Virus record (IMG/VR): IMGVR_UViG_2930248008_000005 | Span: 31,390-95,389 of that record | DNA: 64,000 nucleotides | From: a virus | Lineage: Duplodnaviria > Caudoviricetes | Direction: 5' to 3' (one strand) | Shown: positions 1 through 64,000 of the stretch, in pieces | Layout of the letters: the number at the start of each line of letters is the position of its first letter | Position numbering within the stretch: position 1 is the first letter of the stretch | Made by a program: the position numbers and the translations under genes | Notes under the pieces: generated by a model | Database searches by the model: none | The model's input: the letters and a program-made list of their open reading frames with translations, nothing else | Told to the model about the DNA's origin: nothing

Positions 1-420
1 CTGGTCGTAGTCGGACATGGACTCGGCGCGGCTCTGCCACTTGCGCGAGTGGTAGCGCCAGTACGCGGCCTGCTGCCCTTCGGTCATCTGCGCCAGCGGC
101 GTGCCCTCGGGGAATCCGTGCTCACCGTTGCCCGTGGCGGGCGCGGGGTTGGGCTGCGGAACCGGAGGGTTCGTCGGCGGCTGCGGCGCCGGCGCGGGGG
201 CCGGCGGCTGCGGCGTCGGCGCAGGCGGCGTCGGGACCGGGGCAGGCGGCGTCGACGCCTGTTCGCCGGTCGGGGCCGGGGGCTCACCGGTCGGCTGGGA
301 ACCGCCCATGACGGGCCAGATCTCGGTGCCGCGCTTGGTGACGCCGAGTGCCCGCAGAGGCTCGCCCGTGCGCGGGTGAGTCAGGTGCGGGTGAACCGGC
401 AGGTCGGGCTGAAAACGCAT
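1..420 (-). CDS. Head scaffolding protein (runs off the window edge)
   Basis: ATG at 420 with GGGAG RBS. MRFQPDLPVHPHLTHPRTGEPLRALGVTKRGTEIWPVMGG, then a Pro-rich linker and GFPEGTPLAQMTEGQQAAYWRYHSRKWQ, typical of actinophage scaffolds. Lies downstream of portal and MuF. Not in the ORF track. Confidence 0.75.
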   Translation of the reverse strand, partial: MRFQPDLPVHPHLTHPRTGEPLRALGVTKRGTEIWPVMGGSQPTGEPPAPTGEQASTPPAPVPTPPAPTPQPPAPAPAPQPPTNPPVPQPNPAPATGNGEHGFPEGTPLAQMTEGQQAAYWRYHSRKWQSRAESMSDYDQ

Positions 421-467
421 GATCTCCCCATGTCGGGTTGGTCGGATAAGCGCCCATGGCGGGCATG

Positions 468-492
468 AAAAAACCCGCCTCGATGGGCGGGT
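468..492 (-). terminator. Hairpin plus U-tract upstream of the scaffold gene
   Basis: Minus strand reads ACCCGCC-CATCGA-GGCGGGT-TTTTT. Confidence 0.6.
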
Positions 493-511
493 GAGCGGCG
501 CGTTGCGCCTG

Positions 512-1000
512 CTAGGAGCCGGAGATGATGCCCCGGGCTCGAAGGGCGACCAGCAAGGCGTTGAAGTCCGCCACCAAGCCGGCGATGTCCGTTGCGGTGC
601 TGTTGTTGACGGCAGTCGCCGAACCGGTAAGCAGCCCAGCGTGTCCGTGGCTGCCAGCGGCGGCCTGCTGCGCCCCGGTGCCCAGCGTGCGCACCGACGC
701 AGTCGCTGCCGCCTGGTCGGCGGTCAGACCGGCGTGGCTGTGGTTACCGGCGGCGGCCTGCTGCGCCCCGGTGCCGAGCGTGCGCACCGAGGCTGTTCCT
801 GCCGCCTGGTCGGCGGTCAGGCCAGCGTGGCTGTGGTTACCGGCGGCTGCGGTGGTGGCTGTTGTGCCCAGCGAGCGCAGGCTGGCGACGCCCGCCGCGG
901 CGTTGGCGGCCAGCGGGTCGCTGCCGCCCGGCTCGTGAGTGGCGGCGTGCGCTTCCAGGGCGCCGTCGCCTGCGGCCGGTCCGTACACGGTGCGGGTCAC
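512..1000 (-). CDS. Head fibre/decoration-like protein with internal repeats
   Basis: Three (L/V)R(S/T)LGT..AAAG(N/S)H.HAGL repeats and a C-terminal ATDIAGLVADFNALLVALRARGII head-fibre-like motif. Confidence 0.6.
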   Translation of the reverse strand: MTRTVYGPAAGDGALEAHAATHEPGGSDPLAANAAAGVASLRSLGTTATTAAAGNHSHAGLTADQAAGTASVRTLGTGAQQAAAGNHSHAGLTADQAAATASVRTLGTGAQQAAAGSHGHAGLLTGSATAVNNSTATDIAGLVADFNALLVALRARGIISGS

Positions 1001-1275
1001 GCGATCCCCCTCACCGACACCCGGGGCGTCCCGGTGGAGATGAGCTTGACGATCGTGTTGCCGCTGGTCCTGGGGTGCACGATCAGACCACCGATGACTG
1101 CGGGGATCACCTGCGAGCCGGTGCCGCCTACGGTCGGGTTCTGTCCGTCGGTGCGGAAGTAGACGGCTTCGGCACCGTCTACGTTCAGGACCTCCACCTC
1201 GGGGAAGTCCTCGTCGAAGGTCAGCGTGGTGACGGTGTTCGCGGCCAAGGTCGCGTGCTGCGGAGATCCGGCCAT
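997..1275 (-). CDS. Hypothetical virion-associated protein
   Basis: GAGGTG RBS; 4-bp overlap with the next gene. Confidence 0.65.
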   Translation of the reverse strand: MAGSPQHATLAANTVTTLTFDEDFPEVEVLNVDGAEAVYFRTDGQNPTVGGTGSQVIPAVIGGLIVHPRTSGNTIVKLISTGTPRVSVRGIA

Positions 1276-1338
1276 GTCACACCACCTCTCGTGATGCGGC
1301 GGGGTTGGGAACTGGCATGTCGCGACCGGATCCGTCGC

Positions 1339-1746
1339 CTAGGCGGACGCCGGCCGCTCCGCGGTGACCCGGGCGCGTCGACTCGCCTCGCACATCCACC
1401 GCACGGTGTCCTCGTGGGGCCGCTGCGGGACCGTGACGCCGTGGACGTGGAACGACGTGCGCGCGGCCACGTGCTCGTCGAGTCGGCGAGAGATCAGCTC
1501 GTCGAGCTGGCGGACGATCTCCGTCAGCATCTCGGCGGACGCCGTCGGCTCCTCGATCTCCACCGGTTCGCGGGAGACGAGACCGCCAGCGGCACCCACG
1601 GATCGCGCGAACTCGTCGAACCGGCGCGCGAACGCATCGCCCTGGGAGGTGCCGGCGGCCGGATGTCCGTCCACGACGAGCAGGAAGCGGTTGTGCATCG
1701 CTCCGTCGATCATCTGGTCGGGAAGGTTCATGACCTGAATGCGCAC
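1339..1746 (-). CDS. Hypothetical protein
   Basis: ORF in operon orientation with natural amino-acid composition. Confidence 0.55.
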   Translation of the reverse strand: MRIQVMNLPDQMIDGAMHNRFLLVVDGHPAAGTSQGDAFARRFDEFARSVGAAGGLVSREPVEIEEPTASAEMLTEIVRQLDELISRRLDEHVAARTSFHVHGVTVPQRPHEDTVRWMCEASRRARVTAERPASA

Positions 1747-1843
1747 GTCGGCGGGACTCCAAGCTGGGACGCGTGGGGATGGAGAAGGGCCGGACGGCGC
1801 GCATCCCCTCGCGCCGCCCGACCCTGGTCTGTGGACGTGACGG

Positions 1844-3151
1844 CTACACGCGGGCCAGCTGCCCGCGCACGTCGTCGATGAGCCGGTCGGCGTGCTCGAT
1901 GGCCAGCGCCAGGTTCTGCTCGCCGGCGAGATAGCGGCGGCGCAGGTCGGCGGCGTACCGCTCCAGGCCGGGCAGGCGCTCCTCGGGCGGCAGCACCCGG
2001 TAGCGTCGCTGCGCCCGGGCGGCCTGCTTGGCGGTGCGTCGACGGGAACGGCCCCGCTTCAGGGTGTCTGGGGCCTCGGCCACGATCGGACCCAGCTCGC
2101 CGTCCTCGGTAACGACCACCCTGACGTACTTCAGGGCGCCGAACTGCCGCTTGCCGCCGCCGGTGCTGCCGGCAGCCTTGTACAGCCGCTGCAGGTCCTC
2201 GTCGTTGAGCTGCAACCCCGGGTCCGCGGTGCGCCGCACCGGCAGGACTGCGCAGTTGCAGTTGGCGTGGATCTCCTTGAGGTGCTCGCGGTGGTAGAGC
2301 CGGTCGGCCGCCACCACACACAAGCCGCACGAGAGCTTGCTCTTCGACAGCTCGGGCCGCAGGATCCGACGCCAGCCGATGATCTCCCGGTCGTCGAGCT
2401 GGGTGAAGAACTCGTGCTCCTGCTCGCGGGCGGCCAGCGCGATGTCGGTCTTGGCGATGGTCTCCGCCCGGTCGAGCGCGGCCTTCTTCGCCTTCTCCTT
2501 CGTCACGCCCGTCGACACCTGGTAGCGGTACTCGGCGGCGATGCGCGAGTAGACCTCGACCATGTCGATCGGCTCGAAGTCGCCCAGCCGCGGATCCGGC
2601 TCGCGCAGCACAGGGCGGCGCGGCCGGTCGACGTCCTCGCGCTCGGGCTCCACGTCCGGGTCGAACGCCGGGTCCTCCCAGATCCCGTCGTCGTCCCAGG
2701 TGTCGTCGTCGGCCCACACATCGTCGTCGAACGGGTAGTCGTCGTCGAAGTAGTCGCCGATGCCCAGCTCGCCGGACGGAATGACCTCCAGGTCGTCGAT
2801 GTCGTCGACCACGTCGGCCAGCTCGTCGGTGAGGGCTCGCCGCAGCCGGGTGACATCCACCGCGCCGACCGGACGGTGCGTCCGGCCGGTCATCGTGGTC
2901 ATCACCCGCGCCAGGTAGGCGTCGGTGACCTCAGCCATGCGCCGCTGCGCGGGCTGCACCACCCGCAGCGCCTCCAGGGCGGCCACGGCGATCAGCCCGG
3001 TGTCGTACCAGTTGCGCAGCACCCGGAACGGCGCCAGCGCACCTGTCACCGCGAGCTGCGTGAGCTGCTCCCGGATCGTCGCGTACGTCTCGACCAGCGC
3101 GTAGATCTGCGCCAGCTCGGCGGCCGTGAGCTGACCGTCGCGGGTGGGCAC
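1844..3151 (-). CDS. MuF-like minor capsid / actinophage 'capsid maturation' protein
   Basis: GWRRILRPELSK..SCGLCVVAADRLY...IHANCNCAVLP motif; directly downstream of portal. Confidence 0.75.
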   Translation of the reverse strand: MPTRDGQLTAAELAQIYALVETYATIREQLTQLAVTGALAPFRVLRNWYDTGLIAVAALEALRVVQPAQRRMAEVTDAYLARVMTTMTGRTHRPVGAVDVTRLRRALTDELADVVDDIDDLEVIPSGELGIGDYFDDDYPFDDDVWADDDTWDDDGIWEDPAFDPDVEPEREDVDRPRRPVLREPDPRLGDFEPIDMVEVYSRIAAEYRYQVSTGVTKEKAKKAALDRAETIAKTDIALAAREQEHEFFTQLDDREIIGWRRILRPELSKSKLSCGLCVVAADRLYHREHLKEIHANCNCAVLPVRRTADPGLQLNDEDLQRLYKAAGSTGGGKRQFGALKYVRVVVTEDGELGPIVAEAPDTLKRGRSRRRTAKQAARAQRRYRVLPPEERLPGLERYAADLRRRYLAGEQNLALAIEHADRLIDDVRGQLARV

Positions 3152-3152
3152 G

Positions 3153-4751
3153 TCAGCTCACCTCCGCGCGGCTCCTCCTGGCTGTCGGCAAGCCCTGCGT
3201 CGGGTTGGCCAGCGGGTCATCCGGCGTCGGAACGTCCGGCACGCCCGGCGCGGCGCGACCGCGCTGCGGCCGAGAGCCCGGCGGACCCTGTGGCGCCAGA
3301 TCTGTGCCTGCCAGCTGCGCGGCCTGCGCGGCCAGCTGAGCCTCGAAAAGCAGCTCGTCGGCGCGCTCCGCGGCCATCCGGTCGATGTCGCCGGGCGAGA
3401 ACTCCCAGATCGTCGACATGCGGGTGCGCCACGGGATGTCGGTGGCCTTGCTCGCGGAGTCCGCGCGCTCGATCAGTGACAGCCGGTGCGGGGAGCGCCA
3501 CAGCACCTGCAGCTTGGCGAGGTCTGCGCGATCGACCTGGCGCAGCTGCTCGAAGGCGAGGCTCATCACCCACGCCCACGGGTGGGACGTGCGGGTGATC
3601 CGGTCCTCGACCTTGAACACCAGCTCCTCGCGCTGCAGCATCGCGCCCTCGGCGCTCTGGTTCGCGCCGCTCGGCATGAAGCTGTGCATCGGGGTCTTGG
3701 ACACGCCGGCGAGCGTCTGGATGTCGTCCTTGACGGCGCTGAGGATGCCAGTCAGGTCGACCTGGCCGGACTCCCAGATGTCGGCGCTGGCCGGCAGCAG
3801 CCAGAGCGCCGCCGGGTCCATGGAGAAGACCTGGCTGTAGTCGATCCTCTGGCCCGCCTTCGGGTGTCCCGCCGGGTACTCCAGCGGGACGCCTTTCACG
3901 GCCCGCTGCTTGTAGGCCTGCAGGACGGTGATCGTCATCCGCTGCAAGATCACGTTGTTGATCCGGTTGAGCAGATCGATGTGCTGCTCGAACTCGCCGA
4001 GCCCGTCCTCGTTGACGAACCGGACCACCGGCATGCGGTTGTGCGGGAGCGTCTGCCCCTCCGCCCCGCCGCGCTCGGTGTCCCAGTCCCAGGTGCGCGG
4101 ATCGAACGACAGCACCAGCGACGAAAGCACCTGGTGGGGCGAACGATCGGTCGGCGCCCACCCGGCCAGGCCGAGCCTGCTCTTCCGTGTCGCCACGTAG
4201 ACCTTGCCCGGCAGGTAGACGTACGCGCGGTCAACGCCGTCGACGTCGTCATGCTGGATCTTGAGCGCCGCCAGTGGGCGCCACGGGATCCGAGGGTCCG
4301 GCTCGGCGACCATCGTCCGCGGGTCTTCGGCGGTGATAACCGGAGCGCCGGTCTCCTCGTCGACGGGGCCCACGATGACGTAGGCCTCACCCATCGTCAG
4401 CATCATGCGGTGCAGGTCGGCCGAGCGGACGTCCATGCCGGCGCGCTTCCACAGCGCGGCGGCGTCGGCGTCACCGGTCTCGTCGTCGTCCACCGCGGTC
4501 CTGAATCCAGTCGGCGTCATCCGTTCCGACACCGCGCTGACGATCAGGCCCGCGAAGTTCGAGCGGCTCTGCTTGAGGAAGATCCGGAAGCTCTCTCGGG
4601 CCGCTTCCAGCCCGTCGGGCAGAGGGGCCTCGCCGCGGCCGAAGTCGTACAGCAGCTGTAGCCGGTTGCGCCGGTTGCGGTCCGCGAGCTGGTTGAACAG
4701 CCTGTGCAGCCACCACCCCGGAGAGCGCCGCTGACTGACGTCGATCGCCAC
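3153..4751 (-). CDS. Portal protein (SPP1 gp6-like, actinophage type)
   Basis: SRSNFAGLIVSAVSERM, PVVRFVN..GLGEFEQHIDLLNRIN and NQSAEGA motifs; follows terminase. Confidence 0.9.
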   Translation of the reverse strand: MAIDVSQRRSPGWWLHRLFNQLADRNRRNRLQLLYDFGRGEAPLPDGLEAARESFRIFLKQSRSNFAGLIVSAVSERMTPTGFRTAVDDDETGDADAAALWKRAGMDVRSADLHRMMLTMGEAYVIVGPVDEETGAPVITAEDPRTMVAEPDPRIPWRPLAALKIQHDDVDGVDRAYVYLPGKVYVATRKSRLGLAGWAPTDRSPHQVLSSLVLSFDPRTWDWDTERGGAEGQTLPHNRMPVVRFVNEDGLGEFEQHIDLLNRINNVILQRMTITVLQAYKQRAVKGVPLEYPAGHPKAGQRIDYSQVFSMDPAALWLLPASADIWESGQVDLTGILSAVKDDIQTLAGVSKTPMHSFMPSGANQSAEGAMLQREELVFKVEDRITRTSHPWAWVMSLAFEQLRQVDRADLAKLQVLWRSPHRLSLIERADSASKATDIPWRTRMSTIWEFSPGDIDRMAAERADELLFEAQLAAQAAQLAGTDLAPQGPPGSRPQRGRAAPGVPDVPTPDDPLANPTQGLPTARRSRAEVS

Positions 4752-4853
4752 CGACACCCCCTCTCGGGCTGGTTGCTGCACTCAGGCCCACAACACCGTC
4801 TCGGGACGCACTGGGCGGTGGACTGGCCCGCCGGCTCGCATCTGGCGGGCCGG

Positions 4854-5249
4854 TCACTTTTCGCGGCCCTGCAAGGCCAGCTCGCCGGCGCGCTCGATGG
4901 CGCGCCAGCAGGCGGGGTGGTTCCGGAGACATCGCCCGGCATGCCACCGGGCGTCGCACACGGCGCAGCAGCCCGGCAGGTCGTAGTCGATCTGTGGCCA
5001 GCGGCGCCCGCTGCGCACCCTGCGACTCAGCGCCACATCCCATGGCGCCGGCAGCGGAGCCCACCTGTCGAAGGCGACGCATGCGGCCGTCCAGGCGCTC
5101 TGCAGCTCGCTCTCGATGCTCCAGCGCAACCAGTCCATCGGCCCGCCGAAGACGCCCGCAGGATGCCCGCGCGCAGCGGCCCATCGGGCGCGCCGGCGGG
5201 CCTGGCGATAGTCGCGGAGGATGATCACGGGCACCCCCTCAGCGGACAC
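4854..5249 (-). CDS. Hypothetical protein
   Basis: Fills the gap between terL and portal; overlaps the terL stop. Confidence 0.45.
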   Translation of the reverse strand: MSAEGVPVIILRDYRQARRRARWAAARGHPAGVFGGPMDWLRWSIESELQSAWTAACVAFDRWAPLPAPWDVALSRRVRSGRRWPQIDYDLPGCCAVCDARWHAGRCLRNHPACWRAIERAGELALQGREK

Positions 5250-6936
5250 GCATCGGGACGAAGCTCATCCCGTCGTCAGCGCCGACGCCGGCCGCGACGC
5301 AGTCGCCCCGAGCTTCGTAGGCGAGCACGGCAGCCATGGCACCATCGATCTTTTTCGGACTTTTCGGAAAATCCTTCGAGATGGTGATGCCCGCCCGAGA
5401 GACGCGACGGCGAGCATTAAGAACGTGCGTCTTCAGCGTTGACGCGCGGGCCTTGGCGTCCTCGTCGTCCAGCTCGAACTCGGGGGTGTAGGACAGTGTC
5501 TGCAACTGGACCGCCTCGTAGAAGCGCTCCAGGGCGGCCACGATCGCCCGAGGTCGGTTCGTCCACCATTCCAAGGGTCGACCCTGGGTGGCCTTGACGA
5601 GCATCTGCTCGCCGTACTCCGAGGTCCACTTGTCGCACCACTCCTGCATGTACGGCGGGTCCATGAAGAAGGCCGCGACGCGGAAGCGCTGCATCGTGCT
5701 CGTTACCAGGGCGTCGACAGCGGCGCTGTCCACGCGCCAGTCGTCGCCGAGGTAGTCGGCCGGCCGCTGGAAGACGCCGAGAAGCTCCAGATGCCCGTCG
5801 GAGATCCTGCAGGCAACGAGCGCGACCGCATCGTCCCGGACGGCGCCGTCGAGTCCGAGCGCGACCAGGTCGCCGTCGACGAGGCGCTTGTCCGGACGCT
5901 TGCACGCCGCCCACTCCTCTGCCGCGATCCAGGCGTCGGATGCCGAGGTCTGGGCGTTCAGGAAGTACCGACGGGAGTCCGCGACCTGCTTGCGCGGGTC
6001 GTAGAACTCGTCGATGATCGCTTCGATGTCCTGCCAGGCAATCGCCTCGCCGAACGCTTCCTCGATCGCGACCCGCAGCTGGTCGGCCTTCGTCAGGTCG
6101 CTGACCTCGCCCCAGCGATGGTCATAGAGCAACCTCGATCGCCTGGTGCGGCCCTCCTTGATGGCCTCGGCCAACTCGAAGGTGCTCTCCGCGACGCTGT
6201 TCTCCCCAGGGGCGAACATGGTCGTCGTTTCCAGGTACCAGGTGCCCTCGGCCTTGCGCTTGAGCAGGTTGCGGCTCGTGGTGTCGTACATGCGCCGCAG
6301 CTCAGGGGTCGTATAGAGATGCGTCTCATCGAAGGCCACGAATGTTTCGAGGCCACCGTCCTTCGAGGCGGACGACGCGGTCGACGGCCGAATTTCCCCG
6401 CCCTCCGGCAGGAACACCCGGGTCAGGCCGGCGTCAACGCCAGGGACGTGCGCGAGCGGGCACGACGGGTCGGTCAGGTTGTAGTAGACCGAGTCGTAGA
6501 TATTCCCGCTTTGCCCCTCTTCGGTCGCCATGATCCGGACCATCGGGTACGCCACCGGCTTGCCCATCGGCTCGCCCGGCTCGTAGCGGTAGGTGAAGCC
6601 GAGCCCCCACGGGTCCCGGTAGACTTCGCCGCCCTTCGCCCAGCCAGCGAACCGACACGGACCGAGCGCCTCGAAGAGCGCGAACCGCGCCGCCAAACCG
6701 CTTTTGTCGCAACCCTTCGGCCGCGAGAAGAACACCGAGTCGTACGGTGAGCGGCCGTTCTCATCGAGCGCGTAGACGTCGACGACGAAGCCCATCATCT
6801 CGTCGCCGTGGCGGATCGGCTGGCCGATAACGCCGCCCCTGCCGTGGCGGACGAACCACTCCATCCAGGCATTGGCGAGCCACCCAAGGCTGCGGGTGCG
6901 GGTGGTGCCCGGGGCGCGCACCAGTGTGCGCGGCAT
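5239..6936 (-). CDS. terL: Terminase large subunit
   Basis: SRPKGCDKS Walker A, VAFDETH Walker B, LGLDGA...DD RNase H-like nuclease motif, C-terminal KKIDGAMA. Confidence 0.95.
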   Translation of the reverse strand: MPRTLVRAPGTTRTRSLGWLANAWMEWFVRHGRGGVIGQPIRHGDEMMGFVVDVYALDENGRSPYDSVFFSRPKGCDKSGLAARFALFEALGPCRFAGWAKGGEVYRDPWGLGFTYRYEPGEPMGKPVAYPMVRIMATEEGQSGNIYDSVYYNLTDPSCPLAHVPGVDAGLTRVFLPEGGEIRPSTASSASKDGGLETFVAFDETHLYTTPELRRMYDTTSRNLLKRKAEGTWYLETTTMFAPGENSVAESTFELAEAIKEGRTRRSRLLYDHRWGEVSDLTKADQLRVAIEEAFGEAIAWQDIEAIIDEFYDPRKQVADSRRYFLNAQTSASDAWIAAEEWAACKRPDKRLVDGDLVALGLDGAVRDDAVALVACRISDGHLELLGVFQRPADYLGDDWRVDSAAVDALVTSTMQRFRVAAFFMDPPYMQEWCDKWTSEYGEQMLVKATQGRPLEWWTNRPRAIVAALERFYEAVQLQTLSYTPEFELDDEDAKARASTLKTHVLNARRRVSRAGITISKDFPKSPKKIDGAMAAVLAYEARGDCVAAGVGADDGMSFVPMRVR

Positions 6937-6939
6937 GCG

Positions 6940-7428
6940 TCAGCCCGCCGCGACGCGGGCGCGACGCGAGTCGATACCCACGACGTTCCCGCCGAACTCG
7001 CCAGGAGCCGTCGCCGGCGACGGCTCCTCCTCGACCTCGTCGACCGGGTCTACGTACCGGATCATCAGCTTGCGGCGCGCCTCGCGGGTGGTGCCCATCT
7101 GGTCCTCGCGCCGGCGGATCTCGGTGCTCTTGGTCGAGTGCACGACGCCCGAGTGGTACTCGGCCCACCAGTCGTTCTTCATGTACGCCGTCTCCAGGGC
7201 GAACACCCAGTCCGACGGCTCCCAGAGAACGCAGTGCGGCATGCGACACACCTGCTCCCACCACGCCTCCACCTCGGGCAGCCACTTCGGGCCACCACGC
7301 TTGGGCTTCGGCAAGTCGAGGGACGGACCCTCGTACGGCAGGTTGACGACCTCGGTCCAGTCCCCAGAGGGGGCCCGTCCGTGCTTGTTGGCCTTGGCGG
7401 CCGGGCCGGTCTTGGCCATGATGATCAA
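6940..7428 (-). CDS. terS: Terminase small subunit
   Basis: Immediately upstream of terL; W...WW...P....W..SDW.FA...A and EIRRRE..MGTT...R motifs of actinophage TerS. Confidence 0.8.
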   Translation of the reverse strand: MIIMAKTGPAAKANKHGRAPSGDWTEVVNLPYEGPSLDLPKPKRGGPKWLPEVEAWWEQVCRMPHCVLWEPSDWVFALETAYMKNDWWAEYHSGVVHSTKSTEIRRREDQMGTTREARRKLMIRYVDPVDEVEEEPSPATAPGEFGGNVVGIDSRRARVAAG

Positions 7429-7492
7429 CTCCCATGGCGGGAAGGAGCCGCGGCGCCCATGCCGGGGCCGCGACTCGTGGAAGGTGCAGAAG

Positions 7493-7861
7493 TCAGGGCT
7501 GCAGAAGCGGCGTCTGCGCCGTCAGCGGCACCTCGTCGAGGTGCTCGCCCTCCACCACCAGGTGCAGCAGGTGGGGATCGTTGGTGACGTACATCCGGAC
7601 CGCGCGAGTCCCAGGCGGCAGCCGCAGGGCGTTGGCGAGCTGCGGCATCGAGAGCGTGACCTTCGCCCGTCGAGACGTCTCCGGCGTCAGCGCGCTCGTC
7701 AGCTCTGCGCACGTCGAGCAGTCCCGGTGCGCCTCGACCACCGCCGGGTTCTTCGTCATCGCCCGCAGGGTCGCCCCCGGGTTCGCGCGCATGTCAGCGT
7801 GGACCTCGTCCGGCGCGAACGGGCTGTACCTGCGCATCTCCATGCCGCCGAAGCCGCTCAT
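7493..7861 (-). CDS. Hypothetical protein
   Basis: ATGA overlap with the upstream gene; GGAGG RBS. Confidence 0.6.
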   Translation of the reverse strand: MSGFGGMEMRRYSPFAPDEVHADMRANPGATLRAMTKNPAVVEAHRDCSTCAELTSALTPETSRRAKVTLSMPQLANALRLPPGTRAVRMYVTNDPHLLHLVVEGEHLDEVPLTAQTPLLQP

Positions 7862-8415
7862 GCTGCCTCCTCGGGGGCGTCGAGAACCTCGACCTGGACC
7901 GGGCCCTGGGAGTAGATGTCGCGCCGGCAGGCAATGTCGGCGGCACCCGCCACCGCGGCAGCCGTCGGCACGTCGGTGGCCAGGAAGGCGTCCAGCGCGC
8001 CAAGCGCGACCGCCTCACCGGAGCCGATCGCCGCGCGGCCGTCCAGGTGCGCCAGGGCGGTGTGGTGGTGCAGCGTCCAGAGCAGGCCGTTCCAGCCGAG
8101 CAGCAGATGGTTGTCCATCTGCCCGTCGTCGACGATGCCAGCCTCGACCGCGGCCTTCGTGATGACGCCAGCCAGCTCGTGCGCCCAAGCCTGATAGCTC
8201 TCGCTCTCATCCGGCGCAACCGGCAGCTTCAGCTTCGACAGGAAGCCCGACAAGCCCCAGTGGCCGGACAGTCCGAGCAGGACCTCGTCGTCGCCAGCGT
8301 CCAGGCGCAGGATCTTCATGCCGAGTCCGACGACCGGCCGGTTGTAGAGCGTCAGGCAGCTGTCCGCCGCCATGAAGACCTTGCCGTCGACCGCAGCAGC
8401 GACCACCGTCGTCAC
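7858..8415 (-). CDS. Ntn-hydrolase (HslV/proteasome beta-like) peptidase
   Basis: N-terminal (M)TTVVA..DGKVFMAADS, conserved K, AIGSG and D.YS motifs. Confidence 0.75.
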   Translation of the reverse strand: MTTVVAAAVDGKVFMAADSCLTLYNRPVVGLGMKILRLDAGDDEVLLGLSGHWGLSGFLSKLKLPVAPDESESYQAWAHELAGVITKAAVEAGIVDDGQMDNHLLLGWNGLLWTLHHHTALAHLDGRAAIGSGEAVALGALDAFLATDVPTAAAVAGAADIACRRDIYSQGPVQVEVLDAPEEAA

Positions 8416-8436
8416 CGTACCTCCAGAGGCTCGGGA

Positions 8437-8739
8437 CTACAGCAGTCCGGGATGCTTGCCGACCGGTCGGCGCTCGCGCGGTCGCGCGGCAGCGCCCTCT
8501 CGGCCACTCTTCGAGCTGTGGTGTCCAGGGCAGAGCCACTGGAGGTTGTCGAGGGTGTGCAGGTCTCCGGCCTCGACGTGGTCGCAGTCTCGGCCAGCCA
8601 GCGGGCAGCGGCGACCGTCGTCGCCGACGTGCTCACATCGGCCGCCGGCGCGCTCACGCACCTCGGCCCGCAGCTGCTGCCAGTTCGGCGGCAGGCGCCG
8701 CCGGCGAGTGCTTCCCGCCCACTTCCCGGACACCGACAC
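8437..8739 (-). CDS. HNH endonuclease (packaging-associated)
   Basis: RCE...C...DCDH.......DNLQWLC.GHH..KS. Confidence 0.85.
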   Translation of the reverse strand: MSVSGKWAGSTRRRRLPPNWQQLRAEVRERAGGRCEHVGDDGRRCPLAGRDCDHVEAGDLHTLDNLQWLCPGHHSSKSGREGAAARPRERRPVGKHPGLL

Positions 8740-8757
8740 CTCCTTGCCGGCGCGCGG

Positions 8758-8991
8758 TCAGCCGCGGTCGCCCTCCCCCTGGTCCTCGTGCACCTGGGAG
8801 GTAGTCAGGAAGTCGGCGGCCACGATCGTGATGGCCAGGCATGAGAGGAACAGCATCAGCTGCTCGAATGGAGCGAACTTGCCCTGGTACGACCAGACCC
8901 ACCAGGCCGACGCCGGCCAGCCGACGATCGACCCGATCAACAGCACCCAGGCGACCCGGGTGCGGATCCTCTTCGTTCGTGGCGACGTCAC
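8758..8991 (-). CDS. Small two-TM membrane protein
   Basis: GTGA overlap with the upstream gene; two hydrophobic segments. Confidence 0.6.
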   Translation of the reverse strand: MTSPRTKRIRTRVAWVLLIGSIVGWPASAWWVWSYQGKFAPFEQLMLFLSCLAITIVAADFLTTSQVHEDQGEGDRG

Positions 8992-9359
8992 GCAGCGACC
9001 AGGGTGGAACGAGAACGCGGCGGGCGGGCTTCCTGCTGGGCCGCCCCAGTGCTCGGCGCCTGCCGCTCCTCGTGCGCGCGGACGCGGGAGGAAGAAGGAG
9101 TCGCTCGGAGCTGGGCTGCGGGCCTCGTGCCGCCTCGCCGCGAGTTCGGGTTGTGCGCGGTATCGCGCTCGGCGTCGAGGATGTCCCCGAGCCTGTAGAG
9201 CAGGTTGCCGTTCGCCAGCCGCTTCGTGGTCAGGAACTGGCGCTCTCCAGCGTCGTTCAGCCAGCCCCGAGCACGCCACTTGCCGATCGAATCGGGGCTC
9301 ACGGCGGTCACCATCGCGGCTTGGGCGCGGGTGACGAAGGCGTCCCGGTTGATCCGCAT
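8988..9359 (-). CDS. HTH DNA-binding protein (MerR/excisionase-like fold)
   Basis: VTRAQAA...VSPDSIGKWRARG...LYRLGDILDAE; GGAGGTG RBS. Confidence 0.7.
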   Translation of the reverse strand: MRINRDAFVTRAQAAMVTAVSPDSIGKWRARGWLNDAGERQFLTTKRLANGNLLYRLGDILDAERDTAHNPNSRRGGTRPAAQLRATPSSSRVRAHEERQAPSTGAAQQEARPPRSRSTLVAA

Positions 9360-9499
9360 CAGTCACCTCCCATGGAAACACTGAAGCCCCAGACCACTGT
9401 TGGCCTGGGGCTTCGTGCGCCGTGTGGGTAGAGATCACCCGTGAGCACACGATGACACGAACCGGGCAGAAACGGCAACTGACACGGAAATTCGATCAC

Positions 9500-9590
9500 C
9501 CAAAGTTTTCGAACCCGGACGCACCGCGAGGCCCAGAACGTACCGGTGCCGCGCGGCCCCGGGGGGGAGGGTACCCCCCCGGGGTATGGC
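9500..9590. other. Putative cos/genome-end packaging region
   Basis: Non-coding GGGGGGGAGGGTACCCCCCCGGGG tract between divergent arms, upstream of HNH/terS. Confidence 0.4.
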
Positions 9591-9917
9591 GGGCAGGGTT
9601 GGGCATCGTCCGGCAGGCAGGTCGGCCGGGTCAATCGTCCGAACGGGGGACAGCGAAATTCATACGTTCGTCAGCGTGTCCGATTCGGGGGGATACGTGG
9701 GTATCTAGATAAACGTCTAAAAGGCCCTCAGAGCCACGCTGAACGACTTTCACGAGGTGGCCGGTATGGAGACATGCACGGAGTCAAGATCAATTCGATA
9801 TCGGTAAATGTCCTCTAGCTATTGACTACCGGTCGGTAATGGTGTTCGATCGCGCGCCGCGCGCCGCGCACAACGCACACAAGACAACACAGTCTCAGGT
9901 CTGAAAAGGCGATCCGA

Positions 9918-10025
9918 TTGTGTCAGGGGTTGTATCAACCGGGCCGCCCCGGGGTGGAGCTGGTTTGTGTCACCCGTTGTGGCAACCAACAGGGAGGGAT
10001 CGGGTTTGTATCAAGGTTTGTGTCA
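9918..10025 (+). promoter_or_regulatory. Five TTGT(G/A)TCA direct repeats
   Basis: Copies at 9918, 9930, 9965, 10006 and 10018. Confidence 0.6.
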
Positions 10026-10030
10026 ACTTT

Positions 10031-10370
10031 GAAAACCTGGGTTGACAGACTGGCGTACCGCATCGTTTACTACTTGCGCCCCGGGCAACCGGGGCCGGTC
10101 GGATCTTTCGATTGGGCAGGCCGAAAACTCAGGTTGACAGCTAGCTCGAACGGGTGAGAGGATCGAATCCCCCGGGAAACCGGGGGCGGTCGGATCTTCC
10201 GATTGGGCAGGCTGAAAACTCAGGTTGACAGCTAGCTCGAACGGGTGAGAGGATCGAATCCCCCGGGAAACCGGGGGCGGTCGGATCTTCCGATTGGGCA
10301 GGCTGAAAACTCAGGTTGACAGCTAGCTCGAACGGGTGAGAGGATCGAATCCCCCGGGGAACCGGGGCGA
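10031..10370 (+). repeat. Three 91-bp tandem promoter units plus one diverged upstream unit
   Basis: TTGACA at 10042, 10134, 10225 and 10316. The three full units read TTGACA-N18-GAGGAT with an extended-10 TG. Confidence 0.9.
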
Positions 10371-10410
10371 CCCCCCTGGGGGAGCCGTTTCGGCGGTGAC
10401 CCTGGATGGT

Positions 10411-10440
10411 GTGTCGTTGTTTGTTGAGAACTCAAGAGCA
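10411..10440 (+). promoter_or_regulatory. rrn-leader-like boxA/CL2 antitermination motif
   Basis: GTGTCGTTGTTTGTTGAGAACTCAAGAGC resembles the actinobacterial rRNA leader motif TGTTGTTTGAGAACTCAA. Confidence 0.6.
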
Positions 10441-11340
10441 GTGGCTGCGTTCCCCGCTTTGCGACGGGGGAACTAGATTGCCAGAGCTGAACGGCCCGGG
10501 GTGCTATTGCCCGGGTGGAGACAGGGCCACCCCGTTAGGGGTGAGGGACCCTGTGGCCTGTTCAGACACCGTGACTAGGCACGTTGTGCTAGGCAACGTC
10601 ACGAACCATTCCCCCGGGGCGGAACCGGGGGAGCGACCGGCCGGTGAGATGGCGGGGTGCGTTAATGGGACCTTAGTAGGTGCATTATGCCGAACGGTAC
10701 TCCCTGTATCCCTATATCCGGCACGGCGCGCGGAAGATAGAACCTGCTACCCGGTTAGACCCGGCGCGCGTAATCGCGTGGGATGGCTATCAACGTATGG
10801 GATAGATGACGGATCAAGAGACACGCACACGTAACGGCGGATACCGAACAATCAGAACGGCGCGGGTAACCGTGCGCGGGATTGTTTCGGGCGTGGAAGC
10901 CATGGCTGCAACGTTACCGGTCGGGGGGAGTGAATGATGGGGGGAATTATACCCCGGTGGAGGCATGCGCAATTGCCATAGACGATTGCGGGATAATGCT
11001 GAAACACAAGTCGCACGGATTAATCCACGTAATAGGATTGTCTCTTCAGTGAACAAATCCGCTTAGCATGCGGGAGCATTCAAAGACAGTACCGGAGTCT
11101 GTCGGACTATCCATCCGACGGGCAAAGGCTGGCACGAGCGTGAACGCATGCGGCGCGGGCGCAAGTCTGTCCGCCACCCGGGCCGTGTCTTCCTGGCACG
11201 GATTCCCCCGGGTGGCGTACGGGATAAATCTGATCCCACCCGGGACCGTTGCCAACCTGGCACGGTCCCGGGTGGCGTTCGGTACGCGATTTGTGGAGAC
11301 GGTGCCGGGTGGTCTGGCTCAATCGGCCATCCGGCACCGT
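10441..11340 (+). ncRNA. Candidate large structured non-coding RNA/leader (~900 nt)
   Basis: No credible ORF, lower GC than flanks, many nested hairpins and long-range complementarity; downstream of the tandem promoters. Confidence 0.55.
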
Positions 11341-11376
11341 GCCTATACCTCACGTAACGAACACAAGGGGTGCATC

Positions 11377-11754
11377 ATGCGCGCTGACATCCTCAAGCCG
11401 GGCCTGGTAATCGACGGCGTCCGGATTCGGTCCCGGGTTCCGTTCGTGCAGAACCGGGCCAAGATGATCCGCGTGGTCATGGAAGACAGGACCACGCGCA
11501 CCTTTCTGGCCTCCGCCGAAGTGACGGTCGGTGGGCCGCGTCAGGAGTGGTTCCCGGCCGGTCCGGTCCGGGAGAAGGATCACCGCAGCCCGCAGCCGAA
11601 CCGGAAGCCTCGCGCGTCCGACGGCCGGTGGGAGGGCGAGTCGGGCGGGTTCCACGTGACCATGGTCAGCCGGATCTCCGCGTACGACCTGACCGGGCGG
11701 CAGCTTGCCCGGTCCGCGCAGGGTCCGTCCGGTCGCCGCTACAGCAGGCGCTGA
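11377..11754 (+). CDS. Hypothetical protein, first gene of the array
   Basis: AAGGGG RBS; stop is part of a type A repeat. Confidence 0.7.
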   Translation: MRADILKPGLVIDGVRIRSRVPFVQNRAKMIRVVMEDRTTRTFLASAEVTVGGPRQEWFPAGPVREKDHRSPQPNRKPRASDGRWEGESGGFHVTMVSRISAYDLTGRQLARSAQGPSGRRYSRR

Positions 11755-11841
11755 CCCTCCGTGCACCCCTGATGGTGTGCCGGCCCGCTCGCGGTCCGGT
11801 CGCCGTCACCTGCTGCACGGCAGGAGAATCGAGGGATCATC

Positions 11842-12234
11842 ATGCGCGGAATCGGTCAGCACATGCTTCCGGCGGCGACTCAGCCGGAGCCGGCCGACAA
11901 CACGAGCATGTACGTCTACGCCCAGGTGGAGGAGTGGCAGCGGAGCTGCCTGCCCGTACACCCGGAGATCGCCCGCGAGATCGCGGCGTGGTGGCACGCC
12001 CCCGCGCCGCACTACGCCGGCCTGACGGCGTTCGCCAGCACCGGGACCCTACTCCAGCGCGAGTGGGAGCCGGAGGACGAGCCGACCCGGGTCGAGCGCG
12101 AGCGGCCCGTGATCCTGGACGAGATCGACCGGGAGATCGGGACGGAGGACATGTACCGGCCGGAGATCACGCCGCTGTGGGCGCTGCGCCACTACGTGCA
12201 GAACGCCTGCCGCGCCGCCGGGTGGGCGTACTGA
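11842..12234 (+). CDS. Hypothetical cassette protein
   Basis: Bounded by type A repeats. Confidence 0.75.
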   Translation: MRGIGQHMLPAATQPEPADNTSMYVYAQVEEWQRSCLPVHPEIAREIAAWWHAPAPHYAGLTAFASTGTLLQREWEPEDEPTRVERERPVILDEIDREIGTEDMYRPEITPLWALRHYVQNACRAAGWAY

Positions 12235-12341
12235 CCGTGTGCTGACGGTGGGGCACCGTGCCCCGGTCGCGAACGATGCGGCCGGCCGGACCGGTGCCAC
12301 CGCCACCTGCCGCACGGGCAGGAGACTGGCGAGGTGAAAAC

Positions 12342-12710
12342 ATGGGCGCTCGGACCATCACCGAGGAGACCATCGGCGGCCTGTTCAACGAGGGCAAGCT
12401 GACCCCCCTGGAGTTCGGCCTGCGGTGGGTGGAGGTGCGCCAGTACGGCGACTGCCACCCGTCGGAACTGACCCCCTGCAAGCACGACGACGAGACCAAC
12501 ACGGTCACCGTGTCGGTCTACCACGTCTACGGGGAGCAGCGGCTCGGCCAGCCCTGGTCGGAGTACACCTGCCCGAACGTCTGGGCTACGGGTGGCGACG
12601 TCGAGGGCATCGGCGGCGAGTACGTGAACGGTGGCACGTTCAGCTACCTGGGCGACGACCGGGAGCTGTGCGACCGGATCTACCGGCGGGCGGCCGAGGT
12701 CGCGGACTGA
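12342..12710 (+). CDS. Hypothetical cassette protein
   Basis: Bounded by type A repeats; GAGGTG RBS. Confidence 0.75.
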   Translation: MGARTITEETIGGLFNEGKLTPLEFGLRWVEVRQYGDCHPSELTPCKHDDETNTVTVSVYHVYGEQRLGQPWSEYTCPNVWATGGDVEGIGGEYVNGGTFSYLGDDRELCDRIYRRAAEVAD

Positions 12711-12789
12711 CCGTGCGAGTGATGGTGGGAGCCGGGCGCGCCCCGGCTCTCCGCCACCGTCGCATGGCGGAGAAAGCGAGGGACGAGTC

Positions 12790-13158
12790 ATGTCCGTCAC
12801 GATCAACCTGTCCGACATCCTCTGCGTCACCTGCGGGCAGTCGCCAGAGGAGGGCGCGCCGCGCAAGATTGGCGAGTGGGACGATGCCGGGCACACCGAC
12901 AGCGCCCACCACCCGGCCTGGTCCCAGCGGTCGTTCCCGGGCAGCATCTGGGCCGCGCACCCGCAGCAGGCGCTGTGGTACGGGGAGGTCGTCGTGGCCA
13001 AGCCGGGCGAGGACACCGACTACTTCTACGGCTACGCGGACTGCGAGTACGAGCCGTCCGTGGACGAGCTGGTGCCAGCCGGGTGGGAGGTCCTGGAGTC
13101 CAAGGTCAAGCCCACCCCGAATAACCCGGCCTGGGAGCCGGAGCCGGAGCAGGACTGA
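12790..13158 (+). CDS. Hypothetical cassette protein
   Basis: Bounded by type A repeats. Confidence 0.75.
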   Translation: MSVTINLSDILCVTCGQSPEEGAPRKIGEWDDAGHTDSAHHPAWSQRSFPGSIWAAHPQQALWYGEVVVAKPGEDTDYFYGYADCEYEPSVDELVPAGWEVLESKVKPTPNNPAWEPEPEQD

Positions 13159-13237
13159 CCGTGCATCGATGGTGGGGCACCGACTGCGCGTCGGTGCCGC
13201 CGCCACCCGTGCATGGCGGGAGGAAGTGAGGGCAATC

Positions 13238-13420
13238 ATGCCCGACGGCAACCTGTACGACGCGCTGAAGGCCATCGAGCGGTGCGACCCGGACGGCGGG
13301 GAGCGTCAGCCCACCGAGGCGGACTATGTCGCACACGAGCGGTGGGCCGTCCAGACGTTCGGGCAGAGCGTCTGGGACACGTACCGGCGGGGCGGCTGGG
13401 GCGAACCCAGCTACGCCTGA
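13238..13420 (+). CDS. Small hypothetical cassette protein
   Basis: Bounded by type A repeats. Confidence 0.7.
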   Translation: MPDGNLYDALKAIERCDPDGGERQPTEADYVAHERWAVQTFGQSVWDTYRRGGWGEPSYA

Positions 13421-13498
13421 CCGTGCGGGTGATGGTGCGGCATCGGGTGTGCCCGGTGCCGTGCCACCGTCGCATGGCGGAGAGACGAGGTGGAGACC

Positions 13499-14068
13499 AT
13501 GGGTGGCAAGCTGCACGAGAACCCGCACGTCGAGCGGGTGCTGGTCGCGCTGGACACGGCGCGCCGGGAGGCGAACCTGGCGGGTCATCCGTACGACATC
13601 GGGTTCACTGGTGTGGACGAGCCGTACGGGATGATCGAGCGGGCGCTGAAGCGCACGCTGACCCACGCCTTCCCGGACGTGGACGCGGACGCGGTCTACC
13701 ACGCGCTGATCGACTCCGGCGAGGACATCGGGTACTGCGTGGACGCGCTGCGCCGGGAGAAGGCGGACCGGGCCAAGCTGCTCGACCCCTACCGGGAGTA
13801 CGAGCGGCCGGCGGAGTCCGGGCGCTACGGCGCGCGGATGTGGGAGCTGCCGAACGGGTGGGGCGTGTCCCTGGTGCCGTACGCCCGTCACGACGAGGAA
13901 GCGGAGCGGCACGCCATCGCGCGGGAGGACTTCGGGATGGCGATCGGGGCGTTCGTAGGCGGCGGGTTCGTGATCGACAACGAGCGGTCGGCGACCATCG
14001 CGCGGGTGGGCGGCCTGGACTTCGTCGAGACCATCCTGTCCGACACGATGGAGCTGCCGCCGCGCTGA
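13499..14068 (+). CDS. Hypothetical cassette protein
   Basis: Bounded by type A repeats. Confidence 0.75.
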   Translation: MGGKLHENPHVERVLVALDTARREANLAGHPYDIGFTGVDEPYGMIERALKRTLTHAFPDVDADAVYHALIDSGEDIGYCVDALRREKADRAKLLDPYREYERPAESGRYGARMWELPNGWGVSLVPYARHDEEAERHAIAREDFGMAIGAFVGGGFVIDNERSATIARVGGLDFVETILSDTMELPPR

Positions 14069-14147
14069 CCGCGTGTGGATGGTGCTGGCCGGGCGAGAGT
14101 CCGGCCGGTGCCACCTGCCGCGCGGGCAGGAGATTGGCGAGGTTGAC

Positions 14148-14573
14148 ATGACCACGACGACGGCCGTCAGGCACTGGCACGTGGCAACGGGCCTGGTGGG
14201 CTACGGCCCGGACGGGGCGGACGGGTACGGCACGGCGATCGAGCTGACCGACGTGGCGGACCTGATCCGCGACGAGCTGCGGCAGGCTGCCGACTCCGAG
14301 GACGAGGGGTCCCGGAGCGAGGCCGAAGCCGCGGACTTCTCGGAGGCGTGGAAGCTCAAGACGCGCGCCGAGCACCTGTCGATCCTGGCGGAGACGTTCA
14401 GCAACGACCGGGCCAACGCGCCGCTGTACGCCGGAAAGCCGGAGATGTGGGCGGACACGATCGAGACACTGATCCGGCAGCACTTCCCGCTGGACATCAG
14501 CGACCGCTCCCGGTTGTACGTGTGGCCGTGTGCGGAGCCGGGCTGCGAGCACCTGGCCGACCTGGAGCGGTGA
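14148..14573 (+). CDS. Hypothetical cassette protein
   Basis: Bounded by type A repeats. Confidence 0.75.
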   Translation: MTTTTAVRHWHVATGLVGYGPDGADGYGTAIELTDVADLIRDELRQAADSEDEGSRSEAEAADFSEAWKLKTRAEHLSILAETFSNDRANAPLYAGKPEMWADTIETLIRQHFPLDISDRSRLYVWPCAEPGCEHLADLER

Positions 14574-14663
14574 CCTTCGGCGTGCGCTGACGGTGCCGGC
14601 CGGACCGACGCGGTCCGGCCGGTCGCCGCCCGCTACACGGCGGGAGATTGACGAGGTCACCCG

Positions 14664-15044
14664 GTGAACATCGCCGAGACGAGGGAAGAGATCCGCGCGC
14701 AGGTCGCGGAGCACCTGACCATGTGGGCGGGCAAGTGCATGTCGATCGAGGTCGGGGGGCTGTCCCTCGAACTCGCGCCGAGGGTTGGCGGACACATCGA
14801 GATCAGCCGCTTCGTGGTGCCGCGCGCCATGCGCGGCGAGGGGGTCGGCACGGCCGTCATGTGGTCCGTGGCGGCCTGGGCGGACCGGATGGGGTACACC
14901 CTGACCCTGACGCCGTCGAAGGGCTTCGGCGCGACCTCCGTGGCGCGCCTGGAGAAGTTCTACGGGCGGCACGGGTTCATCAGGAACCGGGGCCGGTACG
15001 CGGATCTCACGATCAGTGAGGCCATGCGCCGCGTGCCGCGCTGA
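14664..15044 (+). CDS. GNAT-family acetyltransferase
   Basis: VVPRAMRGEGVGT acetyl-CoA motif and LEKFYGRHGF. Confidence 0.85.
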   Translation: MNIAETREEIRAQVAEHLTMWAGKCMSIEVGGLSLELAPRVGGHIEISRFVVPRAMRGEGVGTAVMWSVAAWADRMGYTLTLTPSKGFGATSVARLEKFYGRHGFIRNRGRYADLTISEAMRRVPR

Positions 15045-15123
15045 CCGTGCGCACCTGGTGCGGGCCGGGCGGAAGTCCGGCCCGTGCCACCTGCCGCGCG
15101 GCAGGAGATTGGCGAAGATCATC

Positions 15124-15489
15124 ATGTGTGAGCAGGACATCGTCGACGCCTTCAACAAGGTCGCGGACAATTACCCAGGCGGGGAGCTGTACCGGCGGCT
15201 GACCGAGGCGTCGCGCAGGGCCGTGCTGGAGGGCATGGCCACCGGCTTGACGCTGGACGACTACCGGAAGGCGAAGGAGGGGCGCGGCGACCTCCGGGAG
15301 TACGCCGACGTGGTTGGCATCTACGTCCGGGACGAGCTGCGCGAGTACATCGACGAGGTGCTGCCAGCCAACGCGCTGCGGGACATCCTGTTGAAGCTGC
15401 TCGACCTGGATGACCGGAGCGTGTCGCTGGCGCTCGGGCAGCACTACCTGCCGGACCCCGACGACATCGACGCCGGGGCGCTGGTCTGA
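15124..15489 (+). CDS. Hypothetical cassette protein
   Basis: Bounded by type A repeats. Confidence 0.7.
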   Translation: MCEQDIVDAFNKVADNYPGGELYRRLTEASRRAVLEGMATGLTLDDYRKAKEGRGDLREYADVVGIYVRDELREYIDEVLPANALRDILLKLLDLDDRSVSLALGQHYLPDPDDIDAGALV

Positions 15490-15570
15490 CCGTGCGCACC
15501 TGGCGCGGGCCGGGCTATCGTCCGGCCCGTCGCCACCTGCCGCGCGGGCAGGGATTGACGAGGGAGGGCC

Positions 15571-15702
15571 ATGTTTCCAGGAGCGTATGCCTCGGTGGAA
15601 CGCAACGAGGCTGGGGAGCCGATCGGGTGGGACTACCCGTCCTACGACGAGCCATACGACCCGGACGACTACCTACCGCAGGACGACGAGGACGAGGACT
15701 GA
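15571..15702 (+). CDS. 43-aa acidic microprotein
   Basis: MFPGAYASVERNEAGEPIGWDYPSYDEPYDPDDYLPQDDEDED; exactly fills the gap between two repeats; GGAGG RBS. Confidence 0.7.
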   Translation: MFPGAYASVERNEAGEPIGWDYPSYDEPYDPDDYLPQDDEDED

Positions 15703-15779
15703 CCGTGCGCCGATGATCCTGGCCGGGCTGCTGTCCGGCCGGGGTCACCGCTGCATGGCGGAGAGAGTGAGGAACGGAC

Positions 15780-16346
15780 ATGCACATCACGTCGCGTGAC
15801 TTGACGAACCTGATCGAGGACGTGAGCCGTGGGAAGCTGACGCCGGCCGAGGGGCATCGGGGGTCGAGCTGGGCGTACCGCGAGGTGATCGACCTGGCGA
15901 ACTCGGTCCTGACGGGCGCGCCGATCGGTGCGGTCGTCATCGACTACGAGCGACGGCACCTGATCGACGGGCGCGAGCGACTGATGACGCTCGCCGCCAT
16001 GTTCCTGCCGGCCGACGAGCGCCCGGCAATGCCCGTGGACGGCAGCGCGCCGCACCTGGTGGTGCGCGGGCTCGCCGAGGGTGACGGGTTCGAGGTGCTC
16101 ATGGTGCGGGAGGAAGACCGGGAGCCGGCCGACCTGCCGCTATCCTGCCTGCTGCGCACGAGGCGGTTCCTCGCGTGGGAGCGGGCCGTAGACGGCGCGC
16201 ACCCCGAGCAGGCGACAGGCATCAAGCGGCGCGGCGGGCGGCTCGCGCAGCGCCTGCACACGGCCAAGGTGGCCGTGATCGAGCTGGACGCCGAGGTGAG
16301 CCCGGACCGGGTCGCGCGGTTGGTGAACCGGCACCGGATCGGCTGA
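15780..16346 (+). CDS. DUF262 (GmrS/ParB-like) domain protein, divergent
   Basis: HR..SW...IDLANSVLTGAPIG...LIDGRERLMTL resembles the DUF262 QR..W / PIG / DGQQRL motifs. Confidence 0.65.
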   Translation: MHITSRDLTNLIEDVSRGKLTPAEGHRGSSWAYREVIDLANSVLTGAPIGAVVIDYERRHLIDGRERLMTLAAMFLPADERPAMPVDGSAPHLVVRGLAEGDGFEVLMVREEDREPADLPLSCLLRTRRFLAWERAVDGAHPEQATGIKRRGGRLAQRLHTAKVAVIELDAEVSPDRVARLVNRHRIG

Positions 16347-16423
16347 CCGTGCGCTGATGGTGCTCGCCCGGCTTCGGCCGGGCGGGTGCCACCGCCGCAC
16401 GGCGGAGGAAGTGAGGCGCTGAG

Positions 16424-16780
16424 ATGGCGCGGATTACCGACGAGATGGTCAGCGAGATGAACGACCGGATCGCGCAGGCCCCGACGACCGCGCAGGCGTT
16501 CCGGCTTGCGATGGGCGTCAGCGACAGGATGCTGTGGCTGCTGCTCGACCTGAACCACATCAACCAGGACGAGGTCGGGTTGGGCAGGGGTGGGCGCGAG
16601 GCACTCGCGGTGGAGGCGCACGGCTGGCACCTGTACTACCGGGACGACGACACGCCGGCTGACGGGTACGGTCCGTGCGAGCTGGGCGGGTTCGAGGCGC
16701 ACAGCCTGCGGCCGTGGGAGTGCCGGGGATGCAAGCGGCGCCCCATTGACCACCGGCGGGTGCCGGTGGCCGTGCGCTGA
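16424..16780 (+). CDS. Hypothetical cassette protein
   Basis: Bounded by repeats; stops at the internal TGA of the repeat. Confidence 0.7.
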   Translation: MARITDEMVSEMNDRIAQAPTTAQAFRLAMGVSDRMLWLLLDLNHINQDEVGLGRGGREALAVEAHGWHLYYRDDDTPADGYGPCELGGFEAHSLRPWECRGCKRRPIDHRRVPVAVR

Positions 16781-16846
16781 TGATCCTGGCCGGGCGCGAG
16801 TCCGGCCGGGGTCACCGCTGCATGGCGGAGGAAGTGAGGGCTGACC

Positions 16847-17137
16847 ATGCGGTACGTGATGGTGACCGCCACCGCTCTGGCAGCGATGCTGCCGGAGCAA
16901 TACGAGCAGTGCAAGAACGACGATCGGTGGACCCTGGTCACCTCGACCGAGGAGACGTGCGCCACGGTCGGGCGCCGCGAGAAGGTGACGCACGTGGTCA
17001 CCTGGGGTCCGCCGGACGGCAGGACCAGAGAGGGGTGCTGCGACGAGTGCGCCGGGTCCTACTCCCGACGGCCAGCGCTGGCCGCGCAGGTGCTCTGCAT
17101 CTGGGCGGGCTGGGGCTGCACGCACGCGCAGCTCTAA
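16847..17137 (+). CDS. Cys-rich hypothetical cassette protein
   Basis: Bounded by repeats. Confidence 0.7.
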   Translation: MRYVMVTATALAAMLPEQYEQCKNDDRWTLVTSTEETCATVGRREKVTHVVTWGPPDGRTREGCCDECAGSYSRRPALAAQVLCIWAGWGCTHAQL

Positions 17138-17216
17138 CCGTGTGCTGATAGTGGCGGCCGGGCCGAGGGTCCGGCCGCTGCCACCACCGCACGGGTGGAG
17201 AGAGGCAGGGCGGATC

Positions 17217-17813
17217 ATGCCGCGCACCATCACGACCACGCGCACCGTGTTCAAGTTCGAGGAGTTGAGCGAGGACGCGCAGCAGCGGGCGGTTGAGCGG
17301 ATCGCCGAGAAGATGGCGACGACCTGGTGGGACCAGCACGACAACGACGACATCGGCGCGACCATCGTCTACAAGATGGCCGAGAAGCTGCGCACGCGGG
17401 GCTGGGACACCTTCGGGGAGGGAGACTTCCCCGGAATCCCCGGGGTCGAGCTGGTCGAGTGGGACCTGGGGCGCGGGCAGGCGGTCAGCTTCAAGGGAGC
17501 GCTGGACCGTGAGAACGCCCCCGCGCTGCCCTGGGCCGATGGAGTCGAGGCCGTAACCCTCGGCGGCATCCCGGGCTACGGCATCGGCCAGTCCGTCTAC
17601 GTCGAGACAGACGGCGAGGCCGAGACCGACGAGGAGGTGGCGCGGGTCGGCGCGGCGGCGGAGGCGATGAAGAGCGCCGTCGAGGATGCCATCCACGCCG
17701 CCTGGCAGGCAGGCAAGGAGCAGGAGGAGTGGAAGGGCGGCGAGGAGCGCGCCCGCGACTGGATCGAGGCGAACGAGCCCGAGTTCGACGAGTCAGGCAA
17801 CCTCGACCACTGA
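17217..17813 (+). CDS. Conserved phage hypothetical protein
   Basis: TVFKFEELSEDAQQRA ... IEANEPEFDESG, a common phage early-protein pattern. Confidence 0.75.
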   Translation: MPRTITTTRTVFKFEELSEDAQQRAVERIAEKMATTWWDQHDNDDIGATIVYKMAEKLRTRGWDTFGEGDFPGIPGVELVEWDLGRGQAVSFKGALDRENAPALPWADGVEAVTLGGIPGYGIGQSVYVETDGEAETDEEVARVGAAAEAMKSAVEDAIHAAWQAGKEQEEWKGGEERARDWIEANEPEFDESGNLDH

Positions 17814-17893
17814 CCGTGCGCTGACGGTGGCCGCCGGGCCGATGGTCCGGCGGCTGCCACCTCCGCACGGGAGGGGAAAGCAGGGGTAGGCAC

Positions 17894-18223
17894 ATGATCA
17901 TCAACCTGGAGTCGCCGCAACGGCAGGCGTCGACCTACACGCCGGGCACCGTTCAGGACGCGGCAGAGCGCGAGCTGCGCATCATGCTGGAGGAGTTGCG
18001 CGACGAGGGCAAGGTCGAGCAGTACGGCCGGGAGCTGCGCCGGGCGGTGGTCTTCACGAGGGCCGGCAATGGTCCGACCTGCCTGGTGGTGTTCCTCATG
18101 GACTCCGACGGCGACCCGATGTCGGCGTTCGTGGACTACAGCGAGCGGCACGACGCCGCCATGCCGGTCCCGGAGCCGTACGTCCAGGAGCTGTACGACG
18201 CACTGCGCGCCTACGGGCGCTGA
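17894..18223 (+). CDS. Hypothetical cassette protein
   Basis: Bounded by repeats. Confidence 0.7.
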   Translation: MIINLESPQRQASTYTPGTVQDAAERELRIMLEELRDEGKVEQYGRELRRAVVFTRAGNGPTCLVVFLMDSDGDPMSAFVDYSERHDAAMPVPEPYVQELYDALRAYGR

Positions 18224-18303
18224 CCGCGCGCTGATGGTGGTGCACCGACCCCGGGTCGGTGCGCTGCCACCACCGCACGGGTGGAGAGAGGCAGGGCCGA
18301 CCA

Positions 18304-18549
18304 ATGGCCGACAGCGTGGAGAATTGCACGGAATGGGTCCGCAAGTGGGTGCTCAACGACCCCTCGGAGATCCTGTTCGAGGCGCAGCGACACGCCCGGC
18401 GCAGCCCGGAGGACCTGGAGGAGTTCATCGTCGGGGTGCTGCGCGCACCGAAGGAGGGTACGGCGGCGTGGTACACGCGCCGCGAGCTGTCCGACGTGGA
18501 GCTGGAGACCAGGATCGACTGGTCCGCGTTGGCCGACGACATCCTGTGA
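18304..18549 (+). CDS. Hypothetical cassette protein
   Basis: Bounded by repeats; W..ND / IDW..LA motif. Confidence 0.7.
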   Translation: MADSVENCTEWVRKWVLNDPSEILFEAQRHARRSPEDLEEFIVGVLRAPKEGTAAWYTRRELSDVELETRIDWSALADDIL

Positions 18550-18630
18550 CCACGCACTGATGGTGGCGCACCGCCCCCCGAGGTCGGTGCGCTGCCACCA
18601 CCGCGTGGTGGAGGGAGTGAGGGCAACATT

Positions 18631-19344
18631 ATGGGCCGCACCTTCGTCGAAATCGGCGAGGCGACTTACCGCGGACGGCACCCACTGCCGCACCAGTCGC
18701 GGCAGATCCGCCGCGACCTGCACGGGGAGGACATCCTCATGAACCCGGGCGCGGAGGCGCGCGGGTACCGACTCACGGCCGAGCAGATCGAGGACCGGCG
18801 ACAGGGCCGGACGCCTCGGGCCGAAGCGCCGTACGAGTTCCTGATCTACTTCCCGGGTCGGCCGTCGCTCAACTGGACGGCGTTCTACAGCCGGGCCGAG
18901 CTGGACGCCTGGCTGGACGCCTACGCGCTGACCCTGGACGGCGACCCGGAGCCCGGCGGGTATTTCGAGGTCCGCCTGCCGGCGACGGACGCCGACTGGC
19001 AGCCGGCGACCCTGGCGACGGCGTTCGAGACACTGGACGACCTGCGCCGGATGGGCGCGGCCATCCAGTGGAAGGGGACGCGGCACCTGGTCGGGCAGTG
19101 GAGCGCCACGCACGACGATGGCAAGCTGACCAGCGCCAGCGTCTGGAGCAAGACCGAGCGGCGGTGGTTGACGCTGGTCGAGCCGCGCGGCCTGCCGATC
19201 CCGGAGCATCAGCGGTGCGCGGCGACGCACCCGGACTTCCCAGAGATGCGCTGTGAGCGCCACGTACACCCCGACACCCCGAACTACCCGAACCACGTGA
19301 CCGAGCACCAGAACGGGCTCAACAAGTGGGAGTCCTGGCACTGA
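18631..19344 (+). CDS. Hypothetical cassette protein
   Basis: Bounded by repeats. Confidence 0.75.
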   Translation: MGRTFVEIGEATYRGRHPLPHQSRQIRRDLHGEDILMNPGAEARGYRLTAEQIEDRRQGRTPRAEAPYEFLIYFPGRPSLNWTAFYSRAELDAWLDAYALTLDGDPEPGGYFEVRLPATDADWQPATLATAFETLDDLRRMGAAIQWKGTRHLVGQWSATHDDGKLTSASVWSKTERRWLTLVEPRGLPIPEHQRCAATHPDFPEMRCERHVHPDTPNYPNHVTEHQNGLNKWESWH

Positions 19345-19423
19345 CCGTGTGCCGATGGTGGCGGCCGGGCTTGCGCCCGGCCGCGCGCCACCTGCCACAC
19401 GGGCAGGAGAAAGCGAGGCAGCG

Positions 19424-19681
19424 ATGGACAGCAAGACGATCCAGGAGGCATACACCGGGCGGGAGGAGGCCACCATGGACCGCGTGGTGCGCTTCCTGCG
19501 GGACAACTACGGCCACTCGGACGGCTCCCCGCTCACCGAGGAGCGCCTGCTGGAGCTGACGATCAAGCACGCCGACGTCATCCGGACCGCGATCACCCTG
19601 GGCTCGTTCGCCTACTACCCGGGCGACAAGATCGCCGCCGCAGAGAGGCTGGAGTACATCGGTCCCGACGACGAAGGCTGA
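19424..19681 (+). CDS. Hypothetical cassette protein
   Basis: Bounded by repeats. Confidence 0.7.
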   Translation: MDSKTIQEAYTGREEATMDRVVRFLRDNYGHSDGSPLTEERLLELTIKHADVIRTAITLGSFAYYPGDKIAAAERLEYIGPDDEG

Positions 19682-19757
19682 CCGCGCATGGACGGTGGCC
19701 GCCGGGTTCGCCCGGCGGCTCGCCGCCCGTCGCACGGACGGGAGAGATGAGGGCGAC

Positions 19758-20177
19758 ATGCGTAAGCCGACGTACGACGACCTGATGACGGCCCGGGGTG
19801 ACCGGATCGACCCGGAGGGGGTCTTCGACATCCTGCGCGATCTCCAGCGGACGGCAGCCGCCGCTGAGGCAGAGGAGGAGCCCGAGGACTTGGACTTGCT
19901 CGACCGGATCGAGTCGGTGAAGGCGCTGATCGAGGGACTGAACGGGACCGGCCTCGGCGCGGCGTACATCGCCGACCACCGGTGCACCCTGATCGCCGCC
20001 GACTACTTCGAGGAGTTCGCCCGCGACGAGGTCGAGGACACCTCGGGCATCCACCGCGACCACCCGGTGCTGTCGCACGTCAACTGGGCGGACTTCGCGG
20101 ACGCGCTGCGCCAGGACTACAAACCCGTGACGGTCGAGCTGGGCGAGTTCGCCGGCACGTGGTGGGTGCGCGGCTGA
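19758..20177 (+). CDS. ArdA C-terminal-like acidic protein (possible antirestriction)
   Basis: FEEFARDEVED...HVNWADFADALRQDY pattern. Confidence 0.5.
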   Translation: MRKPTYDDLMTARGDRIDPEGVFDILRDLQRTAAAAEAEEEPEDLDLLDRIESVKALIEGLNGTGLGAAYIADHRCTLIAADYFEEFARDEVEDTSGIHRDHPVLSHVNWADFADALRQDYKPVTVELGEFAGTWWVRG

Positions 20178-20258
20178 TCGTGCGGCTAATGGTGGTCGCC
20201 GGGCCGAGGTCCGGCGGCACGCCACCTGTCGCACGGACAGGAGGAAGGGAGGATCGAC

Positions 20259-20558
20259 ATGGAGCTGATCGACACTCGGCGCGAGTTCGTGGCCTTGGCC
20301 CGGCGGCTCGGAGTGCGACCGGACTGGCACGAGCCGGACGAGCGGGAGGTGGCCGCCCGCGTGCAGGGCAGCCACCTGGACAACGCGATGGGCGCAACCG
20401 GCGAGTGCGGCGAGCTGCGCGTGATCTTCTCGCAGGACGGCGAGGACATCGCAGCGGTCAATCTGGCGAACCTGTGCGCCTGGGCGAGTGTGCCCGCCGA
20501 CGAGGTGGCGGAGCGCGAGCGAGCCGAGGAGCAGATGTACGGGCGGGAGCGCGCCTGA
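20259..20558 (+). CDS. Hypothetical cassette protein
   Basis: Bounded by repeats; GGAGG RBS. Confidence 0.75.
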   Translation: MELIDTRREFVALARRLGVRPDWHEPDEREVAARVQGSHLDNAMGATGECGELRVIFSQDGEDIAAVNLANLCAWASVPADEVAERERAEEQMYGRERA

Positions 20559-20640
20559 TCGTGCACTGACGGTGCTGGCCGGACCGCGAGGTCCGGCCGG
20601 TGCCGCCCGCTGCACGGCGGGAGGATGCGAGGTCGGGACG

Positions 20641-20832
20641 GTGCCGGAGAAGACCTACGGCGAGCACAGCGCCGAGATGCGCGAGAAGTACGGAGAGGGT
20701 CTGACTGAAGCCCAGCACAACAAGGTGTACGCCTTTGCCTACGAGCGGGGGCACGCCTTCGGGTACAGCGAGGTCGAGAGCCACTACGAGGAGGTAGCCG
20801 AGTTGGCCCGAGGGCTGCTGGGGATCGACTGA
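20641..20832 (+). CDS. Small hypothetical cassette protein
   Basis: KVYAFAYERGHAFGYSEV motif; bounded by repeats. Confidence 0.7.
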   Translation: MPEKTYGEHSAEMREKYGEGLTEAQHNKVYAFAYERGHAFGYSEVESHYEEVAELARGLLGID

Positions 20833-20908
20833 CGTACGCCGACGGTGCCACGCGGGCCGCAGGGTCCGCGCGGTGCCGCCCGCGCACGGCGGGAGAATGA
20901 GGGCACTC

Positions 20909-21388
20909 GTGGACGAGAAGTTTCACAGCAGGCACCTGGGCCACGACATCTACCGGAAGCACGGGACGGGCTACTTCACGGTGTGGCTCTCCGGTAAGGG
21001 CAACCGGGTAGCGGACACGCTGGACGGCGCGCACGAGTGGGTGCGCGAGCACCTGACCGAAGAGATGCGGAAGGCCATTGACGCCGCCCGGGGGCGCGGA
21101 CTGGCGACGATGGCCCGCGAGGAGATCGAGAGCCACGCGCGGCACTCGCTGTTCTTCGTGCGGGTCGCCGACGACCTGGCCGCCGGGAGGGTGGCGGTCA
21201 ACGAGTTCTACGTCTACGCGACCCGAGACGGCGACCGCCTGGAGGCGACGCTCGGGGCGTACAGCAGGGGTGCCGACGAGGCGATCGAGCTGGCGCAACG
21301 CGAGGGCGTTTACGCCGACGAGGTGTGGGTGCTGGCGGGCCACGCCGGTGCCTGGTGTGAGGTGGAGCCTCGTCAGGGCATCGCCTGA
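20909..21388 (+). CDS. Hypothetical cassette protein
   Basis: Bounded by repeats. Confidence 0.7.
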   Translation: MDEKFHSRHLGHDIYRKHGTGYFTVWLSGKGNRVADTLDGAHEWVREHLTEEMRKAIDAARGRGLATMAREEIESHARHSLFFVRVADDLAAGRVAVNEFYVYATRDGDRLEATLGAYSRGADEAIELAQREGVYADEVWVLAGHAGAWCEVEPRQGIA

Positions 21389-21467
21389 CCGCGCGCTGAT
21401 GGTGGTGCCCGGCCGCGTGCCGGGCACTCGCCACCTCCGCGTGGGAGGAGAGAGACGAGGTAGCACC

Positions 21468-21938
21468 ATGACCATGCCGCTGACCCGGGGTGGCGTCATG
21501 CCGATCCCGGTCCCGACGACCATCAACCACCTCGTGGTGATGGGGGCCATGCCCGTCCAGGCGCGCCACGGCGAGCGCTGCCACCAGTGGGTCGTGATGT
21601 GCCACGACCCGGAGCGACCGGCGGGGCGCGACTACGTCACCTGGCGGGTCGGCTGCGACGGGCCGGGAGACCACTACGGCGCGTTCGTCGCCTTCGAGGG
21701 TGAGTACGACCTGAGCGAGGATCGGGCTCTGCGGAGCATGGTCAAGCGGGCCAAGTTCCGGCCGGTCCGAGAGGGCGAGATCACGGAGGGCGAGGAGGCC
21801 CTGGCGGCGGTGCTCGACATGGTCGCCCGGGTGCGCAACTCCCCCGACTGCGAGGAGATCACCGTCGAGGACGTGCGGGAGCTGGTACCGCACAGCGTCT
21901 TCAAGCTGCTCTGTCCGTTCCGGGTGGAGGGCGACTGA
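21468..21938 (+). CDS. Hypothetical cassette protein
   Basis: Bounded by repeats. Confidence 0.7.
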   Translation: MTMPLTRGGVMPIPVPTTINHLVVMGAMPVQARHGERCHQWVVMCHDPERPAGRDYVTWRVGCDGPGDHYGAFVAFEGEYDLSEDRALRSMVKRAKFRPVREGEITEGEEALAAVLDMVARVRNSPDCEEITVEDVRELVPHSVFKLLCPFRVEGD

Positions 21939-22020
21939 TCCGTGCGCGAACGGTGCTCGCCGGGCCGAGGTCCGGCGGGATGCCGCCCGTCGCACGGACG
22001 GGAGGAAGCGAGGCTCGACC

Positions 22021-22317
22021 ATGAGCGACGACGAGTACGTGAACCACACCTACACCTTCGACGCACCGGCCACCGTGACGCTGCACGTCGAGGCGGACAG
22101 CGAGCAAGAGGCGTGGGCCAAGGTGCGGGCGGCGCTCGGGGCGGAGAACCCCGACATCGAGTTCGCCCCCGGGGTGATCGTGCACGAGCTGGCAATCGGC
22201 GAGGCCCACGTGGACTGGAGCGTGGCCGAGGTGGCCCTGTCCAGCGGGCCGGCGGACACCGAGGACGACGGCGGGGACGACCCGGACGACGAGGTCGACC
22301 ACGACTCCACGCGCTGA
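22021..22317 (+). CDS. Acidic hypothetical cassette protein
   Basis: VEADSEQEA motif; bounded by repeats. Confidence 0.7.
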   Translation: MSDDEYVNHTYTFDAPATVTLHVEADSEQEAWAKVRAALGAENPDIEFAPGVIVHELAIGEAHVDWSVAEVALSSGPADTEDDGGDDPDDEVDHDSTR

Positions 22318-22381
22318 TGGTGCTGGCCGGGTGCTGCCCGGCCGGTGCCACCGCCGCGTGGCGGAGAAAGGCAGGGAAGCG

Positions 22382-22909
22382 GTGACTTCCTACAGCATCT
22401 ACTACCCGCAGTCCGACGACCCGCAGGAGGTGTGGCGGTCGCGGGTGGAGACCTTCCTGAGCGGCGCCGCCCGAAGCTTCCTCGACACGGCCGAGGTCGT
22501 CACCGAGGAGGAGGACCCTGCCGAGACGGAGGAGGCGTACGCCGTGTGGTGGCACTCCGAGCGGCGGGGCTGGGAACTGGACGCGATCCACCCGGACGAC
22601 CGGCCGCGGTTCGTCAAGCGGCTCGGAGACTTCGCGGGCGAGAACCCGGGCGACCTGGCCCTGGTGGTCAACCAGATCCTGGAGGACGCGCGTCGGCTCG
22701 GGCACGCCTACGTCCACGACGTCGACACCGCCTGGTACCGGGCGGGCGAGCTGTACATCTACAACTCGCAAGGCCAGGGCATCGGGCTCTGGGAGCACGG
22801 CGACGCCGGCAAGCGACTGAGCGAGCGCATCGGCTACCACCCGGTGCGCGGGTTCACCTACCCGCCGGGCGACGAGCGCGGCCGATACGTGCAGATCGAG
22901 GAAATCTGA
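22382..22909 (+). CDS. Hypothetical cassette protein
   Basis: Bounded by repeats. Confidence 0.7.
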   Translation: MTSYSIYYPQSDDPQEVWRSRVETFLSGAARSFLDTAEVVTEEEDPAETEEAYAVWWHSERRGWELDAIHPDDRPRFVKRLGDFAGENPGDLALVVNQILEDARRLGHAYVHDVDTAWYRAGELYIYNSQGQGIGLWEHGDAGKRLSERIGYHPVRGFTYPPGDERGRYVQIEEI

Positions 22910-22989
22910 CCGTGCGCTGACGGTGGGGCATCCGGTGCGGCCGGGTGCCCGCGCCACCACTGCATGGGTGGAGGAAGAGAGGGCCGGTC

Positions 22990-23382
22990 ATGGCCAACCT
23001 GTTCAGCTTCGTCGCCGAGATTCGCCGAATGGCGACCGATGGTGACCTGGCCCGCCTGGCGATGCCGGGGGTCAGGCTTTCGCAGATCAACAGGCTCAGC
23101 CTCAGCGGTACGTCGTACCTCGCCGAGGTTCGTGACGAGCTGGCCGACTTCGTTGAGGAGCACGGCCGACTCCCGCGCGAGGCGGAGCCGGACGAGATTG
23201 CCGCAGCCCCGCTGGGCACCCGCGACGACGCCCACGTATGGGCGCTGTTCGTCGGGCTGGGCGGCTGGCTCGATGAGGACGCGCCGAACCGCTCTCTGAC
23301 CACCGACGGGGCCACCCGCACGCTGGAGGGCATCGGGCGGCGGCTGGTCTACGCCCTGCTCGAACAGGCAGAGGAAGCCTGA
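22990..23382 (+). CDS. Hypothetical protein, paralog of 28322-28729
   Basis: Shared YLA..RD.LAD / W..F..L / LTTDG...LE.IG blocks. Confidence 0.7.
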   Translation: MANLFSFVAEIRRMATDGDLARLAMPGVRLSQINRLSLSGTSYLAEVRDELADFVEEHGRLPREAEPDEIAAAPLGTRDDAHVWALFVGLGGWLDEDAPNRSLTTDGATRTLEGIGRRLVYALLEQAEEA

Positions 23383-23474
23383 ACGCTCCCCGCTCGGGTG
23401 ATGGTGGCCGCCGGACTCCAGCCCGGCGGCGCGCCACCGTCGAGCGAACAACTGGACGGAGAGGGAGCCGAGAG

Positions 23475-23936
23475 ATGGGCAACAACATTGCGGACCGGCG
23501 CGACGTGGCGGTGCTGACGGTTCGCGGCCGAGGCTTCCGCGTGGAGCGGATTGCCTGGAAGAACAGCGACGGTCTGTCGTTCGACGTGCACGACGTGGCG
23601 ACGGGCGTCTGCCTGACGGCCGAGTCGTACGACTGGCAGCCGCGCGAGGGTGACGTGGTGGAGTTGCTGGACCGCCTCAAGAGCGGCCTGGAGGACGGGA
23701 CGCTCGACCCGCTCGACCACGACAGAGCCGAGCTGGCCACGGTGCTCGGCATCGAGTTGCTGCACGAGGGCGACGAGGACGGCGGCGACGACGAGGGAGG
23801 CGCGGACGGGCGCGAGGTGAACTGGCAGTGCCCGGGGTGCTTTGCCGTCTTCTACGTCGGTGAGGAAGACCTGGCGGTCGACCACGTGCAGATTCACTGC
23901 GACAAGGTCGACGGCGCGGGTCGGGCGCTGAGCTGA
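23475..23936 (+). CDS. Hypothetical cassette protein with a CxxC..H Zn motif
   Basis: Bounded by repeats. Confidence 0.7.
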   Translation: MGNNIADRRDVAVLTVRGRGFRVERIAWKNSDGLSFDVHDVATGVCLTAESYDWQPREGDVVELLDRLKSGLEDGTLDPLDHDRAELATVLGIELLHEGDEDGGDDEGGADGREVNWQCPGCFAVFYVGEEDLAVDHVQIHCDKVDGAGRALS

Positions 23937-24021
23937 CCGTACGAGTGATGGTGGCCGCCGGGCTGAGGTTCGGCGGCGCGCCACCGTCGAGCGGATGACT
24001 GACACGGAGAGAGGGCCAACG

Positions 24022-24297
24022 ATGAAGACGCCGCCGAGGGCTCGGCAGGAGACCGCCGAGGAGATGCGGAGGCACGGCTACACACAGGGTGCGGTCGACG
24101 GCATCCTGCACATCCGCAGCCTGGACGACGAACAGGTCCTCGCGGCAGCACGGAGCGTCGACAGCGACGCTCACAAGGCGATCCTCGCGCGCATGGGTCC
24201 CCGTACCAACCCGTTCTGGATCACCGGTGCGTGCGCGGAGGAGGCGTACCTGCGCGGGCTGATTGACGAACGGGAGTTCGATCACCTCAGCGACTGA
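24022..24297 (+). CDS. Hypothetical cassette protein
   Basis: Bounded by repeats. Confidence 0.7.
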   Translation: MKTPPRARQETAEEMRRHGYTQGAVDGILHIRSLDDEQVLAAARSVDSDAHKAILARMGPRTNPFWITGACAEEAYLRGLIDEREFDHLSD

Positions 24298-24382
24298 GCA
24301 CCCCGCTCGGGTGATGGTGGCGCACCGGCTTCGGTCGGTGCGCTCGCCACCTGTCGAGCGGCAGGAGGAAGTGAGGACGATC

Positions 24383-24856
24383 GTGAACGGGCGGGACATC
24401 CGGAGGACGGGGGTCGGCTACCTGGCCGACGGCTACTTCTCGGCAGCCGAGGTCGGCGAGGAGAACATCTGCGACCACGTGACCGTCGGCGAGGACGACG
24501 GCGGACGTATCCCGGTCACCATGGTCGAGATCATCCGCTGGTCGGAGTTCGAGATCGGGCCGTGGGCGAGAGCGACGGTGCGCCAGCTCGACGCGGTGAA
24601 GCGGACGATCTGCGTCAACTACGGCGCGGCCGGGGTCAACCACCGGGACGAGGACTTCACCGGCGACGGGCTGCTGGAGGTCGAGTGGGTGGCGTGGGCC
24701 GAGGGGCACAAGCCCCTCGGCGAGGTGCTGGATTTCATCCGGAGGATCGTCCCCGAGGGGCCGGTCGGCTTCCACAACAACTCCAACGGAGCGTACGGAG
24801 CGACCGGCAACGTGGTCCGGGAGGTCCGCGAGGCCGTAGCTGCGGTGGAGGGCTGA
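24383..24856 (+). CDS. Hypothetical protein (first of a two-gene unit)
   Basis: Follows a repeat. Confidence 0.7.
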   Translation: MNGRDIRRTGVGYLADGYFSAAEVGEENICDHVTVGEDDGGRIPVTMVEIIRWSEFEIGPWARATVRQLDAVKRTICVNYGAAGVNHRDEDFTGDGLLEVEWVAWAEGHKPLGEVLDFIRRIVPEGPVGFHNNSNGAYGATGNVVREVREAVAAVEG

Positions 24857-24859
24857 GCG

Positions 24860-25201
24860 GTGGACGCGCTCACGCCGGCATACGAGATCGAGCACCCGCG
24901 CGGATGGCGGCGGCTGTACCGGATGCCCAACGGACTCGGCGCGTCGGTCATCCCCCGCCAGCCAGCGATCCCCGGATACGCGGCTGGCACCGTGGACGTA
25001 CTGGTCGTCGAGTGGACCGGGAACGACCCAGACGACCACATCGAGCACCTGCCCAAGGACTGGCAGGTGGTCGAGGACTTCGTGCGAGCGGTCGACAGTC
25101 AGGGGGGTGATGTCTACTACGGCAACGGCGGATGCGAGTTGCAATGCGTCCCGGAGCACGAGCTGCTCGGGCTGCTGACGCTGATCTCGCGAATGCCCTG
25201 A
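24860..25201 (+). CDS. Hypothetical protein
   Basis: YRMPNGLGASVI motif; GGAGG RBS. Confidence 0.7.
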   Translation: MDALTPAYEIEHPRGWRRLYRMPNGLGASVIPRQPAIPGYAAGTVDVLVVEWTGNDPDDHIEHLPKDWQVVEDFVRAVDSQGGDVYYGNGGCELQCVPEHELLGLLTLISRMP

Positions 25202-25277
25202 TCGTGCGCTGATGGTGGCGCGCCGGGGTGACCGGCGCGCTCGCCACCGCCGCACGGGCGGAGAGGCGAGGTGCAAG

Positions 25278-25601
25278 GTGAGCGACAGGAAGACGGAGAT
25301 TCAGGTCGGGCTGCCTGAGCAGGAGGCGCGGCGGCCCGAGTCGGGCTACGGCCTGAGCCTGATCGCCGACGGTGTGAGCTGGCAGGGGACGAAGGCCACG
25401 ATCATCGAGAAGGCGATCAGTGACATGCTGCGCCACGACTACGACGGCGCGGTGGAGGACGTTGTGGTCTACGAGGAGGGTCCGACTAGCAGAACGGTCA
25501 CCCGGATCAGCGGCGACGTGGTCGAGGTCAACAGCCTGAGGCTCACGTTCGCCGGTGGCCGCGAGGTCGAGCTGGACGGCATCCTCGCGATCCACTTCTG
25601 A
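25278..25601 (+). CDS. Hypothetical cassette protein
   Basis: Bounded by repeats. Confidence 0.7.
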   Translation: MSDRKTEIQVGLPEQEARRPESGYGLSLIADGVSWQGTKATIIEKAISDMLRHDYDGAVEDVVVYEEGPTSRTVTRISGDVVEVNSLRLTFAGGREVELDGILAIHF

Positions 25602-25676
25602 CGTGCGCTGATGGTGGCCGCCGAGCATGGCTCGGCGGCGCGCCACCGCCGCACGGCGGAGAGGTGAGGTGACGAA

Positions 25677-26111
25677 GTGAAGATCAGCGAGTACATGGCG
25701 GCGGGAACGGCCGAGCGCGCGAAGGCACGGGCGGCGCTGAGCCGGCGGGTCAACAACGGGACGCGGCGACTGCGGCGCATGACCGAGGTCGAAATCGCCG
25801 ATGCCGCCAGGGCGCGCTTCCCCGAGGCCGTCAAGGTGCGCGTGTCGGTGGATGAGGGCGACGACGTGTGGTGCATGGCGGCAGGGATCTACGGGCCGCG
25901 CGGCAGGCGGCTGGTCCTGGAGGACTACGACCTCAACCCCCAGCTCGACCGCACCATCCAGGACCTGGTCGAGGAAGCCTGGGAGGAGGGCGGCAAGGAC
26001 GACTGGCCCCACATCGACCGCGAGGACGACGAGGACTACCCCGACAGCTTCGACGTGCGCGAAATCCGACTGCCCCGGCGGCCGAGTGGCGCAGGGCTGA
26101 CGGAGGGCTGA
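25677..26111 (+). CDS. Hypothetical cassette protein
   Basis: Bounded by repeats. Confidence 0.7.
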   Translation: MKISEYMAAGTAERAKARAALSRRVNNGTRRLRRMTEVEIADAARARFPEAVKVRVSVDEGDDVWCMAAGIYGPRGRRLVLEDYDLNPQLDRTIQDLVEEAWEEGGKDDWPHIDREDDEDYPDSFDVREIRLPRRPSGAGLTEG

Positions 26112-26189
26112 ACCGTACGGGAGATGGTGCCGGCCGGGTGACGCCCGGCCGGTCGCCACCGCCGCACGGGCGGAGGAAGTGAGGCGGAG

Positions 26190-26603
26190 ATGGATGACAG
26201 GGAGTTCCTGTTCGACGCGGCGGTGACGGCGACCTTCGCGGTGACCGCACCGACGCTGCTCGATGCGGCGGCCAAGGTCCGCGAGATCCAGGAAGCCGAC
26301 CCGGACGACCTCGACGACGGCGTGCTGCTGCGCTCGCTGTCCTGGGGCATCCAGGTCGACGGTGAGCTGGTCCAGGTAATCGACGGGGGCATGAGCGATC
26401 CGGTCACCCTCGACCGGATGAGCGACCCGGCCACGCGGGGAGAAGATGTCGACCCCGAGCGGCTGGTCGCTGCCATCGGCGAATACCGCGCCGCGCTACG
26501 GACGGGCCGGGTGGACGCGGAGGCGGGCGCGCTGCGGCTGCTGGCCAACCTGGCGCTGGAGCGATGGCCGGAGGTCGCAGAGCGACTGCCGGACGGGCTC
26601 TGA
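26190..26603 (+). CDS. Hypothetical cassette protein
   Basis: Bounded by repeats. Confidence 0.7.
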   Translation: MDDREFLFDAAVTATFAVTAPTLLDAAAKVREIQEADPDDLDDGVLLRSLSWGIQVDGELVQVIDGGMSDPVTLDRMSDPATRGEDVDPERLVAAIGEYRAALRTGRVDAEAGALRLLANLALERWPEVAERLPDGL

Positions 26604-26684
26604 TCGTGCGGGTGATGGTGGTGCGCCGGGCTGCGGCTCGGCGCGCTCGCCACCGTGGCACGACGGAGGAATGGAGGGCGGAGC

Positions 26685-26921
26685 GTGGCGGAGAGGTTCG
26701 GGCCGCTGAATGCGGCTCAGGAGCGAACGCTGGAGCATTACGAGGCGCTCGGGAGCGTGCAGACGTGGTACGCCGGCCGAGTGCGGGATGACGACTCGGT
26801 GGAGGTCGTGGGTCTGGGCGAGGACTTCATCTGGGCGCTGGTCATCGAGCACGACGGCGAGGTGGCCACCTACGAGGCGCACATCGATCCAAAAACCTGG
26901 CAGACCGGCATCACCTGCTGA
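26685..26921 (+). CDS. Hypothetical cassette protein
   Basis: Bounded by repeats. Confidence 0.7.
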   Translation: MAERFGPLNAAQERTLEHYEALGSVQTWYAGRVRDDDSVEVVGLGEDFIWALVIEHDGEVATYEAHIDPKTWQTGITC

Positions 26922-27002
26922 CCGTGTGCTGACGGTGCGGCATCGGGCGAAGGTCCGGTGCGGCGCCGCCCGCCGCACGGACGGGAGGAAGCGAGGAGTC
27001 TG

Positions 27003-27470
27003 ATGGAGATGTACACGGTCGTCGGGGTGTGGCTGAACAATGCGCCGCTCGCGGTCGCCTCGCTGGGCCGCCCGACCCGCACCGACTGGGCCGGCGGCCT
27101 GACCGATGCCTTCCCCAGTGAGTTTCCGCAGGGATCGTGGGTGGAGCTGGTCCTTGCCGACTCGCACGATGCGGCGCAGCGGCGGGCCGAGGAGCTGATG
27201 CGGGCGAACGACGAGAGCGGCGACGACGGCCAGGAGGGCGACGCGGGCGACGACGAGGGTGACGAGGACGGCCACTCCGCTGGCGACGGCTGCGGCATCT
27301 ACGACACGGGCTATTGGGTCGAGACCGATGACGGCGGCTGTGCGGTCGAGGACCTGGAGGTGGGCGACGTCTTCGAGGACCGCGCTTACCCGGGTGACCG
27401 CTGGATCGCCAGCGAGGTCGTGGTCGTGGGCGACGACGTGCACGTTGACGTCGAGCGAGCCGACGACTGA
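27003..27470 (+). CDS. Acidic hypothetical cassette protein
   Basis: Bounded by repeats. Confidence 0.7.
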   Translation: MEMYTVVGVWLNNAPLAVASLGRPTRTDWAGGLTDAFPSEFPQGSWVELVLADSHDAAQRRAEELMRANDESGDDGQEGDAGDDEGDEDGHSAGDGCGIYDTGYWVETDDGGCAVEDLEVGDVFEDRAYPGDRWIASEVVVVGDDVHVDVERADD

Positions 27471-27557
27471 TCCACCGCGCGCTGACGGTGACGGCCGGGC
27501 TACGAGCCCGGCCGGTCGCCGCCCGCCGCGCGGCGGGAGAAGGTGAGGATGGGATCG

Positions 27558-27941
27558 ATGGCGGTTCCGAGTGCGGATGAGCTGGACCGGATGTCGGACG
27601 ACGAGCTGTTGGCGGCATTGAGGGCCTACCAGGACGCATACGACCGGCGGACGGAGAGCAAGTTGCTGCGGGTCGTCACAGAACAACTGGCGGCCTCCGG
27701 CGAGCTGGAGGCCGACGAGGAGCCGATCAAGGTCCTGTTCGACCCCTACAACTACCCCAACGGCTGGTACTACAAGGAGCGCAGCGCCCGGGTCTACCTC
27801 AAGGGCGATGAGGAGCCGTTCCTGTTCGACTTCGAGGGCGATGAGGTCAGCGGCCTGCTCGGCACGCTGAGCTACGAGGCCGGGGAGAAAACGGAATTGG
27901 TCGTCAACCTGGTTGACGGCACGGTCGACCACCTGGGATGA
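27558..27941 (+). CDS. Hypothetical cassette protein
   Basis: Bounded by repeats. Confidence 0.7.
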   Translation: MAVPSADELDRMSDDELLAALRAYQDAYDRRTESKLLRVVTEQLAASGELEADEEPIKVLFDPYNYPNGWYYKERSARVYLKGDEEPFLFDFEGDEVSGLLGTLSYEAGEKTELVVNLVDGTVDHLG

Positions 27942-28022
27942 CCGCGCACTGACGGTGGCCGCCGGGCTTCGGGTCCGGCGGCTCGCCGCCTGCCGCGCGG
28001 CAGGAGAAAGGAGCGCCGAAGG

Positions 28023-28256
28023 ATGGCGCAGGCAAGCACGATCGAGTACGCGATCAGCCGGGACGGCGGCGAGACCTTCACGGTCCTGGAAGCGGGGGTG
28101 CCGTCGGAGCGGTTCACTCCGATCGTCGAACGGATCACCACGAACCGGAACACCCAGCCCGAGCTGAACAACGACGCCCTGCTGATCCGCGACCTCGACT
28201 CTCGGACCGTCTGGCGCCTGCGGGCCGAGGGAGCCGCACTGCCCGCCGCTTCGTGA
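28023..28256 (+). CDS. Hypothetical cassette protein
   Basis: Bounded by repeats. Confidence 0.7.
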   Translation: MAQASTIEYAISRDGGETFTVLEAGVPSERFTPIVERITTNRNTQPELNNDALLIRDLDSRTVWRLRAEGAALPAAS

Positions 28257-28321
28257 TGGTGGGGCACCGGCCGCCGCCGGTGCCCTCGCCACCTCCGAGC
28301 GGAGGAGAGAGTGAGGACGAC

Positions 28322-28729
28322 ATGGGAGCCTTGTCCGACCTGGAGATCGTCCTGCGGGGCCTGCGGTGCCTCCAGCCGGAAGAACTGGCCGACCTGGCCC
28401 CGATGGCCGGCACGGGTCGCCCGAGCGGGCCGGAGACGCCCGGGGCGCACTACCTGGCGAGCCTGCGCGACGTGCTGGCCGACAAGATCGAGAGAGACGG
28501 CGGTGCGCCGGATCCCGAGCTGGTGCCGGCGACGGTCAGCGTCTGGGACGTGGTTCCGGATGGGCGCACCGCCTGGGACACCTTCCTCGACCTGGAGGCG
28601 TTCCACACCGACCACGCGCGCAAGCACCACCTGACGACAGACGGCGTGCGCATCGTGCTCGAACTGATCGGGTGCGACTTCTGGCGGGAACTGCTCACCG
28701 CCCACGTGCCGGAGCGGTTCTACCTCTGA
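28322..28729 (+). CDS. Hypothetical protein, paralog of 22990-23382
   Basis: Type A repeat upstream, first type B repeat downstream. Confidence 0.7.
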   Translation: MGALSDLEIVLRGLRCLQPEELADLAPMAGTGRPSGPETPGAHYLASLRDVLADKIERDGGAPDPELVPATVSVWDVVPDGRTAWDTFLDLEAFHTDHARKHHLTTDGVRIVLELIGCDFWRELLTAHVPERFYL

Positions 28730-28799
28730 CCTGACCGCTTCCGCCGCGCCTCGAACTGCCGGGGCGCGTGCGGTGGCCGCCAGGGCCAAGATGGAGGAG

Positions 28800-29105
28800 A
28801 TGAACGTGAAGCTGACGTTCGAGTGGGACGTGGCAGAACAGCACAAGCTGGAGATCGAGCTGGACGACCTGTTCGACTGGCTGGTCCGGGAGGGCGTGCT
28901 CGACAAGAACGACCCGCGAACCCTGGAGACGCTCCAGGAGGTCTACAACGACACATGCGAAATCGAGAAGTTGCTGTGGATCTCGCAGGGCAAGGACACC
29001 GTCGTCCGTCGCGGCGTGAGAGGACTGACCTCCCACCCGTTCGAGACGCCGGAGCCCCGGGCGGAGCACCCGCACGACCACGGCGACTACAGCGACGTGC
29101 AGTGA
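28800..29105 (+). CDS. Hypothetical cassette protein
   Basis: Bounded by type B repeats. Confidence 0.7.
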   Translation: MNVKLTFEWDVAEQHKLEIELDDLFDWLVREGVLDKNDPRTLETLQEVYNDTCEIEKLLWISQGKDTVVRRGVRGLTSHPFETPEPRAEHPHDHGDYSDVQ

Positions 29106-29179
29106 TCGCCTGACCGCTTCCGTCCGGCCCGCCTGACGCGGGCCGGGCAGTGGCCGCCAGGCCAGGACGAGGAGGAGAG

Positions 29180-29356
29180 ATGGACGAGCAGCAGCCGGAG
29201 GAGCCCGCCAAGCTGGACCACCAGCAGCTCATGAACATGCTGCGTGACAAGGCCGCAGAGCACGGCTGGTCGGTCGACTGGAGCTTCAAGGGCGACCAGT
29301 ACGGCAACGGCGACCAGGAATACCAGGTCTGGTTCACGCCGACGAGCAGCACCTGA
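29180..29356 (+). CDS. Small hypothetical cassette protein
   Basis: Bounded by type B repeats. Confidence 0.7.
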   Translation: MDEQQPEEPAKLDHQQLMNMLRDKAAEHGWSVDWSFKGDQYGNGDQEYQVWFTPTSST

Positions 29357-29431
29357 CCGCTTCCGCCGCGCCCCGGGAACCGTGCGCCCCGGGGCGTGCG
29401 CGGTGGCCGCCAGGGCCAAGATGGAGGAGAA

Positions 29432-29752
29432 GTGGATCCGAAGACGAACGGCTCGACCGTGCGGCAGTTTCTCGACCTGTCGACGAGCCACCTGCCCGAG
29501 AAGGTCTGCGACGGTCTCGGCGGCTACCCCGGCGTGACGGCGTACGAGCACACGGCGTACGGCTGGTTCGTGTGGGCGCCGAGTGACCCGAACCTCGACA
29601 TCTACGAGAAGGTGCCCGAGGAAATCAAGGCGATCTGGCGGCATGCGCGCAAGCTCGGCTGCGAGTACGTGCTGCTGGAGCGGGACGCTGATGACGACCC
29701 CAACCTGCCGACGTGGAACTGGAGTACGGGCGAGCGCCACGACCCTGCCTGA
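29432..29752 (+). CDS. DUF5983-like protein
   Basis: FLDLSTSHL..YGWFVW..PE.I..I...AR..GCEYVLLERD. Confidence 0.6.
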   Translation: MDPKTNGSTVRQFLDLSTSHLPEKVCDGLGGYPGVTAYEHTAYGWFVWAPSDPNLDIYEKVPEEIKAIWRHARKLGCEYVLLERDADDDPNLPTWNWSTGERHDPA

Positions 29753-29824
29753 CCGCTTCCGTCCGGCCCGCCCTTCGGGGCGGGCCGCGGCGGTGGCCGC
29801 CAGGGCCAGGACGGAGGCAGCGAG

Positions 29825-30151
29825 ATGGAACGCGAGCCGCGACGGTGGCGAATGTACGCGGGAAGACTGAAGAGCCCGGTTGAGGGCCGGGAGTTCATGA
29901 ACTTCGGTGACCCGTGGTACGTGCGGGCGTACGGCCGAGAGCCGGTGCCCGTCGAGCTGACCGAGGACCCCGAGGGCACCTACTGGGGGTGGATCGACGC
30001 ACCGGGTCACCCGCAGGCCGATGGCATGCCGGAGATGGTCCAGCCGCACTACGGCATGTTCACGATGCAGTTCCCCTACGGCCCCGAGGCCGAGCAGGAG
30101 CGAGGGAAGGGCGAGATCGTGCGCATGTCGGTGCGCGAGGTGTCGGAATGA
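29825..30151 (+). CDS. Hypothetical protein
   Basis: Follows a type B repeat. Confidence 0.7.
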   Translation: MEREPRRWRMYAGRLKSPVEGREFMNFGDPWYVRAYGREPVPVELTEDPEGTYWGWIDAPGHPQADGMPEMVQPHYGMFTMQFPYGPEAEQERGKGEIVRMSVREVSE

Positions 30152-30582
30152 CGCGCGAGGCGGTGCGGGAGATGCTACGCAACAACCCGCGCCGCTTCGG
30201 TTACGCACTGCGCAGGGCGCTCTGGACCCACGAGGCGATGGCGTTGCTACCCGGCCCGTACGGCTGGAATGACGGCGGCTGCCTGCTGCTGGCCGAAGGG
30301 CTGGTTGAGCTGCTGGGGCGAGAGGCGCGCGTCAGGGCGGTCGTCCGGGGCGGCACGCTGTACGCCCAGCACTTCGTGGTGCAGGAGGGGCGCTGGCACC
30401 TGGACGCGGACGGGGCATGCCTGGAGGGCACCCTGCTGCGGCGCTGGGAAGAGCAGGAGTTGGTGCCGTCACCTCGGACGGCGCCGTTGCGCGCCGTCGA
30501 CATCAGCGCAGGCACCCCTCGTAGCGCTGAGGTGTCCGCCTCCGTGCGGGACTTCCTCTGTGCGCGCCTGCCTTCGGCCTGA
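30148..30582 (+). CDS. Putative papain/transglutaminase-like Cys-His-Asp protein
   Basis: GGCLLLAEGL ... QHFVV ... LDADG; ATGA overlap. Confidence 0.5.
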   Translation: MTREAVREMLRNNPRRFGYALRRALWTHEAMALLPGPYGWNDGGCLLLAEGLVELLGREARVRAVVRGGTLYAQHFVVQEGRWHLDADGACLEGTLLRRWEEQELVPSPRTAPLRAVDISAGTPRSAEVSASVRDFLCARLPSA

Positions 30583-30653
30583 CCGCTTCGGTCGGACTCG
30601 GGGCGACCCGAGTCCGGCTGTGGCCGCCAGGGCCAGGAAAGTGAGGCGAGGTA

Positions 30654-31043
30654 ATGAAGGGCGACAGCAGCCGGTGCGACCTGCCGGTAGGAACCTTCGT
30701 GGAGGTGACCGAGTACGGGGACGGCCAGCGGTACATCGCCGTGATCGTTGGCTACGACCTGGGGCGCAGCAAGTACGAGGTGGGGCACCGATACGCAGGC
30801 TGGGGCGAGTGGAGGTGGCTCGACGGTGGCGCCTGGGTCTTCCCGGGCGAGGTCGAGGAGATCAAAACCAAGGAGGTCAGCTTCGAGTCTGAAAACGTCG
30901 ACGAGAAGCCGGGCGTCGTCACCTACACCATCCCCGCCTGAGTGACGGTGAGGTGCGAGCCCGACGCGAGCGACGTGGCACTGCGCACCCGATGGGTGCT
31001 CGACGAGGGAACGACGTGGGACTCCTTCGACCACAACACCTGA
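30654..31043 (+). pseudogene. Cassette ORF interrupted by an in-frame TGA at 30939-30941
   Basis: Frame stays open for 33 more codons to the repeat-embedded TGA at 31041. Confidence 0.5.
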
Positions 31044-31117
31044 CCGCTTCGGGCGGACTCGGGGCGCACCCCCGAGCCCGCCAGTGGCCGCCAGGGCCGA
31101 GAGGGAGGACGCGAGCG

Positions 31118-32023
31118 ATGACGGAGGACAAGCGGCCCGTAACTGCCGATAGCACCCCGGCCGAGATTGACCAACGGCTGCTGGGGCTGGCGTGGGACAA
31201 GGCTCACCACCAGGCGATCCTGGGCGGCCGGAACGTCAGCGAGGAGCAGCGGGCAGCTGCGGAAGAGGCGTTGGCGCGGATCGCCGACGAGGAGAATCCG
31301 CTGGAGGCGGCATATGAGCGCCGGCGGTGGACTCGGTGGTGGTGGGTGCCGAACGGGCACCTACACCGGGAGGGTGAGTGCTCGACGCTGTTCGAGAGCA
31401 CCGAGCGGAACCTGACCCCGCGGGCTAGCGGACTGAGCGACGAGGAGTTGGTCGGCAAGTTCGGGTGGCACGTCTGCACCGCCTGCTACCCCGACGCCCC
31501 GAAGGACCCCAACTTCCGCACCCCGGGCACGTACGCGGCCGAGCAGGCAGCCGCCGACGGGTGGTGCCTGAACAAGGTGCCGGCGAGGATGAGCCGCAGA
31601 TGGCACGGCTACGGCAGTTGCGGGGAGTGTGACGCGGGCGGGGTGCCGGTGTCCAGCCGGGGCAACCTGCGCAAGCACAAGCACCAGCGGATGGCCGATG
31701 ACGCCGCCCGCGAGGCGCGGATCAACGACCCGAAGCTGATTGGCGCCGCCACTGGCGAGCCGCTGAAGGTGGACGGCTCGGAGATCAGAACCCGCCGCAC
31801 GGCCGAGATCGAGTGGGTGCGGCACATGGAGAACGGCGATGAGCGCGGTTGGGCCAGTAACCGCGCTTGGCAGGCCGAGCAGCGAGAGTTCGCTCGACAG
31901 ATCGCGGAGGCGCTGGCCGCCAAGGACGGGGTGAGCGTCGAGGAGATCGAGGCTCGACTCCAGCCGAAGCTGGAAGCCAAGATCCGCAAGTTCGAGCGCG
32001 ACCGGGAAACGGCCGGACGCTGA
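31118..32023 (+). CDS. Conserved actinophage hypothetical Zn-binding protein
   Basis: NGHLH...CSTL...LSGL...C..CYPDAP motif. Confidence 0.75.
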   Translation: MTEDKRPVTADSTPAEIDQRLLGLAWDKAHHQAILGGRNVSEEQRAAAEEALARIADEENPLEAAYERRRWTRWWWVPNGHLHREGECSTLFESTERNLTPRASGLSDEELVGKFGWHVCTACYPDAPKDPNFRTPGTYAAEQAAADGWCLNKVPARMSRRWHGYGSCGECDAGGVPVSSRGNLRKHKHQRMADDAAREARINDPKLIGAATGEPLKVDGSEIRTRRTAEIEWVRHMENGDERGWASNRAWQAEQREFARQIAEALAAKDGVSVEEIEARLQPKLEAKIRKFERDRETAGR

Positions 32024-32102
32024 CCGTACGGGTGATGGTGTGGCATCGGGCGCGAGCCCGGTGCCGCGCCACCTCCGTGCGGAGGAGAGAGTGAGGTCAG
32101 GG

Positions 32103-32627
32103 ATGACCTACGCGGTGATTGAGCGACTCCCGGATGGTCGGGAGTGCATCCTGGGCGTCGGCTTCACGGACGCGCCGGGATACCCCGACGACAGTCAGCT
32201 GTGGGCGCCGAAGCGGTGGGCGGTGCTGCTGACGCACGAGGACGTCCTGGTCGACGGGGTCTGGCGGGAGGTGGCACCGGCCGAGCCGACGGACCATGGC
32301 GTGGTGGGCGGCGACGGGCAGCTCAGTACGGCCTGGGGCCGGAGGTTCGCCCGCCGAATGCCCGACGGGTTGTGGGCGGTGATCGACCACTTCTTCTACG
32401 TCGAGACCGACGTGATGCACGAGAGCGGCGAGCGGTGGCTGACCGAGGGGATCTGGCGCACCGCCTGCCGGGACCTGCGCGACGTGGGTGGCACCGAGGA
32501 GTGGGCCGACACCCCCGAGTACAAGGGCCTGGACACGGTCGGCGAGGTCACCGACCGGGACGCCTACGGCCGGTGCGACCTGCTGACCGGCGAGTACGAC
32601 TGGAACGGGGAGAGCCTCGTCCGCTGA
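32103..32627 (+). CDS. Hypothetical cassette protein
   Basis: Bounded by type A repeats. Confidence 0.7.
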   Translation: MTYAVIERLPDGRECILGVGFTDAPGYPDDSQLWAPKRWAVLLTHEDVLVDGVWREVAPAEPTDHGVVGGDGQLSTAWGRRFARRMPDGLWAVIDHFFYVETDVMHESGERWLTEGIWRTACRDLRDVGGTEEWADTPEYKGLDTVGEVTDRDAYGRCDLLTGEYDWNGESLVR

Positions 32628-32700
32628 TGGTGGGGCATCCGTCCGGTGCCGGATGCCCTCGCCACCTCCGGACGGAGGAGAAAGGGCGCAGGTGAGCGCC

Positions 32701-33141
32701 ATGAACCGAGCCGCAATCCTCGAACTGGAAGAACTGGCAGCCCAGCCGCCGCGCCTGCCGAGCCGGTACGACGCGACGGACCACTGCCGAGAGTGCCGGT
32801 CGCTGGTCGGGACGCCGGACATGGCCAGGTGCGCGCTGGCGGTCTTGGCGGACCGGCAGGAGGCGGGCCGGCTCGTGCTGGCCGCCGAGACCATCGCGCA
32901 GTTGGCGGAGGTGCCCCGCTCGCCGTGGCGGGTAGTCGCGGCCATGCTGCGGCCGTGGAAGTCGTCGCGCCTGTTCTACCCGATGGTCCTCACCGGCAAG
33001 CCGGGGGTCTACGCGCTGAGCGGCGGCGGGGCGCGGAACTCGGCAGAGCAGGCCGAGGAGCACCTCGGCTCGATCCTCGGCGGCTACCGGGAGGGTTGGG
33101 TGGCGACGTACGCCGGGGCGTACCAGGTGTTCAGCCGCTGA
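32701..33141 (+). CDS. Hypothetical cassette protein
   Basis: Bounded by type A repeats. Confidence 0.7.
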   Translation: MNRAAILELEELAAQPPRLPSRYDATDHCRECRSLVGTPDMARCALAVLADRQEAGRLVLAAETIAQLAEVPRSPWRVVAAMLRPWKSSRLFYPMVLTGKPGVYALSGGGARNSAEQAEEHLGSILGGYREGWVATYAGAYQVFSR

Positions 33142-33206
33142 CCGCGAGGGATGACGGTGCGGGCCGGGCGCATGTCCGGCCGGCGCCGCCGGCCGCGGGG
33201 TCGGAG

Positions 33207-33527
33207 ATGGGTGGTCGAGAGGTGGACTTGGTGGGGGTTCGGCCGGACACGTTGGCCGAGATGACGGAGATGATGCGGGACCTGGACGCGGCACTTTCGT
33301 TCGGGACGTCGTGGATGGCAGGAGGCAAGCTGACGGTCCGGGCGATCAAGGGCACCTGCTACATGGTGCGGGTGCTCGGGCCGGAGCGCGCCGAGCTGGA
33401 CTGCATCGAGACGAGCCGCGGCCTGGTGCAGATGGCCGGCTGGCACGACCCGGCCGCCGGACTGTCGCTGCCGCCGAACATCGCACGCAAGGCGTGGGAG
33501 ATGTCGCAGGTCAAGCGAGCGGCGTGA
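33207..33527 (+). CDS. Hypothetical protein
   Basis: Follows the last type A repeat. Confidence 0.6.
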   Translation: MGGREVDLVGVRPDTLAEMTEMMRDLDAALSFGTSWMAGGKLTVRAIKGTCYMVRVLGPERAELDCIETSRGLVQMAGWHDPAAGLSLPPNIARKAWEMSQVKRAA

Positions 33528-33624
33528 CGACGAGGTGACGGCCCGGTTGGATCCGGCACCTGGGATGCTGTCCCAGGCGCCCGGCCCTGGCGGTTCGACG
33601 CCGGTACAAAGCGAGGAGACGGTG

Positions 33625-34080
33625 ATGATCAGAAACGAAGCCGAGCGACTCCAGCGTGCGCTGGACGAGCTGGTCGGCGCGACCGGCGTCGAGGGTATCC
33701 GGGCTGCCACCCGCCTGCGCGACGACATGCAGAAGTCGATTCAGCGGTCACGGGCGCTCATGGCGGCGGACCTGTACTACCTGAAGGGCATGTCGTCGCG
33801 GGAGATCGCGTCGGCCGTCAGCGAAGGCGGCACCCCCTACACGCAGGCCGGGGTGTTCAAGTGGCTCAAGGCGCAGATCGGCCAGGACCCGCTGGTGTAC
33901 GTGGGCGTCTGGCGGGACGGCGACGACTTCCACATGGACACCTTCCCCGCCGAGAGTCCGGACCAGATCCGCAAGGTGGTCGACGGCGGCGTGCGCCTCG
34001 CGCCCGCGACGTGGGAGCTGGATCCGAGCACGGCCGACGCTAAGGACGTGTGGCGCCGGCTGACCCGACTGGAGAGCTAA
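33625..34080 (+). CDS. Putative HTH DNA-binding protein
   Basis: GMSSREIASAV...YTQAGVFKWL; GAGGAG RBS. Confidence 0.55.
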   Translation: MIRNEAERLQRALDELVGATGVEGIRAATRLRDDMQKSIQRSRALMAADLYYLKGMSSREIASAVSEGGTPYTQAGVFKWLKAQIGQDPLVYVGVWRDGDDFHMDTFPAESPDQIRKVVDGGVRLAPATWELDPSTADAKDVWRRLTRLES

Positions 34081-34095
34081 GGAAGCGAGGAAGTC

Positions 34096-34392
34096 ATGGA
34101 CGGGCACGAGCGACAGGGGCAGGCACTGCTCGGCGACGAGCGCGTGTGGCTGATGGATGCCCTCGGGGTGTCGAACGAGCAGGCGCGGCTGGCGGTGCAG
34201 GAGGTCGGCCTGTACGTCCTCGGGGTGTCGGAGGGTGGGTTGGCGGTGCTGAGGGTCGGCCGGCACGTCCTCATGGGAACCAACGAGGCTGGCGCCCACT
34301 TTCAGGCGGTGGGCGACGCCGGCCGGGAGGCGCTGGAAGCGATCCGGGCTCGCCTGATCGAGCAGGGCTATAGCCCCAGTGACGTCCGGTGA
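34096..34392 (+). CDS. Hypothetical protein
   Basis: RBS; operonic position. Confidence 0.65.
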   Translation: MDGHERQGQALLGDERVWLMDALGVSNEQARLAVQEVGLYVLGVSEGGLAVLRVGRHVLMGTNEAGAHFQAVGDAGREALEAIRARLIEQGYSPSDVR

Positions 34393-34634
34393 GCGAGGAG
34401 GAGCGCGCCCGGCTGCTCCGGCTGATTGGCGAGGAGTACGCGGAGACGCTGGATCGGGTCGACCACTGGATCGAGCGGGAGGTGCGCCACCTCGGCCAGG
34501 TCGACGAGGTGGAGCGGTTCGCCTACCTGTGCGAGCAGTTGAGGAGGTTGCCCCCAGAGACGGTGGGTGCGGCCCCTGGGATGGCGGCGGTGCTCATCCT
34601 GCGGGAGGCGAAGGCCAAGCGGCACGAGCTGTGA
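34389..34634 (+). CDS. Hypothetical protein
   Basis: GTGA overlap. Confidence 0.6.
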   Translation: MSEEERARLLRLIGEEYAETLDRVDHWIEREVRHLGQVDEVERFAYLCEQLRRLPPETVGAAPGMAAVLILREAKAKRHEL

Positions 34635-34640
34635 CTGGGC

Positions 34641-34700
34641 GAGAACGGGGCCACGGATTGACGTGGCCCCGTTCTTTGCTCTACCTTGGATGTATTAAAT
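34641..34700 (+). promoter_or_regulatory. Terminator-like hairpin overlapping a promoter, with TTGGATGTATTAAAT motif
   Basis: GAGAACGGGGCCACG/CGTGGCCCCGTTCTT inverted repeat; TTGACG-N18-TACCTT. Confidence 0.7.
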
Positions 34701-34808
34701 ACACCTAAGCACGACGGAGCTGGCCGCTTCCGTGCTCGCCGGGAGACCGGCGGGACGCGGTGGCCGCCAGGCCAGAGCCACAACCGAACAGGAAAGGACC
34801 ACCTCAGG

Positions 34809-36026
34809 ATGACCACGACCCTTCCGGTGGATCGCAACGAGGCGTTCGCGGCCGAGCGTCGCGAGCAGCTCGAAGCCGCCACCCAGGCGCAGGCCAACTT
34901 CGATCAGCGCCTCGCCGACGGCAAGCTCCGCAACCTCGGCAACGGCCGCTTCCAGGTCACCGACCCGGGAAGCTGGGACGACGGCGAGATCCTGCTCCGC
35001 AACAACCTCGGGCAGATCATGCCGCAGCACGGCCTCGACGAGACCACGGGTTCCGTCGCCCTCTACACCACCACGCCGGCCTGGCACGGCCTCGGCAACG
35101 TCGTCCCCGGCGGCACCGCCGACATCGACACCGTCCTCAAGCTAGGCGGGATCGACTGGGAGGTCCGCAAGCGGCCGGTGCTCTTCCAGGAGGAGCTGGG
35201 CGGCCCGACCCGCGTACTTCCGGGCAAGTTCGTCACCACCCGCGGGGACACCCACGCCGGCCTCGGTGTCGTCGGCGAGAAGTACACCGTCTTCCAGAAC
35301 CGGACCCAGTTCGAGTTCCTCCAGGACCTCGCCGCGAGCCGCAAGCTGATCTGGGAGTCAGCCGGCGCGGTGCGCGACGGTCGCCGCGTGTTCGTCAGCA
35401 TGCGGCTACCCGAGAGCCTGGTCATCGACGAGGGCGGCGTGGCCGACGAGATCATCCCGTTCGTCGCGGCCATGAACTCCCACGACGGCAGCAGCAAGTT
35501 CGAGATCGTCCTAACCCCCTGGCGCCCGGTGTGCGGCAACACCGAGCGGTTCGCCCTGCGCGACGCCGTGGCCCGGTGGGGCTGCCGGCACACCACCAAC
35601 GCGCAGGAGCGCTTCGAGCAGGCCCGCGAGACCCTGGGCCTGTCCGTCGCCTACTACGAGGAGTTCGTCGCCGAGGAGACGGCGCTGGCCCAGACCGACC
35701 TGGCCATCGACGAGTTCCACAAGGTCATCGACGACCTGTTCGGCACCGTCGACGAGGACGCCTCGGAGAAGAAGCGCAAGAAGCACGAGGCGCGAAAGAA
35801 CGTGCTCACCGACCTGTTCACCACCAACGCCGAGCGGCTGGGCAACACCGCCTACGCCGGCGAGCGGGCCATCACCGAGTTCCTCGACCACAAGGTCAGC
35901 ATCCGGCCGACCGGATCCCTGAAGGGAAAGTTTGCCGCCGCCCGCGCCACCGCGGTCATGGAGGGCGACCGGGACGAGGCCAAGAACAAGGCGCACAAGC
36001 GGCTGATGCTGCTGGTCCGCCGCTGA
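34809..36026 (+). CDS. DUF932 domain protein
   Basis: PAWHGLG, YTVFQN, ESAGA..GRRVF, NSHDGS, R.VC.NT and RHT motifs. Confidence 0.9.
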   Translation: MTTTLPVDRNEAFAAERREQLEAATQAQANFDQRLADGKLRNLGNGRFQVTDPGSWDDGEILLRNNLGQIMPQHGLDETTGSVALYTTTPAWHGLGNVVPGGTADIDTVLKLGGIDWEVRKRPVLFQEELGGPTRVLPGKFVTTRGDTHAGLGVVGEKYTVFQNRTQFEFLQDLAASRKLIWESAGAVRDGRRVFVSMRLPESLVIDEGGVADEIIPFVAAMNSHDGSSKFEIVLTPWRPVCGNTERFALRDAVARWGCRHTTNAQERFEQARETLGLSVAYYEEFVAEETALAQTDLAIDEFHKVIDDLFGTVDEDASEKKRKKHEARKNVLTDLFTTNAERLGNTAYAGERAITEFLDHKVSIRPTGSLKGKFAAARATAVMEGDRDEAKNKAHKRLMLLVRR

Positions 36027-36106
36027 CCCTGACCGCTTCGGTCCGGCTCGCCCCACCCGGGGCGAGCCGGGCAGTGGCCGCCAGGGCCAAGACGGAGGAA
36101 ACCAAC

Positions 36107-36631
36107 ATGCCCGATGCACCCGCCGTGCCACTGAGCCTGAACCACCTGCCCACCGTGGCCGGGCTCGCCGTCCCGTGGATCACGCCCACACTGCCCGACG
36201 GCCGCCACCTCTTCGGGAAGGTGGACGCCTCGCGCCTGCGCGCCGCCCTCGACAAGTACCTCTGCTCGATCTGCGGCAAGCCGCTCGACGAGCGGATCGT
36301 GTTCGCCATGCGCGACGTCGACCTGCGGAGGCTTCTGTCGCCAGAGCCCGGCATGCACCCCGCGTGCGCGCACTACAGCGCGCTCGCCTGCCCCATGCTC
36401 GGCGGACGCATGGCCCGCTACGGCAGGGCTGTCGGGGTGGCCGCGGAGGTTGGGATCCCGCTGGGCGACCCCGGTAACGCGCGGGCCGGCCACGCGGCCG
36501 ATCGGTATCACCTCGTGTGGGTGAACAGCTACCGGGTCGTGACGGACCCCGCCACTGACCTTCCATCGGCGCAGGTGATGCCCTGGCAGATCCTGCGCAG
36601 CCGGCCAATCGTCCGGCAGGAGGGCGCCTGA
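36107..36631 (+). CDS. Conserved actinobacterial mobile-element protein (Cys/His motifs)
   Basis: GLAVPW...LCSICG...EPGMHPACAHYSALACPML. Confidence 0.7.
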   Translation: MPDAPAVPLSLNHLPTVAGLAVPWITPTLPDGRHLFGKVDASRLRAALDKYLCSICGKPLDERIVFAMRDVDLRRLLSPEPGMHPACAHYSALACPMLGGRMARYGRAVGVAAEVGIPLGDPGNARAGHAADRYHLVWVNSYRVVTDPATDLPSAQVMPWQILRSRPIVRQEGA

Positions 36632-36705
36632 CCGCTTCGGTCGGGCTCAGGGCGACCTGAGCCCGGCTGTGGCCGCCAGGGCCAAGACGAGGAGATTCGA
36701 GGATC

Positions 36706-37035
36706 ATGAGCGACCAGGACGAGAACGAGCAGATCGTCAGGAACTTCCTGATGGGCGCAGCGCACACCCAGGCGGCCCTCCGCAGGCGGCGGGTCATCCT
36801 GTTCGTCGACGAGTCGATGCTCACCGAGCACGGCTACGAGCCGGTGTTCGTCGCCGAAGGCGAGACCGGCTGCTACCGCCAGGGCCGCGAGAACCACCAG
36901 CAGCCCTGGTACTTCGGGCACGACTTCAAGGTGGCCAAGCGGCTCGTCGACGAGGCAAACGAGCGCCTCGGTGTGTCACCCGAGGAGGCGCACCACATCG
37001 TGATGGCGTCGATGTTCCCCGGCTACCGGCCCTGA
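36706..37035 (+). CDS. Hypothetical cassette protein
   Basis: Bounded by type B repeats. Confidence 0.7.
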   Translation: MSDQDENEQIVRNFLMGAAHTQAALRRRRVILFVDESMLTEHGYEPVFVAEGETGCYRQGRENHQQPWYFGHDFKVAKRLVDEANERLGVSPEEAHHIVMASMFPGYRP

Positions 37036-37107
37036 CCGCCTCCGTCCGGACCGCGCCCGTCGCGCGGTCCGGCGCGGTGGCCGCCAAGGCCAAGAAGGGA
37101 GGGCACC

Positions 37108-37485
37108 ATGCCCACGACACAGGACCTGATGGAGGCAGCCTTCAAGCGGCTGCGAGACAAGGGCATCACGCCGACGCTGGTGTTCGACCAGCGCGCCATG
37201 GTGCGCAGCGACTGTCTGGAGGCGTACGAGCGCGCCGCCCAGGTGGAGGGCAACCCCGGCAGGTGGGTGGGCGCATCCTTCACGGACGCCCAGTGGCGCA
37301 GCGGCATGCTGCACTACCGGGGCTCCCTGGACAGGGAGTGGCACCTGGTCCACAAGCTGCTCTTCAGCTTCCCCCGCAACGACCTCACGGTCCCGCGCGA
37401 GCTGCTGAACGCCCTCGCGGCCGAGAGGCTCCACGCGGAGTGGCAGTGCGAGGCGGCGTCAGCCGTCGAGGTGTGGCTGACCTGA
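37108..37485 (+). CDS. Hypothetical cassette protein
   Basis: Bounded by type B repeats. Confidence 0.7.
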   Translation: MPTTQDLMEAAFKRLRDKGITPTLVFDQRAMVRSDCLEAYERAAQVEGNPGRWVGASFTDAQWRSGMLHYRGSLDREWHLVHKLLFSFPRNDLTVPRELLNALAAERLHAEWQCEAASAVEVWLT

Positions 37486-37559
37486 CGGGTTCCGTGGCCC
37501 ACCCGGGGTGCGACCGGGTGGGCCGCGGTGGCCGCCAAGGGCCTGAGCGAGGAGGAGAC

Positions 37560-37802
37560 ATGGGCTTTCTGAGGGACTTCGAGCGTGGTGACCGGGTGTT
37601 CGTCGCCCAGGGCGTCGACGAGTGGCTCGGCATCGAGGTGGTGGGTGGCGACGCCGAGGAGGGCGTGGTGTACGGGCGCGTCCTGCTCACCAACGGCATC
37701 CCCGGCTACGAGAAGGGCGAAGTGATCCCGCTTGTCGAGGGCCTGCTCGCGTACCGCGAGCTGACCGTGGACGTACTACTGGCGCGCGAGGAGCGCGGCT
37801 GA
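37560..37802 (+). CDS. Hypothetical cassette protein
   Basis: Bounded by type B repeats. Confidence 0.7.
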   Translation: MGFLRDFERGDRVFVAQGVDEWLGIEVVGGDAEEGVVYGRVLLTNGIPGYEKGEVIPLVEGLLAYRELTVDVLLAREERG

Positions 37803-37892
37803 CCGATCGGGCCGCTTCGGTGGCGCCTGGGGCAACCCAGGCGCCGCAGTGGCCGCCCGGCCAACGAGGAACCGCATGAAGGAGCAAGACAC

Positions 37893-38282
37893 ATGTCCGG
37901 CCTGACCACCGTGGAATACGCAGCGCTCGATGGAGAGCAGCGCGCGCAGGCGCTCTCCGACGCCTTCCGTGAGCTGGAGAACGCGCAGTACACGCTCGCC
38001 CGGTACAAGGTGGCCGAGGCGGCGGGGCTGATCCGCCAGGAGTTCCCCGAGGCTCGCTGGGTTGCCTTTGAGCAGGGGCACGACGGCCTCGACGCCTCGA
38101 CGATAATCCACCGGGTCTATGGGGACGGCGAACAAGCCGTGCTGTTCGACCTGGAAGAGGATGAGGATGGCGAGTTCCCCAACACGGCAGCCGAGGACTA
38201 CCTGAGCGGCGCAGGCGAGGGAGGGTTCGACTTCCGCGAGCGGGGCGACCTGCTCTGGCTCGATCTGATCGAGCTGCGCTGA
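37893..38282 (+). CDS. Hypothetical cassette protein
   Basis: Bounded by type B repeats. Confidence 0.7.
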   Translation: MSGLTTVEYAALDGEQRAQALSDAFRELENAQYTLARYKVAEAAGLIRQEFPEARWVAFEQGHDGLDASTIIHRVYGDGEQAVLFDLEEDEDGEFPNTAAEDYLSGAGEGGFDFRERGDLLWLDLIELR

Positions 38283-38354
38283 CCGCCTCCGTTCCCGCCC
38301 GACTCTGGTCGGGCGGGCAGCGGTGGCCGCCAGAGCGACATGGAGGAGCGAGAG

Positions 38355-38729
38355 ATGAAGGTGCTGGCAGCGACCAGGAGAGGTCAGGGCGAGCGCCCTG
38401 GGGACTTCTCGTGGACCAACGACGGAGAGCTGGTCTTCCCCGGGTTCGTGTGCGACGCAGACCTGGCCGACCCGGAGGGTGGCTGCGGCTGCGGCCGGGC
38501 GCTGATCGGGGTCGAGTCCGCGAAGGGGACGACCACCGCGGAGGTGGTGGAGCAGGACCTAACGTTCGAGCAGCTGACGGCCATCGTGGCCAAGGCGCTG
38601 ACGGACCAAGGGTGGGGCGCTGAGGAGGGCGTGGCGGAGGCTGTCGCCGACGACATCGTGGGGCCGATAGCGGACCTGCCGGCCGGCACGATCGTCGGCC
38701 GCCGGCTCGACGAGCTGTCCGCCCGCTGA
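38355..38729 (+). CDS. Conserved actinobacterial hypothetical protein
   Basis: MKVLAAT...QG.R.GDF.W...GELV...CD....GGCGCGR...G..S...TTTA. Confidence 0.75.
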   Translation: MKVLAATRRGQGERPGDFSWTNDGELVFPGFVCDADLADPEGGCGCGRALIGVESAKGTTTAEVVEQDLTFEQLTAIVAKALTDQGWGAEEGVAEAVADDIVGPIADLPAGTIVGRRLDELSAR

Positions 38730-38806
38730 GACCTGACCGCTTCTGTGGCCGCTCCGGCGACCGGGCGGACCGCAGTGGCCGTCAGGGCCAGGACGAGGAG
38801 GACGAG

Positions 38807-39157
38807 ATGCTGTACGGGGACGGGGTCGACATGACGAAGGTCATGTTCGGCGAGAACGCCAGGCACGTCGGCGCCTGGATGTACGTGCAGAACCAGGGCC
38901 CAAGCGTGGTGTCGTTCGTAGGGGGCTCGATGGCGCCTGCGGCGGCACGACACCCATTGCGGTTCGGGTCGGAGCGGACCCACCAGTTCGTCCTGGGCGA
39001 GCTGATCGTCCGGCCGCACCTGGTGATCGCCACCGACGCGCTGCGCGGTTCCGGGCTGGCCTCTCTGGCCACGAGCGACCACGACTTCGGGCGGATGCTG
39101 AGCAGCGGCGAGGTGCTGCTCGGCGACCCAGGCGCGGCTCGCTGGAACGCCGGGTGA
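38807..39157 (+). CDS. Hypothetical protein
   Basis: Follows a type B repeat. Confidence 0.65.
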   Translation: MLYGDGVDMTKVMFGENARHVGAWMYVQNQGPSVVSFVGGSMAPAAARHPLRFGSERTHQFVLGELIVRPHLVIATDALRGSGLASLATSDHDFGRMLSSGEVLLGDPGAARWNAG

Positions 39158-39399
39158 GCGCGACGAGCGAGCGCCCCATCGACATGGGGTTGGGCACGTA
39201 CGCCCTCGCGCCCGAGGGCACCAACGAGTACGACGAGACGTTCGAGCAGGCTTGGACGCGCCACCGGGCCAACCACCCGGAGGTGGCGGCGGTATGGGGG
39301 CAGCAGAACGGCCGGTGGCCGAAGTGTGTGTGCCCCCGGTGCGATCCGGAGCAGCGCCGGCCGCGGCCAAACATCCTCGTCGAGGGCGGCGACGACTGA
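39154..39399 (+). CDS. Hypothetical protein
   Basis: GTGA overlap. Confidence 0.6.
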   Translation: MSATSERPIDMGLGTYALAPEGTNEYDETFEQAWTRHRANHPEVAAVWGQQNGRWPKCVCPRCDPEQRRPRPNILVEGGDD

Positions 39400-39450
39400 C
39401 CATGCCCGGCAAGAGCTGCCGTGCCAGAACGCAAGTTGCAGGAGGGGCAC

Positions 39451-39663
39451 ATGATCAGAAGTGTGGGCGACCTGAAGGCCGCGCTGGAGGAGTACGACGA
39501 CGACACGGCGGTGGCGCTCGCGATCTCTCCCAGGCGCCCATTCGAGCACCGGCTCGACAGTGCCGAGGAAGCCATCGTCGACGGCAAGCACGTCTTGTAC
39601 CTCGTCGACGGGGGGCAGAAGGACTACCTGCCCACCGAGGCCAGACAGGCGCTCAGCTGGTAG
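39451..39663 (+). CDS. Small hypothetical protein
   Basis: SVGDLKAALEEYDDDTAVALA..P..PFEH motif; GGAGG RBS. Confidence 0.7.
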   Translation: MIRSVGDLKAALEEYDDDTAVALAISPRRPFEHRLDSAEEAIVDGKHVLYLVDGGQKDYLPTEARQALSW

Positions 39664-39748
39664 CCCGGCGACTTCCGTGGCCCTCAGGCGTGTCCTGAGG
39701 GCGTGCGGTGGCCGCCTGGCCAGAATCACCGACAAGGAAGAGGACAGG

Positions 39749-40171
39749 ATGCGGATCAAGAAGCTGTTCGGCGTGGTCATGCTGGCCGGCGCCCTGGCCA
39801 TCCCGACGGCCGCCGTGGCCGCCTGTGCGCCGACCGAGAAGACGAGCAACGGGGCGGCGGACTGCGACGTCGACGACCAGCGCGAACGCGACGAGGACTG
39901 CGGCTACTACGACGAGGCCGGCATCTGGGTCTGGTACCCCTGGGTCGTCCAGGGCCAGGACTCGAAGCCGCCGAAGGGTTGGAAGGCGCCGAAGATCAAG
40001 ATCGGCACTCAGCCGACGGGCAAGGCGACGGGGTCGCGCACCTCGGGCGCCTCGACGCAGAAGCAGACGAGCACCACTACGCGGTCGAACACGACCAGCA
40101 CGCGGCAGTCCACGACGGGCGGCAGCCGCACCTCCGGGGGGTCTCTCGGTGGCGGTGGCCGTCGGCGCTGA
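39749..40171 (+). CDS. Putative lipoprotein with Ser/Thr/Gly-rich tail
   Basis: Signal peptide with VAAC lipobox. Confidence 0.65.
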   Translation: MRIKKLFGVVMLAGALAIPTAAVAACAPTEKTSNGAADCDVDDQRERDEDCGYYDEAGIWVWYPWVVQGQDSKPPKGWKAPKIKIGTQPTGKATGSRTSGASTQKQTSTTTRSNTTSTRQSTTGGSRTSGGSLGGGGRRR

Positions 40172-40260
40172 CGCCTTCTGTCGCGCCTCGCGCTTCCGCG
40201 CGGGGCGCGGCGGTGGGCGCCAGAGCGCGGAGAATGCAGCCAGACGAGGAGGAGGTGACG

Positions 40261-40797
40261 ATGGGGGACGTTATCCACGAGACGCGCATCGGCGCCGTGT
40301 CGCCGGTGAGCGGCGAGTACGTGGAGTCGGTGCTGGTGTGGGCGGACCGCCCCTACAGCACCTGCGACCGGTGCGGACAGCCGGTGCCCACGGTGGAGTC
40401 GGCGCCGGCGATCGCGAACCCGCTGGGGTCGGCGATGGCGGTCAGCCAGCAGCACGGCTGCGGCGAGTGGCTGAGCGTGTTCTGGACCGAGCTGCCGGGC
40501 GACGCCACGGTGGAGCAGATCACCCAGGCCAAGCACGACCTGCTGCGGCGATACCGAGCGGCGATCGAGGAGCGCACCGAGGAGATTCGCGCCGCGCTGG
40601 CTGCCGACCTGACCGAGATGCTCGAACTGTCGCCGGATGAGCGGTACTGCACGGGCTCGGAGGTGGAGCCGGGCATTTACCAGGAGTCGGGCGGCTACCT
40701 CAAGGCTGGCCCCTGGGTGGCCTGGGCGTACGCCCCGGTGGGCGGCGACGCGATCACGGTGTACGAGGAGGACCTGGGCAAAGGTCCGGCGAGGTAG
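40261..40797 (+). CDS. Hypothetical cassette protein
   Basis: GGAGGTG RBS; bounded by type B repeats. Confidence 0.7.
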   Translation: MGDVIHETRIGAVSPVSGEYVESVLVWADRPYSTCDRCGQPVPTVESAPAIANPLGSAMAVSQQHGCGEWLSVFWTELPGDATVEQITQAKHDLLRRYRAAIEERTEEIRAALAADLTEMLELSPDERYCTGSEVEPGIYQESGGYLKAGPWVAWAYAPVGGDAITVYEEDLGKGPAR

Positions 40798-40872
40798 CTG
40801 GCGCTTTCCGTCCGGCCCGGACGCGTTCCGGGCCGGGGCGGTGGCCGCCAGGGCCAAGGAGGAGGAAGGCAG

Positions 40873-41160
40873 ATGGCTGGAGGCAAGAGGTACACGGTCG
40901 TGCAGCACAGCGGCTTCGGCTACTCGGGCAAGTGCGAGTTTCAGCGGGGACTGGAGCCGGTAGCGGTCGGCAAGGGCTCCGAGGACCGGGTGCGCCGGGC
41001 CGGCGGGGTCCTGTTCGACGGATACGCGCAGGCTGACCAGTTCGCCAGGGTGGAGATGTACCCGAAGGGGCACGTCGGCCTCCTGCCGGCCGCCCCGGGT
41101 GAGTTCGCCAGAAGCGAGGTTCAGGGGCTGCGTGTCTACGTGCCGACCAAGAAGTCCTGA
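40873..41160 (+). CDS. Hypothetical cassette protein
   Basis: Bounded by type B repeats. Confidence 0.7.
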   Translation: MAGGKRYTVVQHSGFGYSGKCEFQRGLEPVAVGKGSEDRVRRAGGVLFDGYAQADQFARVEMYPKGHVGLLPAAPGEFARSEVQGLRVYVPTKKS

Positions 41161-41250
41161 CCGCTTCTGCCCCACCCGGCCGCGCCGGGTGGGGTGGTGG
41201 CCGCCAGGGCCAGCCGCGGCGATCGGCCGCGGACCCCGAAGGGACGCGAC

Positions 41251-42246
41251 GTGGCAAAGATCAAATACGAGGACTGGAGTCCGACGGCTGCGGTCCGCAG
41301 CGAGATCCGGCGGGCGGAGATGATCTGCCGGGAGTTCGCCGCGCAGGGCTACGACCTGACCCTGCGTCAGTTGTACTACCAGTTCGTCTCCAAGGACTGG
41401 ATACCGAACACCCAGCGGTCGTACGACCGGCTGGGCAGCATCATCAACAAGGCCCGCATGGCGGGCATGCTGGACTGGGACTACATCGTGGACCGCACCC
41501 GCAACCTGCGCGCCAACTCGCACTGGGAGAACCCGGACTCGATCATCGACTCCGCGGCGTACAGCTTCCAGGTCGACAAGTGGGCCGACCAGCCACGGCG
41601 GGTCGAGGTGTGGGTCGAGAAGGAGGCCCTCGCCGGCATCGTCCAGCGGGTGGCCAACCAGCATGACGTGGCCTGGTTTTCCTGCCGGGGCTACGTCTCG
41701 CAGAGCGAGCTGTGGGGCGCCGCGCGGCGCCACCTGCGCTACATCCAGGACGGGCAGGGTGTGACCGTACTACACCTGGGCGACCACGACCCGTCGGGCA
41801 TCGACATGACCCGGGACATCAAGGACCGGCTGGAGAAGTTCCTCAACCAGGACTGGCTCGACGAGCACGCCCACGAGTTCGAGGGGGACTCTGTGTGGAT
41901 CGCCGAGATCCGCCGGTCGATGCGCGAGCACGTCTCGGGCGACCCGATCGAGGTGCGGCGCATCGCGCTGAACTACGACCAGGTGGAGGAGTACGACCCG
42001 CCGCCGAACCCGGCGAAGTTGACGGACTCCCGCGCCAAGGGGTACATCGCCCAGCACGGCTACGAGTCGTGGGAGCTGGACGCGCTGGACCCGTCGACGC
42101 TGGCCGCGCTGATCACCGAGCACATCGAGGGGCTGCGCGTCGACGACCTGTATGAGCGCAGCCGGGCGATCGAGGACGAGCACAAGCGGCTGCTGGCCGA
42201 GGCGTCGAGCCGCTGGCCGGAGGTTGTCGAGTTCCTGCGGTCCTGA
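41251..42246 (+). CDS. Topoisomerase VI-A/Spo11-like wHTH-TOPRIM protein
   Basis: LTLRQLYY, VWVEKEAL, RGY.S, LGDHDPSG, RIALN and WELDAL motifs. Confidence 0.8.
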   Translation: MAKIKYEDWSPTAAVRSEIRRAEMICREFAAQGYDLTLRQLYYQFVSKDWIPNTQRSYDRLGSIINKARMAGMLDWDYIVDRTRNLRANSHWENPDSIIDSAAYSFQVDKWADQPRRVEVWVEKEALAGIVQRVANQHDVAWFSCRGYVSQSELWGAARRHLRYIQDGQGVTVLHLGDHDPSGIDMTRDIKDRLEKFLNQDWLDEHAHEFEGDSVWIAEIRRSMREHVSGDPIEVRRIALNYDQVEEYDPPPNPAKLTDSRAKGYIAQHGYESWELDALDPSTLAALITEHIEGLRVDDLYERSRAIEDEHKRLLAEASSRWPEVVEFLRS

Positions 42247-42317
42247 CGGATTCGGTCCCGCCCGGACGGCGTGCCGGGCGGGGCGGTGGCCGTCAGGGCC
42301 AATCCGAGGGCGCCCCG

Positions 42318-42360
42318 TTGCCTGGGTGCGTCTCCTCGTCTACCTTGGATGCATTAAATA
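42318..42360 (+). promoter_or_regulatory. Promoter with TTGGATGCATTAAAT motif
   Basis: TTGCCT-N17-TACCTT; same downstream motif as at 34686. Confidence 0.65.
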
Positions 42361-42374
42361 AACCTGGAGGCACG

Positions 42375-42644
42375 ATGAGTAACGAGATGTGCGCTCAGGA
42401 GGAAGTACCCCGCACCCGAACCCGCTACCGGCCGGCACCGGGAGAGCCAATGCCCGAGCAGCCGGCGCCGGTGCACCGCCCCGGCGCGACAGCAGGCCGG
42501 GTGGCGGTCGCGGTCGTGATGGCCCCGGCAGTCATCGCCGGCGCGATGGCCTACGGCATCGTCGGCGCGCTTGTCGCGCTCGCGGTAGCCGCCGCGGCGG
42601 TGGCGCACGTCCAGCCGAACGCGCGACGGGGACGGCCGCGGTGA
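42375..42644 (+). CDS. Small membrane protein
   Basis: GGAGG RBS; hydrophobic C-terminal half. Confidence 0.65.
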   Translation: MSNEMCAQEEVPRTRTRYRPAPGEPMPEQPAPVHRPGATAGRVAVAVVMAPAVIAGAMAYGIVGALVALAVAAAAVAHVQPNARRGRPR

Positions 42645-42982
42645 ACCTCAACGACTACGACTCGCGCGACGATGTCGCGGCGCTGATCGCCGACCCGCCG
42701 CTGCAGCCGCAGGCGATCACCAACTACATGATCCGTTCCAGGCCAGGCGGAAGGTACGCCAGCGACCCCTTCCCGCCACCGACGGCCTACTACAGCCGCG
42801 GCAAGGTGGAGGCCATCGACCCGGAGACCTTCTACACCGCCAAGGACCGGCCGAACCGACGCGGCAAGACACCGCTGTGGCATCACAAGCTGCGTTCGGA
42901 GATCCGAGAATGGCACGCCAGGGTCCTCGGCGGAGGGCGCCCCGGCGCACGCAAGAGCGCCACAGGAGGTGAGCGACAGTGA
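42641..42982 (+). CDS. Hypothetical protein (possible DNA-binding)
   Basis: GTGA overlap. Confidence 0.6.
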   Translation: MNLNDYDSRDDVAALIADPPLQPQAITNYMIRSRPGGRYASDPFPPPTAYYSRGKVEAIDPETFYTAKDRPNRRGKTPLWHHKLRSEIREWHARVLGGGRPGARKSATGGERQ

Positions 42983-43374
42983 GCGACCTCAGCTTTTTTC
43001 AGGTCGAGGTACCCGAATTGGAACCCGGCGGGCCGATGCGACTGTGGGCGCTGCGCGGTCCAGCCGGGGCGGTTAGCGTGGTGGCCCGCTTACTGCGGGG
43101 CGACGATCGAGCGCCCGAGGGGATGACGGTCGAGGCCCCGGACGGTGTGCGACTACTGCCGACGATCCTCGCGATCCATCGTCGGCCGCGCCCGGGGGAG
43201 GTCGACGTCCAGGATCCGTGCCACGCCCTGGATGGGCCCTGCGTCGCTGCCGGGCACTCCTTTCTCGCTGCAGATCGGGTGCTGAACGAGTGGGCCGCCA
43301 GTGGCCACGACGACGGAGTGATCCGAAGTGAGCTGGAGGGCTGGTACGAGAGCTACCTTCCACGCTCGAACTGA
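42979..43374 (+). CDS. Hypothetical protein
   Basis: GGAGGTG RBS; GTGA overlap. Confidence 0.65.
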   Translation: MSDLSFFQVEVPELEPGGPMRLWALRGPAGAVSVVARLLRGDDRAPEGMTVEAPDGVRLLPTILAIHRRPRPGEVDVQDPCHALDGPCVAAGHSFLAADRVLNEWAASGHDDGVIRSELEGWYESYLPRSN

Positions 43375-43456
43375 TCGGCCCGCTTCTGTCCGGCCCGCAC
43401 TCGCGGGCCGGCGCAGTGGCCGACCGGCCAGAGCCAACAGCAACCCGAGGAGAGTC

Positions 43457-43747
43457 GTGGAGCTGATCCTGACCCTGAACTGCGACGGCACGACCGTCAG
43501 AATCCCCATCCAGCCCGGCGATGAGCCGCAGGCCGTCGCACACGTCTACTTCCAGCCGATGACCGTCGAGCTGATCCCCGACTGCGAGGAGACCGACTAC
43601 GACCACCGCGGCGACTGCGACGGCCAAACCCGGCGCCGCCAGGTGATCCACCAGGGCGCCTACGGCCACGCCAGGGGCGAGGGTGTCTACCTCTGCACCC
43701 TGCACGGTCGGCAGGCCGCTCGCCGCGGCGAGGTCGAGGCGCTGTGA
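43457..43747 (+). CDS. Hypothetical protein
   Basis: Follows a type B repeat. Confidence 0.65.
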   Translation: MELILTLNCDGTTVRIPIQPGDEPQAVAHVYFQPMTVELIPDCEETDYDHRGDCDGQTRRRQVIHQGAYGHARGEGVYLCTLHGRQAARRGEVEAL

Positions 43748-44058
43748 GGCGCGCCAGAATCCCCGCGCACGTCGTGGAGGCATGGTCGGTTCTGCCCGAC
43801 CGGCAGTGCCCCTGCCGGTGTGGACAGCGGGCGAAGATCGTCTGCGAGGACGGCTGGCGCGACATCGGCAGCTGGCTGTCCGACGAGGTGAGCAAGGCGC
43901 CGCTGGACATGGACCTGCTTACCCAGGTCCTCATCTACTGGTCGCCGGCCAGCGAGCGGGGCGCCCCGCAGGAGCAGTACGACGCCGAGTGCGACCGACT
44001 GGAGGCGGAGCTGGACTTGATCCTGCTCCACATCATCCCCGAGGAGCTGCGGTCCTGA
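43744..44058 (+). CDS. Hypothetical protein
   Basis: GTGA overlap; ends in a type B repeat. Confidence 0.65.
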   Translation: MRRARIPAHVVEAWSVLPDRQCPCRCGQRAKIVCEDGWRDIGSWLSDEVSKAPLDMDLLTQVLIYWSPASERGAPQEQYDAECDRLEAELDLILLHIIPEELRS

Positions 44059-44145
44059 CCGACCCGCTTCCGTCCGCCCCGGGCTACCCGGGGCGGCGCG
44101 GTGGCCGACCGGCCAGAGAAATCGAAGATCGAGAGGGCACGAGGC

Positions 44146-44433
44146 ATGGACCGTTCTGTCGACCCTGACCGCAACCCCGAGTGGAGCCGCGAGGGCGAGC
44201 CGCCGGCCGAGCCAGCGCACTGGACGATGCCCGAGTGGATGGAGCCCTACCGGGACCTCATCGTCAATACCGGTGGGAACGAGGTCGAGGAGCTGATCAA
44301 CGACCTGAATACGGACAGGCGGATGATGCGTACCAACGTCGTCCGGTTTTCGCTCGCCGTGGCCGTCAGGAGTCAGGTTTCCCTGCTGGCCGGGCTGCGC
44401 GAGGCCGGGCTGCTGAGGAGGGAGTCGCAGTGA
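44146..44433 (+). CDS. Hypothetical protein
   Basis: W.MPEWMEPYR..I.NTGGN.VEEL motif. Confidence 0.7.
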   Translation: MDRSVDPDRNPEWSREGEPPAEPAHWTMPEWMEPYRDLIVNTGGNEVEELINDLNTDRRMMRTNVVRFSLAVAVRSQVSLLAGLREAGLLRRESQ

Positions 44434-44702
44434 AACTGATCCTGACTATCGATGGACGCGGCGATGTGCGCGTCAAGACCGAGGGGAACGCCGAGTTCTT
44501 CACCATCACCCCCGGCACGACGCTCAACACGTACGCAACCGTCACGTCGACGCTTCCTGGCTTGGCGACTTTCGACGGCCGGGACGTGGATGCCGCGGTC
44601 GAGCGGTGCGTGGAGCTGCTCGGCTTGTGGCTGCGCGAGCACATCGGCGGGCGCGTCCCGATCGAGGTCGTTGACCGGCGGGGTCAGGGCCCGGCCACCT
44701 GA
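44430..44702 (+). CDS. Hypothetical protein
   Basis: GTGA overlap. Confidence 0.6.
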   Translation: MKLILTIDGRGDVRVKTEGNAEFFTITPGTTLNTYATVTSTLPGLATFDGRDVDAAVERCVELLGLWLREHIGGRVPIEVVDRRGQGPAT

Positions 44703-44781
44703 GCGCCTGGCCGCTCCTGCCGGGCTGGTCTCGCACCAGCCCGGCGGTGGCCGCCAGGGCCAGGACCAGGAGGACCGAGAG

Positions 44782-45126
44782 ATGAAGAGCAAAAGGATGA
44801 CCGCGATCGTGGTCGTCGCGGCGGGGCTGGCCGCTGGCGCGGCCGGGTGCAGTAGCGCCAGCTACGACGAGCGGCGCGCGTATCTGGACAAGACAGCGCA
44901 ACGGGGCGTGGAGGCGCACCAGCGCATGGCGGCCCAGGGCGGGCAGATCGACGAGAAGCGGTGCCGGCGGGCCTTCTTCGCACTGGCGCTGGACGACCTG
45001 CCCGGCGTCGATGTCGGCAGTCACGGGGATTGGCAGCGCGAGGTGGAGCAGACCTTCATCGACAGCTGTCGGTCGGGCACGGCGGCCTCGGCGTCGCCGA
45101 GCACGCTGGTGGCCCCTACGGCGTGA
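44782..45126 (+). CDS. Putative lipoprotein
   Basis: MKSKR, hydrophobic stretch, AAGC lipobox. Confidence 0.7.
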   Translation: MKSKRMTAIVVVAAGLAAGAAGCSSASYDERRAYLDKTAQRGVEAHQRMAAQGGQIDEKRCRRAFFALALDDLPGVDVGSHGDWQREVEQTFIDSCRSGTAASASPSTLVAPTA

Positions 45127-45817
45127 CGCGGTAGACCGGGCGGACCTGGTCTGCGGGCATGACGATGTCGGCGGTCTCCACGCGGAGGTCGCCGACGGTC
45201 ATCCAGCGGGCGATGACGGTGACCCGGGAGACGCCGGGGATCATCAGCGCTGCCGCCTCGGCCTCGGTCGCCAGTCGGCAGTGCGGGCTCTCCCAGATCT
45301 CGTCGACATGGATGCCGGCGGCTGCCAGTTGCGCGACGTTGTCGCCGGCCTTCGCGGCACCGAACATGTCCTCGCGCCCGTCGACCAGCTCCAGTGGAAT
45401 GTGGCTGGTCTCCAGGCGTCGCGGACGGTCGTCGACGTAGTGGACCGAGCGCTGCCAGAGCAGCGGCGTCCCGACCTCGACGCGTAGCCGCTCGGCGAGG
45501 TCGGCCGTGGCGGGGCTGCGGTCGACGTTGTAGACGGTGAGGCGGTCGCCCCAGCCGGCGCGGTACCGGTCCGGACCGAGTTCCTGCACGGGTTGCCGGG
45601 CGCGGACCTGGGTGCCGCGGCCGACGATCGTCTCGATGAGCCCCTCGGCGCGCAGTGTTTCGAGGGCCCTCTGGAGGGTGCCTCGGGCGACTCCGTACTC
45701 CTCGGCGAGCGTGACTTCGCCCGGGAGCGTGAACCCGGCGGGCAACTCGCCCGACTCGATGCGGCTCCGGAGGGAGTCGGCGATCTGCCGGTAACGAGCG
45801 GGGTCCGCAGGCGACAT
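45116..45817 (-). CDS. GntR (HutC/UTRA) regulator, KorSA/TraR-like
   Basis: RYRQIADSLR..I.SG....G..LP.E..LAEEYGVAR.T...AL..L..EGL....GRGT plus UTRA-like domain; divergent from the transfer genes. Confidence 0.9.
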   Translation of the reverse strand: MSPADPARYRQIADSLRSRIESGELPAGFTLPGEVTLAEEYGVARGTLQRALETLRAEGLIETIVGRGTQVRARQPVQELGPDRYRAGWGDRLTVYNVDRSPATADLAERLRVEVGTPLLWQRSVHYVDDRPRRLETSHIPLELVDGREDMFGAAKAGDNVAQLAAAGIHVDEIWESPHCRLATEAEAAALMIPGVSRVTVIARWMTVGDLRVETADIVMPADQVRPVYRVTP

Positions 45818-45892
45818 GGTGATCACGGTACCGCCTCTTCTGCAAGGGCCCGGGCTGGCCGCTTCGAACACGACAGCAGACTCTAGCCCGAA

Positions 45893-45908
45893 TAGTCAGA
45901 TCTGACTA
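45893..45908. promoter_or_regulatory. Perfect 16-bp palindrome, putative GntR operator
   Basis: TAGTCAGATCTGACTA in the divergent intergenic region. Confidence 0.6.
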
Positions 45909-45942
45909 GACAGATTGGCATAGACAGGAGTACGGTGCCCCC

Positions 45943-47739
45943 ATGATCGACGCGATGAGGCCGGCCTCTGAGGCCACGAGGCCACGAGGCCACGAGGCCG
46001 CCGATGGGGCCAACGAGGCCGCAACGGTGGGCCAGGATGAGGCCGGCCCCCGTGAGGCCGACGAGGCCTCGACGGCGAGGCCGACTGAGGCCGCCGCTTC
46101 GGCCGGCCTCAACGGGGCCGACCCCATGAGGCCAGGAGCCGTGAGGCAGGCCCCCGCCTTCAAGGCCTCGCGCACGGCCAGCAACATCGCCGCGCGAGGC
46201 CAGCGGGCCATCGCTGAGGCCGAGGCCGAGGCCATCCGCCTCAGGGCCCACACCGAGCAGAAGGTGACCGTTGAGGCCACCAAGGCGAGGCAGGCTGAGG
46301 CCCGCGAGGCCAAGAGGCTGGCCCGCAAGGAGGCCAGGCGCGCGGCGATGCGTGAGGCCGTGGCCCGCACCCTTGGGGCCGCCGGCCGCGCCGTGACCTA
46401 CGCCCGGGAGCACGCCGACTCGGTGTACTCGATGGGCATCTACGGGGCTGCGGTTGGCGTGGCGGGCACCTCTCAGGCGCAGGTCGCACACGACCTGTTC
46501 GACTGGTCGTGGCCGCGCGCCATCGGCGGCGCGGCGTTCATTGAGGGCCTGGCCCTGGCGTTCGCCCTCACCGCCCACAAGCAGCGCATGCAGGGCGAGA
46601 AGGCGTTCCTGCTGCGCGGCCTGACGGCCACCGCGGCGGGCTTCGGTGCCTGGGTCAACTACACCGCCCACGCCGGCGACCCCAGCCTGGAACCCTGGGT
46701 CGCCCAGGTCATGGGCGTCGTCCTGGCCGCCTCCTCGATCGCCGGCATCGTCCTGTGGGAGATGCGGACCAACGCCCGTACCCGCAAGGAGCTGCGCAAG
46801 GCGGAGAAGAAGGCCGCGCCGAAGGCGAGCCTGGGCCTTGACCTGGCGCTTCGCTACCCGGGCACCGCGTTCTGGGCCTGGTCTGCGATGGTCGCCCGAC
46901 CGTGGGTGCGCAACCGTGCCGAGGCCATCCGGGTCGGCGCCGAGATGCGGGCCGAGCGGGCCGAGAGGATCGCTCGGAAGAAGCAGCGTCGCCAGGTCGC
47001 GCGAGCCAACGCGATCCTGCGCAAGGCCGCGGCGAAGGCCGCGGTGAAGGCCGGCAAGAAGGGTGACGCCGGCCTCGCGCTGACGCACCTGGCCCGCGTG
47101 GCCGAGGTCGGCTCGGAGGCCTTCGCGGGGCAGCCGGCCCTTGAGGCCAGCCCGGCCACTGGGGCCGGCCTCACCATCGACGGCAGCCTCGTCCCGGCCG
47201 GCCTCGCAGCCTCTGAGGCCAACGCTCAGCCCCGGCCTCACGAGGCCAGCCCGGCCTCGACGGCCCCACTCTCGCGGCCTCGGCCCCATGAGGCCGGCCT
47301 CGCCGGCGTGGCCTCGCCGGCCCCGGCCTCGCGGCCTCAGTCCCCTGAGGCCGGCCTCAGGGTGCTGGCCTCGCCGGCCTCTGGTCTCATGCCTCAGCCT
47401 CACGAGGCCGGCCTCGCGGGCGGTGGGGCCGGCGAGGCCGGCGCGGGGACCGATGGGGCCAGCGGCCCCGGGGCCTCGTCGGCTGAGGCCTCGGCCTCAC
47501 ACGGCGGGGCCGGTGAGGCCGAGGTGGGCGACCTGAGGGCCGCGCGCAACCGCCACGACTCGCGGGTCAACGAGCTGGACCTCATGTTCCCGGACTGCAT
47601 CCCGAGCCGGAACAAGGTGAAGGCGCTGGTGAAGCTGATGACCGCAGCGGGCGAGCCGCCGCTCAATGCCTGGACCAGCAACCGGGACATCGACAACGCG
47701 ATCAAGGCCCTCCGCGAGCGCCGCTCGCGGGCTGCCTGA
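45943..47739 (+). CDS. Spd/Tra-like membrane protein (DUF2637-like) with low-complexity flanks
   Basis: Four TM segments, LALRYP..AF.AW motif, EA-rich ends; first gene opposite GntR. Confidence 0.6.
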   Translation: MIDAMRPASEATRPRGHEAADGANEAATVGQDEAGPREADEASTARPTEAAASAGLNGADPMRPGAVRQAPAFKASRTASNIAARGQRAIAEAEAEAIRLRAHTEQKVTVEATKARQAEAREAKRLARKEARRAAMREAVARTLGAAGRAVTYAREHADSVYSMGIYGAAVGVAGTSQAQVAHDLFDWSWPRAIGGAAFIEGLALAFALTAHKQRMQGEKAFLLRGLTATAAGFGAWVNYTAHAGDPSLEPWVAQVMGVVLAASSIAGIVLWEMRTNARTRKELRKAEKKAAPKASLGLDLALRYPGTAFWAWSAMVARPWVRNRAEAIRVGAEMRAERAERIARKKQRRQVARANAILRKAAAKAAVKAGKKGDAGLALTHLARVAEVGSEAFAGQPALEASPATGAGLTIDGSLVPAGLAASEANAQPRPHEASPASTAPLSRPRPHEAGLAGVASPAPASRPQSPEAGLRVLASPASGLMPQPHEAGLAGGGAGEAGAGTDGASGPGASSAEASASHGGAGEAEVGDLRAARNRHDSRVNELDLMFPDCIPSRNKVKALVKLMTAAGEPPLNAWTSNRDIDNAIKALRERRSRAA

Positions 47740-47755
47740 GCAGGGAGGACATGAG

Positions 47756-47977
47756 ATGAAGGAGGAGATGGCAATGCCGACGGCAATGCCGTTACGGGCG
47801 AAGGTGTACACCCTGATCTGGGCCGTGCTGACCTTCGGGACCCTCGCCAGCAACGCCATCCACGTGGCGGTGCGCGGGTGGTCCTGGACGGTTGGAGCGT
47901 CGAGTCTGCTGCTGCTGGCGGCGCTGGCCCTCTGGGTCCACGCGACGGTTCTCCGCCGGTCCCGAAACCGGGCCTGA
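47756..47977 (+). CDS. Small two-TM protein
   Basis: Hydrophobic; RBS. Confidence 0.6.
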   Translation: MKEEMAMPTAMPLRAKVYTLIWAVLTFGTLASNAIHVAVRGWSWTVGASSLLLLAALALWVHATVLRRSRNRA

Positions 47978-48005
47978 GCTGCGAAAACGTAGAGGAGAGC
48001 ATCTG

Positions 48006-48323
48006 ATGCGACAGGAAGACGAGGACGAGGCGGGGCGGATGCTCAGCGAGCGACGGCCGTACTACGTCCAGCCCTACTACCTGGGCAAGCGGCACGCCGA
48101 GCCCATCCTCGTCACCTTCGCCCTCGGCGACGACCGGGAGGTAGCCGAGGTCCTCGCGGGAGTGGCCGCGCGCAATCAGCGCGACCTCAGCAAGGACGTG
48201 GGCCAGTACGAGATCGAGGTGTACGAGCCGCGGTTCCGCCGCGGCAAGGTTCGGTTCGGCCAGTGGGTCACGCGGTGCGCGGCCCGTGCACAGGCGAGGA
48301 GGGGTCGTGTCGGTCACCACTGA
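48006..48323 (+). CDS. Hypothetical protein
   Basis: AGGAG RBS. Confidence 0.6.
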   Translation: MRQEDEDEAGRMLSERRPYYVQPYYLGKRHAEPILVTFALGDDREVAEVLAGVAARNQRDLSKDVGQYEIEVYEPRFRRGKVRFGQWVTRCAARAQARRGRVGHH

Positions 48324-48324
48324 G

Positions 48325-48696
48325 ATGGCAATGCCATATGGCAACGCCACCGATGGCCGCGCTGAAGATCAGCACAGGTCGGAGGTGGTGATCAAGGCGC
48401 AGGGGGCAATGGAGCGCCGTGGCACCGTGGCGCGGGGCGTCGTTGAGAACGTCCGCCAGGCGTGGCTGTTCGCGCTCGCGCCGACGCCCGTCCAGAAGCT
48501 GCTGGACCGCCTGCGGAACCCGACGGTCCCCGGCGACAACGCTGCGCTGAAGCTGCTCTACCGGGTCTTCCTGGTGTCGTGGGCCATCCCGCTGACGCTC
48601 GCTTTTTACGGTCTCGCCTCAGCGCAGCAGCACCCATCTCGGGCGGTCGTCGTCAACGGCGTCCTGGTGGGACTGGCCGTGCTCTGGCTGAGCTGA
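48325..48696 (+). CDS. Membrane protein (Spd-like)
   Basis: Two C-terminal TM segments; ..QHP.R motif. Confidence 0.55.
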   Translation: MAMPYGNATDGRAEDQHRSEVVIKAQGAMERRGTVARGVVENVRQAWLFALAPTPVQKLLDRLRNPTVPGDNAALKLLYRVFLVSWAIPLTLAFYGLASAQQHPSRAVVVNGVLVGLAVLWLS

Positions 48697-48814
48697 GCGC
48701 TCCTGGCTTCTTCTCTCGCCGTCCGGGCTTCGGATCGGACGGCGGGGGTGGCCGCCAGGGCCAGATCAGGCGCCGCCGACTGGCGGCGTCGACCACGACA
48801 TCGGAAGGATCACC

Positions 48815-49228
48815 ATGGTCATCACGAGCGGCTTCCTCGTCTGGCTGACGCTGGCCGCCGTCGGCCAGCACTATGGACCGAAGATCAACCGCGGCCGGGA
48901 GAAGTGGCAGAAGGCGTACCTCTGGGCGTCGTACTTCGGGGCGCTCATGGCCGGGGCGGCGATGGTCGACACGACCCTCGGCGACTGGGCCGCGGCCATC
49001 TCCGGCTCGTTCCCGCTTCTCGGCTGGCCGCCGGTCATCATCATGATCGCCGTCATCGCCAAGGACGTCGGCGCCGACCGGACCCCGAACATCCCGGCGT
49101 GCGTCTGCACCGTGCTGCTGTGGTCGTGGACCGTCGGCCTCGGCGGCGCACTCGGCAACGGCCTGCAGAACATCGCCACGTTCCTGAACAACCTCAGCGG
49201 CAGCCTCAACGCCAACCTGTTCGGCTGA
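48815..49228 (+). CDS. Multi-TM membrane protein (Spd-like)
   Basis: About four TM segments; upstream of traB. Confidence 0.6.
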   Translation: MVITSGFLVWLTLAAVGQHYGPKINRGREKWQKAYLWASYFGALMAGAAMVDTTLGDWAAAISGSFPLLGWPPVIIMIAVIAKDVGADRTPNIPACVCTVLLWSWTVGLGGALGNGLQNIATFLNNLSGSLNANLFG

Positions 49229-49233
49229 CCGAG

Positions 49234-50304
49234 ATGCCGTTCCTGCTCTGCTTCATCATCGCGGCCGTCGTGACCGAGGGCGTCAAAGAGGCCCTCGGCC
49301 TCGGCCGGGACACCGCCAGAAAGGCCTGGGAGAAGTCCTGGGACCGCGCGGCGGAGTCCTCGCGCCAACTGCGGGAGGCCACCGACCGGCGGCTGCGGGC
49401 GATGCGCGGCCACCGGGTCGGCAAGTACGCGGCGTTCGGCGTGGCCGCCAGCTCGTGGGCGGCGCGCCTGGCCGGCCGGGCCGGCGGCCGGGGCCTGCTC
49501 TTCGGGGCCCGGGCCACTGGGGCGACCGTCCGGGCGCTGCTGCTCGGCACGGCGGCCGTGGCCGGCGCGGCCTACCGCGGCGGCCGACGCGGCCTGGTCA
49601 CGGGAGCCGGCTGGTACGAGAGCTACGCAGCCAAGCGCGGAAAGGCTCCGTCCGGCCGGGCGGCACGACTGATCGACCGCCTGAAGGACCGCGCCAGCAC
49701 GGTGGACAGCTCCGCCACCGAGCGCCCGACCACCCAGCCGCCGGCGGCACCGACGCCGCCGGTCGACGAACCGCCGACGGCCCGGCCAATGCCGGGCCCG
49801 ACCAACCCCGACCCGACCACCACCTCCGCGCCGGCGGCCATCGCTGACGCCGGACCCGTTCTTGAGGGAGAGATCGTGACCACTCCGACTGACACCGCGC
49901 CGGCCCTGGGTGCAAGCCCCGAGGTGCTGGGCCATGAGACGGCCATCGCCAACCTGCAGGCGCGCATCGAGCAGGCGAACCGCGCTGCGGAGATCGCCCA
50001 GATGATCGAGAACCTCCAGGGCGAGCTGAGCGGCATCGCCAACGACATGGCCGGCGGGCAGCAGCTGCTCACCGACCAGATCGGCGCGCTCGGCGTCACC
50101 GCGCCGAACATGGCGACCGCCGTGGAGCAGCTGCTCCTGGTGGCCGCCGCGGCCTCGCCGGACCTGATGCTCCAGACGCAGGAGGCCCTCAGCGACGTCA
50201 GCGCGGGCCTACAGGCCGACATCGACGATCTGCAGGCCCGCTTCGGTCACGCACACGAGACCGTCGTCAGCGAGGGCATCAACCCCGCCTACCTCGCGGG
50301 CTGA
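49234..50304 (+). CDS. Transfer-associated protein (TM, Pro-rich linker, coiled coil)
   Basis: Directly upstream of traB. Confidence 0.55.
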   Translation: MPFLLCFIIAAVVTEGVKEALGLGRDTARKAWEKSWDRAAESSRQLREATDRRLRAMRGHRVGKYAAFGVAASSWAARLAGRAGGRGLLFGARATGATVRALLLGTAAVAGAAYRGGRRGLVTGAGWYESYAAKRGKAPSGRAARLIDRLKDRASTVDSSATERPTTQPPAAPTPPVDEPPTARPMPGPTNPDPTTTSAPAAIADAGPVLEGEIVTTPTDTAPALGASPEVLGHETAIANLQARIEQANRAAEIAQMIENLQGELSGIANDMAGGQQLLTDQIGALGVTAPNMATAVEQLLLVAAAASPDLMLQTQEALSDVSAGLQADIDDLQARFGHAHETVVSEGINPAYLAG

Positions 50305-50389
50305 CCGCTTCCGTGGCCGCCCGGGTGACCGGGCGGTGCGCGGTGGCCGCCAGGGCCAAGAGAACCCCCGAGTAGCACGGAGAGGAACC

Positions 50390-52642
50390 ATGGCATCCAC
50401 CAGCACCCGCGCCCGCCGGCAGCCCGGCGAGGCCGCCGACAAGCGCGAGGCGCCGGCCGACCGGAAGCCGGACTCCGAGGAGGAGGCGACGCCCACCGCC
50501 CCGCTGCTGCCGTACGCCGAGATGGGCCAGCGCCTTCGCGGCGGGGTCGAGGTCCTGTCCGCCGCCGCGGTGACCGCCGCGGCCGGCCAGGTCGTCTACC
50601 AGAACCACGCCGCGATGTACGCGGCGATGGCCGTGCCGGTGTTCGGCGTGGCCGCGTGGAAGCTGTCGCCGAAGCTGATCGACAAGACCCTGGCCCGAGT
50701 GGAGGGGAAGCAGACCGCCGAGGCGATCGAGGCCGGCGAGCCGGAGGCCCTCACCCGCCGGGAGCGCATCCGCCGCGCGGTCGCTGCGGCCACCGCAGCG
50801 GCGACCGGCTGGGTGGCTGCCGCCGGCACGGTGGGACTTGAGCCCCATACCCTCGGCGGCAAGGTCACCATCACCGCCGGTGCGCTGCTGACGATGCTGG
50901 CCGGGGTGCCATACCTGCGTTTCCACCGCTTCGAGGCGATCCCGCCAGCGAAGCCGAAGCCCGACCCCCGGCCTGAGCCCGAGCCCGAACCGGAGCCCGA
51001 ACCGGAGCCCGAGCCGGCCCCGTTCGGCTGGGCCGTCGAGGTCGCGAAGAAGGTCGCCATCTGGACCACCGCGGTCGCGCTGACCGCTGGCGCGCTACCT
51101 GGCACCCACCTGGTCGAGCACACCGTCGAGGAGATCAAGGGCGGCTGGCGCGCCACGATCGCCTCCGACCTGCCGGGCACGGTCAAGCCGAGCAAGTTCG
51201 TGCAGGCCGCTGAGCAGGTCGCTGGCGCCTACGAGGTCGACATCCCCGACGTGTCGATCGAGCTGATGCCTGGCAACGCCAGCCAGGCGATCCTGACCGT
51301 ACAGAAGGAGAACCCGCTCGCGGCGATCCAGCACTGGCAGGGACCGGAGGCCACTTTCGACGTCGAGACTGGCGTGGCCCACATCGGCCTGCACGCCGAC
51401 GGGGAGCTGGTGCGCTACCGCTTCTGGTCCACTGGCGGCGCCTGGCACGACCTGATCTCCGGAGCGACGGGCTCTGGCAAGTCGGAGCTGGTCAACCTCC
51501 TGCTGGCCCTGGAGCGCCACGCCACGGTGCTGGTGCCCGAGGAAGTCGACGGCGAGACGAAGATGGTCAAGAAGGGCCTGATCGTCTCCCGGGTCATCGA
51601 CCCGCAGTTCGGCCAGAGCTTTGGCGACTGGCAGGACTACGTCGACTGGTTCGCCCACCACCTCGACGAGGCGCGGATCCTGCTGCAGAAGACCGAGCGG
51701 GAGATGTTCGCCCGCAACCGGGCCTTCGGCCGGCAGAAGTGGTACGACGAGGAGCGCAAGGTCTGGCGGCGGGGCCAGAAGAACTGGAAGCCCACGCCCG
51801 AGCTGCCGATGATCGTGATCACGATCGACGAGGCGCACATGATCCTCAAGGATCCTGAGTGCAAGCGGATCGTGGCAATGCTCGGCAAAATGGGCCGCAA
51901 GGTCGGCATCAAGCTGCGCCTGATCACGCAGGTTCCGCTGCTGACCGAGCTGGGCGGCGACATGGCCATCCGCGACGCGGTCGCCGGCGGCAACGTGATC
52001 GTCTTCCGCACCGCCAACGCCCTGTCCGGCCAGGTGGCGTTCAACGGCACCCTGCCGGCCGCCCCGCACCAGCTGCCGCGCGAGTGGCCGAAGGGCAAGT
52101 GCCGGCCGGGCGAGGAGACCACCGCAGGCATCGGCTACGTGCTGGGCGCGGCGTCCCGGTCGTCGATCATGCGCGCGTTCTACCCGGGCGAGGCGATCGA
52201 CTGGATCTACCGCGACGGCAAGCTCTACGGCACGCCGGGCGTGCTCGACGCGCTGACCCGCCGCTCCGGCACCGGCTACGAGGACCGCCTGGAGCGACTG
52301 GAGGCCATGGACAACGGCGACCTCGACAGCATCCCGCTGCCGCAAATGGGCGAGCAGGACGGCCGGCCGTGCCGCCTGATCGTGCTGGAGCGCCTCCTGG
52401 AGGCCGATAACCACACCCTGCCCCGGCAGAAGCTGCTGGACCTGGTGAAGAGCCACAGCAGCCGCATGGTCGGCAAGGTCCTCACCGACCTACGGAGGGC
52501 CAAGTGGACCGAGCCCGGCGAGGAGTCTGGCTCCCACAAGCTCACCGAGGCGGGCATCGCGGGCGCCATGGATGAGCTGGCCCAGGCCGCCGAGCAGGAG
52601 GCGGCGGCACAGGCCGAGACCGAGGAGCTTGTCGACGCGTAG
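50390..52642 (+). CDS. traB: FtsK/SpoIIIE-family conjugative DNA translocase (TraB-like)
   Basis: N-terminal TMs, GATGSGKS Walker A, ITIDEAH Walker B, GRKVGI, C-terminal wHTH. Confidence 0.85.
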   Translation: MASTSTRARRQPGEAADKREAPADRKPDSEEEATPTAPLLPYAEMGQRLRGGVEVLSAAAVTAAAGQVVYQNHAAMYAAMAVPVFGVAAWKLSPKLIDKTLARVEGKQTAEAIEAGEPEALTRRERIRRAVAAATAAATGWVAAAGTVGLEPHTLGGKVTITAGALLTMLAGVPYLRFHRFEAIPPAKPKPDPRPEPEPEPEPEPEPEPAPFGWAVEVAKKVAIWTTAVALTAGALPGTHLVEHTVEEIKGGWRATIASDLPGTVKPSKFVQAAEQVAGAYEVDIPDVSIELMPGNASQAILTVQKENPLAAIQHWQGPEATFDVETGVAHIGLHADGELVRYRFWSTGGAWHDLISGATGSGKSELVNLLLALERHATVLVPEEVDGETKMVKKGLIVSRVIDPQFGQSFGDWQDYVDWFAHHLDEARILLQKTEREMFARNRAFGRQKWYDEERKVWRRGQKNWKPTPELPMIVITIDEAHMILKDPECKRIVAMLGKMGRKVGIKLRLITQVPLLTELGGDMAIRDAVAGGNVIVFRTANALSGQVAFNGTLPAAPHQLPREWPKGKCRPGEETTAGIGYVLGAASRSSIMRAFYPGEAIDWIYRDGKLYGTPGVLDALTRRSGTGYEDRLERLEAMDNGDLDSIPLPQMGEQDGRPCRLIVLERLLEADNHTLPRQKLLDLVKSHSSRMVGKVLTDLRRAKWTEPGEESGSHKLTEAGIAGAMDELAQAAEQEAAAQAETEELVDA

Positions 52643-52733
52643 CTGGCCGCCTCCGTCGCCGCCGGGCCCCACGTCCGGCGGCGGCGGTGACCGCCAGGTC
52701 ACCGAACCCCAAAACAATGGGAGCGAGAGAAAC

Positions 52734-53237
52734 ATGACCACGACCACGTACCCCCCGCGCGAGCACCTCCTGCACGGCGTGCCGGCGAAGGTGATGGGCG
52801 ACATCGCCCTGCTGCGCGCCCACGACGCCCTGCTGGGCATGAGCGAGCCGGAGCCGCACCCCGAGCGGCCCGGCGAGATCGTCGTCAAGGTCCTGGCGGA
52901 CCCCCGGATCGCGGTGCCGATCAGCGCCCCGTCCGCCGCGGTCGCCCTGCGCGAGCGTCCGACGCCGGCTCGGGCTGTGCCGCTGCGCCACCCGGCCGCC
53001 AGGCCGGGCTGGTCGGCGAGGCGCAAGCTGACGGTCGCCGGCGGCGCCGTCCTGGCTGCCTCCGCCCTGCTCGGGTGGCTGGTCAGCCAGCTGCTGGCGC
53101 TGGACCTGCAGCAGATGGCCGCCACCGCGCTGGGCGCCGCGGCGGTGCTGGCCTTGATCGCCGGCATGGTCCGCAAGGCCACCGGCCACTCTCCGGTCTG
53201 CGTCGGCCTGCACTGCTCGGGCTGCTCGGGCCACTGA
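52734..53237 (+). CDS. Spd-like membrane protein
   Basis: Two TMs and C-terminal C.GLHC.GC; downstream of traB. Confidence 0.55.
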   Translation: MTTTTYPPREHLLHGVPAKVMGDIALLRAHDALLGMSEPEPHPERPGEIVVKVLADPRIAVPISAPSAAVALRERPTPARAVPLRHPAARPGWSARRKLTVAGGAVLAASALLGWLVSQLLALDLQQMAATALGAAAVLALIAGMVRKATGHSPVCVGLHCSGCSGH

Positions 53238-53312
53238 CGACTTCCGTGGCACCCCGGACCGCCGGGGTGCTCGCGGTGGCCGCCGGGGCCTGATCGAGAA
53301 GGGGGTCCGAAA

Positions 53313-53639
53313 GTGGGACAGGAGAAGGGCGAAACAACCTACGTCATGCTTGCAGGCGACTGCGGGCCAATGACTCGCACGAGCTACATCCCGACGGAGG
53401 ATGAGCGGAACGACTTCCAGGCGTGCGCCTGGCGCTACCGGATTCACTATCGGTACCGCACGACGACCAGCAAGGCTGACGGCTGGAGCGAAATGGGGTA
53501 CCCCACCCAGATGAAGGACGAGTACCTGGCGAGCTTCGTCGAGATTCACGAGCAGTGGCTGTCGGAGACGCCTTCGGCCGGCGGGGAGCGGCTGATTGCG
53601 GGTTCGGTGGAGGTCGTGAGGTACGAAGCCATCGCCTGA
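53313..53639 (+). CDS. Hypothetical cassette protein
   Basis: Bounded by type B repeats. Confidence 0.6.
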   Translation: MGQEKGETTYVMLAGDCGPMTRTSYIPTEDERNDFQACAWRYRIHYRYRTTTSKADGWSEMGYPTQMKDEYLASFVEIHEQWLSETPSAGGERLIAGSVEVVRYEAIA

Positions 53640-53740
53640 CCGCTTCTGCGGCCGTCCGGGCGACCGGGCGGACCGTGGTGGCCACAACAAATCGGGCCCG
53701 GATCCACGGTGGATCCGGGCCCGCTTGGCCGACGGCGCAG

Positions 53741-54001
53741 CTATGCCATCGACGGTTCTCGGCGCTTGCGCGGCTGCTTCGGGCGCCACTCGAAGCCGGA
53801 CTTGCGCCGCAGCTCTCCGAGGGCGTTGGCCCAGCCTCGCCAGTCGGAGCCGTTGGTGTCGCCCGGCAGGTTGCACAGCACTTCGTCTCCGCGCAGTACC
53901 TGCAGATGGTTGCCCCGGCTCCGCCGGAGTCTCAGACCGTAGTCCTTCATCGCGTCGAACAGCCGACTCTTCTCGCTGGGCCCCATGTTCACGTTGCTCA
54001 T
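53741..54001 (-). CDS. HicA-like protein
   Basis: GLRLRRSRGNHLQV...T.GSDWR...N....LRRKSG; GGGGAG RBS. Confidence 0.55.
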   Translation of the reverse strand: MSNVNMGPSEKSRLFDAMKDYGLRLRRSRGNHLQVLRGDEVLCNLPGDTNGSDWRGWANALGELRRKSGFEWRPKQPRKRREPSMA

Positions 54002-54121
54002 CTCCCCTGGTCGCTGGCGATGCCCGGATTCCGCCGTGCATCACCTTGTCTCACTCCGTCTAGCACTGTACCGTACGCTCTGGTACATAGAAAGACGAGA
54101 TCAAGACAAGCGAGGGAGCCG

Positions 54122-54700
54122 ATGAGCGCCGTCGAGACGATCCCGGCAGCCGCGGTGCACGAAGATGCGGCCCGCCACCGTGGGCGGCAGATCTCCACCC
54201 CGTACGGGTGGCGGATCATCCGAGACATCCGCCGGGCCCCCGACCCGGACTCCGCCGTGATCGTCGAAGTCGCCTCCGACGTCGACTCCTACGAGGCCCT
54301 GATCTTCTGGCCCGAGCGGCTGGTGCTGCTGCGCGACGACGCCCTGGAGACCGGCAACTGCTTCGGCGTCTACACCCGAGGCCAGGTCGTCGAGACCCAC
54401 CGGCTGCGCGAGCACGCCCACCTGAGCCTCGTCGACCGCGAACCCGGCTTCGCCACCGTCGTGGTCATCTGTCCGGTCCACCCGCACTACCTCGCCGAGG
54501 AGTGCAGCGAATGCGGCCCCGAGCACCTGGAAGCGGTGCTCGCCGCCGAGGACTACTCCGACGACGACCTGCTCGACGAGGAGCGGCGCACCTGCCACCA
54601 CTGCCGCGCCTGGGCCCCCGACGAGCACCTCGACACCGCCCGACACAAGGCGTTCGTCGCCCGCGCGTTCAACCTCTCCGCGCTGCCCCGCAGCGCCTGA
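54122..54700 (+). CDS. Hypothetical Zn-finger protein
   Basis: CxxH, CxxC and CxxC motifs. Confidence 0.65.
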   Translation: MSAVETIPAAAVHEDAARHRGRQISTPYGWRIIRDIRRAPDPDSAVIVEVASDVDSYEALIFWPERLVLLRDDALETGNCFGVYTRGQVVETHRLREHAHLSLVDREPGFATVVVICPVHPHYLAEECSECGPEHLEAVLAAEDYSDDDLLDEERRTCHHCRAWAPDEHLDTARHKAFVARAFNLSALPRSA

Positions 54701-54717
54701 CCCCCGAAGGACGAGCC

Positions 54718-55077
54718 ATGAAGACCTACCGCCTGTACGGTGCCTTCCTCACCCGCACCGTCGCCGAGGCCATCGGCGCCCCCGCCCACGTCAACCAGGG
54801 CGACGTGATCATCGTGGCCGACACCAAGCACAGCGCGCTGGAAATGGCCCTCGGCCGCAAGATCATGGCCACGATGCGCGACCCCAACTTCCGGGTCGCC
54901 CACGGCAACGACGTCGACGCCCTGCGCGCCGCCCAGATGCTGGAGCGCCCCACCGTGCTGGCCCACGGCAGCCCGGCCTACGGCTACGTCGTCGACATCG
55001 CCGCAGACGGCACGGCCCGCCGCATCGGCCGCCTCGCTGGCGGAGTCTTCGTACGCGTTGACGAGAACCCGTCGTGA
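54718..55077 (+). CDS. Hypothetical protein
   Basis: AAGGA RBS. Confidence 0.65.
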   Translation: MKTYRLYGAFLTRTVAEAIGAPAHVNQGDVIIVADTKHSALEMALGRKIMATMRDPNFRVAHGNDVDALRAAQMLERPTVLAHGSPAYGYVVDIAADGTARRIGRLAGGVFVRVDENPS

Positions 55078-55340
55078 CCGCGCGAGCCCGCACCCCCCGC
55101 TACAACCCCGACCTGCGCCGCCACTCCTGGGAGAAGCTGCGCGAGCACCACAAGCGGTGCCAGTTCTGCGGCATCCACGTCGAGAACAAGCCGGGCAGCC
55201 ACCGCGCCGAATGGCACCAGGAGTGGACCTGGCCCGACGGCCGAGTGGGCAACACCGAGTGGAGCACCAACAAGAAGCTGCCCACCTGCCCCGGGCCGAC
55301 CGGCACCGAGATCACCTCGCTCGCCACGACCACTGCCTAA
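55074..55340 (+). CDS. Hypothetical protein
   Basis: GTGA overlap; ends in a type B repeat. Confidence 0.65.
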   Translation: MTARARTPRYNPDLRRHSWEKLREHHKRCQFCGIHVENKPGSHRAEWHQEWTWPDGRVGNTEWSTNKKLPTCPGPTGTEITSLATTTA

Positions 55341-55422
55341 CCGGCCCGCTTCCGTCCAGCCCGCACCTCGCGGGCCGGCGCGGTGGCCGTCCGGCCAGAG
55401 CCACCGACGAGAGGTCACCACC

Positions 55423-55941
55423 ATGACGCAGATTGGCGCACGCGTCCTCGCCGTGCGCAACACCACCGACGACACCGTCTACGCCTACGGCTACGGCGTC
55501 TACGTCGGCGACCACCCCCGCCCCGGCTGGACCATCGACGACGAGGACCGAGCGATGGCTGAGCGGTCGATTCGCCGCCACGACGCCACGCCGGCCTGGG
55601 ATCCTGCCGCCCACTTCAACCAGAAGGCGGCCGACGGAGAGATGACCCAGGCCGAGGCCGATCAGTACACCGCCGAGGCCATCCAGCGCAGGGCCGAGGA
55701 GCGAGCCAGACCAATGGCCGAGCGGATCGACAGCCTCCTGCACTCTCTCTCCCTCAACCCGAAGATCGTGCTCGACGACGATGCCGGCGTCGTCTGGGGC
55801 ATGGAGTGCTGGTGGGGCGCGGCCGACGACCAGCGGTGGGCCCGGGTCTTGGAGTCTCGCCAACTCGTCACCGTCCCGGCCCCCCATCCGCCGGAGAGGC
55901 AGCCCCTGCCGGCGGCGCAGGCCAAGGCCCAGGAGGTCTGA
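55423..55941 (+). CDS. Conserved phage hypothetical protein
   Basis: GYGVYVGD ... NPKIVLD..G.VWG.ECWW. Confidence 0.75.
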   Translation: MTQIGARVLAVRNTTDDTVYAYGYGVYVGDHPRPGWTIDDEDRAMAERSIRRHDATPAWDPAAHFNQKAADGEMTQAEADQYTAEAIQRRAEERARPMAERIDSLLHSLSLNPKIVLDDDAGVVWGMECWWGAADDQRWARVLESRQLVTVPAPHPPERQPLPAAQAKAQEV

Positions 55942-55942
55942 G

Positions 55943-56179
55943 ATGGGCTCGTACTGCAGGTTCTGCGATCGGCGGTGCTTCGTCCTGCGCGTCCTCCGCG
56001 ACGGCCGGTCGATGGCGCTCGCCACCTGCGCGCGAGGAATGGCGCACGACCGCCAGAAGTGCGGGCAGGACCACACCACAGCGCTCAATCCGGCCACCGA
56101 CCAGGCCGCAATCCAGCGGCTCCTCGCGGAGATCGCCGAGCTGAAGGAACTCGCCCGCTCGGCAACCAACCCCACCTGA
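55943..56179 (+). CDS. Small Cys-containing hypothetical protein
   Basis: MGSYCRFCDRRCFV.R...ATC..G..HD. Confidence 0.7.
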   Translation: MGSYCRFCDRRCFVLRVLRDGRSMALATCARGMAHDRQKCGQDHTTALNPATDQAAIQRLLAEIAELKELARSATNPT

Positions 56180-56287
56180 CCGCCGCGCTTCCGGCCGGCC
56201 CGTCTCGCACGGGCCGGCACGGTGGCCGCCCGGCCAGCCCGGACCACCGCCGGGGCAACAGCCCGCCAGACACCGGAGGCACCACGC

Positions 56288-56545
56288 ATGTACGGCACCG
56301 CCACGACGACCCGCGTTCCTGACGGGGAGATGGACTACCTCGCGAAGGCCGGCGAGCAGCTCGACAAGGCCGCGCAGGCGATCGACAGCCGCGCCACCGA
56401 CAGGTACGTAACCAAGGAGGAGATCAGCACCGCCCGGCAGGCGATCGCAAACGGGTACGCGCTGCTTGGCGCGATCCAGCGCGGACAGCTCCCGGCCGCG
56501 CTCGCCCGGGACCTGCTCGACCGGCTCGCCACCGACAACCGCTGA
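56288..56545 (+). CDS. Hypothetical cassette protein
   Basis: Flanked by near-identical type B repeats. Confidence 0.7.
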   Translation: MYGTATTTRVPDGEMDYLAKAGEQLDKAAQAIDSRATDRYVTKEEISTARQAIANGYALLGAIQRGQLPAALARDLLDRLATDNR

Positions 56546-56628
56546 CCGCCGACGCTTCCGGCCGGCCCGTCTCGCACGGGCCGGCACGGTGGCCGACCGG
56601 CCAGCCCCCACAAAGACCAAGGAGAGTT

Positions 56629-57372
56629 ATGACCAGCCGCACCATCGAGGCCCGACAGGCGGGACCGGTCGTCGCCGACCTGAGCCTGCAGTACGGGCGC
56701 ATCGAGGTGATCGTCGAGCGCCGCGACCGCGCCGAGGTCACCCTGACCACCCCCGCCAGCCGCGGCCCCGCCGTCGACGCCGTCAAGGGCTTCGCGCTGC
56801 GCGACACCCGCGACGGCTTCCGCGCCCACCTGGAGATCCCCCCGACCGTGGTCTCCGGGGGCGGCACCACGGTCATCCAGGGCGGCGGCAGCGTCGTCGT
56901 CCTCGGCGACAACATGCACCAGGTCAACCACTTCTCTGGTAGCGGCTCGGTGGTCCAGATCGGCGGCAGCCACGGCAGCGTGGTGGTTGGCGGCGGGAAC
57001 GTCTCCATCGGCGGCGGGAGCACCGTTGAGATGCAGGTTCGCCTGCCCGAGCGGTCCGCGATCGTCGTCGACGCCGCCCACTGCCCGGTTCTCACCCAGG
57101 GCCGCCTGGGCGCCGCCTCGATCAATTTTCGGCACGGCAACGTCCAGATCGACGAGGTTGGCGCCCTGAACGTCCAAGGCGCGCACGGCAGCGTCACCGT
57201 CAATGCCCTCGACGGTGACGCGAACCTCCACGTCACCCACGGCAACATCGACATCCACGCGCTGCGCCCCTGCCGGGTGCGGGCGCGCACCCGACACGGC
57301 AACATCACCGTGAGCGGCGCCCGCGTCGACCTGGACGCCTCCGCTCAGCACGGCTCGGTGCGCAACCGGTGA
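56629..57372 (+). CDS. DUF4097/adhesin-like beta-repeat protein
   Basis: Repeated ..HG(N/S)(V/I) beta units. Confidence 0.7.
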   Translation: MTSRTIEARQAGPVVADLSLQYGRIEVIVERRDRAEVTLTTPASRGPAVDAVKGFALRDTRDGFRAHLEIPPTVVSGGGTTVIQGGGSVVVLGDNMHQVNHFSGSGSVVQIGGSHGSVVVGGGNVSIGGGSTVEMQVRLPERSAIVVDAAHCPVLTQGRLGAASINFRHGNVQIDEVGALNVQGAHGSVTVNALDGDANLHVTHGNIDIHALRPCRVRARTRHGNITVSGARVDLDASAQHGSVRNR

Positions 57373-57545
57373 GGGAGTTCTGGGCGAAGATCCTCGCCTC
57401 CGCGCTGCTGACCCTGCTCATCAAGGGCGGGGTCGCCCTGGCCGGCCACTGGATCGCCTGGTGGTTCGCCGCCCTCATCTCGCTGGTCGTCGTCTTCGGC
57501 GGCTGGTTCATCATCACCGGCGACTGGGACGAGGTGTTCCGCTGA
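57369..57545 (+). CDS. Small membrane protein
   Basis: GTGA and TGATG overlaps; two TMs. Confidence 0.6.
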   Translation: MREFWAKILASALLTLLIKGGVALAGHWIAWWFAALISLVVVFGGWFIITGDWDEVFR

Positions 57546-57886
57546 TGACCACCACTACGGTCTTTCGCGCCGACCCCGTCCAGTCTCACGATGCGTGCGG
57601 TGGCGGCGACCCGTGCGCGCACTGCAAGGCCGGACGCCCGGGGGTACCACGCTGGATCATGGGGGTGAGTAGCCCTACGCAGTCCGTCTGGGAGCTGGAC
57701 GAGGAGGTGCGCCTGGCCCTGCCGCCGCGCTTCCACGTGCCGCACTACATCGACACCTGCACGCCCGCCGGCTGGTTCTGCGCCAGCTGCTGGGGCGACG
57801 GCTGGATGTCGAGCTGGCCCTGCGACGTCGCCCTGCGGCACCCCAGGCACATCGGCCCGCTCGCACCCACGCGCACCTCGAACTGA
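57545..57886 (+). CDS. Hypothetical Cys-containing protein
   Basis: H.P....W.C..C......WPC motif. Confidence 0.65.
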   Translation: MTTTTVFRADPVQSHDACGGGDPCAHCKAGRPGVPRWIMGVSSPTQSVWELDEEVRLALPPRFHVPHYIDTCTPAGWFCASCWGDGWMSSWPCDVALRHPRHIGPLAPTRTSN

Positions 57887-57967
57887 CCGCTTCCGTCCCG
57901 CCTGGCCAAAAGCCGGGCGGGCGCGGTGGCAGCCAGGCCAAAGCAACCGATCGAGCAAGGAGAGAGC

Positions 57968-58618
57968 GTGTCCACCACCGAAACCGCGCTGACCGCGGAC
58001 GAAGTCAAGGCCGCCGTCGCCGAGTGGCGCAAGGCGCACCCGGACGGAGTGCCGGTCCTGCACTGGCTGGGCGGCGACCGCGAGGACGAGCCCGAGATCG
58101 ACTTCGCGTACAGGCCCGAGGCGGGAAGTGAGCCGACGGTGATGCTGTACGGCGCCTTCCGGCCGGTGCCGATGGCCCACGTCGAGCCCCACCCACTGGC
58201 GTCCGAGGTGGCCGCGCTGTCGAAGCCGGAGGAGCGCGAGCTGGAATTTCCGTACCCGCCGTGCCCGTTCTGCCGGGTCGACACGTATCACAACGGCGAC
58301 AACTTCCAGTGCGGCTACTGCAGCGCGATCTTCGACAGCCACAGCAACCTGTCCACCCGCCGATGCGTGGAGGACTGCGGTGAGGACGCCACCGTCGTCG
58401 GCTCCGACAAGCAGCCACGATGCGTCACCTGCGAGGTGCGGGTGCGCGCCGGCGAGCTACGCGCCAACGAGCCGTACCCGTGCACACGGTGCAAGAGCGA
58501 GGTTGTTGGCATCCCCGTCCGCATGGAGCCGCACAAGCGCAAGCTCTGCCCCGGGTGCCTGGAGCGGGAGCTGCACCAGGAGCAGGTCGCCGAGATCCTC
58601 GCCCGCCGCAGCAGCTGA
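57968..58618 (+). CDS. Multi-CxxC zinc-finger protein
   Basis: Five or six CxxC pairs; follows the last type B repeat. Confidence 0.7.
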   Translation: MSTTETALTADEVKAAVAEWRKAHPDGVPVLHWLGGDREDEPEIDFAYRPEAGSEPTVMLYGAFRPVPMAHVEPHPLASEVAALSKPEERELEFPYPPCPFCRVDTYHNGDNFQCGYCSAIFDSHSNLSTRRCVEDCGEDATVVGSDKQPRCVTCEVRVRAGELRANEPYPCTRCKSEVVGIPVRMEPHKRKLCPGCLERELHQEQVAEILARRSS

Positions 58619-58670
58619 TCTAGCCGACGCCCGCTGGGTCCGTGGCCTCAGCCACGAGCCCGGCGGGCAT

Positions 58671-58698
58671 CCTCGTCTACCCATTGGATGTATTAAAT
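58671..58698 (+). promoter_or_regulatory. Third copy of the TTGGATGTATTAAAT motif
   Basis: CCTCGTCTACCCATTGGATGTATTAAAT, preceded by a hairpin at ~58627-58669. Confidence 0.6.
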
Positions 58699-58805
58699 GA
58701 TGCCAAGGTGGTGACCCGCCGAATTGCCGCACCTTCGGCCGCCGGCTTGCCTGTGGGATGGCCTCCGCCTGGCCGCGAGCTGGGCACCATCCCCAAGGAG
58801 AGCGC

Positions 58806-59573
58806 ATGCACGCCGCCCAGCCGCAGGTCAAGCTCATCGCCTGGACCAGCTTCGCCCCGCCGGACAACGTCCCGTGGAACCCCGACTTCAACGCCTACGG
58901 GGGCGCATCTGGGGGCCAGTCTCTCGCGGAGTTCGCCGGCCGCGCCTGCTACCAGAGCTGGAGCCGACCGAACCCGGCCACGGCCACCAACGCCGGCTAC
59001 CTCGCGCACATCCTGGAGGTCGGACACCTCTCGGTGCTGGAGCACGCCTCGGCCAGCTTCTACTTCACCGGCGTCTCCCGCTCGTTCACCCACGAGTTGA
59101 TCCGCCATCGGCACTTCTCGTACTCCCAACTGTCCCAGCGGTACGTCCGGGAGCGCGACGCCGCCATGGTTGAGCCCGGCGTCATCGCCTCCGACCCCTA
59201 CCTGCACCGCCGGTTCACCGAAGCCACCGACGCCGCCGTGGCCGCCTATAACGAGCTGCTGCACGGCCTGGAGCGCAAGTTCGCCGACGTGGAGAACGCC
59301 ACGCTGCGGCGCAAGCAGGCCCGCCAGGCGGCCCGCGCCGTCCTGCCCAACGCCACCGAGACGCGGATCGTGGTCACCGGCAACTACCGGGCCTGGCGGC
59401 ACTTCATCGCCATGCGCGCCACGGAGCACGCCGACGTCGAGATCCGCGAGCTGGCGGTGGAGTGCCTGCGTCAGCTCCAGGAGATCGCTCCGAACGTCTT
59501 CGGCGACTTCACCATCAGCCGACTGTCCGACGGCACGGAGGTCGCCGCAACCCCACATGCAGAGCAGCACTGA
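58806..59573 (+). CDS. thyX: FAD-dependent thymidylate synthase
   Basis: [32 protein letters not shown] and [11 protein letters not shown]. Confidence 0.97.
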
Positions 59574-59938
59574 TGCCCGAGCACATTGAGCAGCCCCTGC
59601 CGACGCCGAACGGCGGACGCTCGATCCAGTCGATGGTGCGCGCCGACCTGCTCGACGCGATCCCGCCGGTGGCCGCCGACGTCAGCGCCGACCTGCTCGA
59701 CCGCGAGCAGTTGGGCATCGAGCGCTACGGCACCTACCTGCAGGCCAACAACGGTCGCGACGCCCTGCGCGACGCCTACGAGGAATGCCTCGACCTGGCC
59801 GTCTACCTCAAGCAAGCCATCGTCGAAGGCCACGACCTGGTAATCGCGTACTACGCGACGCTGACCATGGCCATGCACATCAAGGAGAACATGCTGGCCC
59901 GCGACGCCGCGAAGGGAACCGGCGATGCTGCTGTCTGA
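59573..59938 (+). CDS. Conserved phage protein (MazG-like helical motif)
   Basis: R..LG.ERYGT.LQ.NNGRDALRDAYEE.LDL.VYL. Confidence 0.7.
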   Translation: MPEHIEQPLPTPNGGRSIQSMVRADLLDAIPPVAADVSADLLDREQLGIERYGTYLQANNGRDALRDAYEECLDLAVYLKQAIVEGHDLVIAYYATLTMAMHIKENMLARDAAKGTGDAAV

Positions 59939-60518
59939 CCGGGACCTGCGCCAGGCCATCGCCGAGCAGCGGCTGGCCATCGACCCGTTCGAGCCCGAGC
60001 TGATCCAGCCAGCCAGCATCGACCTTCGCCTCGACCGCGACCTGCTGCTCTGGCCGAAAATCCAGCCCGACGAGCCTTACCCGGTGGTCGATCCGGCATG
60101 TGAGCCGAAGATGCTGCCCTTCAAGATCCCCGAGGGCTGGTCCTTCCGGCTGGAGCCCGGCCAGTCGGTGCTCGCCTGCACCGTCGAGACCGTCACCCTC
60201 GACCACAGCCTCGCCGGCCGATTCGAGGGCAAGAGCAGCATCGGCCGCCTCAGCCTGGCCACCCACATCACCGCCGGGTTCATCGACCCCGGCTTCTCCG
60301 GCCAGATCACCCTGGAGCTGGTCAATCACAATCCCCGCCCCATCCTGCTGCACCCCGGCATGCTCATTGGCCAGCTGTGCGTCCTGCCGATGTTCACCCC
60401 CGCCGAGCACCCCTACGGCTCCGCGGCGGCCGGCTCGCGCTACAACGGCCAGCGCGGCCCCACCCCGAGCCGATCGTGGCGCAACTGGCGCGTCTGGCCC
60501 ACCCAGGAGGCGGCGTGA
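59925..60518 (+). CDS. dcd: dCTP deaminase
   Basis: LLSDRD, IQPASIDLRL, EGKSSIGR, TAGFIDPGF.GQITLE and IGQL. Confidence 0.95.
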   Translation: MLLSDRDLRQAIAEQRLAIDPFEPELIQPASIDLRLDRDLLLWPKIQPDEPYPVVDPACEPKMLPFKIPEGWSFRLEPGQSVLACTVETVTLDHSLAGRFEGKSSIGRLSLATHITAGFIDPGFSGQITLELVNHNPRPILLHPGMLIGQLCVLPMFTPAEHPYGSAAAGSRYNGQRGPTPSRSWRNWRVWPTQEAA

Positions 60519-61002
60519 GCTGGCTGAGCGAGCGAGCCTACGAGCCGGTCGTCCTCGACCAACTGCGCGTCGGCATCCGGTCGGATCTCGGCGCGTTCGC
60601 CGCGGACCGGCTGGAGATCCGCCGGCGGCTCGACGAGATGGTCTACGACCTCACGACCTACGTCCTGGCCCGGCAACTGCCCGACGAGCGGGTCACCGAG
60701 CGCCGCCGCGAGCAGATCGAGAGACGGCACGGTTCGCCACCTGGTGGGACCACTTCAAGGCCACCTACCGGGGTCGGTGGTGGATGCGGTGGCGCCGCTG
60801 GCCGGTCCGGCAGCTCGTCGACACCCACGAGATCGAAGCCGTCGCCGTGGTCGACCTGACCCGCCACTGGACCTTCCCTCGCGCCGACATCGCCGCCCCC
60901 GAGCTGGGCGACCCGGTGCCCGCGATGACGTACCTGATGGCTCGGGACGTGCCGCCCTCACCGCGGGTAACGCGTGCGGCCCCTGACCGCACGGAGCGTT
61001 AG
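60515..61002 (+). pseudogene. Frameshifted hypothetical gene
   Basis: Natural-looking protein switches frame at the GAGAGA run near 60718-60724. Confidence 0.55.
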
Positions 61003-61012
61003 GCTGTCTGCC

Positions 61013-61825
61013 GTGACCTGGACCGGCGAAGGCATTACGAACCCGCACCTGTGCGACGTGTGCGACGTGATTGTTGTGCCCGCCGGCGACGGCTGGGAAC
61101 ACCCCGAGGAACTGCGGGAGAAGTTCTCCCAGACCATCTGCAACGAGCCCGGCCCCGGCCGGCCGCCGAAGCCCCGCGAACTGGCCTACGGCCGCGGCCG
61201 GCAGGTCTCCCGCGACAAGCAGGCCATCCAGGGCCAGATCCCCGGCTTCGAGATCGCCGAGGACGTGCCGATCGTCGTCGGCTGCAACGGCTCCCACAAG
61301 CACAACCCCGCCGGACCGCCCTGGTACCCGATCAGCTGGGGCTACGTCGCCGAGAACGGCCAGTACGGACTCGGCACCGCCACCCAGCCCAAGGCCGTCG
61401 TCGGCGACCGCGCGTTCGGCTCCGAGCTGCGCGCCATCTTCTGGGCCCTGGAGCAGCTGCCCAACGCCAACCCCGTCTCCGTGATCACCAACTCGCAGGA
61501 CGCCGTCGCCCTGATCGAGCAGTGGCGCGCCGCCGGCCAGACGCCCGGCTGGACCGCCGAGAACCTGCCGATGCCCCCCGGCTACACCACCGAACGCGCC
61601 AGCGGCAACGAAGCGAAGATCCTGCGCCTGGCCAAGCAGTTCGCCGAGGCCCCTGACCTGCTCACCGCCACCTGGCACCGCGCCAGCGAACACCCCCTGC
61701 AGGACGCCGCAGACAAGCTCGCGAAGATCGCCCGGCTCTGGGCAATCCGCGAAATCACCAAGGAGCAGGCAGAGGTGGCCGCCGAGCGCGCCGCCCGGCA
61801 CGTCCTCACCCGCGCCAGCCAGTAA
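61013..61825 (+). CDS. RNase H-like domain protein
   Basis: VVGCNGS...WGYV...SELRAI..AL...VITNSQDA...HPL..AAD.LA; Asn in place of two catalytic Asp. Confidence 0.65.
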   Translation: MTWTGEGITNPHLCDVCDVIVVPAGDGWEHPEELREKFSQTICNEPGPGRPPKPRELAYGRGRQVSRDKQAIQGQIPGFEIAEDVPIVVGCNGSHKHNPAGPPWYPISWGYVAENGQYGLGTATQPKAVVGDRAFGSELRAIFWALEQLPNANPVSVITNSQDAVALIEQWRAAGQTPGWTAENLPMPPGYTTERASGNEAKILRLAKQFAEAPDLLTATWHRASEHPLQDAADKLAKIARLWAIREITKEQAEVAAERAARHVLTRASQ

Positions 61826-61970
61826 GCCAGGTCAAACCGCCAAAGCGGGTAGGCACCACCGGGTTCGATGTCGTATCGTGACGCACGAAGTGATCTTCCG
61901 GTTACAAAACCGAAGACTCTGCACTGGCCCACGTTGCCGACGGACCTACCCCCGCCCGGAGGTGATCGCC

Positions 61971-62921
61971 GTGACCGCACGCCTTGCCCGAACCGCGCTG
62001 CGACTCGGCCTCGCCGGAGCGGGCGCCATTCTCGGCTTCGCCCTCATGGCCGCCGCCGACGACCCGGCCTACGCCAACGACCAGCCCCCGCGCGCCCTGC
62101 CCGCCCCGACTGTCAAGCCACCCAAGGGCTTTGCAAGTCAGGCGCCAGAGGCCGTGAAGCCCCAAGGGCCGGACCGACGAGCCAACAACGGCAAGCCCCG
62201 CGCCACGCAGGAAAACCCGGTCGAGCACCTGACCACTGAGGTCACCCGCCCGATCCGACACGCGCTGCAAGAGACGCAGCGCGCCACCGAGCCCGTCACG
62301 CAGCTTGTCGGCGAGGTGCTCGACGCCGCACCCGAGCCGGTCCGCACTCCGCTGACCGCCATTCGAACGCCGGTCGCCACCACCGTCGACACCGTTGGCG
62401 AAGACGTCGGAACGATCTCCCCGGCACTCGGCGACACCGTCGACGACGCGACGGCGCCGCTGGCTCCCATCCTCGGCACGCCGAGCCCTGACGACCAGCC
62501 ACTTCTGCCGCTGCCACTTGAGCTGATCGAAACCGAAGAGCCAGCGGCGCCCACACCAGGAGCCACCTCATCGCCGAGCGCCGGGGCCCCGACACCCGAA
62601 CCGGCAAGCATGCCCACCGGCACCTACGCCGAAAGCAGGCCGACGACAGAGGGCCCCAGGGCCGACTCGGGAGGCGCTCAGCGCATATCCGAGCCCGCCG
62701 GTGATTCCCGCGAACCCGCTGACGCCTCTGGCGAGCTACCGGACCCGACGGGCCAACCCGCGCCCCTGAGCCAGGCCGCGCAGCACAACTGCTTGGACAG
62801 CAGTCCGGCCGCGCTTCCTACGCAGCCCACCCTGCCCGTCCTGCACGGCACCATCGCTCCCGCCAGTGAGCCGCACCGGCCTGCCGGCCGCGCACCGAAA
62901 CCGACCCCCGGCCCCGCGTAG
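61971..62921 (+). CDS. Secreted Pro/Thr-rich protein
   Basis: GGAGGTG RBS, signal-peptide-like N-terminus, low complexity. Confidence 0.6.
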   Translation: MTARLARTALRLGLAGAGAILGFALMAAADDPAYANDQPPRALPAPTVKPPKGFASQAPEAVKPQGPDRRANNGKPRATQENPVEHLTTEVTRPIRHALQETQRATEPVTQLVGEVLDAAPEPVRTPLTAIRTPVATTVDTVGEDVGTISPALGDTVDDATAPLAPILGTPSPDDQPLLPLPLELIETEEPAAPTPGATSSPSAGAPTPEPASMPTGTYAESRPTTEGPRADSGGAQRISEPAGDSREPADASGELPDPTGQPAPLSQAAQHNCLDSSPAALPTQPTLPVLHGTIAPASEPHRPAGRAPKPTPGPA

Positions 62922-63012
62922 CAGGGAACGACGCCGCAGCCGCCGGCTCGGGCAGCAGCCCGACGCCGCCAGGCCGTTTCCCTGAACTTCAGCGCGATCG
63001 GAGCACATCCCC

Positions 63013-63384
63013 ATGAAGAGCATCACCCGCACCATGGCCTTCACTGGCTCCGTCCTGGACATCGGCGCCGGAATGTGGTTCGCCGTCATGGCCAAGGACG
63101 TTCTCGTAGACGGCGCAGAACTGACAACGGGCCACCTGATGGTGACCGTCGGCGTGGCCACCCTCGCAGTCATCGGCGGAGCCCTGCTCGTGGGCGCCAT
63201 CATCATCACCGCCATCGAATCCGCCGTAGAACGCTCCTGCTTCGACTACGCCGACGGCGTACTGCACGGCGTGCACGAAGCCATCGAAGCCGGCCTCGGG
63301 CAGCTCCTCCACGCGCTGCCTCCCCCCAGGGACAACGTGCGCCCCCTCCGGCCTCACCCTTCGGGGCACCGCTTCCGTCCGTAA
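63013..63384 (+). CDS. Membrane protein
   Basis: GGAG RBS; TM segments. Confidence 0.6.
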   Translation: MKSITRTMAFTGSVLDIGAGMWFAVMAKDVLVDGAELTTGHLMVTVGVATLAVIGGALLVGAIIITAIESAVERSCFDYADGVLHGVHEAIEAGLGQLLHALPPPRDNVRPLRPHPSGHRFRP

Positions 63385-63518
63385 GTTCGCACGCCGCAGG
63401 CCGGGCCCCAGCCAAGAGCTGGGGACCCGGCTCGGACGCAAGGCCAGGCCGCCCTCAGACCCTTGGGCAGCCTCGCCTCGATCGACTTGGGCGCACACAA
63501 CGCGCCCTGGCAGGATAT

Positions 63519-63534
63519 TCGAACATATGATCGA
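63519..63534. promoter_or_regulatory. Putative LexA (SOS) box
   Basis: TCGAAC-ATAT-GATCGA, one mismatch from the actinobacterial consensus TCGAAC-N4-GTTCGA. Confidence 0.55.
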
Positions 63535-63616
63535 CTGGTGCGGCCCGGTCGGAGGGAAGCTCAGCAGCCACGACGTCCGCCGGTCAGCCAGCGACAAGCA
63601 CAGAACGGAGCACCAC

Positions 63617-64000
63617 ATGATCAAGGCCGGGAAGGCGCAGGCCGCCGCGTGGGCTTTTCGGATCGACCTCCGCAGGATTGGCATCTGGATCGGCTGGATG
63701 TTGTTCTCGATCTCGCTACTGTCGGTCGTGGTCATCTACGCCGTGGCCCTGAGCAACCCCGAGTGGAAGGCGAGCATCGCAACCAGCCTGACGATCGCCC
63801 TGGTCGTCGGCCTTGGTGTCAGTGCCGTGATCATCTGGGGCTTCACCCTGTCGATCCGGGCCATCGCCCGGACCATCGACGCGTACCAGCAGGGCGTTCA
63901 GGACGCCGTCGCGCGCCTGGCTGACGCGATCCCGCCGGCTAGTGATTCACGTCACACGAGCACCCGGCGCCAGCGTGGGCACCTGCGCAGCATGACCTAG
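63617..64000 (+). CDS. Two-TM membrane protein
   Basis: GGAG RBS; two TM segments. Confidence 0.6.
   Translation: MIKAGKAQAAAWAFRIDLRRIGIWIGWMLFSISLLSVVVIYAVALSNPEWKASIATSLTIALVVGLGVSAVIIWGFTLSIRAIARTIDAYQQGVQDAVARLADAIPPASDSRHTSTRRQRGHLRSMT

What the first reader, a model, noticed from the sequence alone, without database searches (positions are those of the whole stretch)
10441..11340. Candidate ~900-nt large structured ncRNA heading the array
Seen: no convincing ORF, GC lower than the flanks, and dense pairing: 10449-10473; CTGAAC 10487 / GTTCAG 10560 enclosing 10528-10543; CGTGAC 10570 / GTCACG 10598; AACAATC 10847 / GATTGTT 10880; 11101-11119; 11173-11216; 11236-11275; 11299-11340. Long-range pairs: AAGAGACA 10816 / TGTCTCTT 11039 and GCATTAT 10682 / ATAATGC 10993. 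It lies just downstream of tandem promoters and the boxA-like motif. Known: phages encode large ncRNAs (GOLLD, ROOL) and RNA antiterminators (HK022 put). Inference: a new large RNA that may act with the downstream repeats. Two of its 3' hairpins contain the GCACGG arm seen in type A.
Basis: partly seen in the sequence, partly recalled or inferred. Interest (0 to 1): 0.8.

Follow-up and report, generated by a model that had tools for sequence, protein, structure and literature searches.

The report
Long folded leader behind boxA
This gene-free stretch is most likely the long, hairpin-rich untranslated start of a prophage's big rightward operon, placed behind four promoters and a copy of the host's ribosomal-RNA anti-termination signal, rather than a proven new large RNA gene.

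Summary
Window 10441-11340 is non-coding and lies in a ~2 kb gene-free gap (9390-11376) between a leftward structural operon and a rightward operon of a Micromonospora-type provirus. Local hairpins far exceed chance, mainly in the 3' half. The two cited long-range pairs and the GCACGG link to type A repeats are at chance level.

The stretch follows four promoter-like sites, spaced 91-92 bp apart. It also follows a 37-nt motif that is 32/37 identical to the Micromonospora maritima rrn leader (CL2/boxA).

I found only two syntenic relatives, prophages in M. maritima and in genome G265. Both show the same order: boxA-like motif, ORF-free leader, the same first gene, then type A repeats. Their leaders are 478 and about 570 nt against 937 nt here, with no BLAST similarity. 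A gap-tolerant alignment and two terminal hairpins that fall in register point to distant homology.

Rfam gives nothing and no RNA data exist.

Best reading (0.55): a boxA-guarded, structured 5' leader acting in cis. A free-standing large RNA (0.15) or an RNA-primed origin (0.10) is not excluded.

This scan earlier noted the same layout (tandem promoters, boxA, ~0.9 kb folded RNA) in phiEco32-like coliphages, which are other DNA.

The parts
10031..10367 (+). Four promoter-like sites: TTGACA at 10042, 10134, 10225 and 10316, each followed about 18 nt later by GAGGAT. The last three lie in a 91-nt tandem repeat (10079-10367).
   Evidence: Tandem Repeats Finder reports period 91, 3.2 copies, 97% matches. 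Family D2 has 4 copies. The M. maritima prophage has four equivalent TTGACA sites at 73-84% identity. The E. coli-type consensus scan did not call them. Transcription is inferred, not shown.
10352..10367 (+). Short GC hairpin at the predicted 5' end of the transcript from the last promoter. Copies follow each upstream promoter.
   Evidence: Local fold of -12.5 kcal/mol. Repeat families D3 and I8.
10402..10438 (+). rrn-leader (CL2/boxA)-like motif.
   Evidence: It is 32 of 37 identical to the M. maritima rrn leader about 125 nt upstream of 16S. Variants sit at the same place in the other two prophages. It is predicted to be almost unpaired, -3.7 kcal/mol.
10441..11362 (+). ORF-free, hairpin-rich leader body; this is the finding itself.
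   Evidence: Frame plot, folds, local complementarity, no Rfam match.
10487..10565 (+). 79-nt branched hairpin, the most stable element of the 5' half.
   Evidence: -47.7 kcal/mol. The aligned stretch in M. maritima is about 70% identical, but its pairing is not kept (my reading).
11166..11223 (+). Terminal hairpin 1.
   Evidence: -40.9 kcal/mol. It aligns with the M. maritima hairpin at L070 7698-7747.
11236..11275 (+). Terminal hairpin 2, a window-specific duplicate whose arms are paralogous to those of hairpins 1 and 3.
   Evidence: -36.9 kcal/mol with 14-nt perfect arms (I9). It falls in a gap of the W-M alignment. Alternative pairings I2 and I3 are listed.
11277..11362 (+). Terminal hairpin 3, an 86-nt hairpin ending 2 nt before the ribosome-binding site.
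   Evidence: -50.1 kcal/mol. It is in register with the last hairpin of the other two leaders.
11365..11754 (+). Ribosome-binding site (AAGGGG) and the first gene of the rightward operon (ATG at 11377, 125 aa, P0003).
   Evidence: Translation. GC3 of 0.85-0.92. Relatives are at 74%, 56% and 43% identity. No Pfam or PHROGs family matches.

Best explanation
The interval is the untranslated 5' leader of the prophage's long rightward operon. Host RNA polymerase starts at four tandem sigma-70-type promoters. Within about 50-90 nt of the last start it transcribes a copy of the host rrn-leader boxA (CL2) motif, which recruits the host NusB/NusE-based antitermination complex.

So modified, the polymerase can cross about 0.9 kb of untranslated, hairpin-rich RNA, including three very stable hairpins just before the first gene. 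It can then cross the hairpin-bearing repeats between the downstream genes.

The leader acts in cis. Its terminal hairpins serve as pause/termination barriers, processing sites or stabilisers that set how much transcription and translation reaches gene 1 and beyond.

Shown: the region is non-coding; local folding exceeds chance; there is a boxA-like match to the rrn leader; the layout is conserved in 3 of 3 related loci.

Inferred: promoter activity, Nus recruitment, and what the hairpins do.
For: - Non-coding.
- Promoter-like units: four in the window, conserved at 73-84% in the M. maritima prophage.
- boxA-like motif: 32/37 identical to the M. maritima rrn leader, which lies next to an Rfam-confirmed 16S. 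Variants sit at the same position in all 3 of 3 loci. CL2 is described as the putative BoxA of actinobacterial rrn leaders (PMC10218544, passages).
- Same order in 3 of 3 loci: boxA-like motif, ORF-free leader, P0003-family gene, type A repeats.
- Plus-strand fold z is -4.7, -5.8 and -4.7 in the three leaders, and weaker on the minus strand in 2 of 3 (-4.6, -3.4, -2.65).
- Each leader ends in very stable hairpins (-34 to -50 kcal/mol) within about 150 nt of the start codon. In a MAFFT alignment of the last ~220 nt, two hairpins fall in register: 88% of cells are paired, and 17 pairs are changed on both sides against 7.5 +/- 2.0 in shuffles.
- Variable length and sequence fit a cis-acting leader better than a trans-acting RNA with a fixed core.
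- Precedent: T7 has a boxA behind its tandem early promoters (PMC3709561, passage).
Against: - No transcription data. No RNA run holds the stretch.
- The E. coli-type promoter scan called 0 promoters, because the -10 element is GAGGAT.
- In this window the two strands fold equally far above chance (-4.67 against -4.63), so a DNA-level role for the palindromes is not excluded.
- The hairpins lack U-tracts, so they are not classical terminators. Terminator-like sites number 2, against 1.9 expected.
- The register test rests on 3 sequences and on a structure derived from the same alignment.
- Why a leader should need 0.5-0.9 kb is unexplained.
- Nus binding is untested.
Confidence: 0.55

Rival explanations
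1. A free-standing large structured RNA. The operon head mimics an rrn operon, with tandem promoters and boxA, and the folded 0.5-0.9 kb RNA is the product. It would be cut out at the terminal hairpins and act in trans, for example as a decoy, scaffold or anti-defence RNA.
For: The layout resembles an rrn operon. Fold excess is present on the plus strand in 3 of 3 leaders. The leader has lower GC and G>C composition. W and M leader cores align above chance: 63.7 against 7.2 +/- 11.1, with a maximum of 40.5 in 100 shuffles. The terminal hairpins are kept in register. Earlier unchecked notes of this scan describe the same layout with a conserved ~0.9 kb RNA in phiEco32-like coliphages.
Against: Length differs twofold and there is no BLAST-level similarity among the three leaders, although adjacent non-coding DNA is 73-77% identical. 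The 5' half is no more folded than coding controls. No closing leader-trailer helix appears among the 25 longest inverted repeats or in the MFE fold. No Rfam match. There is no evidence for defined ends.
Confidence: 0.15
2. An RNA-primed replication origin. The strongly transcribed, ORF-free region would supply a primer RNA, as proposed for the ~600-bp non-coding origins of non-RepA cluster A mycobacteriophages.
For: The region is an ORF-free segment of 0.5-0.9 kb behind strong promoters, and its sequence is poorly conserved. The mycobacteriophage origins likewise share only 41-71% identity (PMC7157519, sections 10, 11 and 15 read). No replication initiator was recognised among 30 larger ORFs scanned: 20 against Pfam and 10 against PHROGs, with some overlap. 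The cumulative GC skew has its minimum near 8-9 kb.
Against: The element is an integrated provirus. No ParA (PF13614) or ParB (PF02195) is present in the record, whereas those origins sit beside parABS. The skew minimum also coincides with the switch in gene direction. Only part of the ORFs were scanned, and the record may be cut at its end. boxA and a ribosome-binding site directly downstream fit an mRNA leader.
Confidence: 0.1
3. A DNA-level control region. The palindromes, especially the three paralogous arms at 11166-11362, would be protein-binding sites such as operators, or sites for packaging or recombination.
For: In this window the two strands fold equally far above chance. The arms of the three terminal hairpins are repeated copies of one motif (D12, D16, I2, I3). 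The region lies between divergent operons next to HNH and terminase genes.
Against: Arms of 14-36 nt with 12-24 nt between them are unlike usual operators. In 2 of 3 relatives the transcribed strand folds better than its complement. The arm sequences are not conserved between phages while pairing is kept, which points to RNA or cruciform structure rather than sequence-specific binding. The more conserved non-coding DNA lies upstream, at 9300-9907.
Confidence: 0.08
4. A fast-evolving spacer with no function of its own. It would be left over from gene loss or mosaic joining, with GC-rich hairpins arising easily.
For: There is no sequence conservation by BLAST. Length varies twofold. The 5' half folds like the coding controls.
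Against: An ORF-free leader of 480 nt or more is kept at the same place in 3 of 3 loci. Fold z is -4.7 to -5.8. The terminal hairpins are kept in register with changes on both sides. No remnants of coding sequence were found.
Confidence: 0.1

Closest known systems
Actinobacterial rrn operon leader (tandem promoters, CL2/boxA, Nus-factor antitermination complex)
   Same: Several promoters in tandem. A motif 32/37 identical to the M. maritima rrn leader element sits shortly after the last start. A long untranslated, structured RNA follows.
   Different: No rRNA follows. No leader-trailer helix is predicted. The transcript runs into a protein-coding operon. Nus binding is not tested.
Phage T7 early region (tandem host promoters, boxA, hairpin processing sites between early genes)
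   Same: Tandem host-type promoters, then a boxA antitermination element (PMC3709561, passage), then genes separated by hairpins. The RNase III sites of T7 are recalled knowledge, not from a call.
   Different: The host phylum is different. The leader is about ten times longer than I recall for T7. The repeats here form their own family. Processing is not shown.
Lambda nut / HK022 put antitermination RNAs
   Same: cis-acting RNA signals placed just downstream of early promoters. A boxA is followed about 10 nt later by a hairpin at 10449-10473, as in a nut site.
   Different: No N-like protein was identified. put consists of two short stem-loops, not 0.9 kb (recalled). No model of put or nut was available to test. 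The boxA here is of the host rrn type.
Large phage-associated RNAs GOLLD and ROOL
   Same: Size class, and location in a phage or prophage.
   Different: No Rfam family reached its gathering score in the window. Within 9300-11900 only 7 chance-level matches appeared, at E 2-6.9, none of them to these families. The core is not conserved among relatives.
RNA-based origins of non-RepA cluster A mycobacteriophages (PMC7157519)
   Same: An ORF-free, transcribed, poorly conserved region of about 0.6 kb in an actinobacteriophage.
   Different: Those lie beside parABS in extrachromosomal prophages and are transcribed away from parA. Here there is no ParA or ParB, the prophage is integrated, and the RNA runs into an operon.
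boxA-guarded ~0.9 kb folded RNA of phiEco32-like coliphages
   Same: Tandem host promoters, an rrn-type boxA, and then about 0.9 kb of folded non-coding RNA.
   Different: The phage lineage and host are unrelated. There each promoter is said to have its own boxA and the RNA is said to be conserved. Here there is one boxA after the last promoter and the leader varies. I did not see those sequences, and the paper named there (PMC3275717) is not held.

Membership tests
Rfam large non-coding RNA families (GOLLD, ROOL and all other 4227 models) | A covariance-model match at or above the family's gathering score | tested here: not met
   There were 0 matches in the whole window at gathering. Within 9300-11900 at E up to 10 there were 7 matches of 13.5-20.3 bits, against cut-offs of 35-100.
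rrn-type boxA antitermination leader | A boxA motif like that of the host's rrn leader | tested here: met
   It is 32/37 identical to the M. maritima rrn leader, which lies about 125 nt upstream of an Rfam-confirmed 16S. The window's own host genome is not held, so the comparison is with a related host.
rrn-type boxA antitermination leader | The motif lies in the transcript, downstream of a promoter, and is single-stranded | tested here: inconclusive
   It lies 81-86 nt after the last TTGACA (10316) and is predicted almost unpaired, -3.7 kcal/mol. The promoters are inferred from sequence and from conservation. The consensus scan called none.
rrn-type boxA antitermination leader | NusB/NusE binding and resistance to termination | not testable with these tools
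   This needs binding assays and reporter or run-off transcription.
Lambda-type nut site | boxA plus a boxB hairpin read by a phage N protein | tested here: inconclusive
   boxA is followed by a hairpin at 10449-10473. No N-like protein is recognisable. Gene 1 has no family and only a weak beta-barrel resemblance to EF-P domain I.
HK022 put RNA | Two conserved stem-loops that act on RNA polymerase without protein factors | not tested
Only recalled knowledge applies.
Type A intergenic repeat of this phage | A match to the covariance model built from 20 copies (P1 CCGTGCG/CGCACGG, P2 GGTG/CACC, variable hairpin) | tested here: not met
   True copies score 54-65 bits, including 12707-12795, which was not in the training set. 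The best leader hits are 8.5, 8.4 and 4.4 bits at E 0.15 or more.
RNA-based origin of non-RepA parABS mycobacteriophages | An ORF-free transcribed region adjacent to parABS | tested here: not met
   The region is ORF-free, but there is no PF13614 or PF02195 match in the 95-kb record.
RNA-based origin of non-RepA parABS mycobacteriophages | [quoted passage not shown] | not testable with these tools
   This needs a plasmid replication assay.

The most novel reading that the evidence does not exclude
Micromonosporaceae prophages carry an rRNA-operon mimic whose real product is a fast-evolving structured RNA of 0.5-0.9 kb. It would be made under host Nus-factor antitermination and chaperoning and released at the terminal hairpins. 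It would be a functional counterpart of the boxA-guarded ~0.9 kb RNAs noted earlier in phiEco32-like coliphages. That would make 'boxA plus giant folded RNA' a recurrent phage device across phyla, for example as a primer for replication or a decoy for host RNA-binding or defence proteins.
Probability: 0.15. Interest if true: 0.8.

Novelty: new variant of a known kind. Interest (0 to 1): 0.45.

Why it matters
Phage early leaders that carry boxA are textbook for lambda and known for T7. My three searches on boxA in phages turned up no paper describing an rrn-type boxA at the head of an actinobacterial prophage operon. These searches cover open-access papers only, so this is not proof of absence.

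If the reading holds, three things follow:
- These prophages borrow the host's rRNA antitermination machinery to drive a ~45 kb operon through hundreds of hairpins.
- The 0.5-0.9 kb leader is the place where that decision is set.
- It gives a testable handle on Nus-factor antitermination outside rRNA in Actinobacteria, in a culture-collection strain (M. maritima JCM 17013).

The same layout in unrelated coliphages (earlier scan notes) hints at convergence. That keeps open the bolder idea that the RNA itself is the product.

Tried and rejected
Homologue searches that gave nothing:
- blastn of 9400-11900 against 50,697 phage records, and of 9300-12300 against 72,556 plasmids.
- tblastn of P0003 against phages.
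- The search for related loci with P0002, P0003 and alignment A3 in viral contigs, and with A1 in genome contigs and metagenome contigs.
- The promoter-repeat pattern in viral contigs gave 0 hits. In metagenome contigs it gave 1 hit, a low-GC chance match.
- The type A pattern in viral contigs gave 2 single matches, taken as chance.
- The type A pattern in genome contigs gave 57 stretches. Of these, 56 had one match, taken as chance and not examined. One (L057) had three matches and led to the M. maritima prophage.

Genome searches around M. maritima:
- Window DNA in a family sample: 2 of 401 genomes.
- P0001 in the genus: 5 of 275. G585 shares only the left side and its contig ends. G534, G527 and G481 showed no related control region.
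- P0002 in the genus: 1 of 275.
- Alignment A3 in the family: 2 of 401.
- Alignment A3 in the genus: 2 of 275. The second hit, G498, lies inside other genes and I dropped it as false.

Sequencing runs: no RNA holder is listed. Run X1 holds the stretch and is probably the source. Run X2 holds only one 154-nt identical contig at depth 2.2. Neither is evidence on expression.

Other ideas rejected:
- The leader is built from A/B repeats or is complementary to them.
- It is a tRNA or tmRNA.
- It holds a decayed gene or a conserved small peptide.
- A Rho-loading (C>G) analysis was uninformative: 0 of 73, 0 of 38 and 1 of 43 leader windows, against 37 of 1687 in the operon.
- The global MAFFT alignment of the two leaders misplaced boxA, so I did not use it.

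Limits and weak results:
- The small blocks of the gap-tolerant alignment are not reliable one by one. Its null was a mononucleotide shuffle.
- The P0003 model is confident only for residues 1-50. Foldseek gave no match at E <= 0.001.
- Supplementary files of the papers were not opened.

Full report
WHERE IT LIES.
The window is the right 64 kb of a 95,389-bp provirus record. Gene calling by third-position G+C puts terminase, portal, capsid and tail genes on the minus strand up to window 8436, followed by an HNH gene and a MerR-like gene at 8988-9359. From ATG 11377 onward a long plus-strand operon runs, with repeat elements between nearly all genes. Between the two operons, from about 9390 to 11376, no codon position stands out. 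The finding (10441-11340) is the right half of this gap.

THE OBSERVATION.

Non-coding status is solid. The frame plot is flat. All 6 of the 6 largest ORFs lack Pfam and PHROGs matches. tblastx between related leaders detects only the downstream gene.

G+C is 0.61 against about 0.70 in the flanks.

Local pairing is far above chance. There are 22 complementary 8-mers within 100 nt, against 1.9 +/- 2.0 in 200 dinucleotide shuffles. The MFE z-score is -6.0 with 20 shuffles or -4.7 with 30 shuffles.

The excess is uneven. The 5' half (10440-10907) has z -2.0 and the 3' half z -5.4, while 10 coding segments of the same length gave a mean of -1.7, sd 2.3, range +2.0 to -6.7. In this window the minus strand is as far above chance as the plus strand (-4.6).

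The two long-range pairs are ordinary: 7.5 long-range 8-mer pairs and 29.5 long-range 7-mer pairs are expected by chance. GCACGG occurs 115 times in the window against 110.5 +/- 10.2 expected.

WHAT PRECEDES IT.
Four TTGACA hexamers at 10042, 10134, 10225 and 10316 are each followed about 18 nt later by GAGGAT and then by a short GC hairpin. The last three sit in a 91-nt tandem repeat. The E. coli-type scan calls none of them, so promoter function is inferred from the perfect -35 element, the spacing and conservation.

Window 10402-10438 matches four contig-end places in the M. maritima genome at 86%. One of these lies about 125 nt upstream of a 16S rRNA gene found by Rfam. The alignment is 32 of 37 identical. 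Genome G265 has nearly the same rrn leader. In mycobacteria this conserved leader element (CL2) is described as the putative BoxA antitermination element (PMC10218544, passages).

RELATIVES.
Public phage, plasmid, IMG/VR and JGI collections gave nothing.

A pattern from the type A repeat found one genome stretch with three matches, in M. maritima JCM 17013. That prophage (L070) has:
- a P0001 homologue;
- a gene-free gap at 6300-7864;
- four TTGACA units;
- a diverged boxA-like motif;
- a 478-nt leader;
- a P0003-family gene at 43% identity;
- type A repeats and a P0002 homologue.

A profile of the P0003 family found a third locus in G265. It shares two islands of the upstream non-coding DNA and has a boxA-like motif, a leader of about 570 nt, the gene, and type A-like repeats seen as reverse complements.

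Searches of 275 Micromonospora genomes and a sample of 401 genomes of the family found no further complete locus.

ARE THE LEADERS CONSERVED?
By blastn the window and L070 share:
- 77% identity over 9300-9907;
- 73% over the promoters through boxA (to 10450);
- nothing from 10450 to 11600;
- 74% again from 11759.

G265 shares no leader similarity. Leader lengths are 937, 478 and about 570 nt.

A global alignment with cheap long gaps of the W and M leader cores, with boxA and the ribosome-binding site excluded, scores 63.7 against 7.2 +/- 11.1 (maximum 40.5) in 100 mononucleotide shuffles. The best local blocks are colinear. I therefore take the two leaders as distantly homologous, with about 460 extra nt in the window. 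The extra material includes terminal hairpin 2, which is a local duplicate.

All three leaders fold more stably than shuffles on the transcribed strand (z -4.7, -5.8, -4.7), and less so on the other strand in two of three (-4.6, -3.4, -2.65).

All three end in very stable hairpins shortly before the start codon. In a MAFFT alignment of the last ~220 nt, RNAalifold finds two long hairpins in register. Counting gives 88% of cells paired, and 17 of 47 pairs changed on both sides against 7.5 +/- 2.0 in shuffles, with 0 of 500 shuffles reaching that value. Versions slid by 1-3 columns give 31-46% paired. This rests on three sequences and on a structure derived from the same alignment, so it is suggestive only. 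I saw no kept pairing in the 5' domain.

LINK TO THE REPEATS.
A covariance model from 20 type A copies scores true copies at 54-65 bits, including one copy left out of training. In the leader it reaches only 8.5, 8.4 and 4.4 bits. blastn-short of the leader against the rest of the window finds nothing beyond 13-mers on either strand. The leader is neither made of these units nor complementary to them. What links them is co-occurrence: 3 of 3 loci have both.

WHAT IT IS NOT.
No Rfam family matches and there is no tRNA or tmRNA.

MECHANISM.
The simplest account is a cis-acting leader. Tandem promoters give strong early transcription. The rrn-type boxA loads the host Nus complex. That complex lets polymerase cross a long untranslated, hairpin-dense RNA and then a ~45-kb operon full of intergenic hairpins.

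The terminal hairpins have paralogous arms, which permit alternative pairings (I2, I3). That makes them candidates for a barrier, switch or processing site ahead of gene 1.

T7 offers a precedent, with a boxA behind its tandem early promoters (PMC3709561, passage). The T7 RNase III sites between early genes are recalled, not from a call.

Gene 1 co-varies with the leader. Its confident N-terminal 50 residues form a small beta-barrel with weak resemblance to EF-P domain I. A role on RNA or polymerase is speculation.

RIVALS.
- A free-standing RNA product is not excluded. Earlier unchecked notes of this scan describe the same layout, with a conserved ~0.9-kb RNA, in phiEco32-like coliphages.
- An RNA-primed origin like the ~600-bp non-coding origins of cluster A mycobacteriophages (PMC7157519, sections 7, 10, 11 and 15) fits the ORF-free, transcribed, poorly conserved character. 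It does not fit the context: there is no ParA or ParB, the prophage is integrated, and a ribosome-binding site follows directly.
- DNA-level roles and plain spacer are listed with their evidence under the rival explanations.

VERDICT.
The reading as a new large RNA acting with the repeats is only partly supported. The interest lies in the conserved design of boxA plus a long folded leader in actinobacterial prophages, and in its parallel in unrelated coliphages.

Noticed in passing
window 9300-9907: The non-coding DNA upstream of the promoters is better conserved than the leader. It is 77% identical to the M. maritima prophage. Two islands (9520-9580 at 85%, and 9756-9799) are also kept in G265. 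It includes the lowest-GC part of the gap and lies next to the HNH and terminase genes, so it could be a packaging site or the control region of the leftward operon.
   Followed up: partly
window 9918-10028: Six copies of a TTGTRTCA-type motif sit in three pairs just upstream of the first promoter (D4, D7). They are absent from the equivalent place in the M. maritima prophage. They look like operators or iterons specific to this phage.
   Followed up: no
window 11757-28027; L070 8270-8650; L085 1-9000 (minus strand): Type A intergenic repeats fold as an outer helix CCGTGCG/CGCACGG, an inner helix GGTG/CACC and a variable hairpin, followed by the ribosome-binding site. The same family is present in all three related prophages. 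Model R1 finds copies it was not trained on.
   Followed up: partly
window 11377-11754: Gene 1 (P0003) has no Pfam or PHROGs family. Its first 50 residues model confidently (pLDDT about 90) as a small beta-barrel with weak similarity to EF-P/eIF5A domain I, and the rest is predicted disordered and basic. It diverges together with the leader.
   Followed up: partly
window 10303-10456: A second, differently labelled sequencing run (X2) holds one 154-nt contig identical to the last promoter unit plus boxA, at depth 2.2. This may be carry-over between samples or a relative sharing only this piece.
   Followed up: no
window 34662-36023, 41161-42243, 45119-47736, 50168-52639, 58701-60515: The rightward operon holds a DUF932 protein, a topoisomerase-like protein (phrog_6247), a GntR regulator divergent from a DUF2637 protein, a large protein with a weak FtsK/SpoIIIE match, ThyX and a dCTP deaminase. 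No replication initiator was recognised among the ORFs scanned.
   Followed up: partly
L077 (G585:C22:90000-94092): A third Micromonospora genome has a 74%-identical P0001 homologue and the first ~240 nt of the gap (window 9307-9550 at 80%). It then continues differently and the contig ends. So the left and right arms of these prophages recombine at this gap.
   Followed up: partly
window 10925-10980: A 15-codon ORF (ATG at 10933) is preceded by a G-rich Shine-Dalgarno-like run in the lowest-GC part of the leader. No counterpart was seen in the other leaders.
   Followed up: no

What the first reader, a model, noticed from the sequence alone, without database searches (positions are those of the whole stretch)
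11751..57945. 46-kb cassette-like gene array punctuated by ~70 conserved structured repeats
Seen: about 70 intergenic elements in two families (manual count ~39 A and ~31 B). Nearly all start at or within a few nt of the upstream gene's stop (CTGACC...), contain a variable GC hairpin flanked by conserved arms, and end in the next gene's RBS. Units are mostly single, unrelated, short ORFs, all co-oriented behind a strong promoter cluster. Known analogues are integron attC cassette arrays, T4-like PeSL shuffling elements and mycobacteriophage SAS/ESAS, but none that I recall has this sequence or architecture. Inference: an undescribed system for modular gene acquisition, shuffling and/or per-gene mRNA processing in an actinophage early/host-takeover region. 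No recombinase is visible in the window.
Basis: partly seen in the sequence, partly recalled or inferred. Interest (0 to 1): 0.95.

Follow-up and report, generated by a model that had tools for sequence, protein, structure and literature searches.

The report
Two-state RNA punctuation repeats between prophage genes
About 70 copies of two families of folded, roughly 80-base repeats fill the gaps between small unrelated genes of an actinobacterial prophage, each running from one gene's stop codon to the next gene's ribosome-binding site; they look like RNA-level gene separators that also serve as swap points for single genes.

Summary
Covariance models find 39 family-A copies (window 11755-33223) and 29 family-B copies (28730-57960). 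Two more B-like copies were seen by eye. All lie on the + strand and none elsewhere in the 95-kb provirus. By my gene calls, 69 of 88 gene junctions carry one.

Each copy can fold in two mutually exclusive ways:
- a roughly 25-27-bp irregular hairpin (L), with the upstream stop codon at its 5' base;
- a small hairpin (S) just upstream of the Shine-Dalgarno sequence.

Both folds are supported by compensatory changes. G·U pairs far outnumber A·C, so the sense strand, most likely RNA, is what is selected. Both families recur in prophages of Micromonospora maritima and Plantactinospora alkalitolerans. There, gene content differs by single-cassette gains, losses and swaps bounded by repeats.

No integron integrase, σ70-like promoter, U-tract terminator, Rfam family or phage or plasmid database match was found.

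Best reading (inferred, about 0.45): these are per-gene mRNA processing, stability and insulation modules, and their DNA incidentally provides homology for cassette shuffling. No RNA data exist, so the mechanism is untested. I class it as a new variant of phage intergenic regulatory repeats.

The parts
11755..11845 (+). family A copy
   Evidence: R1 37.1 bits
12231..12343 (+). family A copy with about 25-nt insertion in the apical hairpin
   Evidence: R1 40.0 bits; fold
12707..12792 (+). family A copy
   Evidence: R1 57.9 bits
13155..13241 (+). family A copy
   Evidence: R1 59.6 bits
13417..13502 (+). family A copy (seed)
   Evidence: R1 76.2 bits
14065..14151 (+). family A copy (seed)
   Evidence: R1 78.1 bits
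14576..14665 (+). family A copy
   Evidence: R1 45.6 bits
15041..15126 (+). family A copy (missed in my first gene-gap listing)
   Evidence: R1 62.6 bits
15486..15572 (+). family A copy
   Evidence: R1 47.0 bits
15699..15783 (+). family A copy (seed)
   Evidence: R1 90.0 bits
16343..16427 (+). family A copy (seed)
   Evidence: R1 93.5 bits
16766..16850 (+). family A copy; stop codon at second TGA, 5' arm is coding
   Evidence: R1 84.1 bits
17134..17219 (+). family A copy (seed)
   Evidence: R1 82.6 bits
17810..17895 (+). family A copy (seed)
   Evidence: R1 86.4 bits
18220..18305 (+). family A copy (seed)
   Evidence: R1 82.2 bits
18546..18633 (+). family A copy
   Evidence: R1 65.4 bits
19341..19427 (+). 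family A copy
   Evidence: R1 68.8 bits
19678..19761 (+). family A copy
   Evidence: R1 45.8 bits
20174..20262 (+). family A copy
   Evidence: R1 55.7 bits
20555..20642 (+). family A copy (seed)
   Evidence: R1 78.0 bits
20829..20913 (+). family A copy
   Evidence: R1 43.4 bits
21385..21469 (+). family A copy
   Evidence: R1 64.3 bits
21935..22023 (+). family A copy
   Evidence: R1 50.5 bits
22303..22386 (+). family A copy; stop at second TGA
   Evidence: R1 75.1 bits
22906..22992 (+). family A copy
   Evidence: R1 56.1 bits
23386..23472 (+). family A copy, aberrant 3' part (no canonical S hairpin)
   Evidence: R1 32.4 bits
23933..24019 (+). family A copy, mismatched P1 arms (looks chimeric), no canonical S
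   Evidence: R1 40.3 bits
24299..24386 (+). family A copy
   Evidence: R1 52.1 bits
25198..25282 (+). family A copy; left boundary of a one-cassette indel against M. maritima
   Evidence: R1 58.6 bits
25598..25681 (+). family A copy; right boundary of that indel
   Evidence: R1 56.3 bits
26109..26193 (+). family A copy
   Evidence: R1 46.0 bits
26600..26688 (+). family A copy; left boundary of second one-cassette indel
   Evidence: R1 51.7 bits
26918..27005 (+). family A copy; right boundary of second indel
   Evidence: R1 56.7 bits
27471..27558 (+). family A copy
   Evidence: R1 61.3 bits
27938..28025 (+). family A copy
   Evidence: R1 60.7 bits
28242..28325 (+). family A copy; stop at second TGA
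   Evidence: R1 46.0 bits
32020..32107 (+). family A copy (A resumes after a B island)
   Evidence: R1 56.7 bits
32613..32700 (+). family A copy; stop at second TGA
   Evidence: R1 36.5 bits
33138..33223 (+). family A copy (last)
   Evidence: R1 44.7 bits
28730..28808 (+). family B copy (seed)
   Evidence: R2 75.0 bits
29109..29184 (+). family B copy
   Evidence: R2 67.5 bits
29352..29438 (+). family B copy
   Evidence: R2 63.6 bits
29748..29828 (+). family B copy (seed)
   Evidence: R2 64.4 bits
30578..30655 (+). family B copy (seed)
   Evidence: R2 81.3 bits
31039..31119 (+). family B copy
   Evidence: R2 59.4 bits
34719..34794 (+). family B copy in a leader after a promoter-like 21-mer; no upstream gene end nearby
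   Evidence: R2 39.2 bits
36028..36109 (+). family B copy (seed)
   Evidence: R2 80.3 bits
36627..36704 (+). family B copy (seed)
   Evidence: R2 83.8 bits
37031..37112 (+). family B copy (seed)
   Evidence: R2 62.9 bits
37481..37563 (+). family B copy
   Evidence: R2 43.8 bits
37808..37883 (+). family B copy
   Evidence: R2 50.0 bits
38278..38358 (+). family B copy
   Evidence: R2 46.4 bits
38732..38810 (+). family B copy (seed)
   Evidence: R2 77.6 bits
39664..39742 (+). family B copy (weak)
   Evidence: R2 27.6 bits
40167..40248 (+). family B copy
   Evidence: R2 48.3 bits
40797..40876 (+). family B copy
   Evidence: R2 43.0 bits
41156..41212 (+). family B copy, model positions 1-59 only
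   Evidence: R2 54.3 bits
42242..42321 (+). family B copy (seed)
   Evidence: R2 58.9 bits
43375..43450 (+). family B copy, variant arms (TCGG / CCGA)
   Evidence: R2 35.1 bits
44063..44135 (+). family B copy
   Evidence: R2 38.3 bits
44706..44782 (+). family B copy (CCTGGCC arm; stop lies upstream)
   Evidence: R2 58.9 bits
48702..48783 (+). family B copy inside the conjugation-like module
   Evidence: R2 47.6 bits
50300..50378 (+). family B copy before the TraB-like gene
   Evidence: R2 65.6 bits
52642..52718 (+). family B copy; small hairpin TGACC/GGTCA (compensated)
   Evidence: R2 37.7 bits
53233..53311 (+). family B copy
   Evidence: R2 38.4 bits
53635..53710 (+). family B copy lacking the small hairpin, followed by another perfect hairpin (likely end of a transcription unit)
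   Evidence: R2 27.7 bits
55341..55417 (+). family B copy
   Evidence: R2 33.5 bits
56177..56290 (+). B-like copy seen by eye only
   Evidence: not reached by R2 at E <= 0.01
56543..56631 (+). B-like copy seen by eye only
   Evidence: not reached by R2 at E <= 0.01
57882..57960 (+). family B copy (last)
   Evidence: R2 41.0 bits

Best explanation
The repeats are cis-acting elements of the sense transcript that punctuate a long, mostly promoter-less array of small genes.

Shown:
- Each copy spans stop codon to ribosome-binding site.
- Each copy can adopt two mutually exclusive folds.
- Fold L is a 25-27-bp irregular GC-rich hairpin with conserved mismatches and G·U pairs. Its 5' base holds the upstream stop codon.
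- Fold S is a 5-7-bp hairpin about 20 nt upstream of the start codon. Its loop and 5' arm are the 3' strand of L's basal helix.

Inferred:
- L is a processing and stability signal, most likely for a double-strand-specific endonuclease such as host RNase III, as at the T7 early intercistronic sites.
- Cleavage would leave the apical hairpin as a 3' protector of the upstream cistron.
- Cleavage would also free the 3' strand to snap into S. S would then cap the new 5' end and keep the standardised Shine-Dalgarno region unpaired.
- Every gene would thereby get the same insulated expression context.

At the DNA level, the same 80-bp repeats are portable homology. General recombination between them deletes, inserts or swaps single genes. 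This gives a cassette-like mosaic without a dedicated recombinase.
For: Structure L, family A (39 copies):
- 95.5% of 926 cells are paired.
- 18 of 24 pairs changed on both sides.
- 0 of 500 shuffles reached the observed values. Slid controls gave 26-43% paired.

Structure L, family B (29 copies):
- 91.9% paired, 14 of 20 pairs changed on both sides, 0 of 500 shuffles.

Strand: G·U 137 against A·C 16 in A, and 67 against 11 in B.

Structure S:
- It forms in 37 of 39 A copies, using at least 8 different complementary stem sequences.
- Swapping 3' arms between copies raises the mean energy from -9.17 to -6.70 kcal/mol. 0 of 2000 permutations were as low.
- Among the A-family junctions upstream of orthologous genes compared with M. 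maritima, three show compensated changes. Examples are CCACC/GGTGG vs CCTCC/GGAGG and CCGCC/GGCGG vs CCGTC/GACGG.
- All 9 Plantactinospora B copies in the alignment keep a small hairpin at the same place but with a different pairing solution.

Switch: blocking the first 16 nt changes the predicted fold from L (mean -56.1) to apical hairpin plus S (mean -47.3). Predicted Shine-Dalgarno accessibility stays at 0.52.

Independence from upstream translation: one B copy (34719-34794) sits in a leader with no upstream gene end nearby and still forms L.

Not promoters or intrinsic terminators: in the scan of 9000-28000, no sigma-70-like promoter was found, and no hairpin-plus-U-tract site lies on the + strand within the array (from about 11.3 kb).

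Precedent (passages read in PMC3867540): RNase III single-strand cleavage at loops or mismatches creates stabilising 3' hairpins. T7's ~7000-nt early precursor carries five such signals.

Conservation: both families occur in M. maritima (about 31 A and 29 B) and in P. alkalitolerans (about 17 A and 15 B).

Recombination:
- Single-cassette indels bounded by repeats.
- The 3' arm follows the downstream gene: identity 0.81 against a background of 0.71, n=15.
- The 5' arm follows the upstream gene: 0.78 against 0.72, n=12.
Against: - No RNA data exist for this phage or its relatives, so no cleavage site, RNA end or expression effect has been seen. The only run found is the source DNA.
- RNase III is inferred from helix length and irregularities only. 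No nuclease is encoded in the array.
- The alignments used for pair counts were fitted to the model structure, which inflates the paired percentage.
- In family B most double-sided changes lie in the apical hairpin. The basal helix varies little.
- The near-fixed placement of the stop codon at the base of L is not needed by a pure processing model. It fits a ribosome-driven switch at least as well.
- The half-linkage signal is modest, and the 'wrong' arms are also above background: 0.76 against 0.72 and 0.75 against 0.70.
- Gene boundaries are where viable recombinants would be seen in any case.
Confidence: 0.45

Rival explanations
1. Ribosome-actuated switch for translational coupling. A ribosome reaching the stop codon at the base of L must melt the basal helix, and the released 3' strand folds into S. 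The apical hairpin keeps stop and next start close in space. The terminating ribosome, or its 30S subunit, is handed across the hairpin to the SD-like GGAG and the true SD. This would be a bacterial analogue of shunting or termination-reinitiation.
For: - The stop codon lies within -4 to +14 nt of the model start in 39 of 39 A copies, and at positions 2-4 in 29.
- Blocking 16 nt from the stop flips the predicted fold to S.
- The 3' arm of S carries a GGAG-type motif directly opposite the stop codon in L.
- Both folds covary.
Against: - Predicted accessibility of the true SD does not change between states: 0.52 and 0.52.
- S sequesters the GGAG rather than exposing it.
- Three of 29 B copies have no upstream gene end nearby, yet one examined (34719) keeps L.
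- Every gene has its own good SD and start.
- No ribosome data exist.
Confidence: 0.2
2. Insulation of a very long transcript. Fully folded spacers leave no free C-rich RNA for Rho loading and slow exonucleases. There would be no specific cleavage, and S would only prevent mispairing of the freed strand.
For: - Almost the whole stop-to-SD spacer is paired in predicted folds.
- A 91-bp tandem TTGACA repeat and an rrn-leader-like motif head the array. This suggests a processive, termination-resistant transcription complex.
- No internal promoters or terminators were found in the array portion of the 9-28 kb scan.
Against: - It does not explain why spacers exist at all rather than overlapping stop/start, as at 14 junctions.
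- It does not explain the conserved mismatches and G·U pairs. One example is U·G in 38 of 39 copies at one position.
- It does not explain the covarying alternative hairpin.
Confidence: 0.12
3. Promoter/terminator cassettes of the PeSL kind. Each repeat would end one transcript at the big hairpin and start the next from a phage-specific promoter in the conserved 3' arm.
For: - A conserved 22-24-nt 3' arm lies directly upstream of each SD, in two sequence classes.
- There is a hairpin after every gene.
- Repeat-bounded shuffling occurs, as for PeSLs (abstract of PMC2839356).
Against: - No sigma-70-like promoter and no U-tract after the hairpins.
- No phage RNA polymerase or sigma factor among the 89 array proteins.
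- The 3' arm covaries with the 5' arm across the hairpin, which a promoter would not require.
- G·U excess.
Confidence: 0.08
4. DNA-level site-specific recombination sites of an integron-like gene-capture system, folded as single-stranded DNA.
For: - Cassette-like layout: one promoter-less ORF plus one imperfect palindrome with conserved ends and a variable centre.
- Single-cassette differences between relatives.
Against: - The only recombinase in the provirus is a generic Xer-like tyrosine integrase at its end. It scores far below the integron-integrase cut-off (50.6 against 265).
- No recombinase in the array.
- No attC-type R'/R'' motifs in the consensus (the attC motifs themselves are recalled).
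- Two unrelated sequence families share one architecture, which suits a structure-reading factor better than a site-specific enzyme.
- The array layout is conserved across genera.
- The sense strand is the selected one.
Confidence: 0.05
5. Selfish miniature palindromic repeats (REP/ERIC/Correia-like) that spread within the phage, without a role of their own.
For: - They are imperfect palindromes of about 80 nt, in many copies and in intergenic positions.
- Such elements are known to be co-transcribed and cut by RNases (recalled).
Against: - There is one copy per junction, always in the same orientation and in register with stop and start.
- None lies elsewhere in the provirus.
- In the hosts searched, all strong hits lie in the prophage arrays.
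- Among 150 other genomes of the same family, only 1 has a hit, and it is a single weak one.
- Orthologous positions are retained across genera, with compensatory changes.
Confidence: 0.05

Closest known systems
RNase III processing signals between cistrons of phage early mRNAs (T7 early region; passages of PMC3867540 read; SP82 of Bacillus recalled)
   Same: - Irregular hairpins of about two helical turns lie between genes of a long polycistronic phage transcript.
- Internal loops or mismatches could restrict cutting to one strand.
- A 3' hairpin is left as a stabiliser.
   Different: - About 70 sites instead of 5-10.
- Two repeat families.
- The element spans stop codon to SD exactly.
- A covarying alternative small hairpin is built into the 3' strand.
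- Cleavage is not shown here.
PeSL cassettes of T4-like phages (abstract of PMC2839356 read; PMC4122927 seen in the search listing only)
   Same: - Short conserved regulatory repeats lie between small non-essential ORFan genes.
- Recombination between copies explains insertions, deletions and replacements between related phages.
   Different: - PeSLs are sigma-70-like early promoters plus terminator stem-loops.
- Here no promoter or U-tract terminator was found.
- Here the conserved arms pair with each other as RNA.
- Mini-circles were not tested.
SAS/ESAS of Cluster K mycobacteriophages (passages of PMC3203893 read)
   Same: - An actinobacteriophage feature restricted to the non-structural arm.
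- One orientation only.
- Sits at the RBS of genes that have large intergenic gaps.
- The inverted repeat has a variable spacer.
- The upstream stop sometimes lies inside the element.
   Different: - SAS is a fixed 13-mer and ESAS a pair of 17-bp inverted repeats, with 11-19 copies per genome.
- The authors state that departures in the ESAS arms do not support RNA pairing, and they favour a DNA-binding protein.
- Here the sequence is unrelated, copies are 4-6 times more numerous, and pairing is maintained by compensatory change.
Integron attC cassette arrays (features recalled)
   Same: - Co-oriented promoter-less ORFs, each with an imperfect palindrome that has conserved ends and a variable centre.
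- Single-cassette differences between relatives.
   Different: - No IntI.
- No attC consensus boxes.
- The sense strand rather than the bottom strand is selected.
- The element also carries the next gene's RBS.
Synthetic insulator parts such as RiboJ (recalled)
   Same: A processing element followed by a small hairpin that standardises the 5' context of an RBS, so that any gene is expressed predictably.
   Different: - This element is natural and repeated about 70 times.
- No ribozyme was detected (Rfam).
- The analogy concerns how it may work, not ancestry.

Membership tests
Integron (attC array + IntI) | Integron integrase IntI next to the array | tested here: not met
   The only recombinase is at genome 845-1777. 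It hits Pfam Phage_integrase. Against NCBIfam TIGR02249 integrase_gron it scores 50.6 bits against a cut-off of 265, matching the C-terminal stretch only. The best hits are Xer-type and also below their cut-offs. None of the 89 array proteins is a recombinase.
Integron (attC array + IntI) | attC boxes (R''/L''...L'/R' with GTTRRRY-type core; recalled definition), folding of the bottom strand | tested here: not met
   The consensus of A is CTGACCGTGCGCTGATGGTG...GCCACC..GCACGG. The consensus of B is CCTGACCGCTTCCGT...GGTGGCCGCCAGGGCCA. Neither has such cores. The G·U excess shows that the + strand is the folded one.
Integron (attC array + IntI) | Excision and insertion of single cassettes as circles | not testable with these tools
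   Only contigs of the source DNA run were available. Their 'joints' have 21-37-nt sides at repeats and are graph artefacts.
PeSL (T4-like phages) | Strong sigma-70-like early promoter in each unit | tested here: not met
   0 promoter-like sites in 9000-28000, against 0.9 expected in shuffles. Caveat: this is a simple consensus scan, and actinobacterial or phage-specific promoters are not covered.
PeSL (T4-like phages) | Stem-loop acting as transcription terminator | tested here: inconclusive
   Strong hairpins are present, but none on the + strand within the array (scan 9000-28000) is followed by a U tract. Function was not tested.
PeSL (T4-like phages) | Recombination between units shuffles genes between related phages | tested here: met
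   Against M. maritima there are many single-cassette indels and replacements and two local order swaps. Two clean one-cassette indels have a hybrid or matching repeat at the junction. Repeat arms are linked to their flanking genes.
SAS/ESAS (Cluster K mycobacteriophages) | 13-bp SAS GGGATAGGAGCCC 3-7 bp before the start codon | tested here: not met
   The region before the start codons is purine-rich (GGAGGAAGTGAGG in A, AAGACGGAGGAG in B) and contains no such 13-mer. The definition comes from PMC3203893.
SAS/ESAS (Cluster K mycobacteriophages) | 17-bp imperfect inverted repeats whose departures do not support RNA pairing | tested here: not met
   Here departures are compensated: 18 of 24 pairs in A and 14 of 20 in B changed on both sides.
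RNase III intercistronic processing sites | Roughly 20-bp or longer irregular helix between cistrons of a polycistronic RNA | tested here: met
   L has 24 modelled pairs, plus up to 3 more at the base in single-sequence folds. It has a conserved bulge and mismatches, and it covaries.
RNase III intercistronic processing sites | Cleavage by RNase III in vivo or in vitro | not testable with these tools
   No RNA holder was listed for this sequence.
Rfam families (any described structured RNA) | Match at the gathering score | tested here: not met
   0 matches over the whole window. In E-value mode there were only sub-threshold miRNA-precursor-like and SECIS-like hits of 21-34 bits, against cut-offs of 70-79.
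REP/ERIC/Correia-like dispersed palindromes | Copies dispersed over the host chromosome, often in both orientations | tested here: not met
   All copies are on one strand and confined to the array. In G002 and G003 the hits lie in the prophage arrays. Among 150 other genomes of that family, 1 has a single weak hit. Caveat: only 29-150 candidates per genome were scored.

The most novel reading that the evidence does not exclude
Each repeat is a ribosome-actuated RNA switch. Termination at the stop codon embedded in the base of the long hairpin flips the element into its second fold. The hairpin bridges the 80-nt gap, so the terminating ribosome is passed to the next gene's start. This would be a bacterial counterpart of ribosome shunting or termination-reinitiation.

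Packaged as a portable module, the element would also let phages swap single genes by homologous recombination. Any newly acquired ORF would then be expressed at once.
Probability: 0.15. Interest if true: 0.9.

Novelty: new variant of a known kind. Interest (0 to 1): 0.72.

Why it matters
Phage 'dark matter' genes sit in hyperplastic arrays, and how such arrays are expressed and reshuffled is poorly understood outside T4-like and a few mycobacterial phages.

This case offers a sequence-defined, covariation-supported RNA module with four notable properties:
- It is repeated about 70 times.
- It occurs in two unrelated sequence families that share one architecture.
- It has been conserved across at least two actinobacterial genera.
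- Its copies coincide with the boundaries of single-gene gain, loss and swap.

If the module directs per-gene processing or coupling, it would be a natural 'plug-and-play' expression insulator. It would also be a ready-made part for synthetic operons in high-GC actinomycetes.

If it is a ribosome-driven switch, it would be a new mode of translational coupling.

M. maritima JCM 17013 is named in the record title of locus L021. If that strain can be obtained and grown, the question becomes directly testable.

Tried and rejected
DNA similarity searches:
- Megablast and blastn of array segments against INPHARED phages gave no match.
- Against PLSDB plasmids there was only a 74-nt coding match in three Streptomyces plasmids.

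pZL12/pSLE1 phage-plasmids were considered as relatives. The portal protein has no close match in PLSDB, so this idea was dropped.

Pattern scans:
- IMG/VR exact-pattern scans with A and B cores gave only single hits per contig, taken as chance.
- The portal protein search in IMG/VR found no relative.
R1 confirmed 0 of the 80 listed loci. The pattern was too loose, so this says nothing about environmental distribution.

RNA data: no RNA holder was listed for the stretch.

Read laying on the one DNA run, which is probably the source: unitigs break at repeats, and the seven 'joints' have sides of only 21-37 nt. I read these as assembly-graph artefacts, not rearrangements.

G001, the closest portal relative at 83%:
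- Its contig ends about 6 kb beyond the portal.
- The TraB-like protein and the 301-aa array protein were not found with these queries.
- It was not used further.

More distant portal relatives (Actinoplanes, a Mycobacterium MAG and a Micromonosporaceae MAG) show no interspersed repeats in the 3.5-6 kb upstream of the portal. These flanks are too short to exclude arrays.

RNAalifold on the raw MAFFT alignment gave only 9 pairs because the variable hairpin was misaligned. I replaced it with model-guided alignments.

Ideas considered and set aside:
- Stop-codon read-through into the next ORF, because spacer lengths fall in all three phases.
- Hairpin promoters for a phage RNA polymerase, because no polymerase was found.
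- TraB recognition repeats, because the palindromic stems lack polarity and are variable.

The rrn-leader check is unresolved. The host loci carrying TCTTTGAGAACTCAA contain no rRNA within the fetched 1.6 kb.

Supplementary files of papers were not requested. The figures and supplements of PMC3203893 and PMC2839356 could refine the comparison.

Full report
**What the sequence is.** The window is the right-hand 64 kb of a 95,389-bp single-contig record that IMG/VR classes as a provirus, with CheckV completeness 93%. GC content is about 70%. Window 1-9000 carries minus-strand head genes: terminase 5239-6921, portal 3153-4751 and protease 1844-3151. The rest of the structural arm, with a 1933-aa ORF that I take to be the tape-measure gene, lies left of the window. 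A generic tyrosine integrase sits at the far left end, genome 845-1777. From about 11.3 kb to the window's end, nearly all genes are on the + strand. Portal homologues of 83-59% identity are annotated in Micromonospora species and Plantactinospora. The host is therefore very probably a member of the Micromonosporaceae.

**Checking the observation.** Listing the gaps between my GC3-based gene calls shows both repeat families at once.
- I built a covariance model for family A from ten copies whose MAFFT alignment was structurally consistent.
- It finds 39 + strand copies between 11755 and 33223, at 32-93 bits.
- The best minus-strand score, 31.5 bits, is the mirror of one of the same palindromes.
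- A model for family B finds 29 + strand copies between 28730 and 57960.
- Two further B-like copies (56177-56290 and 56543-56631) are visible by eye but were not reached by the model.
- Neither model hits anything in the first 43 kb of the provirus.

By my gene calls there are 88 junctions between consecutive + strand genes. Of these, 39 carry an A copy, 29 carry one B copy and 1 carries two. Fourteen are overlaps or gaps under 30 nt, and 5 are longer gaps without a repeat.

The genes are small, with a median of 122 aa. They are unrelated: 12 Pfam families are hit among 89 proteins, each by a single member, and there is one weak paralogue pair.

**Anatomy.** Family A reads C-TGA-CCGTGCG-CTGA-TGGTG-[variable GC hairpin]-GCCACC-NNNNN-GCAC(G)-N'N'N'N'N'(GGAG)-purine-rich SD-start. 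Single-sequence folds give one long irregular hairpin, L. It consists of:
- a basal helix in which the 7 nt right after the stop codon pair with the GCACGG region;
- a conserved mismatch region;
- a helix TGGT/GCCA;
- the variable apical stem.

On the model-guided alignment of all 39 copies, 95.5% of 926 cells are paired and 18 of 24 pairs show changes on both sides. None of 500 column shuffles reaches the observed values. Sliding the partner by 1-3 columns drops pairing to 26-43%. The caveat is that the alignment was fitted to this structure.

A second structure is equally clear. The 5 or 6 nt before GCAC(G) and the 5 or 6 nt after it are complementary in 37 of 39 copies. They use at least eight different stem sequences, among them CCGCC/GGCGG, CCTGCC/GGCAGG, CCACC/GGTGG, CCTCC/GGAGG and CCCGTC/GACGGG. 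Exchanging 3' arms between copies weakens the hairpin from -9.17 to -6.70 kcal/mol on average, and 0 of 2000 permutations were as low. This small hairpin, S, uses as its loop and inner stem the very bases that form the 3' strand of L's basal helix. The two folds therefore exclude each other.

Family B has a different sequence but the same logic.
- In L, CCTGaCcGCT pairs with GGCcGcCAGG around a variable hairpin.
- S is TGGCC-GCCAG-GGCCA, built from L's 3' strand.
- L in B is 91.9% paired, with 14 of 20 pairs changed on both sides and 0 of 500 shuffles reaching the observed values. Most of the variation is in the apical stem.

**Which strand and which molecule.** G·U pairs outnumber A·C mismatches, 137 to 16 in A and 67 to 11 in B. 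One U·G pair is kept in 38 of 39 A copies. On the complementary strand these would be A·C mismatches. Selection therefore acts on the + strand, which is the sense strand of all flanking genes. A structure in the mRNA is the simplest reading. A folded + strand of DNA cannot be excluded formally.

**What the elements are not.**
- Rfam has no match at gathering scores. In E-value mode there are only sub-threshold matches to generic long hairpins.
- There are no tRNAs.
- The simple scans of 9000-28000 find no sigma-70-like promoter, and no hairpin followed by a U tract on the + strand within the array.
- No recombinase, nuclease, RNA polymerase or sigma factor is recognisable among the 89 array proteins.
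- The provirus integrase scores 50.6 bits against the integron-integrase model, whose cut-off is 265.

**Relatives.** A scan of species-representative genomes with a portal alignment gave 37 loci.
- R1 and R2 find arrays next to the portal in M. maritima (portal 80%). There are about 31 A copies and about 29 B copies, on the same strand relative to the portal.
- They also find arrays in Plantactinospora alkalitolerans (portal 60%), with about 17 A and about 15 B.
- The order of A block, short B island, A again, then long B block is the same in the window and in M. maritima.
- In a sample of 150 other genomes of the same family, one has a single weak hit. Only 29 candidates per genome were scored, but the control genome gave 23 hits under the same conditions.
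- All nine Plantactinospora B copies in the alignment keep a small 3' hairpin at the same place. They use a different pairing, of the type GCyGyCA-GGG-TGrCrGC, and the stems again covary.
- Between the window and M. maritima, three of the A-family junctions upstream of orthologous genes that I compared show compensated changes in S.

Both folds have therefore been maintained independently in diverged lineages.

**Gene turnover.** Array proteins of the window and M. maritima are mostly collinear at 33-86% identity. Many genes lack a counterpart, however, and two neighbouring pairs are in swapped order. Two cases are clean. Window genes 25278-25601 and 26685-26921, each with one repeat, are absent from M. 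maritima, where the flanking orthologues are separated by a single repeat. In the second case that repeat resembles the left window repeat at its first ~10 nt and the right one for the rest.

I also took junctions where only one neighbour is orthologous.
- The 3' arm is more alike when the downstream gene is shared: 0.81 against a background of 0.71 ± 0.07, n=15.
- The 5' arm is more alike when the upstream gene is shared: 0.78 against 0.72 ± 0.08, n=12.
- The opposite arms are also somewhat above background, at 0.76 and 0.75.

This fits crossovers inside the repeats, but the evidence is modest. Selection for intact genes would place visible breakpoints at gene boundaries in any case.

**How it most likely works.** The shown facts are these:
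- a two-state sense-strand structure;
- fixed register with stop and start;
- no promoter or terminator signature;
- conservation across genera;
- repeat-bounded cassette differences.

The rest is inferred. L is about two and a half helical turns long, with conserved irregularities. This is the kind of substrate that RNase III cuts on one strand. Such a cut leaves a stabilising 3' hairpin, as at the five signals of the T7 early precursor (passages of PMC3867540).

If the 5' strand of L is removed or occupied, the predicted fold switches to the apical hairpin plus S. The mean energy goes from -56.1 to -47.3 kcal/mol, while the SD window stays equally open at 0.52. S would then sit at the new 5' end of the downstream cistron, where a stem-loop protects against 5'-end-dependent decay (general knowledge of RNase E/J biology, recalled).

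This sequence of events explains why both folds are selected. It also explains why two unrelated sequence families can serve, since a structure-reading enzyme would not need a conserved sequence.

The main rival is that the ribosome itself is the actuator. The stop codon lies at the base of L in all A copies, so every termination must open L. I give the processing/insulation model 0.45 and the ribosome-switch model 0.20. The remainder goes to Rho/decay insulation, PeSL-like promoter-terminator units, integron-like recombination and selfish repeats.

The DNA-level role as homology for shuffling is compatible with all RNA models. I regard it as a by-product.

**Comparison with known systems.**
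- The elements work most like RNase III intercistronic signals. They evolve most like PeSLs (abstract of PMC2839356).
- They sit where SAS/ESAS sit in Cluster K mycobacteriophages. For ESAS, however, the authors report that arm departures do not support RNA pairing (PMC3203893), whereas here they do.
- They are not integron attC sites.

I found no description in four full-text searches. These cover only open-access papers and preprints.

I class the finding as a new variant of a known kind, namely phage intergenic regulatory repeat cassettes. Its extent is unusual, and its bistable RNA design is, as far as I could search, undescribed.

**Limits.**
- Gene calls are my own heuristic.
- E-values of the models are rough.
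- The pair counts lean towards the fitted structure.
- Only two related arrays could be read.
- There are no RNA data.

Noticed in passing
window 10079-10367 and about 10410-10440: A 91-bp tandem repeat (3.2 copies, 97% matches), each unit with TTGACA, heads the array. It is followed by GTTGTTTGTTGAGAACTCAAGAGC. The 12-mer TTGAGAACTCAA within it also occurs as TCTTTGAGAACTCAA four times in each of the two host genomes searched. Six of those eight lie within about 115 nt of a contig end, as expected beside collapsed rRNA operons. No rRNA lay in the fetched flanks, so the rrn-leader (boxA-like) reading is unconfirmed.
   Followed up: partly
window 45116-52642: A conjugation-like module lies inside the provirus and inside the B block: a divergent GntR/UTRA regulator (45116-45826, minus strand), a DUF2637 protein (46141-47739) and a TraB-like FtsK/SpoIIIE protein (50390-52642). 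The TraB-like protein is 34-37% identical to plasmid proteins of Kitasatospora and Streptomyces. The module is conserved in M. maritima.
   Followed up: partly
window 34681-34701 and 42340-42360 (a looser copy near 58690): An AT-rich 21-mer, CTACCTTGGATGTATTAAATA, occurs twice with at most 1 mismatch, against 0 expected. Each copy follows a hairpin and precedes a B copy or a long gap. These probably mark internal promoters or operators that split the array into several transcription units.
   Followed up: partly
window 53635-53760: This B copy lacks the small hairpin. Instead it is followed by a perfect 13-bp hairpin (GGGCCCGGATCCA...TGGATCCGGGCCC), then a 480-nt gap. It looks like the end of a transcription unit.
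   Followed up: no
window 12231-12343: One A copy carries an extra ~25 nt inside the apical hairpin, giving a longer branched stem.
   Followed up: no
window 23386-24019: Two adjacent A copies lack the canonical small hairpin. One has 5' and 3' basal arms of different sub-types (CCGTACG with CGAGCGG), as expected for a recombinant between sub-types.
   Followed up: partly
window 16766, 22303, 28242, 32613: In four A copies the upstream ORF reads through the first arm and stops at the second TGA (CTGATGG). The repeat's 5' arm therefore encodes the last four codons. The arm carries TGA in two of the three frames.
   Followed up: partly
window 34809-36026, 41320-42246, 58806-59573: Recognisable genes in or just after the array: a DUF932/TIGR03299 'phage/plasmid-like protein', a phrog_6247 protein annotated as DNA topoisomerase, and ThyX.
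   Followed up: no
genome G000 845-1777 (outside the window): A Xer-like tyrosine integrase sits at the left end of the provirus.
   Followed up: yes
L020 (Micromonospora sp. NPDC049366, contig of 94,092 bp): In the closest portal relative (83%), the contig ends about 6 kb beyond the portal. This is roughly where the tandem promoter repeat would lie. Two array proteins were not found elsewhere in that assembly.
   Followed up: partly

What the first reader, a model, noticed from the sequence alone, without database searches (positions are those of the whole stretch)
11751..33206. Type A repeat shows covariation and two mutually exclusive folds (switch or pseudoknot RNA)
Seen: the 5' hexamer after the stop co-varies with the 3' hexamer: CCGTGC/GCACGG (16343), CCACGC/GCGTGG (18546, 22307), CGCTCG/CGAGCG (23379, 24294), CGTCCG/CGGACG (32618), CCGCGC/GCGCGG (27467, 27939). 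The same 3' segment also sits in a second co-varying hairpin next to GGAG: CCTGCC..GGCAGG, CCGCC..GGCGG, CCACC..GGTGG, CCTCC..GGAGG, CCGTC..GACGG. Central hairpins show mostly plus-strand G-U wobbles and UUCG/GNRA loops (cUUCGg at ~16371 and ~24329; GAGA at ~14095). This favours function as RNA rather than as a bottom-strand attC. Inference: a translational-coupling switch, an RNase processing site or a self-cleaving ribozyme candidate.
Basis: partly seen in the sequence, partly recalled or inferred. Interest (0 to 1): 0.85.

Follow-up and report, generated by a model that had tools for sequence, protein, structure and literature searches.

The report
Two-state RNA junctions between phage genes
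An integrated phage of a high-GC actinobacterium separates 39 of its small early genes with the same ~85-base RNA signal that can fold in two mutually exclusive ways; it most likely marks where the long early message is cut and its pieces capped, but no cutting has been shown.

Summary
A covariance model finds 39 type A copies on the + strand, 11755-33225. Each lies between the stop codon of one small gene and the start of the next.

Three helices carry compensatory changes:
- an outer helix P1, next to the stop codon;
- a central hairpin P2/P3 of 14±1 bp;
- a small 3' hairpin that reuses the 3' strand of P1, so the two cannot coexist.

G-U pairs outnumber A-C mismatches 88:16, which places the fold on the mRNA-sense strand. 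The same element, with different cargo genes, occurs in two other uncultured phage lineages. It has no Rfam match and no match in deposited phage genomes.

The array lies downstream of tandem promoters and a mimic of the rRNA leader box.

Best reading (about 0.45): punctuation of a long polycistronic mRNA. The long fold is cut by a host structure-specific nuclease, probably RNase III, and the freed 3' strand refolds into a 5'-terminal cap hairpin. A ribosome-driven switch, a protein site and a DNA recombination site remain rivals. A pseudoknot and a general UUCG/GNRA loop rule are not supported.

Earlier notes of this scan describe similar junctions on other DNA. I did not check them.

The parts
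11755..33225 (+). Array of 39 type A junction elements between small early genes
   Evidence: R1 cmsearch, 39 hits at E<=2.8e-8, all on +
11755..11845 (+). type A copy
   Evidence: R1 48.9 bits
12231..12343 (+). type A copy with an enlarged central hairpin
   Evidence: R1 45.0 bits; fold
12707..12792 (+). type A copy
   Evidence: R1 76.5 bits
13155..13241 (+). type A copy
   Evidence: R1 65.2 bits
13417..13502 (+). type A copy
   Evidence: R1 63.8 bits
14065..14150 (+). type A copy (GAGA loop)
   Evidence: R1 67.6 bits
14576..14665 (+). type A copy
   Evidence: R1 61.2 bits
15041..15126 (+). type A copy (variant octamer)
   Evidence: R1 69.4 bits
15486..15572 (+). type A copy (variant octamer)
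   Evidence: R1 69.0 bits
15699..15783 (+). type A copy
   Evidence: R1 71.1 bits
16343..16427 (+). type A reference copy
   Evidence: R1 79.9 bits; MFE -50.5 kcal/mol, z -6.16
16344..16346 (+). reference copy: stop codon TGA of the upstream gene, inside the outer helix
16347..16353 (+). reference copy: P1 5' strand (CCGTGCG)
16354..16357 (+). reference copy: 5' side of the internal loop (CTGA)
16358..16391 (+). reference copy: P2/P3 central hairpin, with the invariant U.G pair and a TTCG loop
16392..16405 (+). reference copy: alternative 3' hairpin CCGCC-GCAC-GGCGG; it overlaps the 3' side of the internal loop and the P1 3' strand (16396-16402)
16413..16426 (+). reference copy: Shine-Dalgarno GAGG, 7-nt spacer and ATG of the next gene
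16766..16850 (+). type A copy; the stop codon is the TGA of the internal loop
   Evidence: R1 68.0 bits
17134..17219 (+). type A copy (TAA stop)
   Evidence: R1 71.6 bits
17810..17895 (+). type A copy
   Evidence: R1 75.1 bits
18220..18305 (+). type A copy
   Evidence: R1 71.1 bits
18546..18633 (+). type A copy
   Evidence: R1 59.9 bits
19341..19427 (+). type A copy
   Evidence: R1 80.4 bits
19678..19762 (+). type A copy
   Evidence: R1 64.1 bits
20174..20261 (+). type A copy
   Evidence: R1 74.8 bits
20555..20642 (+). type A copy
   Evidence: R1 73.8 bits
20829..20914 (+). type A copy
   Evidence: R1 47.0 bits
21385..21469 (+). type A copy
   Evidence: R1 73.8 bits
21936..22022 (+). type A copy
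   Evidence: R1 68.0 bits
22303..22386 (+). type A copy; the stop codon is the TGA of the internal loop
   Evidence: R1 68.8 bits
22906..22992 (+). type A copy
   Evidence: R1 66.6 bits
23386..23472 (+). type A copy with a fully different P1 (CGCTCG/CGAGCG) and a 13-nt loop in the 3' hairpin
   Evidence: R1 58.1 bits
23933..24019 (+). type A copy
   Evidence: R1 67.9 bits
24299..24386 (+). type A copy (TTCG loop)
   Evidence: R1 67.0 bits
25198..25282 (+). type A copy
   Evidence: R1 71.3 bits
25598..25681 (+). type A copy
   Evidence: R1 69.8 bits
26109..26194 (+). type A copy
   Evidence: R1 67.8 bits
26600..26688 (+). type A copy
   Evidence: R1 64.9 bits
26918..27005 (+). type A copy
   Evidence: R1 70.3 bits
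27471..27558 (+). type A copy
   Evidence: R1 73.6 bits
27938..28025 (+). type A copy
   Evidence: R1 78.4 bits
28242..28327 (+). type A copy; the stop codon is the TGA of the internal loop
   Evidence: R1 58.6 bits
32020..32107 (+). type A copy
   Evidence: R1 64.6 bits
32613..32700 (+). type A copy (CGTCCG/CGGACG); the stop codon is the TGA of the internal loop
   Evidence: R1 58.3 bits
33138..33225 (+). type A copy, the last of the array
   Evidence: R1 49.5 bits
28727..31117 (+). Block of type B junction elements: different sequence, same layout (stop in the outer helix, variable hairpin, competing 3' hairpin TGGCC-GCCAG-GGCCA, SD, start)
36024..42310 (+). Further type B elements in the next gene block
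10031..10440 (+). Four tandem TTGACA promoter-like units followed by a 12-mer that is identical to a box upstream of Streptomyces 16S rRNA; this heads the array
34640..34810 (+). End of the first gene block: hairpin with a T-run, a conserved AT-rich 21-mer, then a type B-like copy with no upstream ORF (TGG in place of TGA) ahead of the DUF932 gene

Best explanation
Type A is a cis-acting RNA element on the phage's long early polycistronic mRNA. It acts as a punctuation mark at gene junctions.

Shown:
- It folds on the mRNA-sense strand into one long imperfect hairpin. The parts are an outer helix P0/P1 that contains or abuts the upstream stop codon, a 4/4 or 4/5 internal loop, and a 14±1 bp hairpin P2/P3 with an invariant U.G pair.
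- Alternatively it folds into P2/P3 plus a small 3' hairpin that begins at the first base of the 3' side of the internal loop.
- The two folds compete for the same nucleotides, and both are kept by compensatory change.

Inferred mechanism:
1. The long fold is the substrate of a host structure-specific endoribonuclease, most likely RNase III. The phage encodes no RNase III of its own.
2. Cleavage at the internal loop separates the cistrons.
3. The upstream mRNA keeps P2/P3 as a protective 3' hairpin.
4. The P1 3' strand, now without its partner, snaps into the 3' hairpin. This puts a stem-loop at the very 5' end of the downstream mRNA, just ahead of its Shine-Dalgarno and start codon.

A leader that mimics the rRNA antitermination box would let RNA polymerase read through some 45 such hairpins.
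For: Structure and strand:
- Covariation of P1, P2/P3 and the 3' hairpin.
- The same structure in 54 distinct copies from other phage lineages: 94.7% paired, all 7 P1 pairs with changes on both sides, 0 of 500 shuffles.
- GU/UG against AC/CA is 88:16 here and 105:16 in the relatives.
- The U.G pair in P2 is present in 38 of 39 copies here and 51 of 54 in the relatives.

Fold energies:
- The long hairpin is the MFE in most copies, at -37.5 to -58.9 kcal/mol.
- z-scores are -2.3 to -6.2 in the six copies tested.
- When the 5' strand is made unavailable, the 3' hairpin forms next to P2/P3 in nearly all copies.

Geometry:
- The 3' hairpin starts exactly at the CC that follows the last P2 pair in 36 of 39 copies.
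- The P2/P3 stem is 13-15 bp in 35 of 39 copies, which suggests a ruler.

[quoted passage not shown] Single-strand RNase III cuts leave stabilising 3' hairpins, and T7 early mRNA has five such signals (review PMC3867540, passages read).

Not terminators:
- None of the three terminator-like sites found in 8400-28000 lies at an element.
- The gene block ends at about 34.65 kb with a hairpin plus a T-run.

Read-through:
- Tandem promoters are followed by the 12-mer TTGAGAACTCAA.
- That 12-mer occurs 2-7 times per genome in 5 Streptomycetaceae genomes, and lies about 180 nt before 16S in L509.
- A second element-bearing lineage has the same layout.

Independence from stop-to-start coupling:
- A type B-like copy lies in a probable 5' UTR with no upstream ORF.
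- A type B copy at about 42.29 kb and two type A copies in L461 have no start codon after them.
- Type B has an unrelated sequence but the same two-state layout.
Against: - No RNA data. No listed run holding this DNA is on record as RNA, so neither transcript ends nor cleavage can be seen.
- The nuclease is a guess. The conserved GGUG...YGCC-R-CC also resembles an acceptor-stem minihelix with discriminator and CC, which would fit RNase P instead.
- The stop codon lies within 16 nt upstream of the conserved octamer, or inside it, in all 39 copies. A pure processing site does not need so tight a link, whereas a ribosome-driven switch does.
- The invariant U.G pair and the conserved loop bases could mark a protein site rather than a nuclease site.
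- If Streptomyces RNase III cut mainly on the 5' side of the loop, as at rpsO-pnp, the upstream mRNA would lose its 3' hairpin.
- In the tool's six-copy sample the minus strand folded slightly better in 3 of 6.
- The host is inferred only from GC content, the terminase relatives and the rRNA-leader match.
Confidence: 0.45

Rival explanations
1. Ribosome-actuated switch. A ribosome that terminates at the stop codon occupies the P1 5' strand. The 3' strand then flips into the 3' hairpin. This changes how the next cistron is initiated (coupling, re-initiation or hand-over of the subunit), or eases termination next to a strong hairpin.
For: The stop codon is 7-10 nt before the octamer in 30 of 39 copies, inside the octamer in 4, and 12-16 nt before it in 5. 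P1 therefore always lies within reach of a terminating ribosome. Blocking the 5' strand gives the 3' hairpin in nearly all copies. The start codon follows at a fixed 28-36 nt from the anchor in 36 of 39 copies, with an SD 5-8 nt upstream.
Against: The true SD (GAGG) and the start codon are unpaired, or only locally paired, in both folds, and both folds end at the same 3' base. The switch therefore does not gate the ribosome site in any obvious way. The GGAG next to the hairpin is not kept in the L461 lineage, where AA or AC follows in 15 of 21 copies. Some elements stand without an upstream ORF or without a downstream start.
Confidence: 0.2
2. Binding site for a phage or host RNA-binding protein, such as an antitermination, translation or decay factor. 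The protein would recognise the conserved internal loop and the P2 helix with its invariant U.G pair. The two folds would set whether the site is presented.
For: The most conserved bases across three lineages are unpaired loop bases and a wobble pair that is almost never replaced by a Watson-Crick pair: 38 of 39 and 51 of 54. The hairpin length is constrained.
Against: No candidate protein was identified. The 10 largest cargo proteins have no convincing family. Cargo differs between lineages, and I did not look for a shared partner gene.
Confidence: 0.1
3. The primary role is at the DNA level. The repeats would be portable cassette boundaries where recombination (homologous or site-specific, attC-like) swaps, deletes or inserts single genes. 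The RNA fold would be secondary.
For: Between lineages only the element is conserved and the cargo differs. L408 carries one extra [element + small gene] relative to its 95-98% identical relative L461, bounded by identical element cores.
Against: The only tyrosine recombinase is about 42 kb from the array, and no large serine recombinase domain (Pfam Recombinase, PF07508) was found; the resolvase catalytic-domain family was not searched. All copies are in one orientation at a fixed distance from the start codon. Compensatory change with a 5:1 excess of G-U over A-C fits a folded top strand, which is the mRNA, not an attC-like bottom strand. Homologous recombination needs no stem covariation.
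Confidence: 0.1
4. U-less transcription terminators or attenuators that set a decreasing expression gradient along the operon.
For: Strong GC hairpins directly after stop codons. Terminators without U tails have been reported for actinophage phiC31; this is recalled, and the paper was not found in the library.
Against: No T-run after any element. About 45 in series would silence distal genes. The array is headed by an rRNA-type leader box. A hairpin plus T-run is used where the block ends. This reading does not explain the covarying 3' hairpin.
Confidence: 0.05
5. A new self-cleaving ribozyme.
For: Conserved unpaired bases (CUGA / CC) and an invariant wobble pair beside an internal loop.
Against: A simple two-helix architecture with no sign of tertiary contacts. 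No match to any ribozyme family in Rfam, even at E up to 5. The CUGAUGG string lacks the hammerhead's GAAA partner and its third stem, as read directly from the sequence.
Confidence: 0.03

Closest known systems
RNase III processing signals in phage early polycistronic mRNAs (coliphage T7; B. subtilis phage SP82)
   Same: Repeated, mutually similar hairpins with an internal loop, placed between genes of a long early transcript. They are expected to leave a stabilising hairpin on the product (PMC3867540, passages read; the SP82 citation seen in PMC4838370).
   Different: T7 has five sites in about 7 kb; here there are 39 plus some 20 of a second type, at nearly every junction. The stop codon is built into the helix. 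A second, competing hairpin covaries, and I know of no such feature described for the T7 sites (recalled). There is no sequence relation. Cleavage is untested here.
S. coelicolor rpsO-pnp intergenic hairpin, a host RNase III site
   Same: An intergenic hairpin in a high-GC actinobacterium with a [4/4] internal loop, at which RNase III cuts on both sides (PMC10126417, passage read).
   Different: It is a single host locus with a regulatory role, not a repeat family. I did not compare the sequences.
Start-associated sequences (SAS) and extended SAS of Cluster K mycobacteriophages and Cluster EF Microbacterium phages
   Same: A repeat in one orientation, restricted to the non-structural genes of actinophages, just upstream of start codons, with an inverted repeat upstream. 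The function is unknown (PMC3203893 and PMC7302621, passages read).
   Different: The SAS 13-mer is absent here: 1 match with 2 mismatches against 2.2 expected. The authors state that departures in the ESAS arms do not support RNA pairing, and they favour a DNA-binding protein. Here the arms covary strongly.
Integron attC sites
   Same: Imperfect hairpins after each cassette ORF, built as paired boxes, an unpaired spacer and a variable terminal hairpin. Cassette-sized indels occur at the repeat.
   Different: There is no adjacent integrase. The top strand folds, not the bottom strand. The position relative to the next start codon is fixed.

Membership tests
Phage RNase III processing signals (T7/SP82 type) | Lies between cistrons of one polycistronic transcript | tested here: inconclusive
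   It lies between ORFs in all 39 copies. A single transcript is inferred from the tandem promoters, the absence of internal promoter-like sites and the absence of T-run terminators. No RNA data.
Phage RNase III processing signals (T7/SP82 type) | About two turns of double-stranded RNA interrupted by an internal loop | tested here: met
   P0/P1 of 7-10 bp, a 4/4 or 4/5 loop, and P2/P3 of 13-15 bp
Phage RNase III processing signals (T7/SP82 type) | Cleaved by RNase III | not testable with these tools
   No listed run holding this DNA is on record as RNA.
SAS/ESAS of actinophages | Conserved 13-mer GGGATAGGAGCCC at the ribosome site | tested here: not met
   1 match with 2 mismatches, inside a hairpin, against 2.2 expected
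SAS/ESAS of actinophages | One-orientation repeat upstream of start codons of non-structural genes | tested here: met
   39 of 39 on +; the start codon is 28-36 nt after the anchor in 36 of 39
Integron attC | Array adjacent to an IntI-type tyrosine recombinase and attI | tested here: not met
   The single PF00589 hit is at G000:C1:1055-1600, about 42 kb from the array
Integron attC | The bottom strand is the folded, selected strand | tested here: not met
   GU/UG 88 against AC/CA 16 on the top strand
Intrinsic terminator | GC hairpin followed by a U-run | tested here: not met
   No element is among the terminator-like sites. The sequences after the hairpins are purine-rich.
Any Rfam family, including self-cleaving ribozymes and riboswitches | Reaches the family's gathering score | tested here: not met
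   0 hits in the window. At E up to 5, only far sub-threshold microRNA-precursor and sRNA hits.
tRNA-like / RNase P substrate | tRNA or tmRNA-like fold | tested here: not met
   ARAGORN finds none. The stem mode is 14 bp, not 12. The acceptor-like GGUG...GCC-R-CC remains only a lead.

The most novel reading that the evidence does not exclude
The element is the boundary of an 'expression-ready gene cassette' system, a functional analogue of an integron that works at two levels.

On DNA, the roughly 85-bp repeats let phages gain, lose and exchange single early genes by recombination within the repeat. On RNA, the same repeat does four things for whatever ORF lies between two copies: it ends translation, excises the cistron from an rRNA-operon-like, antiterminated super-transcript, caps both new ends by refolding, and supplies a ribosome site.

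Any captured gene would thus be expressed without evolving its own signals.
Probability: 0.2. Interest if true: 0.85.

Novelty: new variant of a known kind. Interest (0 to 1): 0.7.

Why it matters
If the reading holds, this is an uncatalogued RNA class with unusually clean evidence for two competing folds. It is used about 40 times in one phage genome and shared by at least three uncultured phage lineages whose cargo genes differ.

It would show how a temperate actinophage expresses dozens of unrelated small early genes from one promoter cluster. The phage appears to copy the logic of an rRNA operon: tandem promoters, an antitermination leader and processing stems.

It would also give a testable model for the puzzling start-associated repeats of actinophages. 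In practice, it would be a compact natural insulator for building polycistronic operons in Streptomyces and other high-GC hosts.

Tried and rejected
- Rfam: nothing at gathering scores. At E up to 5 on 16300-20300, only sub-threshold microRNA-precursor and sRNA hits.
- tRNA or tmRNA: none.
- Phage Samy (nearest terminase by DNA): its genes are tightly packed and R1 does not match.
- A 95.8-kb relative by terminase (G001) and four other relatives: no R1 match. No multi-copy junction repeat in 40 kb of G001.
- Deposited phage genomes: no match to 7.9 kb of the array. Only chance 20-37 nt matches to one copy.
- Loose DNA patterns gave only single chance matches.
Only one locus had two regex matches, and R1 did not confirm it.
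- R1 on 5 Streptomycetaceae genomes found none. On 151 genomes it gave one weak hit, which is an ordinary perfect hairpin after a stop codon. Only 29-150 candidates per genome were scored, so this says little.
- Sequencing runs: one DNA holder, which may be the source sample. No RNA holder listed.
- Cargo proteins: the 10 largest of 39 were scanned in Pfam and PHROGs. Only weak, sub-threshold hits appeared. The other 29 were not scanned.
- MAFFT could not put the 3' hairpin in register. I therefore tested it without an alignment.
- The tally of 3' hairpins in the L466 lineage was not finished because the script stopped on an error. For that lineage I rely on the folds.
- Hammerhead: rejected on reading the sequence. 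There is no GAAA and no third stem.
- Promoter for a phage RNA polymerase: rejected, because the conserved 5' block covaries with a segment 50 nt downstream.
- MITE or REP: rejected, because the copies have one orientation and a fixed distance to the start codon.
- Literature: searches found no description of this element. Supplementary files were not opened. The supplementary figures of PMC3203893 and PMC7302621, with ESAS and SAS alignments, may bear on the comparison.

Full report
CONTEXT. The window is bases 31390-95389 of a single 95,389-bp virus record that IMG/VR classes as a provirus, 93% complete. GC content is about 70%. The small and large terminase subunits and the portal lie on the minus strand at 3.1-7.4 kb. 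The nearest deposited phage by DNA is Streptomyces phage Samy, at 68% over part of the terminase gene. From about 10.0 kb the genes run on the + strand.

Upstream of the array there are four tandem TTGACA units with a 91-92 bp period, then a roughly 950-nt ORF-poor leader, then a first ORF ending at 11754. After that come small ORFs, almost all without a recognisable family. The 10 largest of the 39 genes that follow a type A copy gave only sub-threshold hits.

THE REPEAT. TGATGGTG occurs 23 times against 1.14 expected. A covariance model built from 37 hand-picked copies (A1, R1) finds 39 copies on the + strand at 45-80 bits. The best minus-strand hit is 28 bits. By my reading of the junction sequences, of about 50 gene junctions between 11754 and 34392:
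- 39 carry type A;
- 6 carry a second family, type B;
- 5 carry neither (24856, 30151, 33527, 34080, 34392).

The layout of a type A copy, in order:
1. The stop codon, TGA in 38 of 39 copies. Its last base is 7-10 nt before the octamer in 30 copies. It is inside the octamer in 4 copies and 12-16 nt before it in 5.
2. The P1 5' strand.
3. CUGA.
4. YGGUG.
5. A variable GC-rich hairpin.
6. YGCCR.
7. CC-N(1-2)-C.
8. The P1 3' strand.
9. GG.
10. Usually AG.
11. A purine-rich tract with GAGG or AGGG 5-8 nt before the start codon.
The start codon lies 28-36 nt after the anchor in 36 of 39 copies.

STRUCTURE 1, THE LONG HAIRPIN. Nearly every copy folds as one long imperfect hairpin, at -37.5 to -58.9 kcal/mol. 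Six copies folded with the tool gave z-scores of -2.3 to -6.2. RNAalifold recovers P1 and P2.

On the model-guided alignment A3, 93.7% of cells pair (shuffles 82.8±0.9%). 15 of 18 pairs change on both sides. All five measures are reached by 0 of 500 shuffles. Sliding the partners by 1-3 columns drops pairing to 30-48%. P1 has 6 of 7 pairs with changes on both sides. Three copies carry wholly different P1 sequences: CGCUCG/CGAGCG twice and CGUCCG/CGGACG once.

The first pair of P2 covaries as U-A 27, C-G 9, with 3 unpaired. The fourth pair is U.G in 38 of 39 copies. P2/P3 is 13-15 bp in 35 of 39 copies. Between P1 and P2 lies an internal loop of 4 nt (CUGA) against 4 or 5 nt (CC + NC or NNC).

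STRUCTURE 2, THE 3' HAIRPIN. In 36 of 39 copies a hairpin of at least 5 bp starts exactly at the CC that follows the last P2 pair. There are 20 stem types, among them CCUGCC/GGCAGG, CCGCC/GGCGG, CCUCC/GGAGG, CCACC/GGUGG and CCCGUC/GACGGG. The loop is 4 or 5 nt in 35 of 39.

The loop and the adjoining stem bases are the P1 3' strand. The two helices therefore exclude each other, and a pseudoknot between a 4-5 nt loop and a 6-7 nt strand is not feasible.

MAFFT could not register this hairpin. I therefore used an alignment-free test that deals each copy's 3' partner to another copy:
- 3' hairpin: 5.54 against 4.44±0.12, 0 of 10000.
- P1: 6.59 against 5.63±0.14, 0 of 10000.
- Central hairpin: 11.8 against 7.6±0.3, 0 of 2000.

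When the 5' strand is forbidden to pair, the 3' hairpin forms beside P2/P3 in nearly all copies. The unconstrained fold is on average 10.9 kcal/mol more stable.

WHICH STRAND. In the modelled helices, GU/UG outnumber AC/CA 88:16 here and 105:16 in the relatives. Without the invariant U.G the counts are 50:16 and 54:16. All wobbles in the 3' hairpin stems are G-U on the + strand. The + strand fold was the more stable in 31 of 38 copies, by a mean of 5.8 kcal/mol. In the tool's six-copy sample it was 3 of 6. The structure is therefore selected on the mRNA-sense strand.

RELATIVES. A gapped pattern that matches 13 of the 39 copies gave mostly single chance hits in IMG/VR and in genome contigs. 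A few viral loci carried many copies. R1 confirms them:
- L461, L497, L408 and L447 are one lineage, 95-99% identical to each other, with about 21 copies in 11 kb.
- L466 is part of a 130.8-kb contig, with about 19 copies in 9.7 kb.
- A metagenome scan adds a 141-kb contig that belongs to the first lineage by its matching R1 scores, and a 1.1-kb contig with an 80.7-bit copy.

Between these and the window, only the elements and one 250-bp gene stretch are similar. On the 54 distinct relative copies the same structure holds:
- 94.7% paired;
- 7 of 7 P1 pairs with changes on both sides;
- U.G in 51 of 54;
- 0 of 500 shuffles.

The first lineage keeps a 3' hairpin at the same place in 19 of 21 copies, but AA or AC rather than AG follows it. 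The GGAG next to the hairpin is therefore not a core feature. The L466 lineage has a different competing hairpin, which uses the P1 3' strand as its 5' arm.

The element was not found in Samy, in five terminase relatives, in deposited phage genomes by blastn, or in Rfam.

A SECOND FAMILY WITH THE SAME LOGIC. Type B has about 22 real copies among 26 pattern hits. Its sequence is unrelated. It again places the stop codon in an outer helix (CCUGA.../...CAGG), has a variable GC hairpin, and has a small 3' hairpin (UGGCC-GCCAG-GGCCA) whose loop and 3' arm hold the outer helix's partner. Its minimum-energy folds alternate between the long form and the two-hairpin form.

Two type B copies are informative:
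- One lies at about 34.72-34.80 kb. It follows a hairpin with a T-run and a conserved AT-rich 21-mer, with no ORF upstream and UGG where the others have UGA.
- One lies at about 42.25-42.31 kb. No SD or start follows it, but the second copy of that 21-mer does.

Two type A copies in L461 also lack a start codon within 48 nt. The hairpin module is therefore used without stop-to-start coupling.

TRANSCRIPTION CONTEXT. No sigma-70-like promoter and no hairpin-plus-T-run site falls on an element in 8400-47000. The leader carries TTGAGAACTCAA. This 12-mer occurs 2-7 times in each of five Streptomycetaceae genomes, mostly at contig ends, against 0 for the reversed control. In L509 it lies about 180 nt before the 5' end of 16S rRNA.

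The 141-kb relative also has four cTTGACA boxes, then a near-identical box, a leader, a first small ORF and the first element. The array thus appears to be a long operon read by an rRNA-type antiterminated polymerase. That argues against the elements being terminators.

MECHANISM. What is shown is a two-state fold on the mRNA strand, at gene junctions, conserved across lineages and mirrored by an unrelated family. What is inferred is the function.

I favour processing (0.45). The long fold has the form of an RNase III signal. Streptomyces RNase III is reported to cut both sides of a [4/4] internal loop in an intergenic hairpin (PMC10126417, passage read). Single-strand cuts leave stabilising 3' hairpins, and T7 early mRNA carries five such signals (PMC3867540, passages read). 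SP82 early mRNA is another phage case; I saw the citation only, in PMC4838370.

The competing 3' hairpin begins at the first base of the 3' side of that loop. This is where a new 5' end would lie. Refolding would then put a stem at the 5' end of the next cistron. That 5'-terminal stems protect mRNA from decay is established knowledge that I recall and did not check here. The phage has no RNase III gene of its own.

Against this reading:
- There are no RNA data.
- The enzyme is a guess. The acceptor-like GGUG...GCC-R-CC could point to RNase P, although ARAGORN finds nothing and the stem is 14 bp, not 12.
- The very tight link to the stop codon fits a ribosome-actuated switch better. I give that rival 0.2. 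In neither fold is the real SD or the start codon hidden.

A protein site (0.1), a DNA cassette boundary (0.1), U-less terminators (0.05) and a ribozyme (0.03) remain.

For the DNA reading, one fact stands. L408 has one extra [element + small gene] relative to L461, bounded by identical element cores. The repeats therefore do mediate cassette gain or loss, at least as a side effect. The only integrase is 42 kb away.

COMPARISON AND NOVELTY. The closest known things are the T7/SP82 RNase III signals and the start-associated repeats of actinophages. In the latter, the authors found that the inverted repeats do not covary, and they favoured DNA binding (PMC3203893, passages read; PMC7302621). The SAS 13-mer is absent here.

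The new features are these:
- The element is present at nearly every junction.
- The stop codon is built into the helix.
- There are two competing helices, both with compensatory change.
- An unrelated family shows the same logic.
- The element is coupled to an rRNA-operon-like head.

Seven literature searches found no description of it.

Earlier notes of this scan describe similar two-state junctions in other uncultured phages of about 95 kb. These are unchecked AI notes. A look-up by sequence found no look-alike outside this genome.

I class the finding as a new variant of a known kind, with interest 0.7.

Noticed in passing
window 10031-10440; also L511 1-700: Four tandem TTGACA promoter-like units are followed by a 12-mer identical to a box about 180 nt upstream of Streptomyces 16S rRNA. 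A second element-bearing phage lineage has the same head. It looks like mimicry of the rRNA antitermination leader.
   Followed up: partly
window 10441-11370: A leader of about 950 nt with lower GC and no convincing ORF lies between the promoter cluster and the first small gene. Rfam gives no match. Its role is unknown.
   Followed up: no
L408 3900-4260 against L461 about 4400-4460: Two 95-98% identical phage contigs differ by exactly one [junction element + gene of about 88 aa], bounded by identical element cores. This is a cassette-sized indel at the repeat.
   Followed up: partly
window 34681-34701 and 42340-42360: A conserved AT-rich 21-mer (CTACCTTGGATGNATTAAATA) occurs twice, each time at the end of a gene block, against 0 expected. 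At 34.65 kb a hairpin with a T-run precedes it. These are probably internal promoters or operators that split the early region into operons.
   Followed up: partly
window 28727-31117, 36024-42310 and scattered to about 57.9 kb: Type B junction family, about 22 real copies among 26 pattern hits. Its sequence is unrelated to type A, but it has the same layout and the same two competing folds.
   Followed up: partly
window 45116-52642: A GntR/UTRA regulator on the minus strand and a 768-aa protein with weak FtsK/SpoIIIE and AAA matches lie inside the phage record. Type B-like copies are nearby at about 48.75, 50.34 and 53.28 kb. Another reader suggested a conjugation-type module.
   Followed up: no
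type A octamer, e.g. window 16355-16357: By my count from the octamers listed, 28 of 39 copies carry a second stop codon (TGA or TAA) in the internal loop, in a different frame from the usual stop. In four copies this is the stop actually used. The element thus closes two of the three reading frames.
   Followed up: partly
window 34686-36026: The first gene after the block boundary encodes a DUF932 protein (Pfam E 6.7e-53).
   Followed up: no
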